From: Bugula neritina
Lineage: Eukaryota > Animalia > Bryozoa
Reading direction: 5' to 3'
Length of the DNA stretch: 64,000 bases
Assembly: GCA_964035545.1 (NCBI GenBank)
Contig: OZ037772.1
Coordinates: 6,246,889 to 6,310,888 of the forward strand
The position numbers and the translations under genes are program-made. Below the pieces are notes generated by a model, which saw only the letters and a program-made list of their open reading frames with translations, had not been told where the DNA came from and did no database searches. Below are positions 1 through 64,000 of this stretch, piece after piece. The first letter of the stretch is position 1. Each line of letters opens with the position of its first letter.

Positions 1-134
1 CTGGACATATTGAACATCGACAAAGTGCCAATTGTGTTAAATTTACAGAGCTAATATCATATTCAAATAAAATAATATCTAACCAGTGTTCCAATAACTA
101 CTAGATACAATACTGTAGGACATTGTGTTTGTAG

Positions 135-1599
135 CACCGTGATGTGGAGGAATATTGTTTGGAGAGAATAAAGACAAAACCATCTGACAAACCCAGAACA
201 TGTTTAGACCTACTGTGTCTTGGATATGGCGGTGCTAGTGGTGTTTACAAGATCTACCCAACAGGGCAGGAGCATTACTCGTTTGATGTCTTCTGTGACC
301 AGAAAACTGATGGAGGTGGATGGACTGTTAGTATCAGTATTCTGTTGTTGTTATATCATAGCGGTTGTTTAAAAAGATGTTTGTTTTGATTTTCAGATTA
401 TATAGCATTCACTCTTCCCTACTACCATATTCTGATATATATATTTATATTATACGTTGGGTTAGTTTTCAACAAGGAAAATATTAAAAGCAAACTTGCA
501 GAGCAAATATCAAACCTGAGACTGCATAATAGAGATACAGTTCTGTTAACTAATAAAATTAAATTCTCTTTTTACCTAATGTTAGGTGTTTCAAAGAAGA
601 ATGGATGGCTCAGTTGATTTCTACAGAAACTGGTACAACTATAAACTGGGTTTTGGTGATTTGAATGGAGAGTTCTGGCTGGGAAATGACAAGTTGGTAG
701 CTGCTCTGCAAGCTAATCCTAAAAATGAGTTGAGATTTGACCTTGAAAGTACAACCAATGAACAAGCGTATGCTGAATACAGCAGCTTCAATGTTGGTGA
801 TGAGTCCACTGGATATATTCTCTCAGTGTCTGGCTATACTGGAACAGCAGGTATGGATTTCAAACTCAGGATGCAAATCTCTGATCAATGCCACCATTGC
901 TATTGATAAAGTAATGCTCTATCCTGTTATAGTTCATATATATACATAAATGTTACTAAACTGTCATTGAACAAGTTTGATTAAAATATGTTTGTTGCAT
1001 TAAACAGTTTTGAGATATCATTTATTTGCAGTATATCAACTTTGTGTCAATGCTCCTATATATAATATATAACACATTACTTTATAGATTAGAAATTTTG
1101 GTTATATTTTGCTATTAAATTGTAAACAAATTGTCGCAAGATATTGATTGAGAAGTAATATTATTCTCCCAACTACATTAATTTAGTTTACATTGAAACA
1201 TTTCACATTGGGAAGCCACTCAAAGCCTATAGGCTAATATTCAACTCTTTTAGAAAAACTAAATATAAATTTTAAATAAGTAATTAATGGTGTTTTTCAC
1301 TCCGTGAAAATAGTTTTTTTTACACATGGAATATTCAACTTTTAGGAGACAGCTTTTCTGCTACTCACAATGGCTTGAAGTTTTCAACACACGATAGAGA
1401 CAATGATGTCATTCCAGGCTCGTGTGCAATAGACTATGTTGGCGCCTGGTGGTATGGAAAATGTCACATTTCTAACTTGAACGGCAAGTACCTGAATGGC
1501 GCTCATACTTCTTTTGCTAATGGTATAAACTGGAAAACCTGGAAGGGATACCATTATTCTCTCAAGACCACAGAGATGAAATTCCGCGGATATTTTTAA
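135..1599 (+). CDS. FReD-1: fibrinogen-related domain protein (ficolin/tachylectin-5-like). Exons 135-326, 586-850, 1346-1599; the signal-peptide exon is presumably upstream of the window
   Basis: Spliced frame is open with GT-AG introns (phases 0 and 1). Fibrinogen C-terminal motifs: [22 protein letters not shown]|[42 protein letters not shown]...[27 protein letters not shown]. Confidence 0.93.
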
Positions 1600-2329
1600 T
1601 TTCCAAAGTTTATATAATAGCAAAGCTTAAGCATTGTCGTTTATAATTAGACATAAACTTATCATTTTACTTGTTCATAAATAAATTACATTTTTTGTAA
1701 AATTAATACGTCAAAATCTTGTCTGTGTGGCACTTTTGGGTAATATATCTTATAAAACTAAATTACAAAATAAATCAGATATGTAATCAATTTTAAAATC
1801 TACAAATGTAAACGTAAATACAAGGTTTTAGAGTTGGTTTAGTAAACATAAACATTACAATTTTTTGTCCCGAAAGCCTTGCATGCCGCTTATCAAAATT
1901 GTAGCTTTCCTGCAAAAATTTTACATAACCGCATTGTTACAGATTAGAGGATAAAATTTATTAAACAAGTGTTACAAATCTATGCTTATAACATATACTT
2001 CTTTTGTTTGGTCTTTTGTAAGACTTTCATACCATAACTATTACATACGTAACATTGCAACAAAGAATTAGAAGATGTTGAAGTGCTCATACACAATGAT
2101 ATATGTAGTATATACATATCCAAAATTTAAACAGAAACAAAAAGAACATATTTATATTTAAGTCACAACATTTACTATAACAGCATAAATGAATATATAG
2201 GATAGTATATATAGTCTACATATATGAATAGCAACTTGGTTAGTAATATATAATACAGCCTATAATACTCAAATATAGACTACAGTTAATGTAAATATAA
2301 TATAGACTCCACAAACAGTGACTCATCAT

Positions 2330-4950
2330 TCTGCATCCTGATAGAGATAGTATATATAGGCACTTAGACACCAAATCAAATCTGAGCTGTTCATATTTAA
2401 AAAGATGTTAAATCAGTTGTAACAGGCTTCTGCCAATCTAAGTTTTAGTGTAATGACAGAAAATGTATCTTAAAGTATTTCATCAATTATGTTAGTAAAT
2501 CAACCTTCATTGTTTTATTTGCTTGAAAACAAATTACAGCTTTTGTATAAAAATCAAGCATCAAAATTATTTTTTGTTTTGTATTTTTGGGCAAGATTAT
2601 ATGTATGCCAACTGTTTACTATAAACCAAACAAGAATGTAGTTTGTTGCAAACTTTACAAATGCACACATAATTCTGAAAGTAGTTACATGCAGCCTTCA
2701 ACTTGCAAACATAAACTTTAAAACGTTTTGTATTGAAACCAGTTACATATGTGTTGTCGTTGCACTAAAAGACCAAGTGTGATATTGGCCTATATATAAG
2801 CGCAAGCTTAAAAGCTAAAATAGCAGAAACCTGTTACAACTGCTCCAATATCTTTTCAATGGGCCGCATTTGATTTGGTATTGAAGTGCCTAATATTATA
2901 TGGTCTACATATGAGGACCCATGCAAGGTGGCTTCTCACTATTTATTGTGCACAGGCAGCTCATTCTTAGGCTAGCCAAATCAAATAAGCATCATTGAAA
3001 AGATATTGGAGCAGTTGCAACAGGTTTCTGCTATTTCAGCTTTTAAGCTTGCGCCTGTATATAGGTCAATATCACACTTGGTCTTTTAGTGCAATGACAA
3101 CACAAATGCATCTTAAAATATAAACTTGCTGTTTGGTGGAATAGATGAGATGCAGAATCAGTTACTAATATAATAATTCTTATGCATGTTAGCTCGTGTT
3201 TTAACTATTTCTTAGAAATATCAGTTTTACTATAGCAGTCATCCTAAACTTGAATATGGAAGCATGCAAATGAAAGAAGATTGAATTTGCACTAAATAAA
3301 ATGGAAGGTATGTATTTGTGTAAGCATTCAAAAAACCAAATTTTTAAATGAAGATGAAAAGTTTAGAGATAAAATAGATAACATCTGAAGACAAAGGATT
3401 TGATGTTCAAAATGTAAGCTGTGTGCTAGATGTGAACATAATTATATTTGGAATGTTATATAGAACTTAGTATTCACTAACATAATCATGGCTGCTTGGA
3501 TTTCGATTGAACTCCTTTCAATGGCCCGTCTGGGTCACAAATTTGCTTTGAATTAAACATATAAATGCTATCTATTGTGATTATATATCTTTACATTCCT
3601 TCCTAAGCTGAGACTCCATCACTGCTGACTTTTTCAATTTGCATTTTGTCTAGCAATCGCCTTAAGAAATCAAAATTTTGTAATTTATTTCTATGCATGC
3701 AAATAAAAGAAGATCAAATTTGCACTTGATAAAATGCAAGATACTTTTATTAACGTCTGAAAAGCTAAATACCAGCGGATGAACTTAGAAAATGGACTAA
3801 ACAAGGATCAAATAGATACTATATATGGAAACAATTGAATTGACATCAACAAATAATAGCACTATGCTGTGAACATATTATATACATGAGTTTGAAAAGC
3901 CAATGAAATACTAAATATTTTAATCTTAGACAACAGCAGAGCAGACTCATGCCTTGGCAGTTTGATAATGGACGTATTTTACTCAAATAAAACAAGACTA
4001 TATTTGCACGATTTCAAAAAGTACCTGATATACCTACAGAACAATAGATACAAGAAAAACTGTATTATTTGTGTTATAATGGTATATGTATAGGGAGCAG
4101 CTGTGGTCTAGAGGTTAGAGCGTTTGCTTATATAGCATGCTATATAGTTAGAAAGTTCCTTGTTGGCTGAAAGTCAATTTTCACTAACATAATTAGCTTC
4201 TTGGAATTTCTATTGAACTCACATAATTTCAAAAGCATTTTTAGATCACAAATTTGCTTTGCACTAAGGATATACTTGCTATCTATTATGGTTATATAAT
4301 TCTGTATAATCTATCTCTACATCAGACCCAATCGCTGTTGACTTTCTTGATTTGCATTTCACTTATATAACAATCGCCTTGAAATCAAAATGCTGAAGTT
4401 TTCCTTGTAATCTATTTCCATGCATGCAAATGGAAAAAGATCAAATCTGCACTCAGTATAAAAATGACATGATTTTATTAGCATTTGAAAAAACTAAATA
4501 CCAGCGCATGAACTTGAAAAAAATTGATTAAACAAAGATCAAATAGATAATATATAGACACAATTGAATTTACGTCATAAAATGATAGCACTATGCTGTG
4601 AACATACATGCATTCAGGAAGTTCCGTGTTGACTAAAAATCAATATTCACTAATTTAGGTAATATACTATATAATGAGCTGCTTGAATTTGGCATTGCGC
4701 CCCAGTTTTCAAATGCACGTTTAGACCACAAATAGGCTACGTTAAGAATTTTGTTTATATGCTTTTTGTTTCAATTGCGCAGTTTTAAACCATATGCAAA
4801 CTTAGACACTTTCATTGAAAACATATTCACTTTGCAGGAGCACGGTGGTGAAATGTAACCGAATGTGCATGAACAATCAACCAATTTTAGAATAACAATT
4901 AATGGGAAGGATATTTTCTTGTAGATATCGGTATTTGTGTTATAATTATA
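2330..4950. repeat. Rearranged copy of the ~2-2.6 kb repeat unit arrayed at 28.8-39.3 kb
   Basis: Shares blocks such as aaagttccttgttggctgaaagtcaat and ggaagttccgtgttgactaaaaatcaat with 29.3-30.1, 31.9-32.6, 34.4-35.1 and 37.7-38.5 kb. Boundaries are approximate. Confidence 0.8.
2747..3108. repeat. Long imperfect inverted repeat (~130-bp arms, ~95-bp spacer)
   Basis: gtgttgtcgttgcactaaaagaccaagtgtgatattggcctat...ctgctccaatatcttttcaatg is the reverse complement of cattgaaaagatattggagcag...ataggtcaatatcacacttggtcttttagtgcaatgacaacac. Confidence 0.9.
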
Positions 4951-5076
4951 ATATAATTAAATTACTATAATAAATAGTTTTTTGCGCCATCCTTGAATTA
5001 TATAAATTCACAACTTCATATACTTATTAAAAATACTACAGCTGAGGTAATGACAATTGTCATTGCTAAATTGTAG

Positions 5077-6698
5077 CTAGATCTATGCTTGAATGTATGA
5101 ATGAGTGTAGTTTTCTCCAAACTCAGTGTCAGTCTGGTGTCTTTGAGTCAGCAAACAGAACTTGTGGACTGTTTAATGAACCTTTAGTAGAGGTGGAGGA
5201 AGGAAACTTGGAGGAGATGGTTTACTTCATGAAGATCTTTTCAACGACAAGTATATATGTAACATTATTTGCTCAAATCTCTGAAGCAAAGTCTACTTAT
5301 GTTTTACAGCAATTCTTTAAAAACTTCAAACCAAGTTTTATATCATAAATGGTAAATCTAAGAATTGATTTAGAAGGCATTTAACTTTGAATCTACTGAA
5401 TCCACAAAAATAAATGTGCATTAAAAATTTCTTTAGCTCTGTGTCCGTTCCTATTGCTAATATTGTTTTGTTTTCCATTTAGGGGAACTTTTCTTCCTCA
5501 ATCAAACATTTTCTGATGTCATGAGATTTTACCATCAAAGAAAAGGTGAAGGTTATGAGTCATGCCTGTCTCTCTGCTCCTGTAACCAATCATGTGTTGC
5601 TGTGTCATATGACAAGAATACATCAACCTGTTTCCTGTCTGATAAACCAGAAGTGATAATCAACACAGAGCAGACTAGTAGACTGTGTTCTGTTAAGAAG
5701 GGGGTTTCTGAAGATTTGGTAATTTATGGATTCTTTACTGATCTTGCTAGAAGTAAGGAAAGTTCAAAAATTCATCACAGTTTATCAGGCTTAAAATTTA
5801 ACAATGCATATATTTTGCTTGTACAGCACGAGATGGTGTATAAATGTTTCAACAAGCTACTTGATCTATTTGTTACAAGATAGCAATCTATATATAATAG
5901 ATTAATTGTTACGTAACAACTATAGTTTGAACATTACTGTTTGAATGATGAATTGTAGATGAAACAGTTACTTTAAGTAGTGTAATGGCTGAAAGCTATG
6001 TGGGACAAAAGGTGATTGATGAAATTTATCTCCCATCCACTTCTGACATTGAGGAGCATCAAAGCTTAGCATTTACCCAAAAAGAACTGTCTCCATGGAT
6101 ACAAGTAGACTTAGCTACCAACTATCTGGTTGAGGGTGTCAAGATCTGGGACAGATCTGAGGCTACCAACCAAGGTGAGTCAATAAACAGCTTTTGGCTA
6201 TAATAAGTTGTAATAGTCTTTTATAATATATCACTGTGAAACATATTTTATATGATGAGCTATATATGCATTTATATATATGTTACATGCAGTAGCTATA
6301 TAGTGTAATATAGTTGATTATAAGGCTATTTGTCCACCTTCCGAAACATAGTCCAAAATAGAATATTTTACACATATATTATAATACAATCATTGAGCTT
6401 ATTAGTTAACAAAATAACTCTATTGTTTTTTGATGGTATAGTTCAGAATGACAGACTGGGTAATGTGAGAATAACAGTTGGTGAAACTAATACTAACTTT
6501 GATGATCCACCAGCAAATGAGATCTGTGACTACCTTCCTGGACAACCACCTGCAGATATATTTCTGGTTACATGTCATACTAGAATGTATGGTAGATATG
6601 TGAGAGTAACAGCTGTTGAAGTGAATGACTTTTTTAATATTTATGAGCTTGAAATTCATGGGTTAAAAGTTGTTGAACACCATGGTGATGGCGAGTGA
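5077..6698 (+). CDS. PAN/Apple-PAN/Apple-F-type lectin gene copy A. Exons 5077-5250, 5483-5752, 5959-6174, 6442-6698; no signal-peptide exon found
   Basis: Four open exons with GT-AG phase-1 introns and the same sizes as paralogs (174/270/216 nt). PAN-like CxxxC..C..F/Y....C patterns (ECMNECSFLQTQCQSGVFESANRTC; SCLSLCSCNQSCVAVSYDKNTSTCFL). F-lectin motifs DLA, SPWIQVDL, VKIWDR, RLGNVRITVG, C...C..RMYGRYVRV, IYELEIHG. Confidence 0.82.
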
Positions 6699-8094
6699 TG
6701 TTATACAGTGTCATAATAAAATTGAGTAAGATGTCACTGCAATACTGTTCCAGCATCTAAACTAAGCGCTTTAGATATCATATTTTGTCTTTGCTTGGTA
6801 TATAATATATGTTTGTGTACATGTATGTGTGTTTCTGATTTTCTGTGTGTTTGAATCTGTGCTTTAACTTTGGAAAGTTTAAAATAGACAAAAAACAACC
6901 AGCTTTTTGACTGGTTATAACAAGAATTTCAGAAACATTAATTTAGAACTATATGTACACCTATCACATAAGTCTTGAAGAAAAGCAGTGTAATGTAGCA
7001 TTTTATTTTCTAAGTATAATAGCTGTATAAGTATGTTTATATTTGTGTGTTATATATGCTTGATCAGAGAGAGGGTTTATCAGCATTTCTATTATAAATT
7101 GTCCTCTCATTTGCAAGAGTATGCTGCATTGCCTTCTTTTTTATATTTCTCATTTACTTCTCATATTGAAAGTTTGATAATATTTTTGAATAATATATAA
7201 TAACTAGTCTGGTTTTTTTTCAAGTGGCAATCTAGAAAATTAATTCTCTTCACTTAATTTTTTTTTAAACATTCTGATCTATTTAGCATTTATACCACAT
7301 GTAAGCTTATTGTAATTGTGCTTTTAAATGTCTAATTCATATGCTATAATGTATTAACTTGATAAGGTCCAATGTTGTAAACTAAAATCACATTGAAAAC
7401 TACTGCAAAATAATTTATTAAAAAAATATTTAAATGTTTGAATCCATTTGTAAAACATGTTATTAAAGAGCTACATTTCTTCATTGAGAATTGTAAAAAC
7501 AAACTATTGTATAAAAAAAGATGAATTTTTCAATATTTTTTTATCTGTAAGTGATGGTGTTGTTTTATTTCTTTGAGTATCTTTTCAACTAATTTTGCCT
7601 TTTTGTAGTAGTTTATCATAATTATGTATGTAAAAAAGTATAAAATCCTATGCCAAATAAATAGTTGAGCATTGGGCAAAATTCACGTTACTGAATGCCG
7701 ATAGAAAATCACATTTTCACTTTTGAAGACACTTTATAGAAAAATAGTAGCAAATAAAATAAATAAGATATTAAAATAGGTAAAGCAAACATATAACCCA
7801 CAAATTATATGATTCTTAGCAATGCAAAAAAAACAATAACACTGCATCTATTGACGAGCTTTATAGTTCCTCTGTAAAGCTGGAACCTGATTGGTCAAAC
7901 TCGCCTGACCTAAGAGCAGATAGCTTGTACAATTTGGTTAACTGCATGCAGTTATTGAATTACCTAAATTAATTTATTAACGGTTTGTTCATGGCATTGC
8001 CTATAACTAATGAAAACAGTAGTGGATATAGTCAGTGTATATGCATATTATTTAGCTAATTTGAACAGTGGTTATATATTATGTATCTAGAAAT

Positions 8095-8307
8095 GGGAGC
8101 AACCATGGTCAAAGGGCTAGAGCATTTGCTTATTAGACACAAAGTCATGGGTCCAAACCCTGACAAAGGCCATTGGTGATGTCAGGAAGAGCATCCAATC
8201 ATAATTGCTCCTGTGCCTCATCTGAATAAATCCTTAACCTAATTTAACAAAAATCCTTTCCATCAATGGTTTCTCATGAGGATTTCGATTATAAACTTGC
8301 TTGAGTT
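8095..8307 (+). mobile_element. tRNA-derived SINE copy
   Basis: A-box-like tggtcaaagggctagag and B-box-like gggtccaaaccc. The body (cattggtgatgtcaggaagagcat...cctcatctgaataa...aaacttgc) recurs at 18.3, 30.6, 35.6 and 38.9 kb. Confidence 0.7.
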
Positions 8308-9364
8308 CCCAGGTAATTTCAGACTGCAGAGTCATCGATCCATGACATCTTTTGACTTATTTTAGTATTTATGTAGTATATTGTATAACACTTGCAGCAT
8401 AAATAATTTATAATGTGATTTATGTGAATGATTTGTGGTATATGTGGAGTTTAATAGCCTTGGTTCACCAGACTCTCCCAAACACTGCAGTCACAAGCTA
8501 TAGCTTGTCATGAGGCAGTCATAGCACTATGTTGGTGTCACCAACACTGACAAGATGTCACAAATAAACAGCTGACAAAAGGATAGTTAGTTCAGCTATT
8601 CACTTGGAACTGAGGGATCAAAGGTCTATAACTCAGTAGAGTTCAATATATTATAAATAATTGCTAACTGACTACCAGACGCTATTCAAGTGCTGCTAAT
8701 ATCACAACTTTTAACTAGATCTGTTAATTAAAGAATTTCTTTTTTTAAATTGTGCAAACAGTATTTTCTAAAGTACGAAATGTGTAAATTTACACGACAA
8801 TACAGTAGTCGTGTTCTCTTGCTATATTCAAGTGGGGAGTTGTCTGCGTTTCTTGAACCGAAAGTTAATTATAAAATGTATGTACTAATAAGATATGCCA
8901 TATTGCTAGACAGTTTGCAAACCGGTGAGCTTGCAAGGGGGTGATGGTAATGAACCATTTTATTATAATAATTTTACTAACAAAACTATGATATGGTATA
9001 TCAATTATATGGCTAACAATATTGTTATTTAAGATAGCAGAGCTGATGATTAGTAATTGAGATATAAAAGAAGATTAAATAAATGCATTAATGTAGAAGC
9101 ATATTCAGGTGACAAAATTGCAAAAGTTGTATAAGTACAACAAACTATACAGTATGTTATGTATTATTTGCGTATTTGTAGCATACGATATCAGGTAGTT
9201 TTAGTTGTCAAAAACTGATTTTATATCCATCAAAGTGTTATTTATGTAATGAAAATTAGACAAGCCCAAAAGACACAAGTGCAAACACACGTGAACACTT
9301 TACTTAAAACAGCTCATTCTTTGCATGCTAATGTTCAATTTTTATTAGCGCTATATCATGCACA

Positions 9365-14929
<5,565 letters not shown>

Positions 14930-15339
14930 GTTTGAAATAAAAACTCAGTGAGATATAGCATATATAGACAATTACTCTTTGTTTATGAAATTGCGATGCG
15001 CCACCTTTCATGCAAAATGTCCAAATGACAAAAGAGCACATGGTAATATATTATGTACATCTACCTTTATGGTGATTCATCCTGATATCAGTTATTATAA
15101 ATATTCATCACAATGAATTATTGATACAATGTATAATTTATTTTGCCAAAAGCTTAATTAATAGCCTAATTATAATGTACCTCTGCAGACTCACTTGCTA
15201 TAATCACTAGAATAAAAAACCTTGTATTGGTCGAGAGCTTTTTGCATTTTTAAAAATACTACACAATACCCTTTATGTTCATGTTTTATTTAACTTATTC
15301 CCAAAGGAAAAACTAAACATTAAAATAAGAGTTATTCAG

Positions 15340-16190
15340 TGTTTGTTTGTTTGTTTTCTTTATTTCCATCAAAAAAAAACAAAAGGACAAAAAAATACAA
15401 ATATACAACAGTAACACAAAAAGAGCTAAATTCAATTTATATATAATATGAATCGAAGTCAAGATGGGGGCCCATGTGCTCAGTAGCATAGCTATTCAAG
15501 GAGCGGGGCCCAAGTGGCAGTTGAAAAAATAGTAGGAATTATTTATTCAGATTAAGTTAAAGATTTTAGTAGGTGCTTTTTCAACAATATTTTAAATGTG
15601 GCAAAGCTTTGATGATGTCTTAAAGTCAGAGGTAGTTTATTCCAATTGCTAGACATCTGGTAGGACACTTGACGATGACCTGCTGCGGAGGTAGAGAGAG
15701 GTAAGGGTAAGGAAAGTTCAGAATGTCTGGTGAGGTAAGTTGGTGGTTGTTTGGTGTGAGATGGAGTATAATAAGCTGAATGACCAAGAAGACATAGGCA
15801 GTAAATATACAAGAGATCAATAGGAAGAATTTCTGCTTTGATAAATAGAGGTGACGTGTGTTCAGTAGGTGATTTGTGGAAAATAATGCGAATAATGCGT
15901 TTTTGAATTAAAAGCAACTTGTTCAGATGGGTTTTAGGGGCATTTCCCCAGGCTTCTAAGCAATATGTAAGTTTGCTGTTTATCAGACTGTTATATAATA
16001 AAATCAAAGCTTTGTATGGTAAAAACTTTGAAGCTAAGTATATCATACCAGTTACTTTGTTGAGCTGAGTCCTTAAAGAATTTATATGAGCACACCAGTT
16101 TAAGTTAATGTCAATGACTACACCTAAAAATTTTATTTCTGAGCTAGGTGAGAGAGGTATATTGTCAATATTGTTGAGTTTCGATTGTAT
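15340..16190 (-). mobile_element. 3' fragment of a CR1/L2/Crack-type LINE
   Basis: Post-RT region IKFLGVVIDINLNWCAHIN...LYNSLINSKLTYCLEAWG...LLLIQKRIIRII...HTSPLF...WNKLP. The 3' end on the minus strand has aataaa plus a (caaa)n tail at ~15340-15365. Confidence 0.85.
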
Positions 16191-17197
16191 GAATAATGTA
16201 ATATATAGAAATATGCCTATATAAGCTGAGTTATGCATAAGCATCGTTTCTTTATATTTCATTTATTAATAATAGTATGAACCTTAGAGAGTATAATTTC
16301 TCTTGTTTACAGCTTGTATCATCTATAACATTTGTGTCTCTCCACCACTGGTTTTATTGTTATAGGTGAAGTCATGAAAAGTCTTTTAATCACATTAGTT
16401 TAGGTAAGTGGTTAGCTATATTCAATCAATTTGTTATACAATTTATCTAATCTTTTAATTGGTGAGCCGAGGTATACCAATCAGATTTCAGCATTAGATA
16501 ACAAATGAAGTCCTTCAAGGCAATAGATACACTTCTGTCACCTTGATGTATCAATAATAATCACACAATGAATATAGGTAGATTTTTTATCGTACTCAGC
16601 TTTTAAGCGATTAATTTTGATCTGTTTTAACATCATTAATCTTTTTTGCTATAATCCTTGCCTATCTCTATATAAATCATCTTCAAAAATAAACACAATA
16701 GTTTCATATCAGCATTCAGTAATGTGAATTTTGCCTAATGCTCAATTAATAATATTTGGCAAAGCGTTTTATGTCTTTGTAAATGCCTAAATAATTTTTA
16801 TATGTAACCACAAAGAAGCAAAAATGGTGGAAAATATCATGATTGGCCTGTGGGGATTGACTCTGATTGGCGGGTGGGAGCTCCGGCGATGTCAACGTAG
16901 AGAGTGGTACGGTGCCCCATTTGATTGCTATCATCTCTTGGAACTTTTACAATGTAATATAATATCGCGTCTTCTGCTGCAGGTATTTAATACATGGGAG
17001 GTTGGGGAGCATACTTCCTACAGCCACTACACACCACTACTCCTGCACCTATTCATTTCATGGTTAATTATTAACTTAATAATTCTAAAGAGGTTCTGAA
17101 TAAACACTGATATTAATAAACTAATTACGGAAGATATTTTACAAGAAACCATTGCTATTGTACTTCAGGCTTAAGTTTTAGTTATATATATTTTTAC

Positions 17198-18830
17198 TGG
17201 TGGTTAAAGATAATTTTATAAAATAAATCATCTCCTCCAAGTTTCCTTTTTCCAGCTCTACTAAAGATTCATTGAATAGTCTACAAGTTCTGGTCACTGA
17301 TTCAAAAACACCAGACTGACACTGACTGTGGAGATTACTGCATTGAGTCATACACCCAAGAGTAGAGCGACTTAAAAATCAATAAAGTTTTTCTACTCTT
17401 CAACTTTGTAGTTTATTTTAAATTAAAAAGATATAAGCTAACAGTGAAAAAATACCCTGCATCTACTAAGCATTACTGTTAGCAAACATATAGAATGTCT
17501 TTACCGAATTAAAATATATGATTCTTTATGCTAACGTTAATTAATATTTTAGTATATACTGTAACCTGATATAATAAAAATTTTGGCTTTAGAACAATGC
17601 ATCTAATTCAGACCAAATAGTTGCAAACAAAAGCTAATCTAAAAATCATAATATTTCACCTGTGTATTTATATAGGCTACATGCATAAATTTGTTTATAG
17701 GCAAGTTTAGTAAAAATCTTTTTGCGAATGAATTATTAATGTTTTCACAGGTTTTTGCAAAAAAAGATCAATAATTGAGCTTATTTATAGTCAATGCTCT
17801 GATTGTGTATACTAACTGCTTTTTATAGGTGCTAATAATTTGTTGAGCAAAAGGGCAGTTTAATTCATTTTGCCTGCACACGTATTAAATTGGACAATAT
17901 AACTTCCTGCGTACTATAGCCTTATATTATATAGCTTACATGTATATGATGTAAAATATATTGTCTTTATCTTCTTTTAATATCATATTACTGTAATTTG
18001 ACTGAAAGGAGAACAACTTCCAATTGTAATAATATGTTAGGGTAAGTTGCCTTCACAACTTTTTTTTAAAATAGTCGTTGAAATTTTCCTCCACTGGGAT
18101 TTGAACCTCGAAAGCTAATGAATAAACTTAACACATCATGTAGTGTTTGATTCATATGAAGCTAAGTTGTTATAAATATATTCTTCAACAAGTAACATAG
18201 CACAGAATCTTATAAGAGAAAATATGATATACAGAACACATTAAATAACACATACTATGGTAGAGCCGTGGCCTAGGGGTTAGAGTAAACATGAGGTCAT
18301 GAGTTCAAGCCCAGACAAAGCCCATTGGTGATGCAAAGAAGAGCATGCAGTCATATAATTGCTCCTGTGCTTTATTTGAATAAGTTTTTAGCCTGATTAA
18401 CAAAAACCCTTTCCACCGGGAGGGGGGGGGTTTCGCAGGAATAGCAGCTACATACACTTGCATGAGTTTAAACTTGCATGAGTTAAACAACATATAAACT
18501 CACTGAACAATTGGTATTTATTCAATAAAAATAAATATAGAGCAAATACAGCTTCTCTGAAAAGAAAATTGTAAAATGTAAAGTGTTAAAACAGTTGTAA
18601 AATTAGGTTATGCTTTCATTGATTACTGGTTGAATAGCTTAGAGCACAAAATCACTATTTTTCAACAGCTGAAATATTGTACCTTTTCTAGACTCCTGCA
18701 GAATCTGAAATCCTGAAATGTTGTATCCAGAGATCTGCTTTGTGCGATAATATTCTTCAGCAGGATCTATCAAAGCCACAACTGGTAGAAATTGTGACAC
18801 CAACAACATGTACACTAAGAGTAGCTCCAT
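17198..18830 (-). pseudogene. Partial PAN-F-lectin duplicate B' (exon 1 at 18830-18683, exon 2 at 17371-17198 only)
   Basis: Exon 1 reads MELLLVYMLLVSQFLPVVALIDPAEEYYRTKQISGYNISGFQILQESRK|gt. Exon 2 is open and homologous to 11205-11378, but its in-frame acceptor reads ttttAA|gtcgc (copy C: ttttAG|gtcgc). No exons 3-5 occur before gene B. Confidence 0.75.
18259..18486 (+). mobile_element. tRNA-derived SINE copy
   Basis: gtggcctaggggttagag (A box), gagttcaagccc (B box), and the same body as the 8095 copy. Confidence 0.7.
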
Positions 18831-19474
18831 GTTTGAAATAACAACTCTACTTGTGAAAAACATTTGACCAACTATTTGCTCATAGAATTGCTATGCCACT
18901 CAGAAGCATTTATACATGAATATATTTTTATGATGATGTATTATATTACGTTCAATTGAATTAAATTATTAATTCCTTTCAATTGAAAAACATTTGAAAA
19001 ACTATGTGTTTGCAGAATTTGTTTGGAGAGTTGCTAAGACACCCAGGGGCACAAAAGAACATGTCTAGTTATATATGCATATATATTTGTAACTATTTAT
19101 TATATTAAGTTCAATTATTATTGTCACACTTGTCATGCAAATCCCAGACAGCTAAACTTTTATTATTATAATGTATAACTTGTATTCCTGGTTCACCTGA
19201 TTACACTAGTTGTAATGAGTGCATGATTGCCTCATATATATAGCAACAGGGGCCCTATGGTATTGTCTACTGCTTTGTTTGTAATGGCTCTTTTGGTTAT
19301 GATGCTTCATTGAAACTCTGTTTGAGACACATGCAGTTGTGATTTATCTTACTTATCGTATAGAGGTATAAACCCATTCACAAGTCTCCACTAAATCCTG
19401 CACAAATAGCTACAACTCATTAGTTTAAGTTAGTATATTGTAGCCAATAGGAATAATACTTCAACTGAATGATA

Positions 19475-20218
<744 letters not shown>

Positions 20219-21351
20219 GTATGAGTTTTTTTATTATGATAACTTGTGTTATATAATAGTTATTTTATTGAAAAGAGTGTTAATTATAGATGCAGCGGAT
20301 AAACATGAAAATCACACAGCACAATCTTCAGAAATGAGCATGAATTTGACTGAAACAAAGTTCTACAGATATAGTTTATTCACCATCAATCAAATATACA
20401 ACAATATTAATAGTATAAAAGTAAATTTTCCTCAAACACCAAGTACTAAATACCTTATATATAGACCAAAATAAAACTAATTAATTTAAATATATCATCT
20501 ATAATGATTTTATTCAATTTTTTAAATTGTTTATACACAAATTAACATACAAAATGCATAATAATTATTGAATAATCAATTACAAAAAGTGTATAGTTAA
20601 AAACTACTATATTATTTCACAGCAGATATAATGTAAGCATACGCAATGCTATATTTAGTAACTCTGCGTTTATTTCATAACACACATTTGTTTAAAAGGA
20701 TAAAACAGCTCAACAGCTATTAGCAGTTATAGTATGTTGACACATTGACACTATTTTATTATAAGGCTAGCATTGATATTTCTCTTTTCAAATAACTTTG
20801 AAATAATTCATAATTCATGCCTAGTGAGCCGTTTCACTGGATTTGGTGATAAACAGCTTTTCACAGTTGAAACATTGTGAGTAATTGATTATAGCATTTA
20901 TTTTGTAAATATTTGATTTAAAATAGTTGCATTAATCCAAAACCGAAACATTGTTTAATGTATTACAGTTTATACCAAAGAAGTTATTATTTCAAAAGGA
21001 ATATAAATACATGTGCTAGTTTACACTACATGTCAGAGGTCAGAGGTCAGAGGTCAGGCAACACTAGTGCTCTTTTTTATAATATTATGAGAAACACATT
21101 AGGTTATGCTGGAAAATGTGAACTGTTACTTCTTACAACTACTGACTAAAGAGTTGAGGGCTAAGGGAGTTGTCTACTCTGTTGCTGTACTATACAAGCA
21201 AACAATAGATGTTGTAGTCAGTTTTATTTTCGAAAGGGTCCAAAGGTCAATTAACCTTTCCAGATCAATGTTCAGTATTTACTGATATACAACACAGACA
21301 GACGCACATGCATACACACAATACAATCTTACAATTTTATTGATGTTTTAG

Positions 21352-22834
21352 GTCGCTCTGCTCTAGAATGTATGACTCAGTGCAGTGATCTCCACATTCA
21401 GTGTCTGTCTGGTGTCTTTGAATCAGCAAACAGAACTTGTAGACTATTCAATGAACCTTTAGTAGAGCTGGAAGCAGAAAACTTAAAAGATATGGTTTAC
21501 TTCATGAAGATATCTTCAGTGACAAGTAAAAATATACTTGTTCCTTAAATCCCAAATTGAAGCAACCCTTTTCATTCAAAAGATGATGCTTATAATTATA
21601 GTAACTTTAAATCACAATTTGTGCAGTAAATAAAACCTATTGGGAGTTGAACTACTTAAAAGTGAAAAAATTGTGGGAATCAATGTAGAATGTAAAGAAG
21701 CTGCTTTAGTTTTAGTCAATATTGGCAGCTTTTAATGGTTTTAGGTGAGAATATTTTTCTAGGCCAGAACTTTTCTGATGTGCTAAAACATTACCAACAG
21801 AGAATAACTTCTAGTCATGAGTTCTGTCTCTCTCTTTGCTCCTGTAACCTATCATTTGTTGCTGTGTCATATGACAAGAATACATCAACCTGTTTCCTGT
21901 CTGATAAACCAGAAGTTATCATCAACACAGAGCAGACTAGTAGACTGTGTTCTGTTAAAAAGAAACACTCTGAAGAGTTGACTGTCTATGGTTTCTCTAC
22001 CAATCTTGCTAAAGGTAAAGATAGCCAGTTGCTAATGCTATTTTGAGTTATAAGCTTTTGCTAAAGTCAGTAAATTAGGTTAATCACATATATGTGACAT
22101 TATACCACAATACTTTACATGATATCATATAAGCTTCGAAGAGTATTCACTCTTTATATTGTATAAGCCTTGTAATTCATGTTATTCTGGTAACTTTTAG
22201 ATAAAGTTGCTACATCAAGCAGCATATATGGAGCAAACTTGTCAGGGTTGAAGGCTATTGATGGCATTTATCTTCCCTCGGAAGCTGGCTTAGGAGAGCA
22301 AGGAAGTTTATTTGCTACTAATCAAGAATTGTCTCCGTGGCTGCAAGTAGACTTAACCACTAGTCACTTTGTTGAAGGTGTCAAAATATGGGACAGATCT
22401 GAGCACAGTTTTCAAGGTCAGTGAATTGTTTGTGCATCTTTTGTATAATATTGATATTTTATCTATTTCAATAGTGTCTGAACAGATTAGTGGTAAGTTA
22501 TTTGTATTTAATGGTAATATACATATATGTTTGCAATAATATACTCGTAATATTTTTATATTCTCAACGTTAAATTCAAGTTAATTCAAAACTAGTTTTC
22601 AAATTTATAGATTACAATGATCGACTAGCTAATGTGAAAGTATCAGTTGGTGAAACTGACACCAACTTTGATAATCCACCAGAAGATGAGATCTGTGACT
22701 ACCTTCCTGGACAACCACCTGCAGATATATTTCTGGTTACATGTTGTACTAGAATATATGGTAGATATGTGAGAGTAACAGCTGTTGAAGTAAATGAGCT
22801 TCTTAATATCTATGAGTTGGAAATTCATGGGTGA
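21352..22834 (+). CDS. PAN-PAN-F-type lectin copy C. Exons 21352-21525, 21745-22014, 22201-22416, 22611-22834; exon 1 missing; possibly decaying
   Basis: Open exons with canonical splice sites. TTA>TGA at 22832 removes the LEIVEQPANN tail, and a PAN Cys is replaced (CNLSFVAV vs CNQSCVAV). Homology to intron 1 of copy E starts at ~20220. Confidence 0.78.
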
Positions 22835-22920
22835 GAAATTGTTGAACAGCCAGCTAACAACTAATGTGATACAATGATATTTGACAAACAAAGCTCTGGC
22901 CAGCTTTTACCATATGCTCG

Positions 22921-23070
22921 AGAAAGAGAGAGAGAGAGTGTGTGTGTGTGTGTGTGTGCGTGTGCGCGTGCGTGTGCGTGTGCGTGTGCGTGTGCGTGTG
23001 CGTGTGCGTGTGCGTGGGCGTGTGGTTGGTGTGTGGGTGTGTGGGTGTGTGTGTGTGTGTGTGTGTGTGT
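22921..23070. repeat. Compound (GA)n/(GT)n/(GCGTGT)n microsatellite downstream of copy C
   Basis: Directly visible. Confidence 0.95.
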
Positions 23071-25766
23071 TGCTATACTGACGTGCCCAATTATATATAA
23101 GCATTACAGCTACAATGTAGCAACATCGTCTAATACATGCACACAAACAAATAATATGTAATAGTTAATGCAGTAGGAAGACAGTCTGCATGTAAAATTA
23201 ATGTTTCATGAAGTAGTACAAACAGCTGTTGTGACTTTGTGTTATTACAGCTGGAATATCTTGTGCCATTTGATTATTTCTGTTGTTGTTTAATTTTATT
23301 AGGTAGACTTTGATAGTTTGATCAGATCAATAGTTACAAAACAAACTCATAAAAGTAGGCTGAGTCATTAAACACGTCTTATGAATAGTAACTTGGCCCC
23401 CTATAGTGTTACACACAACATAGATGCTAAATTTTATATAATTTTCATTCATAATATTTTAGTGAATAGCATTTAAATACTATAACTTCTGTGTTGTTTT
23501 TGGCACCATTTTCTATTTTTTATTCAAGTTTTTTTTTTTTTCGATACAGGTTATTTATTTTCAGTTTAACTTCATTGTAAACTCTTCAGTCATATAACTT
23601 TATGAAACTTACTATCCATTATAATATAGAATTTTTGTTGTTCTTTAATTTATATGTTTTTATTCTCGAAGACTGAAACAAAAGAGTTAAGTAATAAGAA
23701 ATAAGTAATATGAGATAAGTGAATGAATAACAGAAAATTATGGCTTTATATACCAGTCTAAAAAATAGCTATTATGTGATAGCCAAACTCATTGTATCAC
23801 AATAGAAAAAACATAAGCTATGCTAACACAAATAAAGCTGTAATTACTCAACAAGCTTTCCAAGTTCATCTAATGGCCATACAGTTTTAAAAACTTTCAA
23901 AAATAAAAGTAAGTTCATCACTTAGATGACAGTGAGACACACGATCACCGTGATGTCATAGGAACTGATATGAATTTGCTAACTTTTTGAAACAAATTAT
24001 AAACAATTTTTGTGAATGGTTCTTTTACTAAATTTAGTATGAATATCTCTAGTCTTTAAAAACATTCTTTGCTTATATGTTTTATGAGAATTACTTTATT
24101 ATGTAACAGAACTGAGGTAACAATTATGGAAGTGCAAACTTTTATAAAATCTTTTATAAAATATGCTCTTCGTGCATGCAGCTATATGTTATAGTTGGTC
24201 AAATTCACATCAGCACTGAATTCAACTGAAAACCTTAACTTATAGTCCCAAGTGAATAGCTGCACTGATTGATTGCTCTCACCAGCTGTGTGTTTGTCTA
24301 TTGAACCTGCAGAGTAGTGGTTGTCTTGTGACAAACTGTTACAACCTGTGATTAGTGTAAAACAGCTTTCAGCTAAAATAATAGATTTATTCTATAAGCA
24401 GCTCCGAGTTGGAAGTTATTGCATGAGTGCAGTAGTTTGGAGTTATTGAGTTTAGAGTCGAGGGTTTAAGTAGGAACTTTAAATCCCAAACTTCAACCTT
24501 GAGACCTCAAGCTATTTACTCAGTCACCCCCAACACGGAGCTGCTTTGAGAAACTTCAAATATAAATTCTAATGTAACCTGGGACTGCTGTGAAACAACA
24601 TTGTGGTACAATGGTTGTCTCACATAGAAAATAATTTCAAAACTTGTATTGGGAGTTATGTTCCCACTTAATACATTGGCAGAGACAACATTGAAGAGAT
24701 TAATTGTATGTATCATTATGTAGTTTCACTGTCCAATGTAATGAATCATTTCATCATTCATAGTGTTCAGTAACTTAAGTACTTAACTGAAAAAAAAGCA
24801 TGGGCAAAGAGCAGAATGGCTAAATAGTATTCAATCAAAAGAATAAACTTTTTTATTACCTGTAATAATGTAAAATGTTGTCTACATATATAAAAGCATA
24901 ATAGACATGTAATAAAATAGCAAAGTCAGAGATATTGTTCAAAGTTGCTCGATTAGAATTAATTATAAATCCCACAAAAAAGCCATTAGATATATACTTG
25001 TTAGTCTAGGTTCATTACTCTAGTTGACAAACCTAAAGGTGAAGCAGCCAATGAATTTAAATTTTGTGCTGAGAGAAACTTCAGGCCACACCCACTTTTC
25101 AATTCATGCTATAACATCAGAGCAGTCATGGTGTTTTCATGAAGATTGCGTATTTGAGTATATACTAACTGAATTGTTTTTACTGGACACAAGTGATTTG
25201 TATTCTTGGGCATATAATATAGAATAAGGTTTATATATTACTACATCTTTACTCTGCAAAAGAATTATTACAAAATTACTTAAACATGTTGCTATCATAA
25301 TTTAAATATCGAGGTATTTAGGACATGTATAATTACTACAGAAAATTATAATATAAATGTGTTTTCTAAAAAGCATTTACTATGATTTAAAGTTATATAT
25401 AATATAAACATGAAACCTCTTTTTTAAAGAGTTAAAATCAAAAGTAATGTTGAAAATGCATATACGAACTTGACTATATGTCATATTATAATCTTTGGCA
25501 GAATGAATGATTAATATTGAAAAAAATTGAACAGTGTGTAAAAATATATTATTTTTTATAATGACGGTATTTATGTATCAACTTATATATTAAATAGTAT
25601 TATATTTCACATTAGTTTGCTTAAATTTTGCCTTCATAATTAAATACTCTTTATTGCAGAATTTAGCAGAGGAATATTCATGAAGAATGTATACAAATAA
25701 AGAAGCGAATAAAAATAGTCTACTTCCAATGTAGTGGCTTGACCTTTGCTCTTATTGACGAATTAC

Positions 25767-25798
25767 TTGAATTTGATTGGCTGACATGAAATATAAAA
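25767..25798 (+). promoter_or_regulatory. Putative FReD-2 core promoter: inverted CCAAT (ATTGG) + TATA
   Basis: ttgaatttgattggctgacatgaaatataaaa. The TATA is 97 nt before the ATG, and the block is conserved at FReD-3 (53521-53553). Confidence 0.65.
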
Positions 25799-25888
25799 GT
25801 CTGAAGAACTTCTCTTTTTCATCACTTCAGTTTGAGCTGTAGAACTAGATAGTACGAGGTACCTTGTTGTGTATTTCTAACCTGAAAC

Positions 25889-28032
25889 ATGCAGATGTAT
25901 TTCCTCCTTACACTTTTGTTGGCAGTCCCTCTGCATGCAGTAAGTATACAAGAACTTCTACTAAAATAAAAAATATGTATACACAGTAATGAGTGGATTA
26001 TTATAATTATTGTTGTGTTATATGAGTCATCATATTGAGCTTGCAAACTATGTGTGCTATATATTTAGTAAAAAACAATAGTTTTTATTTGAATAATTCA
26101 CCAAAGTAATAAAGATTTTACTTAAACGTAAAATTCTTTATAAAAATTTGCTAAAATGCTTTACTGACTTTCAGAGCTTACGTATTTTTGTTAAAAGCGT
26201 TTAAAAAAAGAAATTAATTTATTATCACTCGAGAATTTTTCAATTTATAGTAATCCCCTCCAAAAAATTACCAACATGGTAATTTTCTATTATGCAACAT
26301 TTAATTGCTATATGAATAGTCTTAGACAGCATTGCTATTGCCTTTGTATGCTCCAGCTATTATATTCTCGTTTCTGTGCATCCTGGACATAATGAACATC
26401 GACAAAGTGCTAATTGTGCTAAATTTACAGGGCTAATATTATATTCAAATAAAATAATATCTAACCAGTGTTCCTATAACTACTAGATACAATACTGTAG
26501 GACATTGTGTTTGTAGCACCGTGATGTGGAGGAATATTGTTTGGAGAGAATAAAGACAAAACCATCTGACAAACCCAGAACATGTTTAGACCTACTGTGT
26601 CTTGGATATGGCGGTGCTAGCGGTGTTTACAGGATCTACCCAACAGGGCAGGAGCATTACTCACTTGGTGTTTTCTGTGACCAGAAAACTGATGGAGGTG
26701 GATGGACTGTTAGTATCAATATTCTGTTGTTGTTATATTATATAGCGGTTGTTTAAAAAGATGTTTGTTTTGATTTTCAGATTATATAGCATTCACTCTT
26801 CCCTATTACCATATTCTGATATATATATTTATATTATACGTTGGATTAGTTTTCAACCAGGAAAATATTAAAAGCAAACTTGCATATAGCAAATATCGAA
26901 CCTGAGACTGCATAATAGAGATACAGTTCTGTTAACCAATAAAATTAAATTTTCTTTTTACCTAATGTTAGGTGTTCCAAAGAAGAATGGATGGCTCAGT
27001 TGATTTCTACTGAAACTGGTACAACTACAAACTGGGTTTTGGTAATTTGAATGGAGAGTTTTGGCTTGGAAATGACAAGTTGGTAGCTCTTCTGCAAGCC
27101 AATCCTAAGAATGAGTTGAGATTTGACCTTGAAAGTACAACCAATGAACAAGCATATGCTAAATACAGCAGCTTCAATGTTGGTGATAAGTCAACTGGAT
27201 ATACACTTTCAGTGTCTGGCTATACCGGGACAGCAGGTATATAAATTTCTAACATAATGCAAATATCTGATTACAGCAACTGAATCAATTGCCCAAATTA
27301 GGCTTACATTTCTAATTTTTTTTCACAATTTTTATAGCAACAATGCTCCATGTAATGGCTTAAAAATTACCTTTACCAAACTGCTGGTAATGCTTTTGAA
27401 AAATCTTGGTTCAAATATCTTTTGTTGTAATAAAAAGCTCAAAAATTATATAGTTGCAGTGCAACAGGTTTGCTTAAAAACGCAACTATATAACGCTTTA
27501 CTGCAAAGACAAATGACAATAAAGACAATGTTTGGTCATTAAAATATTATGGGTAAATCAATGCATTATATTGATTGAGAAGTGATAGTTATCCAAGTAG
27601 AATACTTGGTTTATTTTATGAAATTTTTACTCTGAAAAGCTACTTAAAAGCTAGGCCAACTGTAATTGATTGTCACAAAATGTTAAAATATGGATTTTAC
27701 ATGAGTAGTTACAATAATTTTATTCACTTTATAAAAATAGCTCATTATTATTAGGAAAGTGAAGTATTTATTCTTTAGGTGATGGCCTTTCATATCATAG
27801 CAATGGAGGAAAGTTTTCAACACATGATAGAGACAATGATAATTCTTCAGGAAATTGTGCTACTTCATATGATGGTGCTTGGTGGTATGGCGCGTGTCAT
27901 GCTTCCAATTTGAATGGCAAGTACTTGAAGGGAAAGCATACTTCCTATGCTAATGGCGTAAACTGGGCAAGCTGGAAAGGTCAAAATAATTCTTTAAAAA
28001 CTACAGAAATAAAATTCCGTGGTTATTTGTAG
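25889..28032 (+). pseudogene. FReD-2. Exons 25889-25939, 26517-26708, 26972-27236, 27779-28032; premature TGA at 27011
   Basis: Signal exon MQMYFLLTLLLAVPLHA|gtaagt. Exons 2-3 are nearly identical to FReD-1, but AGA(Arg)>TGA in DFY*NW. The last exon is open: [49 protein letters not shown]...KFRGYL. Confidence 0.88.
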
Positions 28033-30549
28033 ACCTTTATGTTTATATATATATGCAATTGAAAAGCGTGAATCTATAAGTTTATACTATTTTATTAATT
28101 TATATAAATAAATAAATGAGCTTTTGAGCCAAACATCAAAATGATTTGTTTTTTAGTTTTGAGTTGAATTTTGTAAAACTATTTGCAAAGACAAAAAAGA
28201 GTGTGATCAATAATGCAATTTACAAATGTTTTAATTCAAGGCTCTAAACTCTCTCTTGTAAGCCTAAACATTACAACTTTGTGTATACCAAACACATTGT
28301 ATACAGTATATCAATAATTTAGCTTGATTGCAAGATTTTGTATAAACTGTATTGTAGATTAAACGATGACAATTAATTTTTAAGTCTTAATGCAAATCTA
28401 TCCCTATATACACATGTGTATACTTCTTTTTCATGTTTTGCAAAATTTCAACAAGTTTAGGAGACATTGTTTAAAAAAAATAAGATTTTGGAGTGTTCAT
28501 GCATGTATACACCAAGATAAATACAAAGTATATCAAATATATATAGGATGAAAAAACAAAAACATATCTATATATAAACTACAGCACATCTAAACATATG
28601 CACTAGTTATTCTAAATGACTATATACTACAAAATATTTATAGTCTGTAAATCACAGCAACATCGAATATAGAATACAGCCTATACTCAAATATATACTA
28701 GAGCTAATGTAAATATAAACTACGCAAATGTGACTCACTAGTTGGCATCCTGGCAGCCACATTGGACACTTGAATACTAAATCCAGTGTGGCCTGCTTAA
28801 ATTTGAAGAGATCTTAGATCATGCAGTTGTAACTGCTTGCTGTCTTTCTATAAGTTTTAAAGCTGTAGGTCAACATCATTTTTATTATTTCCTTATAATG
28901 ACAATGCAAATGCATCGTAAAATATTTCATCAATTTATTATGTTAGTAAACCAACATTCGTTGTTTTGTTTGCTTGCAAACAAATTATAGTTTTTTGTAA
29001 AAGTAAAATATCAAAGTTTTGTTTGCTTTACATTTTCGACAAGGTTTTGGAAAGAATTCTACAACCACAGACATGAAGGTAGTTTGTTTACAAAAGAAAT
29101 TTCCGAATTACAATTGTAATTTTGAAATTTCTTTTGTAATATTTTTCTTATCATGCCAAAAAAAGGATTAAATCTGAACTCAATAAGAATGGATGGTGTG
29201 TTTTATCAGCACTTGACAAACTACATACTAAAAGCTAAATGTCATAAGATGGACTGAAAAGATAGTAGCTATATAATATGTAGATACAAATGAATTGATA
29301 CAAAAGAGGCACTATGCTAATATAGCATGACACGTATAGTTAGAAAGTTCCTTGTTGGCTGAAAGTCAATCTTCACTAACAAAATTAGCTTCTTGGAGTT
29401 TCTATTGAACTCACAATAATTCAAAAGCATTTATAGATCTCAAATTTGCTTTGCACTGAGGATACACTTGCTATCTATTATAGTTGTATAATTCTGTATA
29501 ATCTATCTCTACCTCAGACCCAATCACTGTTGACTTTCTTAATTTGCATTTCACTTATATAACAATAGCCTTGAAATCAAAATGCTGAAGTTTTCTTTGT
29601 AATCTATTTCTATGCATGCAAATGAAAGAAGATTAAATTTGCACTCAATAAAAAACAACATGATTTTATTAGCATTTTAAAGAACTAAATACCAACGCAT
29701 GAACTTAAAAAAAATTGATTAAACAAAGATCAAATAGATAATATTTAGACACAATTGAAGTTACGTCATAAAATGATAGAGCTATGTTGTGAACATACAT
29801 GCATTCAGGAAGTTCCGTGTTGACTCAAAATCAATATTCACTAATATAAGTAATATACTATATAATCAGCTACTTGAATTTTGCATTGCACCCCGATTTT
29901 TAAATGCATGTTTTAGCCACAAATAAGTTTTGCATTCTGTTTATATGCTTGTTATTTTGATTGGGCAGTTTTAAAAACGTCTGCAAGTGTAGAGACTTTC
30001 ATTGAAAATCTATTTATTTTGCAAGGCCATAGAAGTGAAAGGTAACCAAAGGTGACCAATCAGCCAAGTTCTGAATAAGAATCAATGGGAAGGATATTCC
30101 TTGTAGATATCAGTATAGTTATATGTTATAATTATATCAACTGCTTTTCCAAATTATCGTCTTTATGCTGTCAACTTAACTAATCCGCTACATTTTCAAA
30201 GGGCATCATGCAAGTAGCGATTAGGCAAGTTATATTTAATATTAGTAAATGAGCTTCTGCTTCAATTTAATGACTTTAGTGATTTGCAGTAAAACCATAA
30301 AAGGAGTAATCGGACGAGTGAGATTAACTGAAACTTGGTACTTTTTCCGTCGAGGTATAAATGTGATTAAAATATTTTAATTTTAAACCAAAGCAAAGCA
30401 GAGCAGACTCTTGACTTGGCAGTTTGATTATTGACATTTCACTCAAATAAAACAAGACTATATTGTACAATATTGGAAAGTACTCTTTATGCAGATCGAA
30501 AGAATAGACACAATGACAAACTGTATTTGCTTTATATTGGTATGTATAG

Positions 30550-30763
30550 TCAGCAGCTGTGTTCTAGCGGCTAGTGTGTTTGCTTAGCAAAGATGAAGTC
30601 ATGGGTTCGAACCTTTGATCATTGGTGACGTTAGAAAGAGCATTCAGTCATAGTTTTTCCTGCAAGCATGTACCTCATCTGAACAAGTCCTTAGCCTGAT
30701 CTATTAAAAACCTTTTTAACAGGGTTTCTCACAGAGATGGTGAATGTAAACTTGCGCGAGTTT
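30550..30763 (+). mobile_element. tRNA-derived SINE within a repeat unit
   Basis: gctgtgttctagcggctagtg...gggttcgaacc (B box) plus the shared body. Confidence 0.7.
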
Positions 30764-33420
30764 TTTATAATGGTATCTGTAGTGGTGTGTGACAAGATGG
30801 TGCTGACTTGTAGTGTATTACATTGTAGATTTATTTTGTACAACTACTGAGAATATAAAATAACACTGTAGAATTTGGCAACTAACTAACTCCTAACTAA
30901 CTCACTTGAATACCGAGTCCAGTGTGGCCTGCTCATATTTGAAGAGATCTTGGATCATGCAGTTGTAACAGATCACTTTTTTTCTAGTTTTTAAACTGTA
31001 GGTCAACATCATGCTTGTTGTTTCCGTATAATGACAATGCAAATGCATCGTAAAATATTTCATCAAATAATTTATTATGTTAGTAAACCAACATTCGTTG
31101 TTTTGATTGCTTGCAAACAAATTACAGTTTTTTGTACAAGTCAAATATCAAAGTTATGTTTGTTTTACATTTTCGACAAGGTTTTAGAAAGAATTCTACG
31201 ACCACAGACATGAAGGTAGTTTGTTATGAAAATTACAAATGTCTCATTGAAAAATTACAAACAGAAGCAGTATCACTTGTATGGGAAAAAGTTGAATGCA
31301 ACTCTGATAAAGTTAGACTGCAGCATAGCCTAATCTTTTGAACTACATCCTATCATCAAGCTGATCTAAATGACACACTCTTTGCATACTGATGGCCATT
31401 TTAGACACTTGAATACAAAATTAGATGCAATTCATTTCTGTTTGAAGAGATCATAGAGCATTTGTGACACATTTCAGTCATTCTATAGTTTTTCATTTGT
31501 AGGTCACCATTATGCTTGGTATAATTTAGGTGTACTAGCAATGCAGATACATGTTATAACTTGAATTTTAGGTCTACAAAATGAATTTTTTGCAGATTTA
31601 GTTTTTAGTCTCGCATTGGCCAGAATTTGAAAGGTTCTTTATAAATATCAGTCTTACTAAAAATCATTTTAAACTTGTAATTTTGAAATTTCTTTTGTAA
31701 TATTTTTCTTAATATGCCAAAAAAAAGATTAAATCTGAACTCAATAAGAATAGATGATGTGTTTTATTTGCACTTGAGATACTTAAAATTAAATGTCATG
31801 AAATGGACTGAAAAGATAACAACCATATGTGTAGATACAAATGAATTGATACAAAAGAAGCACTATGCTAATATACAGCATACTATATAGTCAGCAAATT
31901 CCTTGTTGGCTGAAAGTCAATCTTCACTAACATAATTAGCTTTTTGGAATTTCTATTGAACTCACATTAATTCAAAAGCATTTATAGATCTCAAATTTGC
32001 TTTGCACTGAGGATACACTTGCTATCTATTATAGTTGTATAATTCTATATATTCTATCTTTACGTCAGACCCAATCGCTGTTGACTTTCTTAATTTGCAT
32101 TTCACTTATATAACAATCGCCTTAAAATAAAAATGCTGAAGTTTTCCTTGTAATCTATTTCTATGCATGCAAATGAAAGAAGATTGAATTTGCACTCAAT
32201 AAAAAACAACATGATTTTTTTAGCATTTAAAAGAACTAAATACCAACGCATGAACTTGAAAAAAACTGATTAAACAAAGATCAAATAGATAATATATAGA
32301 CACAATAGAATTTACGTCATAAGATGATGGCACTATGCTGTGAACATACATGCATTCAGGAAGTTCCGTGTTGACTAAAAATCAAAAGTCACTAATATAA
32401 GTAATATACTATATAATCAGCTGCTTGAATTTTGCATTGCGCCCCTATTTTTAAATGCATGTTTTAGCCACAAATAAGTTTTGCATTTTGTTTATACGCT
32501 TGTTATTTTGATTGTGAATTTTTGAAAGCATCTGCAAACTTAAAGACTTTCATTGAAAACCTATTCTCTTGGCAGGACCACGAAGGTGAAAGGTAACCAA
32601 AGGAGACCAATCAGCCGATTTCAGAATAACAATCAATATTCCTTGTAGGTATCAGTATAGTTATGTTATAATTATATCAACTGCTTTTCCAAATTATCGG
32701 TTTTATGCTGTCAACTTAACTAATTCGCTACAATTTCAAAGGGCATCATGCAAGTAGCAATTAGGCAAGTTAATTATAATTTTTTGTAAAAGTCAAATAT
32801 TAAAGTTATGTTTGCTTCACATTTTCGACAAGGTTTTGGAAAGAATTCTGCCACCCTAGACATGAAGGTAGTTCGTTATGAAAGTTACAAATGTCTCATT
32901 GAAAAATTACAAACAGAAGCAGTATCACTTGTATGGGAAAAAGTTGAATGCAACTCGGATAAAGTTAGACTGCAGCATAGCCTAATCTTTTAAACTACAT
33001 CCTATCATCAAGCTGATCTAAGTGACACGCTCTTTGTGTACTGATGGCCACTTTAGACACTTGAATACAAAATTGGATGCAGTTCATTTCTGTTTTAAGA
33101 GATCATAAAGCATTTGTGACACATTTCAGTCATTCTAGTTTTTAATTTGTAAGTTACCATATTATGCATGGTATTTAAATGTACTAGCAATGCAGATGCA
33201 TTTTATAATTTCAATTTGATGTCTAATAAAATAAACGCTATGCAGATTTAAGTTTTAGACTTGCGTTGGCATGTGTTTGAAAAATTCTTTATACTATCAG
33301 TTTTACTAAAGTTTTCTTAAAATTGTAATTTGAAAGCTCGTTTTGTCATATTTTTCTCATCATGACAATAAAAGAAGATTAAATCTGAACTCAATAAGGT
33401 AGAAGATGTGTTTTTATTAG

Positions 33421-34249
33421 TATAGCAGTTTTATCGGTCTGCTAGGGACCCAGCAAGCCTTTTGGATTATTGGACGTTACTGATGCCGTTATGAGTGTAG
33501 TTAGATGGGGCGGGTGAAAGTTGGTATTAATATATTTTATTCTAGTTCGCCAACTTTACAGAAAACTAACACTTTAGCTCATAAGCCAACACCGTGAAGT
33601 CTGTAATAATAGTAAAATTAGGGTAAGAGTTATAATTTGAATACAGTATGATTGAGTAATATGTGAAAAGTAATATATAATATAATATGTATATAATATG
33701 AAGCATGACAAGACAAAATGTATTAAAGGCTATTAACTCAGTACATAAAATAATTGCAGTTAATTAAAAACAGATTACAAGAAAAGATAAAAGAATATAG
33801 CGAACCTTTTGTTCTCCTTTAGCTTGCCTTAGACTGGCTTCTGATCATTGAATAAAGTGTAATAATATAATTATAAAACTTATGCATGGATATCATGCGA
33901 GAACTTCATATTTTAGTGGCTAGAAACACTTTACTGACCAGAAAAGACAGCATTTTACACCAGGAATATTAAACAGGATGTTTTCCAACGCCTATTATTG
34001 GCTATAGCACACTTTTGCAACAAAATCCGGCCAATCACATTGTGGCACATTGCTTCCACCCGGCAGGACCATCTCCTTACAAACATCCGGACGGCTGTCC
34101 CCAGCCTTCCGATTGCGACACTACTGCATGCCCTAAGCTTGTGTTATTGTGCTATAAAAATGTCATTATCTTGCTGCTATGATTGTATAGTGAGCTCAGT
34201 CAGCTGTTTAATGATGACTTTTGGCTGCTGTCGTTTGTAGTTCATTACA
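33421..34249 (-). mobile_element. Probable solo LTR (829 bp) with 5-bp target-site duplication ATTAG
   Basis: Interrupts gatgtgtttttATTAG|cattt (empty paralog ~37545-37565). ATTAG lies at 33416-33420 and 34250-34254. The minus strand starts TGTAATG and ends CTATA (degenerate CA end). Confidence 0.72.
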
Positions 34250-35589
34250 ATTAGCATTTAAAAACCTAAATATACCAAAGCATGAACATCATAAGATGTA
34301 GGCTTAAAAAGATCAAAAAGTTGATAATCATATGTATAGATACAAATGAACTGATACAAAAGAGACACTGTGCTAATATAGCATACTATACAGTTAAAAA
34401 GTTCCTTGTTGGCTGAAAGTCAATCTTCACTAACATAATTAGCTGCTTGGAATTTCTATTGAACTCACATTAATTCAAAAGCATTTATACATCACAAATT
34501 TGCTTTGCACTAAGGATATACTTGCTATCTATTATGGTTATATAATTCTGTATAATCTATCTTTACGTCAGACCCAATCGCTGTTGAATTTCTTAATTTA
34601 CATTTCACCTATATAACAATTGCCTTGAAGTCAAATGCTGAAGTTTTCCTTGTAATCTATTTCTATGCATGCAAATGAAAGAAGATTAAATCTGCACTCA
34701 ATAAAAAAACGACATGATTTTATTAGCATTTGAAAAAACTAAATACCAACGCATGAACTTGAAAAAAAATTGATTAAACAAAAATCAAATAGATAATATA
34801 TAGACACAATTGAATTTACGTCATAAAATGATAGCACTATGCTGTGAACATACAAGCATTGAGGAAGTTCCGTGTTGACTAAAAATCAATATTTACTGAT
34901 TTAAGTAATATACTATATAATCAGCTGCTTTAAATTTGCATTGCGCCCCAATTTTTAAATGCATGTTTTGACCACAAATAAGTTTTGAATTTATTTTATA
35001 TGCTTGTTATTTTGATTGCGCATTTTTGAAAGCATCTGCAAACTTCGAGACTTTCATTGAAACGCTATTCTCTTGGCAGGACCACGAAGGTGAAAGGTAA
35101 TCAAAGGGGACCAATCGACTGATTTAAAAATAACGATCAATATTCCTTGTAGGTATCAGTATAGTTATGTTATAATAACATCAACTGCCTTTCCAAATTA
35201 TCGGTTTTATACTGTCAACTTAACTAATTCGCTACATTTTCAAAGGGCATCTTGCAAGTAGCGATTAGGCAAGTTATATATTTAATATTAGTAAATGAGC
35301 TTCTGCGTCAATTTGACTTTAGTGATTTGCAGTAAAACTATAAAAGGGGTACTCTGACAAGTGAGATTAACCGAAACTCGGTACTTTTTTCAGTCGAGAT
35401 ATAAATGCGATTTGAATATTTTAATTTTAAACCGAAACAAAGCAGAGCAGACTCTTGACTTGGCAGTTTGATTACTAACATTTCACTCAAATAAAACCAG
35501 CCTATATTGTACAATATTGGAAAGTACTCTTTATGCAAAATAATAAATACAATGGCAAACTATATATTTGCTTTACACTGGTATCTGTA

Positions 35590-35807
35590 GTCAGCAGCTG
35601 TGGTCTCGAGGCTAGTGTGTTTGCTTAGCAAAGATGAAGTCATGGGTTTGAACCTTTGGTCATTGGTGACGTTAAAAAGAGCATTTAGTCATAATTTTTC
35701 CTGCAATTAGCATGTGCCCCATCTGAACAAGTCCTTAGCCTAATCTATTAAAAACCTTTTTTAAAAGGGTTTCTCACAGGGATGGTGAATATAAACTTGC
35801 GCGAGTT
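35590..35807 (+). mobile_element. tRNA-derived SINE within a repeat unit
   Basis: gctgtggtctcgaggctagtg...gggtttgaacc plus the shared body. Confidence 0.7.
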
Positions 35808-35944
35808 TTTTATAATGGTATTTGCAATGGTGTGTGACAAGATGGTGCTGACTTGTGATGTATTACATTGTAGATCTATTTTGTACAACTACTGAGAATA
35901 TAAAACAACACAGTAGAATCTAGCAACTAACCAACTCCTAACTA

Positions 35945-36700
35945 CACAGGATAGTTAAGGGCAAGCTTTTAGCTGCAACTGCCTTGCTGAGGTCTGCATT
36001 GTAATCATATAAGAATTCAGTACCAGTAAAATAAAATCTCACTTAATTGTGCTAGAGTCAAAATTTAAAAACTATGTTGTAGATCTTCTTTTTCCCCAGT
36101 GCAACTTTTTTTGGAAATTTCAATTTTCAATTTTTCTGCAAAGTTATAGACAGAAAACTGCCCAATTTTGGCCAATTTTGCTTGAAAAGCTGACTTTTCA
36201 GTACCAGTAAAATATCTCAGCAGCAAAGTATGATATCTGAATAAAAATTGCACTGCTGGAATCCTGATATATTTCTTCAGTGTAAGCTTTTTCTTTTTCC
36301 AATAACTCTTCTAGATTGCCCATAAATTGGTGATTTATACACTGAAAATGCTATATTTTTTCATAGAAATTTAGCAGCGCGCAGTACTTCACGCTTCAAT
36401 GAGCACGTAGGGATGAGAAGATATTGGCGCGTACATACTAATTACAGGCTTGCTAGCTGGCAGGCTATAATGAATAGCTTGCTTTGTACTTTGTTTATGT
36501 AGCACCCATAATAGAATGGTGATAGATTACGCAGCCCTAATGAAGGTTGCTGCTTATTGGTTGTGGTTTGATCTTAGGCTAAACAATTGCAAGTAGGCAA
36601 CACGCATGCCACCCACAGAGCCATATTTTTCAAGAACCTAAACTACATTTTGAGAGAAATTTATGATATTCTTAGTGAGGATGCCCTTAACTATCCTGTG
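35945..36700. mobile_element. Non-autonomous TIR DNA element (MITE, 756 bp) with TA target duplication
   Basis: Perfect 19-bp TIR cacaggatagttaagggca / tgcccttaactatcctgtg flanked by TA on both sides. Empty site ctcctaacTAactcacttgaatac at ~30890-30912. Confidence 0.92.
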
Positions 36701-38897
36701 TAACTCACTTGAATACCGAGTCCAGTGTGGCCTGCTCATGTTTGAAGAGATATTGGATCATGAAGTTGTAACAGATCACTGTTTTTCTGGTTGTTAAGCT
36801 GTAGGTCAGCATCGTGCTTATTGTTTCCGTATAATGACAATGCAAATGCATCGTAAAATATTTCATCAATTTATTATGTTAGTAAACCAACATTTGTTGT
36901 TTTGTTTGCTTGCAAACAAATTATAGTTTTTGGACAAGTCAAATATCAAAATTACGTTTGCTATACATTTTCTGACAAGGTTTAGGAAAGACATTGTTTG
37001 TTATGAAACAAACAATGTCTAATTGAAAAATTACAAACACAAGCAGTATCACTTGCTGTATGGGAAAAAGTTGAATGCAACTCGGATAAAATTAGACTGC
37101 AGCATAGCCTAATATTTTGAACTACATCCTATCCACAAGCTGATCTAAGTGACACACTCTTTGCGTACTGATGCCCATTTTAGGCACTTGAATACAAAAT
37201 TGGATGCAATTCATTTCTGTTTGAAGAGATCATAGAGTATTTGTACAAACTGCACTTTGGTCATTCTAGTTTTTAATTTGTAGTTCACCATTATGCTTGG
37301 TAAAATTTAAGTGTACTAGCAATGCAGATACATGTTATAATTTGAATTTTAGGTCGAAAAAATGAATGCTATGCAGATTTAAGTTTTAGACTTGCGTTGG
37401 AATGTGTTTGAAAATTTCTTTATAAATATCAGTTTTACTAAAGTTATTATCTTAGAATTTTAATTTTAAAGCTCCTTTTTTTCATATTTTTCTTATCATG
37501 ACAATAAAAGAAGATTAACTCTGAACTCAATAAGGTGGAAGATGTGTTTTTATTAGCATTTGAAAACCTAAATATACCAAATCGTGAACATCATGAGATA
37601 TAGGCTGAAAAAAAATCCCAAAAGGTAATTATTTAATATGTAGATACAAATGAATTGATACAAAAAAGGCACTGTGCTAATATAGCAGACTATATAGTTA
37701 GAAAGTTCCTTGTTGGCTAAAAGTCAATCTTCACTAACATAATTAGATTCTTGGAATTTCTACTGAACTCACATTTTCAAAAGCATTTATAGATCACAAA
37801 TTTGTTTTGCACTGAGGCTACTGGCTATCTATTATGGTTATATAATTCTGTATAATCTATCTCTACATCAGACCCAATCACTGTTGACTTTCTTAATTTG
37901 CATTTCACTTATATAACAATCGCTTTGAAATCAAAATGCTGAAGCATTTTGAAGTTTTCCTTTTAATATAATTCTATGAAAGCAAATGAAAGAAGATTAA
38001 ATCTGCACTCAACAAAATAAACGACATAATTTTATAAGCATTTGAAAGAACTAAATACCAACGAATGAACTTCAAAAAATGGATTAAACAACGATCAAAT
38101 AGATAATATATAGACACAATTGAATTTACGTCAAAAAATGGTAGCACTATGCTGGGAACATACAAGCATTGAGGAAGTTCCGTGTTGACTAAAAAATCAA
38201 TATTCACTGATTTAAGAAATATACTATATAATCAGCTGCTTAAATTTTGCATTGCGCCCCAATTTTTAAATGCATGTTTTGGCCACAAATATGTTAAGAA
38301 TTTTGTTTATATGCTTGTTGTTTTGATTGCGCAGTTTTAAAAGCATCTGCAAACTTAGACACTTTCATTGAAAACATATATACTTTGCAGGGCCACGACA
38401 GTGAAAGGTAACCGAAGGCGCATGAGCAATCAGCCAATTTTAAAGTAACAATTAATGGGAAGAATATTTTCTTGTAGATATTGGTATTTGTGTTATATAT
38501 ATATTTGCTGCTTTTCCCAATTATCGCTTTTAGGCTGTCAACTTACCTAACTTATCCGTTACATTTTTAAAGGACATCAAGTAGCGATTAGGAAATGAGT
38601 TTCTACATTAATGTGATTTTAACAATTTGCAGTAGAACATTCTATAGTGATATAAAGAGGTATTTGTACGAGTGAGATTAATTGAAACTTGGTACTTTTC
38701 TTAGTTGAGGTATAAACTCGACATCAATATTTTAATTTTCTAAGCCAAAGCAGAGCAGACTCTTGACTTGGCACTTTGATAATTGACATTTTACTCAAAT
38801 AAAACAAGACTATATTGTACAATATTGTAAAGTACTGTTATACAGAATATATAATAGATACAATAACCAACTATGCTTGTGTTATAATGGTATGTGT

Positions 38898-39265
38898 AGG
38901 ACGCAGCTGTGGTCTATCGGCTACTGGCTAGTGCGTTTACTTAGTGAACACAAAGTCATGGGTTCGAAAAATTGGTCATGGGTGATGTTAGGAAGAGCAT
39001 TCAGCCAAAATTGTTCCTGCATGCATGTGCCTCATCTGAATAAAGGCCTCGTCGATTGTGATTTTTTGTCCATCACCATCGTTGTGTACACCCAACGATA
39101 ATGATTTTGTTTGAATTCCCTCAAATCTTTTCGTTCAAATAATGTTTCGTGTCAAATAGACGATTTCGTGTGATTCTCACGATCGTGAGATGTCCTTAGC
39201 CTGATCGACCAAAAATCTTTCTATCAGGGTATCTCACAGAGATGGTGACTATAAACGTGCGCGAA
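38898..39265 (+). mobile_element. tRNA-derived SINE interrupted by a ~150-bp insert (~39045-39195)
   Basis: gctgtggtctatcggcta...gggttcgaaa. The body is split at cctcatctgaataaa|...|tccttagcctgat. Confidence 0.62.
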
Positions 39266-40097
39266 ATAATAACAAATGATAAATGATAAATGATAAAATG
39301 ATAACACTGTGGAATCTGGCAACTAACTAACTTTTTAGTTTAGTAACTACGCAAGTATTATATATAGTTGCTGACTTTAACAATAATAAGGAACTCGTGA
39401 TGCACATATAGAAGTCATTGATCTACTAAAATTAAGATCTGAACTCTATTTGCCAATATAACAATTTGCAACAAGCATGCATTTAGCTGTGGATGTATAT
39501 AAGGAGTATACCTATAGTCTATATAGTAGTTAAGTTAGAGCCCGGCTGAACTATAAGTATGAAATCATGGTGTGGAGTGTCTACGAAAGGTGGTGTCAGA
39601 AAGAACAGAATTCATGATCACTCCTGTAGCTAGTTACGTGTCACTGAAACTAAAATTCCAATTCCACTTAAAAACTTTGCCATCAGGGGTTTACAGGAAC
39701 AGAGACTATATATATATAAGCTATAAGCAGATGTGAGCTATTAAACTGTGTTACTACATATTATTGTGATAATATTTTATATATTTTTAAGTCAATAATA
39801 AATTAACGCTTTCTAATTTTAAAATTTGCCTACAGGACTGAATCTAACATGTATTGTTATATAATATTCGGCACACATGGTAATTGTAATAAACAAGGAA
39901 TGCTGTAGATCAAAAGAGATAAAAAACATTCCGACAAATGATTTTATTCAGTTTTATTACAAACAAACATTTCTATTGAATGATGTATACATCCACAAGA
40001 ACAGGTTCTATTTATATCCCACAGATTGCTTTTTTCTAGGAGAAGAAAACTCTTGAGACTAGTAATTATGCCGATGCTCTCTTTTCAATCTATATTC

Positions 40098-41484
40098 AAG
40101 AAGATGATTTATTACTTCGAGAAGCTATCTTTACTGACAAGTAAACATCATTCTTCTTTGAATCCCAAATTAAATTTTTTTTTTCATTTATAAAAGTCAA
40201 TGATAGTAACTTTAAAAACCATGTGTGCAGTTGTTGAAAACTATTTAGACTTGAACTCATTAAAAATGAAATAATAGCGTGCATCAATAGATTTCAAATT
40301 TATTTTGGCTGATACTGACCGTCTTTTAATTTTAGGGGAAAATATTTTCTTGAACAAAGCATTTTCTGATGTGACAACATATTACCATCAGATAACCACT
40401 TCTTGTCACCAGCTGTGTGTTTCCTTCTGCTCACAGAATAAATCATGTGTTACTGTGTCATATGACAAGAATACATCAACCTGTTTCCTGTCTGATAAAC
40501 CAGAAGTGATCATCAACACAGAGCAGACTAGTAGCCTGTGTTCTGTTAAAAAGAAATACTCTGAAAAGTTGACTGTCTATGGTTTCTCTACTAATCTTGC
40601 TAAAGGTAAAGATAGCCAGTTGCTAATGCTATTTTGAGTTATAAGCTTTTTGAACATATATCAAGACTAAAAATAATGCTACAAAGTCAGTAACTTTAGT
40701 AAATCACATATATGTGACATTATATCACAATACTTTACATGATGTCATATAAGCTTTAAAGAGTATTTGCTCTTCATATTGTATAAGTCCTGTAATTCAT
40801 GTTATTCTGGTAACTTTTAGATAAAGTTGCTACATCAAGCAGCATATATGGAGCAAACTTGTCAGGGTTGAAGGCTATTGATGGAATTTATCTTCCCTCG
40901 GAAACTGGCTTAGGAGAGCAAGGAAGTTTATTTGCCACTTACCAAGAACTGTCTCCATGGCTGCAAATAGACTTAACCACTAGTCACTTTGTTGAAAGTG
41001 TCAAAATATGGGACAGATCTGAGTACAGTTTTCAAGGTCAGTGAAATGTTTGTACAGCTGTTGTATAGTTTTGACGTTTTATCTATTGCAATAGAGTCTG
41101 AACAGATTAGTGGTGAGTTATTTGTATTCAATGGTAATTTACAAAGATGTTTGCAATAGTATACTCGTAATATTTTTATATTTTCAAGGTTAAATTCAAG
41201 TTAATACAAAACTAGTTTTCAAATTTATAGATTACAATGATCGACTAGCTAATGTGAGAGTAGCAGTTGGTGAAACTGACACCAACTTTGAAGATCCACC
41301 AGAAGATGAGATCTGTGACTACCTTCCTGGACAACCACCTGCAAATATATTTCTGGTTACATGTCATACTAGAATGTATGGTAGATATGTGAGAGTAACA
41401 GCTGTTGAAGTAAATGAGCTTCTTAATATCTATGAGTTGGAAATCCATGGGTTAGAAATTGTTGAAAGTTATACTATGAACTAA
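40098..41484 (+). pseudogene. 5'-truncated PAN-F-lectin copy D. Exon-2 remnant ~40098-40140; intact exons 40336-40605, 40821-41036, 41231-41484
   Basis: Exons 3-5 are open with canonical splice sites. Only the last ~40 nt of exon 2 (gaagctatctttactgacaa|gtaa) remain. Confidence 0.78.
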
Positions 41485-42060
41485 TGTGATTCATGTTCAG
41501 TTATGTGTGTGTGTGTGTGTGGGGTGTGTGTTGCTATATATGCAATTCAATTATAAGCATTAGAGCCAAGTTGTTTGGCAACATCATCAAATGCATGCAT
41601 TCAAACAAATGATAGGATAGTTAATGCAATGGGGAGATATATAAATCAATAAGACTTTTTCAACTAGGCAGTTTGTAAAATAAATATTTCATCAGGTAGT
41701 ACAGACACCTGTTGTGACTTTGTGTTATTACGGCTGGAATATATTGTGCCATTTGATTATTTGCTGTTTCTTATATTTATAAGGTATACTCTGATAGTTT
41801 GATCCGTTGAATAGTCTCAAAACACCCATCAATGTTATAGGCTCTTGGTCTAAGTAGAAATCTGGCCATTGACTATTACACAAACCACAGATGACAAAAT
41901 TTACATTGCATTTTAAACATTTTGCTTCGTAATATTTTAGTGAATATATAGCATTCAAATACTATATAGCGTGCTGTGTTGTTTTTTGGGCCATATTTTA
42001 ATCTCTATGCTTTTGTTTTTTTATCAAATTATAGTTTACTTATCACCAGTTCAACTTTAT

Positions 42061-43329
42061 CCCTTTCACGCATGAATTATCTTTTAACAGCAAATTTTCA
42101 AATTTTTTTGCCTAATTTATTTGATTTCATGTGTCTAATCATAAATTTATAACTTTTTTCAATTTTCATTTAAAAAATGTCAAAAAAATTACTGTCCACA
42201 TATGTGGACGCCATGCATCTATTGAGTCATCTCATTGTCCACATCTGTTAACAAAATTACTATTCTGCAAAAATTTAGTATGTAAATTGTTCATTTCTCC
42301 TCCAAATTTAGTGTTTAAAGTTTGTTTACTGAGTTGAGATAGTAACAGTATATCAGTTGCATCACTGTTTAGACAAGAATTAGTCGGCAAAGTCAAAAGA
42401 TAGGTAATTTCGCAAGAAAAGTCACAATTTTTCATTTTTAGATCATCTGAGGTTGAGAATTTTTGTATTCTTATTCAGAATAGTATGAAAAATGATATAG
42501 TTTTCAATAAACTACCAATAAGGCTCTTATAATCCAGTTTTTTTTCCTTTATGTCCTTTTTTGAGGTAGCAGTGTTAGTGACCATTCAAGTAAAACTTTC
42601 AAATTTTTGTTTTATTCTAAAAAAATTTGTAAATAAAGAGTGAAGAGGTGTTTTAGTAAGTTTACAACTAGCTTTCCTTGTCACTTCTGAATTGTATAGA
42701 GAAAAATGCTTCCAAATTTGCTTTGGAAGCCCACCAATTTTATTATTTTGATAATTCCAGCCATTTTAAACTTGTAGAGACATTAAAATTTTTTGTAAAA
42801 AAAGTCAAAGCAAACAGCACAATGACTAAAAATTGTAACAACACACTCAAAGTGGGTAAAAATTACTTTTTATTCGAAATGAAATGCACTACTAGTTGCA
42901 TACTGTCCACATATGTGGACGTCCAACACTTCAATTGTTGCATGATGTCCACATATGTGGACAGCAATAAAAAACTTTCTTTTGTGAGCCTTGTAACATT
43001 TTCCATCTAAAACTTTTATAAAATAGTTAGTTCTGATTGTGGAGATGGCATAATAAAAATATGGCAGTTGAGCTGAACATTTTTAGGCTGAAAAATAAAA
43101 ATAGTGTACTGTGGAAAACTAGAAAAGCTTCCAAGTGAAACAGCAAATCGAAACTTGCTTCTCACCAGTTGACCTTGACCTTAGTGAGCAATTTGATTTG
43201 TCAACAGCATAAAAAACCTTTTAACAACACTGAGTAATCTACTAGAAAATGTGAATTATGAAAATTTGACGTGTTTTGGTATAAAAAAGGTTATAGAGTC
43301 CACATACGTGGACGCTGCGCATGAAAGGG
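42061..43329. mobile_element. piggyBac-like non-autonomous element (1269 bp) with TTAT target duplication
   Basis: ttat|ccctttca...tgaaaggg|ttat. An internal palindrome gtccacatatgtggac is repeated (~42194, 42905, 42947, variant 43298). The paralogous empty site is near 23565-23590. Confidence 0.78.
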
Positions 43330-44802
43330 TTATTGTAAAGTCATCAGTCACACTGTAGTAAAGTATACTACCAATTATAATAAATGTGTTTAATAGCTAT
43401 TATACCACACCTTTTATGAGTTAATTAAGTTTTAATTTATTCGAAAATCTGATTTACAAACTTAATTAGCATACCTATTACAGAGTAAAATCATCAGAAA
43501 TAAAAGTACTTCAGCACTTAAAGACAGTGGTGAGACACAATAACAGTGTTGTTGTCTGAACTGATGTGTATTGGCTTTGTTGAAATAAATTATAAACAAC
43601 TTTTGTGCATGAGTTCTTTCACTAAATTTAATATTGAGATCTCTGGTCTATAGAAACAAACCTTGTGTATGTTTTATGAAACTATTTTTGTTCTGTATGA
43701 GAATTGAAGTAATAGGTATGGAAGTGCAGACAATAGGTGCATGAGGAACATCATGGATATCGAATATATTTCGAACTATATTCAGTATTTGTTATAATTG
43801 CTATAATAGGAACATGCAGTAAGACCATTAGGAATAAAATTGTTTGTTTTTCAAGTTTTGTTTTCACTGCAAAAGCCCTGTGTCAAGCAGGTAACCTTAC
43901 TCATAGCAAATTGAGCTCTGTATGGCAGGAATTTTCAAGCTAACTCAATATTGTGACACTTTATACTCACAGGCTACAGCTTGTCATAATGCAATCAATA
44001 CTCCGCTGGTGTAACAAAGAAACATATGGTGGGGAAAATCAGTTCAGCTATTCACTCGAGACTGAGCAACAAAAATATGTTTATAATGACTGCCATGCTG
44101 GAGCTAGTTCCTATGAATTAAAAGAATTCTCCTCATACGCAACTTATATGTACTACATCATAACCATTAACTTGGTTATGTAGAGTGGAGAGCTTCCTGC
44201 TTAAAAATTATTGAGCATTTTTATATATCTTAACATATCAATTCTTGTAACAATCATAAAATCGTCTTTTTTATCATTTGTCGAAGCTAAACCGGTTTTT
44301 ATGTCTTAACGAACTAGCTGTAAGTTACATTCATAAATTTATGACAAAAATTGCTAGAAAGTTTGCAAGCATTTGAATATATGTTATATATAGTGTGTGA
44401 TTTGTCAATAAACACTTTACTTTAATTAATATGTTCTTCATTATATAAACATCACTAACAGTGTTGGTGCACATTAAGTCAATGTATGACTACATATGGC
44501 AATATAAGTAGTATTTATACCACAGAACATCCAGTAAAGATTTGCAATAAACAGTATAGACCCAGTTCATTGTAAATATTATAGAACCATATAATAAAAG
44601 GGCATTGATTTTATAAGGTATTTAAATGAAACATTGCCTTGATTAAAAATGCATGTTATTCACAGGGGTACAATGCTAATATTATGGTGCAAGTATATAT
44701 TGAAATGAACAGAAGCAACACATAAATAAACAAAACTCTCCTAATTTACACAAGTAGATAACTGTTCTAACATTCAGCACTTGCTAAGTTTATTTAGTAA
44801 AC

Positions 44803-44959
44803 ATGAAGCTTCCTTTGGCGTGCATACTGTTGATGTGTGAGTTTTTATCAATTCCAGCCTTGAACTTGACAGAAGAATATTATTGTACACAGCATATATC
44901 AGCGTTCAACAGCTCAGGATCTCAACTACAGGAGTCTACTCTTCAAGATTCTAGACAAG
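44803..44959 (+). other. Duplicate signal-peptide exon 1 of a PAN-F-lectin gene (alternative first exon or orphan) with a GC donor
   Basis: MKLPLACILLMCEFLSIPALNLTEEYYCTQHISAFNSSGSQLQESTLQDSRQ|gcgagc. Part of a duplication of ~43840-45640 and ~46760-48500. Confidence 0.75.
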
Positions 44960-45643
44960 GCGAGCACCTTTTACGTTGTATCAGGTCATCGAGCTGAAAT
45001 TGAAGTAGGCAAAAGTTGAAAAGGTAAATTTATGTCCTAAATCATTTTACCCTAATCATCAGCAGTTATATAGGAGTTAACAGAGTTTGATTGGCTACAA
45101 ATATGTTCTGTTTGCATTTTTCTCAATACAAAAGAAAACAGTTACTAGAACGAGATCTTGTGCTACATATTAGTTATTTTACAAAAATGAGTGTTTATAG
45201 ATGTAGCAGATAAACAAATTAATTAATCAGACAGCATAATTTTTAGAAATGAGCATGAATTTTGGCAAAACAACAAAGTCTTACAAATAAACTTTATTTA
45301 CCATCAATCAAATACAGCAATAATATTAGTATAGAAGTAAACTCTCTTCAAATACTAAATAATCTATAACTAATAGACTAAAATAACATTAACTCATTTA
45401 AATATAATGTATAGGATTTTATTCAAGTTTTAAATTTATTTATACACAAAAAAACAAAAAATGCACAATATTCAAATACAAGAAAAGTTGGTTAAAAAGT
45501 ACTATATTTCATAGTATAGATACAATGTAAGCATGCATAATGCTATCAAATAGTAACTGTACATATATATTTCATGACACAGGCTTGTTTAACAAATATA
45601 ACAGCTCAACAACTATTAGCAGTTAGGAGACACAGCTACACAC

Positions 45644-46560
<917 letters not shown>

Positions 46561-47650
46561 ATATGCTATAACGGTGATGTGCACTATAGCTAAAAATGTG
46601 ATGAAATACTGAATTAAGAGTTAACTTTAGAGTTTTTCACTTAGAAGCAATACCACATGTCATACTAAAACTAGTATATATTGTTATTAGCTCCTTTACT
46701 AAAGCTTTTGACACCATAGAAATCTTTGTGTTTATACTGCTTGAAAAAGTGACTTTGAAATTGTTTGTTTTTAAGTTTTGTTCTCACTGCAAATGTACTG
46801 CTTAGAGCAAGTAGCTTTCCTAGCAAATTACACTCTGTGTGGCCGGAAGTTACATGCTAACTCAATGCTGTGACACTATGTATTCACAGGCTACAGCTTG
46901 TCATAAGGCAATCAGTATTCTGTTGGTGTGACAAATAAACATCTTGTGGGGACAATCAGCTTGTAGCTATTCACTTGAGTCTGAGCAACAAAAGATACAT
47001 TTAGTCGACTGCCATGCCGGAGTTCCTATAATGAGTTAAAAGGATTCTCTTTATAATATGCAACTTACATCATAATAATTAAGTTAGTTGTATAAAGCAA
47101 ACAGTTTCCTACTTAACAATCATTGAGCATTGTAATATATCTTAACATATCAATTCCTGAAACAATCATGAAACTGTTATGAAATTGTTACATTCATAAG
47201 TTTATGTCAGAAATTGCTAGAAGGTTTGCAAGCAATTGAATTGATGTTATAATGTGTGATGGTTAATAAACACTTTACTATAATATTTAATATGTTCTTC
47301 ATTATATAGACATTACTATGGCAGTGTTGGTGCATCAAGTCAATGTATGAATATATACGGCAAGTAGTATTCATACCACAGTAAAGATTTTCACTAAGCA
47401 GTATAGACCCAGTTCATTGTAAATATCATTGAGCCATATGATAGAAAGGCATTCAATTTATAATGTATTTGAATAAAAACTTGCCTTAATTAAATATTTA
47501 TGCTATTCACAAGAGTATATAATGCTAATAATATAGTGCAGGTATATATTGGAATGAATGCCAGCACATGAACTATAAACAAAACTCTCCTAATTTAAAC
47601 AAGTAGATAGCTATTCTAACATTCAGCACTTGCTAAGTTTTTTAGTAAAC

Positions 47651-50466
<2,816 letters not shown>

Positions 50467-50569
50467 TATGATACAATCTTACTTGCCAAAACTTAGTCCT
50501 ACTATCATATGCTTGAGTGTGTGCGTGTTTTTGCACTCGCATCAAAGTATATAGATGTTACAGTTGTAT

Positions 50570-50860
50570 GGTTACAGGTAAAAATAGCACAGGAAAATCA
50601 TCTTGACACATTTTTAATATTAAGGTTTGGGGTGGGAAGTTAGAGATTTATTATTATATAGAAGGTTTACCATGGTGTGAGATGTAGAGGTCAGTTTTTG
50701 GATTAAAAGTTTGAGCTTGGGGTGGGGTTTGGAAAGTGTATTTGAGTTTGCGGTTTGTTGTTGGGAAAGTTTACCTACCTTTTTACCTACTTTTCCATTT
50801 GTGCCATTATTACCTGCGTTATTTCTGCCCATGCCATTTTCACTTCTGCTACTTTTACCT
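50570..50860. mobile_element. Short interspersed element with inverted ggtaaaaatggcaca-type motifs; second copy at ~58110-58460
   Basis: ggttacaggtaaaaatagcacagg at the left, tgtgccattattacc / tgccattttcac / cttttacc at the right, and a G-rich gggtttgggg core. Family not identified. Confidence 0.5.
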
Positions 50861-51346
50861 AAAATTGCATTGTTAATTATAACGACATAATTCAAAACAT
50901 GCGCATACATAACTGATGTGCGATATATTAAGTACAAAAATCAATAAACATCCATAAATAGACATTGGGGTGAATTAAATCTATAACTATTGCATCTACT
51001 AACACTATATCAGTTGTCATCTAAGTGTTTGTTGGCATAATTAGGTAGAATTTAGAGATGTTGTAACTGGTGTCTGTACTGTTCAGCTCAAGTGTATTGT
51101 GACATTACATTGTTTGCTGTTATGTAAATTAACCATATAGAAGAGTTGGATTAACATTTATATAAATGTAGGTTGGGAAAAAAAGTGTTGTTTAAGTATA
51201 ATATGATCATCAATTGTTATGCAGTACTTGGCAGTGAGTCACAAATGTCAAACTGTTTGTTAGATAACACTATACACATATTTGTTTAATAAAATTTTAG
51301 TTAATATTATTTAAACACTAAAATTATTATAAATAATATAGTTGTT

Positions 51347-51640
51347 GGGTATGAGAGAAAATAATAAGCGTAAGAGAGTGAATAATGTCTATAACAGAGC
51401 AAATAATAGGGGTATGAGAGTGCATAATGTAAGTATGGGACTGAATAATGAGCATAAAAGGAAGAGAAATAAGGGTATGGGAATGAATAATGACAGTGTG
51501 AGACCAAATAATAGACCTAAGAGCACAAATAATAAGGGTATGAGAGCAAATTATAGACCAATGAGAGCGTTTTGTGAGCATATGAGAGAGAATAATGGTT
51601 AGATACTTTATTATAAGCATATGAGATGCAATAATAAGGA
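51347..51640. repeat. Degenerate ~21-bp minisatellite (gggtatgagagNaNataataa-like)
   Basis: About 13 diverged units. Absent from the paralogous flank at ~58945. Confidence 0.8.
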
Positions 51641-53202
51641 ATTTTTGACCATTTGGCACTCCATATTATGGAACCCTGCTCTTTTAAAGCAACACTTTTT
51701 AGAAATACTAAAGCAGGCAAATTTTCACCATTTCAAATGGTCCACCGGCTACATATTTTCACATATAACAGCTGTGATTCTACTATTGCAGTTATATAAA
51801 AAAGTTTCAATTTTCTCACATAATAAAAAGTCATTTTCACAAGGCCTAGTCTATAGTTAGTTCAACAGCTATCTGATAACTATAATACAAATGATGTGCA
51901 TATAGTTTTTTAGTATATAGCACAATAACATAATTATGATAACATATCAATCAGACTATTGTATCATCATGAACTGCTCATGCAATCAGCCAATAGACAA
52001 TAAAATAGCATGAACAAAGTTTAAACAGATATCATAATATAATAATTGACAAATTGACAGATCTATGGTGAGAATATAAATTTAAATCTGGAAAGTTCCG
52101 TGTTGCTTGAAAGCCAACATTCATTAACTATAATGGCTTTGGATTTAACTTAACTAGACTCTTGTTTTCATTATACAAGAATGTGACTATTAAGTCTTTT
52201 TGTGTTATCTACTTAATATTTTGATTATACATTATATAAAAAATCTTTTTAATTTGAGTCTGTTGAAAAGGCAGCACTTTTGAATGTTTAAAACTTAACT
52301 ATGATTTTCTGCTCATATGTCAAAGACATTTTAAATTTACGTTCAGATGCGAAACTTTTTATTCATAGTTCAAACAAATACAGAAAATTTATATACGCAC
52401 ATATGGCTAGTTCATTTTGAATGCCTTTAGTTTGAATTTTGCATTAGGAGCCTGTAAAAAGGTTATCACTAATTGCATGGGAATTATCATTTTCTCACAG
52501 CGCTACTGTTTTTTGAGCCCAAATGTTTGCTTAAACCTAATACATCAACAGAAAAAAAGTTCAACAATAACATACTGAAGCTCTAAACATATTTAGTTTA
52601 CATTATGAACCAGTGTTGATAAAACACTACTCATATGATTGTAAAATTGAAGTAACTGAATTTACATTTTCTTAAAGTTGCGTTTATACTTTTGTTAAAA
52701 ATAGTACTAAGTTTCAGTTAATAACACTTGTCTGCGTACCTCTTTATATCAGTCAAACTAAAAATCGTTGAAATCTCATTGACGCGGAGGCTTACGTTCT
52801 AAAAGTGAAATTTGACTTGCTTAATCGCTATTTAATGCCCTTTGAAAACGTCGTAAATTAGTGAAGTTGACAGCATAAAAGCGATAATTGAGAAGGCGTA
52901 TAGGCGATCTAATTATTAACATATAAGTACATCATCTAATCGCCAAAGTCATTATTAAATAACAATGTGTACAAGGAGCATTTTGAGTGTTATTCTGAAC
53001 TTGGCCGAATTAGTTATTGCAGTACACATTTTTTTCCCGAGTGGCTTCTACAATGCAATGCATCTCAGAGAAATTTCAACTCGGCCAAATTGCATTTATG
53101 ACTGAAAATTGTGAAGGTGTAAACGCAGCTTAAGCTTAGCAAAATGCATTTGCACATACATAGGCATATGCATATCAATTCAGATTCACATACACAGACA
53201 TT

Positions 53203-53405
53203 ACATACGCATATACATACACATACGCATACGCATACGCATACGCATACGCATACGCATACGCATACGCATACGCATACGCATACGCATACGCATACGC
53301 ATACGCATACGCATACGCATACGCATACGCATACGCATACGCATACGCATACGCATACGCATACGCATACGCATACGCATACGCATACGCATACGCATAC
53401 GCATA
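53203..53405. repeat. (GCATAC)n hexanucleotide microsatellite upstream of FReD-3
   Basis: About 30 perfect units. Confidence 0.97.
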
Positions 53406-53520
53406 CACATACACATATACCTACACACATATACCTATACACATACACATCTACACATATACACACATACACCGGTCCTTCGTAGATACTGCAGGAAAAA
53501 AATCCAATGAATCTAAACAT

Positions 53521-53553
53521 TTGAATTTGATTGGCTAGCACAAACTATAAAAA
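53521..53553 (+). promoter_or_regulatory. Putative FReD-3 core promoter: inverted CCAAT + TATA
   Basis: ttgaatttgattggctagcacaaactataaaaa. The TATA is 95 nt before ATG 53641, matching FReD-2. Confidence 0.65.
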
Positions 53554-53640
53554 TCTCAAAAACTCTCGATTTTCTGTATTTTAGTTTTTACTGTAGAACC
53601 ATAAACTCATACTGTTTTGCATAGTTCTATGACTGGAATC

Positions 53641-55848
53641 ATGCACAAATACGTTATATTTGCACTTTTATTTACAGCTTCACTTCAGGCGGTGAGTATA
53701 TATTAGAAGCTATACTTTAACAAACAATTTTTCATGCTATAATATATTTACTACCACTAAAGACACTTATTATATAACTTTGTTTTTAATAATTCACTTC
53801 AGTGACTAAATAAATATCATATTACTTGCAATAAGATGTACACAAGCAACTATTGTATTTTTCACTTTTTAATGTAATATAAAGTAAAGCTAGCTTAATA
53901 TTTATTAAGTGGAGATACTATTATAAGTTTGGCAATGCAATATTGTTATCTTTACGCTTACATTTCTACAAAAGTAACTCGATCACAGCTGGAAAAAAAA
54001 TAGAACTTAAATGCATTTGGGTGATTATGTTCAATATTTGTTTGGCGTTGCAAAAGAATTACCAAAATATCAGAACTGAATGAAATATGCTGCTATGACA
54101 ACAAGTTCATGCATTTACATTACAACCGTTAAACAACATATTTTAGAATTTTGCTCTACATTGCTAGGCTTTCTCCTTTCTGTTTTGCTCTAAAAATGTT
54201 TCATGTTATAATTGGAATTTCATCAAATGAAGAGATAAGATTTAATCTATTTCAATACTTGAGTAGTTAGTTCCACTTTGAGTTATTGTATCTTCAAATA
54301 TTGCATTTTTAGCAAAGTGATGTCAATGAGTATTGCTTAGAGAGAATGAAAACACAACCTTTCTGCAAACCCAGAACATGTTTGGACTTACTGTGTCTTG
54401 GTTTTAATGGTACTAGTGGTGTTTACAAGATCTACCCTACAGGAAATCGTCGTTACTCATTCCGTGTTTTCTGTGATCAGAAAACTGATGGAGGTGGATG
54501 GACTGTGAGTGTTGTTTTCTTGTTTAAAACTAAATGTAAACTTTATGCTACAGTGGTTGTGTAAAATTGCTGTGATTGTTAGAATGTATAGCATGTATTG
54601 CAGTGTTTTTATAGTTATATATTTATATTGTATCATAGCGATTATATTAAGCAACAAAGATATTAAATATAAAACCTGCATGAAACATGCTTTTTTTATT
54701 TTAGACTACTTGATTGACATGTGGTATTGTTAGTTGACAAAATAAATTTCTTTGGTGAGGTGTTCCAAAAAAGAATGGATAGCTCAGTTGACCTAATTAT
54801 TTTTCCTCAATGTTAGGTGTTTCAAAGAAGAATGGATGGTTCAGTTGATTTCTACAGAAACTGGTACAGCTACAAACTGGGTTTTGGTGATTTGAATGGA
54901 GAGTTCTGGCTTGGAAATGACAAGTTGGTAGCTGCTCTGCAAGCCAACCCTAAGAATGAGTTAAGATTTGACCTTGAAAGTACAACCAATGAACAAGCTT
55001 ATGCTGAGTACAGCAGCTTCAATGTCGGTGATGAGTCAACTGACTATATTCTCTCAGTGTCTGGCTATAATGGTACAGCAGGTATGTATTTCTAACAGGA
55101 TGCAAATGTTTGATGAGCAAGGTAAACTTTTATTAGTTGTTCATCATCTGTAACATAATGTTTCATATTGCAACATCTTGCGTCATGTAACTAAATTTTA
55201 CTAAATTGTTGACTATGACTTCAAATAACTTTGATTCAAACATCTTGTGTTGCATTATAAAAGCTTTAGCTTATTTACTTGGAATGTATGAAGTTTTTGA
55301 AACTCTATAACTATCTAATTTGTTTGATAAATTCTTTGTTAAAATTATAGTTCTACTTAATCAGAATCTGCAGTTAACTTGTCGCAAATTACTGTTTGAG
55401 AATTGTTGTTTTCTTTCAACTAAAGTAACTAGCCTATTTTATAACAATTTACTCAAAAAAGCTACTTAAAGGCTAAGCCGATTTGAATTCGATTTTCACC
55501 GAGCATCAAAATATGAATTTTAATCGAGCAATTAAAAGAACTTTATTCACTTCATGAAGATAGTTCATTATAAATTAATGAAGTGTCTAATTTTCAGGAG
55601 ACAGCTTTTCTGTTCACAATGCAATGAAGTTTTCAACACGAGATAGAGACAATGACGTTGAGTCAACCAATTGTGCAGCTCAATACCATGGTGCTTGGTG
55701 GTATATCAAATGTCATGCTTCAAACTTGAATGGCAAATACTTGAATGGCACTCATACTTCTTTTGCTGATGGTGTTTTCTGGAAAACCTGGAAAGGATAC
55801 CGTTATTCTCTCAAGACCACAGCGATGAAATTTCGTGGATATCTGTAA
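53641..55848 (+). CDS. FReD-3, complete secreted fibrinogen-related lectin, 252 aa. Exons 53641-53691, 54313-54504, 54817-55081, 55598-55848
   Basis: Signal exon MHKYVIFALLFTASLQA|gtgagt. 759 nt is open, with all fibrinogen C-domain motifs including [15 protein letters not shown]. Confidence 0.92.
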
Positions 55849-57341
55849 TTTCTCAGGTTAACATGTAGTAATCGCAAAGTTTGAACTATTCACTTCAGTT
55901 AACAAATATGCTTTGTTGCTTTTTTTGCTTTTGTATAAATTACGTACAATTTTTGTAAAAGTCAAGCACCAAAATTTTGCCTGTTTAATATTTTTGAGTA
56001 ATATGTTATATGAAACTCTAATAGAAAAAAATGATTGTCACTTATAAAATTTACAAATGTTTAAATAAAAGGCTTTTATAGACTCCTTCTTGCCAACACT
56101 AAAAATCTTTTTACTGCAGATCATTGCATGCAGTCTATTGCTAGTTTTGTTTTTCTGCATTATTTTGCAAAAATTTCATTGTAGATTTGATGGCAGCAAT
56201 CATTAGGTAAATCTTACATATCTATGCCAGCACATGCCCTCATCTTGTCATGTTATTTTTGTTAAATTTCAATAACTATACGAAACATTGCATAACAAAG
56301 AATTATAAAATCTTAGTGATTTGTACAAAACAATATAAACAGTTAAAATGGCTCTGTTGAAATCAAAATTAAATCCAATCATTTAGGGTATATAGGTATT
56401 ATCTATTTGCCTATCAATATATATTATGTCAATCTTGCATATATTAGTCATAAATTTGGATATTTTTTAAATATTCGCAAGTGCTGCTTTTCAATTCAAC
56501 AAATACTTTAAATATATTCAAACTGAAAAAGTCTTCCATTACGATGTTAAAGCTTGTGGCTGATTGCAACTCTGTATAATTACAATGAGTTATCAAGAAC
56601 ACAAGGAGAGACCATATAAACCTTGTATAATAAAAGCAAAAGTTATACAAAGTTACAAAAGTTGGTAAATTTTGGTTTTCACGTCTAACACGGAACTTCT
56701 TCAAAGCCGAGATTCTCACCATAGATCTGTCAATATCTTTCTTATGTTATCTATTTGAACTTTGTTCATCCCATTCTCTTGTCGTTGCGCTGATTGAAAG
56801 AGCAGCTGTACTGACATATAGTATAGTTATTATTTGTTACTGTATATTGTGCTATGCTATAAAGTTATGTACATTATATGTGTTATAGTATTTAAATTAT
56901 AGCTAACTATGATGTGGGAATATACTTTTTAGTTTATGGGAAAAAAAATGAAAATTTTGCAGTAGGTATTGCGAAAATTTGTATAGGTATAATAGACTAT
57001 TTAACACCATAGAATTCTCTGTGTTTGTACTGCCTAAAAACATCAATTTGAAAGAGTGGCTTTAACAGGTGCTGGAGATGTTTTTTCAAAGTTTTCTTTT
57101 ATTTGTGATTAAGTACCAATCTTGCCAAAGGCGAAGAGGGCCAGTTTTCTACACTATAAATTTTCCTGAACAGATATACAGTGTTAGAGGCCAACAAAAC
57201 TTTTATAAATAATTTTAAATCGAATGGATTACTCGCCTATACACAACAAAATATAGCAAAGCATAACATGTATCATTTAAAGAATTATGTGGCCCAATAT
57301 ATAATAAACCCAATCATTTATTTTTGTGTGAGAAATTTTAG

Positions 57342-58005
57342 ATATGACTGCTACATCAAGCAGCATGTATAGATCACACCTTTCAGGGATCAAGGCTATT
57401 GACGGAATTTATCTTCCCTCTGAATCTGGGTTGGAAGAAAATGATAATTTATTTGTCAGTGATAGAGAAACGTCTCCATGGCTGCAAATAGACTTAACCA
57501 CCAAACACTTTGTTGAAGGTGTCAAAATATGGGACAGGTCTGAGAGCAGCGTTCAAGGTCCGTGAAATGTTCGTGCAGCTGTTGTATAATATTGATGTTT
57601 TATCTATTTCAATAGTGTCTGAACAAATTAGTGGTGAGTTATTTGTATTTAATGATAATATACATAGATGTTTGCAATAATATACTTGTAATATTTTTAT
57701 ATTCTCAAAATTAAATTCAAGTTAATACAAAACTAGTTTTCAAATTTATAGATCACAATGATCGACTAGCAAATGTGAGAGTAGCAGTTGGTGAAACTGA
57801 CACCAACTTTGATGATCCACTAGAAGATGAGATCTGTGACTACCTTCCTGGACAACCACCTGCAGATATATTTTTGGTTACATGTCATACTAGAATGTAT
57901 GGCAGATATGTGAGAGTAACAGCTGTTGAAGTGAATGACCATTTTAGTATTTATGAGCTTGAAATCCATGAGTTAGAAATTGTTGAACAGCCTGCTAACA
58001 ACTAA
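57342..58005 (+). pseudogene. 5'-truncated copy F: F-type lectin exons only (57342-57557, 57752-58005); exon-3 remnant at ~57114-57130
   Basis: Both exons are open with intact splice sites. Remnant taccaatcttgccaaag|gcgaag. Upstream ~56.4-57.1 kb is an inverted relative of the ~51.7-52.3 kb sequence. Confidence 0.75.
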
Positions 58006-59740
58006 TGTGATGCAATCTTACTTGCAAAGACTTAAGCCTACTATTATGTGCTTGAAGGTGTGTGTATACGCACACGCATCAAAGTATATATAGATGTTAG
58101 AGTTGTATGGTTACAGGTGAAAATGGCACAGGTAAATCAGATTGGCGCAGGTAAAAATGGTACAGGTGATAAACGGACATGCAGTACTAATCACACAAAT
58201 TGGCAAATAACAATGAAATGGTACATTTTAGGGTTTGGGGTGAGATTTATGATTATATAGAAGGTTTATCATAGTGTGGAATTTAGGGGTAAGTTTTTGA
58301 ATTTAAAGTTTGAGCTTGGGGTGGGGTTTAGAGATTGTATTTGAGTTTGGGGTTTGTTGTTGGGAAAGTTTACCTACCTTTTTACCTACTTTTCCATTTG
58401 TGCCATTATTACCTGCGTTATTTCTGCCCACGCCATTTTCACTTCTGTTACTTTTACCTAAAATTGCATTGTTAATTATAACGACATAATTCAAAACATG
58501 CGCATACATAACTGATATGCGATATATTAAGTACAAAAATCAATAAACATCCATAAATAGACATTGGGGTGAATTAAATCTATAACTATTGCATCTACTA
58601 ACACTATATCAGTTGTCATCTAAGTGTTTGTTGGCATAATTAGGTAGAATTTAGAGATGTTGTAACTGGTGTCTGTACTGTTCAGCTCAAGTGTATTGTG
58701 ACATTACATTGTTTGCTGTTATGTAAATTAACCATATAGAAGAGTTGGATTAACATTTATATAAATGTAGGTTGGGAAAAAAAGTGTTGTTTAGGTATAA
58801 TATGACCATAAATTGTTATGCAGTACTTAGCAGTGAATCATAAATGTCAAACTGTTTGTTAGATAACACTATACACATATTTGTTTAATAACATTTTAGT
58901 TAATATTATTTAAACACTAAAATTATTATAAATAATATAGTTGTTATAATGCTGTGTTGTTTTTTGCACCATACTGTAATTTTTGCTTATTTTTTTTGTT
59001 CTATCTTTAATACTATATCACCACGCATAGTTCAATTTTATGGCATACAAGCATTGTATACCCTATATAGGGCCATAACTGTTGCAAAGCGTCTATCATA
59101 AAAGCTGTTTAATAACTACCACACTTTTTGTGACCTTAAATATTTGAAATTTTTCTACAGTCTGACATGAAATAAAACGATATTTACTAGACAAACAACT
59201 TTTTCAAAAAGAAAAATACGATCAGCACCGATAAAAACAGAAAAGACACTATCACAGTAATAAAGGTGTCAGAACTGATGCTTAGTTGCTTCTTTTTAAG
59301 TGAGATGACAAAAGTTCTGTATGTTTGATAAAAAAAGCTCTTTACAAGGCAGAACTAGTTTAACAATTATTGCAGTCAATCTAATAAGCTGCGTGAAGAA
59401 CATCTATTAATTATTAGAAACTCTAGCACTGAACTCAGCTTAACACCTTTGCTCATTCCCAAATATAAACAAAAAAATAACTGCACTTTTTAGGTTCAGG
59501 TTTGAAGTTGGAGGCATAAGTTTGAACTTTAAACCTCCACTACAAATTCAGGACTTTCAAGCTATACTGCACTCAGTCACCCTCAATTGAGAGCTCCGAA
59601 ATAAAATCAACATGAAATTGCCACATAGAGTCTAAACTGCAAAAAAACATGTGTTAGGAGTTACCTGCTCCATTCAATAGATTGACTGGGAGAACAGTAC
59701 TGAATAGGCCAATTGTACTTAGCCAGGGCTTCACTGGTCC

Positions 59741-60020
<280 letters not shown>

Positions 60021-60051
60021 CATTTCATTTTAATGTAATAAAGTAAAGCTA

Positions 60052-60806
60052 CACAGGATAGTTAAGGGCAACCTTTTAGTTCTAGCTGCTATGCTGATGA
60101 TGCATTGTTATCATATAAGAATTCAGTCCCAGTGCAATAAAATCTTACCTAATTGTGCTAGAATCAAAATTTAAAAACTATGTTGTAGATAGCTTTCTTC
60201 CTCAGCGCGGTCTTTTTGGAATTTTTAATTTTCCATTTTTTGGCTAAGCTACAGACAAAAAACTACCTTTTTTTTCCTATTTTTAGCTGAAAAAACATCA
60301 TGTCAGTCCCAGTAAAATATCTCAGCAGGAAAACATAATATCTGAAAAAAGAAAACACTGTTGGAATCCTGAGATGTTTCTACAGCGCGATTTTTGTAAT
60401 GTTTTTAATAGCTTTTATAGATTTTCTATAAATTAGTGATTTATAAGCTAAAAATTAGATAATTTTTCTTTACTAATAAGCACTGCGCATCACTTCACGC
60501 GTCAGTGAACGCGTAGAGATGAGAAGATATTGGCTTGTCCATTACTAATTACAGACCTGCTAGCCTACAAGCTAGTGAATAGCTTGATGTGTAATTCATT
60601 TATAGAGTAGCCACAATGGAATGTTGATATATAATGCAGCCCTAATTGAGCTTGCTGTTTATTGGTCATAGTCTAATATTAGGCTAAACATACACAGGCA
60701 GGCAACACGCATGCCACCCACAGAACAATATTATAGCAAGAACCTAGACTACATTGTGAGCTAAATTTATGATATTCTTAGTAAGGATGCCCTTAACTAT
60801 CCTGTG
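60052..60806. mobile_element. Second copy of the cacaggatagttaagggca-TIR MITE (755 bp), TA target duplication
   Basis: aaagtaaagcTA[cacagg...cctgtg]TAgcttaatattt. Empty site aaagtaaagcTAgcttaatattt in FReD-3 intron 1 (53881-53903). Confidence 0.93.
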
Positions 60807-61228
60807 TAGCTTAATATTTAATAAGTGGGGATACTATATTAAGTTTCGCAATGCAATATTGTTATCTTTACGCTTACATTTTTGCAAAAGTAACTCAATC
60901 ACATCTGAACAAAAATTTAAACTTAAATGCATTTGGGTGATTATGTTCAATATTTGTTTGGCGTTGCAAAAGAATTACCAAAATATCAGAACTGAATGAA
61001 ATATGCTGCTATGACAACAAGCTCATGCATTTACATTACGACTGTTAAACAACATATTTTAGAATTTTGCTCTACATTGCTAGGTTTTCTCCTTTCTGTT
61101 TTGCTTTAAAAAAATTTCATGTTATAAATGGAAGTTCATCAAATGAAGAGATAAGATTTAATCTATTTCAATACTTGAGTAGTTAGTTCCACTTTGAGTT
61201 ATTGTATCTTCAAATATTGCATTTTCAG

Positions 61229-61420
61229 CAAAGTGAGATAGATGAGTATTGCTTAGAGAGAATGAAGACACAACCTTTCTGCAAACCCAGAACATGTTTG
61301 GACTTACTGTGTCTTGGTTTTAATGGTACTAGTGGTGTCTACAAGATCTACCCGACAGGAAATCGTCGCTACTCATTTCGTGTCTTCTGTGATCAGAAAA
61401 CTGATGGAGGTGGATGGACT
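61229..61420 (+). pseudogene. FReD-4: exon 2 only, a recent duplicate of FReD-3; exon 1 absent; intron 2 interrupted at 61670
   Basis: QSEIDEYCLERMKTQPFCKPRTC...DGGGWT|gtgagt. 60809-61669 is nearly identical to 53893-54750. The remaining exons may lie beyond the window. Confidence 0.78.
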
Positions 61421-61669
61421 GTGAGTGTTGTTTTCTTGTTTAAAACTAAATGTAAACTTTTTGCTACAGTGGTTGTGTGAAATTGCTGTGATTGTTAGAA
61501 TATATAGCATGTATTGCAATGTTTTTATAGTTATATATTTATGTTGTATCATAGTGATTATATTAAGCAACAAAGGTATTAAATATGAAACCTGCATAAA
61601 ACATGCTCTTTCTACTTTAGACTGCTTGATTGACATGTGGTATTGTTAGTTGACAAAATAAATTTCCTT

Positions 61670-64000
61670 CACAGCATAGTTAAGGTCATCCCCAGCAAAG
61701 AATCATCTCATAATCTAGTCTCAGTTCCTATATGCTAATGCTCTGTGGGCGGCATGCGTATTGCCTACTTGTTATAATTTAGCATGAGGTTGAACAATTG
61801 CCAACATTAGCTAGGGCTGCGCCTATATTTCCATTGCAACTATTATCACTATCTATTGAGCAAGCACGTGGTCGTGGCACGCCTCAGCATCACATTATTA
61901 TTACAACAGGCTGGTGCATGGTTCATTTCATGTACAATATACTTGATGCACAAAAAAAGATGGATTTCATAACTTCTGTTCAGCCAACAATGTAAAACTA
62001 TTTCAGATTCTGGAAGCAAGCTAAATGTTTATACCTTTACTCAATATTTATCTATTTGGCTAGTCTAATGAAATAATTATTGACAATAACTTTTGAAATG
62101 ATAATGCAGATATTATTTAAATAACTTAGAATGCAGATGCAACAAATAGTTTAGAGAGGTGCTCTTTTCTCAAAACATAATGTTTTCAGGCTAGACTATT
62201 TATATATATCTGCTCAATACTATTGACTGACCTTAAACCAATAATACCTTTATTATTAAAACCATTTTTAGTTGCACCAACTAAAAGCTAAAATTGACTT
62301 CTTAGTGCTGACTCTTACTATCAGTTACAGACAGCCCAATAGCTTAGCATAGTAAAGAGACTTGTGTAGGTAAGATAGTTATGTGTGTGCGAATTTATTG
62401 GTAGCTGTAAGGGGCATATATGCAGTATTTTGTGTGACTGCTTTGAGTTTGGGTAAAGGATTTGATTGCTGCAAGTTTCTAATAATGCTATAGTACTTGT
62501 GTTGTCCCTTTGGCACTATAGTACAAGCATTAATCAACACTCATTGAAGTGAGTTGGAACTTATATATAAAAGGTTAAAACGTGAGCCTGTGCTATAAAT
62601 ATTCTATTTGCTTCCTGTTGTATACAGTCTAAACTCTGAAGAGTCCAATCAAGCCTACATGGCTTCTAGCTGAATGTCCAAATTGACTATGAGCTATATC
62701 TTGTTGCTCAACACTGGGCTACTGGGCACTGCTGGCAACTGCTAACGCAGTGTTCACTCAAGCATGATATCATGGACTTGTGTACCAACTCAGAGCCAAG
62801 ATTATCAACTGTTTTATGTTTCTAAATTTAGCATCTAATAGAAAAAGCTGTGTCTAGTTAGAGTGTTAGACTGACTGACACCATTCTTGCCTGAGTTAAA
62901 CAGTCAAGATGAAAAGTTTTAATCTTAGCTAGGCAAGTATTGAGATTTTGAAAAGAAAGCCTTCTTAAGATAAAATTAAAGATATCCATTGAGGATTCGG
63001 ATTTTTCCAGTCTTATAGGTGTCATTTAATTAGCTCAAATATTAGCAATGCATTAGCCTATCTGCCATATTTTGATACTGCAGATATAACATTCCATAAA
63101 AAGAATTGACTTAAGAATTTAGGCATGTGTAACAAATCAACCAGATTTATTTAAACACTGAATAGCCATTACTAAAGATCACAACAAAAATCAGTGTGGA
63201 TCTTAAAGCATAACATAATTATTTTATATCTGTATGATCAGGCATAGAAGTAACAAGTTCAATAAATAAATTGAACATGCAGAAGGTATAACAGCTGTGA
63301 ACTATTGTGAAGGAGCAAATCAGGTCTTTTTATAGAAATACATCCTATACGTATATTACAAACATGGAGGAAATAATAGGTTAGTATCCTAATTGTTTTT
63401 CTCAAACTTTAAATAATGAATAATGGCAAGACTGACTTTGTAAAGAAGCAGAATCTATAGAAAATCAAGCTGCAAAAGCCTAACCAAAAGACACATTGCT
63501 AGGGTGATTAGTCCTATCGATTATTTTAAGTTTAATTTTAGTTTTTATATCCTTTGATAAAAGTCCTATTTCCACAGGTAGAGTCTTGAGATATAGGTGT
63601 CAATTGTAGAGTATTATCCTTTTTGAATAAAAAAAGAGTAGAGTGGAGTAGAGAATCTAAAGATCCTATAAGAGCTGCAGCTGACATTATAGAAAGGATG
63701 TCCTGAGTAGACATACTAGCATTTCTTTGACAAAACCTGGTCATCTAGTAGTCCACTTCATCTAAAATACAAATACCAGTTTTCTCAATATATGCAAAAG
63801 TAATTTCCAACATTTTCAATTTGAATTAACATGCTCATATACACCACAGTTAGTACTATAATAGTCTATATTTTGTAACATCTACTTATACCGTAATTAC
63901 ATAAAAGCTGCTGGTAACTGTTTAAAAGACACAGCTCATAATTACAATTATTACGTTGAATGCTCCCTTAAGATTGCATTTTTCAAATAATTCCCCATTA
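61670..64000. mobile_element. Terminus and body of a longer relative of the MITE family, in opposite orientation; right end not seen
   Basis: cacagcatagttaaggtcatcc...ctctgtgggcggcatgcgtattgccta matches the reverse complement of the MITE right end. Extent beyond ~61850 is inferred. Confidence 0.5.

Follow-up and report, generated by a model that had tools for sequence, protein, structure and literature searches.

Two gene families share the 64,000-nucleotide stretch of Bugula neritina DNA analysed here (the window): fibrinogen-related (FReD) genes, of which there are four, and PAN-PAN-F-type-lectin-like (P) genes, present as seven genes or gene fragments. The array was probably formed by repeated segmental duplication of a two-gene P-FReD cassette, the two genes being carried along by physical hitch-hiking. 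The pairing of the two families is local and not obligate. To our knowledge, almost no immune genes of Bryozoa have been described; the gene models given here, with intact or broken calls, cover two bryozoan lectin families.

Gene content and domain assignment

Exon boundaries were set by coordinate extension from tblastn matches and by direct reading (Table 1). The resulting exon maps bore out the gene order of the original prediction, namely FReD-1, A(+), B(-), B'(-), C(+), FReD-2, D, E, FReD-3, F and FReD-4. About half of the copies were broken, and only B, E, FReD-1 and FReD-3 looked intact in the window. An Rfam search of the window returned no match.

Table 1. Positions of genes, gene fragments and repeats, in window coordinates.
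Feature	Exons or segments	Span	Strand	Basis or remark
FReD-1, signal-peptide exon	552-602 nt upstream of window start		+	MQMYFFLTLLLAVPLHA / GTAAGT
FReD-1, exons 2-4	135-326, 586-850, 1346-1599	135..1599	+	Pfam PF00147; exon map
Spacer repeat (2.5 kb, locus-specific, 3' of FReD genes), partial copy		3473..4950	+	self-blastn
P gene A	PAN1 5077-5250, PAN2 5483-5752, FL1 5959-6174, FL2 6442-6695	5077..6695	+	exon map
P gene B, five exons	14929-14785, 11378-11205, 10548-10279, 10052-9834, 9618-9365	9365..14929	-	boundaries read directly
(AT)n tract and LINE reverse-transcriptase fragment, intron 1 of B		12130..14096	+	PF00078 at E 4e-21; tandem repeats
B'		17198..18830	-	fragment, signal exon and PAN1 only
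Two long (AT)n tracts	19472-19610, 19891-20222	19472..20222	.	tandem repeats
P gene C, four exons		21352..22864	+	exon map
C to FReD-2 spacer		22865..25888	+	colinear in units G, H, K and upstream of FReD-1
FReD-2	25889-25939 (signal peptide), 26517-26708, 26972-27236, 27779-28032	25889..28032	+	exon map
Spacer repeat (2.5 kb, locus-specific), tandem array of about four copies		29108..39043	+	self-blastn
P gene D		40336..41484	+	PAN2, FL1 and FL2 exons only
Tandem duplicate of E 5' region		43837..45641	+	80% to 46758-48494, self-blastn
P gene E, five exons	47651-47807, 48950-49123, 49329-49598, 49771-49986, 50213-50466	47651..50466	+	direct reading and exon map
FReD-3	53629-53691 (signal peptide), 54313-54504, 54817-55081, 55598-55848	53629..55848	+	direct reading
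P gene F, fragment		57342..58005	+	lectin exons FL1 and FL2 only
FReD-4, exon 2		61229..61420	+	exon map

The three FReD exons matched Pfam PF00147 with E-values of 1e-7, 1e-28 and 1e-27 (32, 101 and 97 bits; cutoff 22) and together covered profile positions 2-219 of 221, a full-length family match. FReD-1 was apparently intact, with AG/GT at all boundaries and no stops, and FReD-3 was intact with ~258 aa. An in-frame stop in exon 3 makes FReD-2 a pseudogene. Exons 3-4 of FReD-4 lay 5.6 kb downstream, outside the window, and a search for its signal exon found none. The best matches of FReD exons 3 and 4 were ficolin-1 and -2 (E 1e-22 to 3e-29), FIBCD1 and TL5A. The FSTRDRDND... stretch aligned residue for residue with ficolin-2, and a calcium-site motif and an acetyl-pocket region are predicted from this alignment.

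Each P gene was terminated by a stop codon. B was intact, as was E (~357 aa), in which every intron was in phase 1. The signal-peptide exon of A was looked for and not found, and A was therefore read as 5'-truncated; its inverted twin, O, retains the signal exon, and the A-O colinearity ends at 4948. The PAN1 acceptor of B' was AA instead of AG. C had good splice sites and a stop 10 codons ahead of the usual end, and a search for its signal exon was negative. D had a lost or degenerate signal exon and PAN1. A relic signal exon with a GC donor (44803-44959) was located in the duplicate of the E 5' region.

The closest solved structure to the profile of the first lectin exon was 3CQO (6.8e-8), followed by 3LE0, 4GWI, 2J1R and 1K12, in line with the FTLD fold. 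Taken alone, this exon matched PF22633 weakly (20.9 bits; cutoff 27.8). Single P-gene exons also matched PAN_1 (PF00024) weakly (19.9, 21.3 and 22.3 bits; gathering cutoff 21.4), and the Cys pattern of the PAN exons was consistent with the PAN core. The P-gene lectin domains did not carry the fucose triad (His, Arg-x-Asp, Arg/Lys): Glu replaced Asp, and the second Arg followed after a longer gap. Both Arg residues were retained except in L, where the second was Met. The canonical His survives in B, N and M alone, apart from the broken exon of Q, judged by eye. It was lost in E, was replaced by Ala, Val or Ile in 12 of 12 genes of clade beta, and by Phe, Asn or Gln in A, O, P1 and I. A full HMMER search of a 1.84-billion-protein library with the lectin-exon profile gave 52 proteins with E-values no higher than 1e-3; those long proteins that were scanned were mostly multi-FTLD, and PAN occurred in none of them. 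A word-index protein search with the lectin exon returned no named proteins, only exon-sized ORFs on JGI metagenome contigs named with AY690838, the accession of the Bugula neritina mitochondrial genome, and one Logan record. The P and FReD proteins may act as lectins or in recognition.

Duplication of the cassette

The mixed module had been predicted to duplicate as a block, and whole units, each comprising a P gene, a 3-3.7 kb spacer, a FReD gene and the 3' flank, were indeed mutually colinear through both genes and the spacer at 84-97% DNA identity. C (21356-29043) aligned with G (70997-79394) at 84-97% until FReD exon 3, with identity falling to 70% across exon 4, and C (23890-29088) aligned with H at 88% over 5.3 kb. 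P6 corresponded to G with a 4.5 kb deletion (94-96%). Moreover, a 24-kb block holding A, B, B', C and FReD-2 was present again, inverted, ~95 kb away: window positions 4948-29096 aligned with 188043-120461 at 91-95%. The expected birth-and-death evolution was also evident, since the colinear blocks included non-coding DNA and many copies were truncated or had stops. The locus is thus a segmental-duplication birth-and-death cluster.

The intergenic flanks had been claimed to be paralogous as well, which held for FReD-1 and FReD-2 (1-2587 vs 26383-29036, 73% over 2.75 kb) and for C and D, whose flanks aligned in two pieces (23045-23575 vs 41505-42060, 69%; 23897-24139 vs 43494-43731, 77%). The claim failed for the flank of F at 59.0-59.6 kb, which had only ~100 bp in common with those of C and D (71-78%); its true relative was the E flank (50617-51346 vs 58225-58945, 95%). 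The flank and unit alignments had E-values of 0 to 1e-40 over kilobases, which rules out chance. Full-length copies of the 2.5-kb spacer repeat were found only on contig C8, at 6.243-6.368 Mb. The LINE/(AT)n insertion in intron 1 of B lay in a colinearity gap (11793-14159) between B and its twin N and, being absent from N, is recent. The two long (AT)n tracts coincided with the inverted-duplication breakpoints (block ends 19610 and 20141), two coincidences only.

All 11 C8 FReDs in the tree formed a single clade (100/100) nested within the copies from contig C1, which carries a cluster of the same subfamily composed of FReDs only. The P tree had two clades, and every FReD-linked P gene fell within one of them (99/99). 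This tree covers the genes within 310 kb, the scale on which the origin of the FReD-linked clade is known; the genome as a whole has about 60 or more P genes. The probable course is that one FReD gene from the C1 cluster was inserted beside one P gene of an existing P array and was then co-amplified with its neighbour, the 24-kb inverted duplication being one such event. The cassette comprises a five-exon secreted P gene, the 3-3.7 kb spacer, a four-exon secreted FReD-only gene, whose product would be a ficolin/tachylectin-5-like head without collagen stalk, and the locus-specific 2.5-kb repeat. Unequal crossing-over between paralogous units is the most likely mechanism. Mosaic units and many pseudogenes probably arose afterwards, as units recombined or underwent gene conversion with one another, lost segments by deletion, and took up LINE and microsatellite insertions. 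Such a course would make the locus a clean, datable case of a foreign gene inserted into a tandem array and amplified with its neighbour. A naive copy count would suggest, wrongly, that two immune-type families had expanded independently.

The exon histories are mosaic. The AU test rejected the exon-2 grouping on exon 4 (p 0.0004), which shows different histories at the exon level. Congruent duplication histories of the two families had been anticipated, and they were recovered for C/FReD-2 with K/FReD-8 and for P6/Fe with G/FReD-5; overall, the P and FReD gene trees agreed only partly because units recombined. P and FReD distances were positively but not significantly correlated (Mantel r 0.44, p 0.065). 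Whole-exon dN/dS values of 0.11-0.46 showed no sign of positive selection and indicate that constraint acts on the copies or did so until recently. The most diverged exons in both genes were the two ligand-side exons (dS 0.65 vs 0.26 and 1.03 vs 0.31 in neighbouring exons).

Pairing of the two families

The cassette could instead be a selected functional module, in which FReD and P act together, as a complex or by recognising one target in two steps, and linkage is kept so that matched variants are co-inherited and co-amplified. Gene order, strand and the ~3-6 kb spacing were constant in at least six units, which counts against hitch-hiking to the extent that kept orientation and spacing would also be expected under selection for linkage. 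The divergence of the ligand-side exons in both genes, the presence of both families in one RNA-like run and the placement of every FReD-linked P gene in the clade lacking the fucose-triad His point the same way. Nevertheless, the module reading seems unlikely. The two families also occur apart in the same genome: besides the C1 cluster, three consecutive FReDs (Fb-Fd) have no P gene between them, P arrays without a nearby FReD lie in five regions (C8 at 4.7-5.9 Mb, C9, C5, C2 and C3), and the clade-beta P genes P3, P4, P5 and L stand without a FReD. Pseudogenes make up half of the paired copies, and the conservation of the spacers is accounted for by the youth of the duplicates. In Watersipora subatra, the pairing was not seen at two loci, and no FReD was found within 10 kb of the two relatives there. 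The co-duplication is more readily explained by physical hitch-hiking than by functional coupling. The original prediction stands as to a block-duplicated mixed module under birth and death, while its single functional recognition locus is unsupported, the pairing being confined to the ~157 kb of C8 that form the mixed P and FReD zone.

More speculative still, the cassette might be a co-adapted secreted recognition pair, with ligand-binding exons (FReD exon 4 and FL1) diversified by exchange between units and framework exons homogenised. This would make it a polymorphic allorecognition or symbiont-/microbe-recognition locus of a colonial, symbiont-bearing bryozoan.

P and FReD genes are separate transcription units

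A separate signal exon, bounded by a GT donor, was present for each FReD type. RNA-like contigs aligned over 53410-58200 covered exons only, with joints at 53687>54311 and 54506>54823 in FReD-3 and at 57544>57757 in P gene F, and one spliced a FReD signal exon to exon 2. The separate signal-peptide exons and this splicing indicate two separate genes. A likeness of 99% or more was reached by only 7 of the 83 RNA-like contigs, which thus do not assign expression to individual copies. A single PAN-PAN-FTL-FReD fusion gene, produced by read-through or alternative splicing, would suit the shared strand and the short distance, which in the off-window P6 deletion is just 400 bp from lectin stop codon to FReD exon 3. 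Such a fusion is nonetheless very improbable, given that a conserved stop closes the last P exon with no in-frame donor before it, that each FReD begins with its own ATG, and that none of the RNA-like contigs had a lectin-FReD exon joint.

High heterozygosity in marine invertebrates and the repetitive array might suggest haplotigs or collapsed or expanded tandem copies, but an assembly artefact is hardly credible: the closest units still differ by 3-6% and kilobase indels, the units bear different lesions (stop, deletion, LINE insertion, lost exons), all lie inside one 13.3-Mb contig without Ns, short-read contigs from a DNA run (perhaps the assembly's own sample) match the unique FReD-3/F junctions without mismatch, and tandem P-gene arrays also occur in independent JGI metagenome contigs.

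Comparison with known systems

The locus resembles the tandem FReD/FREP and lectin clusters of other invertebrates (Anopheles and Drosophila FBG, Biomphalaria FREPs, oyster lectins; PMC1242226, PMC2429915, PMC4346834, PMC12074976) in that secreted FReD lectin-type genes have expanded in tandem in a lineage-specific way, in birth and death with pseudogenes, and in variation focused in the FReD ligand-binding half. Unlike those clusters, the Bugula neritina unit holds two unrelated families, and its FReD consists of signal peptide and FReD alone, without an IgSF or collagen region. The Sp185/333 (SpTrf) cluster of sea urchin (PMC5103432) is likewise an immune-type cluster flanked by short tandem repeats, with recombination-driven segmental duplications, deletions and mosaic genes. 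It differs in comprising one gene family, and the (AT)n-breakpoint link in our locus rests on the two coincidences given above.

The F-type lectins AAA (1K12), MsaFBP32 (3CQO) and SpX-1 (2J1R) are closest to the P lectin domain, which keeps both Arg positions (PMC5712786, PMC12221842). The P domain departs from them in the His substitutions of most copies, the Asp to Glu change, the longer spacing to the second Arg and the absence of the canonical Cys. PAN is not among the partner domains named in the portion of PMC5712786 that we consulted, and none was seen in the nearest full-length proteins of the 1.84-billion-protein library. The calcium motif (DRDND) and pocket region (C-H / AWWY) of the FReD exons align with those of ficolins, FIBCD1 and tachylectin-5A. 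Unlike those proteins, the Bugula neritina FReD has no collagen-like or transmembrane part, and the FReD begins only ~20 residues after the signal peptide.

Block duplication of the two families

The original prediction that fibrinogen-related genes (FReDs) and PAN-PAN-F-type-lectin-like genes (P genes) co-duplicate proved real: units formed by a P gene, a spacer, a FReD and its 3′ flank align colinearly along both genes and the DNA between them (Table). Moreover, the stretch 4948-29096 (A, B, B′, C and FReD-2) has an inverted duplicate at window-equivalent positions 188043-120461 (window numbering extended beyond its ends), with 91-95% identity and with O, N, N′, K and FReD-8 as the counterparts. 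The two copies differ by a LINE insertion in B, and the O-to-FReD-8 block carries a further 24 kb (M, L) as well as 22 kb inserted between K and FReD-8. The predicted paralogy of flanks held for FReD-1 with FReD-2 and for C with D, but not for F, which shares only ~100 bp with the C and D flanks and is closest to the flank of E (95% identity). The mechanism is an ordinary one: segmental duplications copied a cassette in which two lectin-type genes happen to lie, and recombination and decay came afterwards. A functional link between the families may exist but is so far unsupported.

In unit P6, the 4.5-kb deletion took out the spacer and FReD exons 1-2, so that a mere 400 bp now separate the lectin stop from FReD exon 3 (off-window piece L011, window-equivalent -5900 to -5500, C8 6,240,985-6,241,388; C8 is the contig OZ037772.1).

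Table. Aligned units, gene models, state of the copies and repeats (window numbering).
Feature	Coordinates	Observation
C vs G	21356-29043 vs 70997-79394	successive pieces 97, 92, 90, 84, 89%; then 70% at exon-4 region
C vs H	23890-29088	88% over 5.3 kb
P6 vs G		whole unit, P6 with 4.5-kb deletion; 94-96%
FReD-1 upstream vs C spacer		spacer only, lacks P gene; 88% (2.2 kb), then 75%
E vs F		flanks; 95%
FReD-3	53629-53691, 54313-54504, 54817-55081, 55598-55848	4 exons, GT-AG at all boundaries; intact
E	47651-47807, 48950-49123, 49329-49598, 49771-49986, 50213-50466	5 exons, introns all phase 1; intact
B		intact
FReD-1		intact; signal exon just 5′ of window
FReD-2		in-frame stop in exon 3
FReD-4		signal exon absent; exon 2 to exon 3 distance 5.6 kb
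A		signal exon absent
C		signal exon absent; end 10 codons early
D		signal exon and PAN1 both absent
B′, F		fragments
2.5-kb repeat	29108-39043; 3473-4950	arrayed at 29.1-39.0 kb
LINE reverse-transcriptase fragments	12796-14096 (+); 15555-16262 (-)	in and beside B intron 1
(AT)n tracts	19472-19610, 19891-20222, 48753-48933, 59741-60020	at unit edges or in P-gene intron 1

Gene content and gene models

The window, which occupies positions 6,246,889-6,310,888 of C8 in a 216-Mb assembly, is AT-rich (~31% GC) and contains no Ns. Exon families were defined by clustering stop-to-stop ORF pieces. Three are FReD (PF00147 matches at E 1e-7, 1e-28 and 1e-27), two are PAN-like with scores close to the Pfam cutoff, and two (FL1 and FL2) together make up the lectin domain. 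Solved F-type lectins topped the first-lectin-exon profile search, namely 3CQO (6.8e-8), then 3LE0, 2J1R and 1K12. The predicted gene order, FReD-1, A, B, B′, C, FReD-2, D, E, FReD-3, F, FReD-4, was reproduced exactly by tblastn with the exons of E and FReD-3.

The FReD-3 product (~258 aa) has a single FReD joined to its signal peptide by a short linker; in that of E (~357 aa), two PAN-like modules lie between the signal peptide and the lectin domain. A stop codon terminates every P gene, and the P and FReD families are separate genes. In an RNA-like run over FReD-3 and F, coverage was confined to exons and fell to zero in introns and spacers, with joints 53687>54311 and 54506>54823 (FReD-3) and 57544>57757 (F). 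Since the RNA-like contigs are mostly 90-99% alike to these copies, expression and splicing are shown for family members, not for FReD-3 and F themselves.

As in E (47651-50466), 4/4 introns are phase 1 in all other P genes, so the internal exons are all symmetrical (1-1), a layout under which the PAN and lectin modules can be shuffled as exons. In the other FReD type, a conserved signal exon of its own, MQMYF(F/L)LTLLLAVPLHA|GTAAGT, lies ~580 nt 5′ of exon 2. FReD-3 intron 2 holds a short degenerate copy of the exon 3 start (54758-54790), just 5′ of the real acceptor. E has a tandem duplicate of its promoter and exon-1 region (43837-45641 vs 46758-48494, 80% identity); in the upstream copy the signal exon is still open and the donor is GC.

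Distribution and history of the units

All exons were mapped in the 246 kb surrounding the window. The 13 C8 loci of this FReD subfamily all lie within 6,212,712-6,369,934, interleaved with P genes; the sole outlier is a lone exon-4 fragment, Fa, at 6,192,712. A P gene precedes a same-strand FReD in units P6, C, E, F, G and H, and K/FReD-8 has this arrangement inverted. P-only stretches flank the mixed zone (P1-P4 on one side, K-Q on the other). Genome-wide, where FReD and P counts are lower bounds, a second cluster of close FReD copies was found on contig C1 (23.04-23.37 Mb), and it is FReD-only. The P arrays on C8 (4.7-5.9 Mb) and on contigs C9, C5, C2 and C3 had no FReD match within hundreds of kb.

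The 11 C8 FReDs in the tree group as a single clade (100/100) among the C1 copies, of which those at 23.041 and 23.283 Mb are its sisters. This topology indicates a single FReD arrival on C8, with amplification in place afterwards. The P-gene tree has two clades (99/99), and every FReD-linked P gene falls in clade beta, together with the unpaired P3, P4, P5, D and L. Congruence of the two gene trees, expected under co-duplication, was partial: C/FReD-2 pairs with K/FReD-8 and P6/Fe with G/FReD-5, but H does not conform; the overall Mantel r is 0.44 (p 0.065). It is only partial because the units recombined, as segment-wise identities show; C and G are 98-99.5% identical in the P gene and only 78.5% in FReD exon 4, where C and H share 81.5%.

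FReD exon 2 occurs as two well-supported types (98/96 and 96/95), a grouping rejected on exon 4 (AU p 0.0004, in a test run after the exon-4 tree had been seen). dS jumps between adjacent FReD exons (exon 3 0.26 vs exon 4 0.65) and between lectin exons (FL2 0.31 vs FL1 1.03), and the DNA flanking exon 4 is also deeply diverged between C and G (intron 3 unalignable, 3′ flank 70%). This dS contrast, together with the exon-4 flanks, reflects exchange and homogenisation of framework exons with retention of old ligand-side exon lineages. Positive selection found no support in whole-exon dN/dS, which was 0.11-0.46 across every exon, with dN > dS in almost no pair.

Sugar site and relatives elsewhere

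B, N and M keep the His of the F-type triad, as does, by eye, the broken exon of Q; the position is A, V or I in 12/12 clade-beta genes. Both triad Arg are retained except in L, where the second is Met. Since the His is replaced in all clade-beta genes, canonical fucose binding is unlikely for the FReD-linked P genes.

The lectin exons share 76-95% identity with ORFs from JGI metagenome contigs that have AY690838, the accession of the Bugula neritina mitochondrial genome (PMC2678162), in their names. The best other-species relative came from the Watersipora subatra assembly GCA_963576615.1, where OY755166.1 and OY755167.1 each carry one single-domain lectin gene that shares the FL1/FL2 split at ~43% identity. 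Together the two sets of matches point to a cheilostome bryozoan as host, probably B. neritina or a near relative. The common FL1/FL2 split places the exon structure of the lectin domain before the separation of the two bryozoan lineages. No PAN or FReD exon was detected at E < 0.01 within 10 kb of either Watersipora locus. When the FL2 profile was run with HMMER against all 1.84 billion representatives, only 52 proteins matched at E <= 1e-3, mostly exon-sized ORFs, and nothing fell below 1e-30. PF22633 was found in 8 of the 10 long proteins scanned (7 of those with 3-14 matched stretches), and PAN in none. Literature searches returned no published description of the P-FReD pairing, and the passages of review PMC5712786 matched by term search do not name PAN as an F-type lectin partner domain.

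Repeats and insertions

A 2.5-kb repeat follows several FReDs. Its full-length copies are confined to this 125-kb zone of C8, and it is thus part of the duplicated unit. The repeat contains two short elements dispersed genome-wide (query positions 854-1157 and 1348-1565). The first LINE fragment is absent from the inverted twin of B, N, and was therefore inserted after that duplication. Two inverted-duplication breakpoints coincide exactly with long (AT)n tracts; such tracts at unit edges and breakpoints recall the Sp185/333 genes with their flanking repeats.
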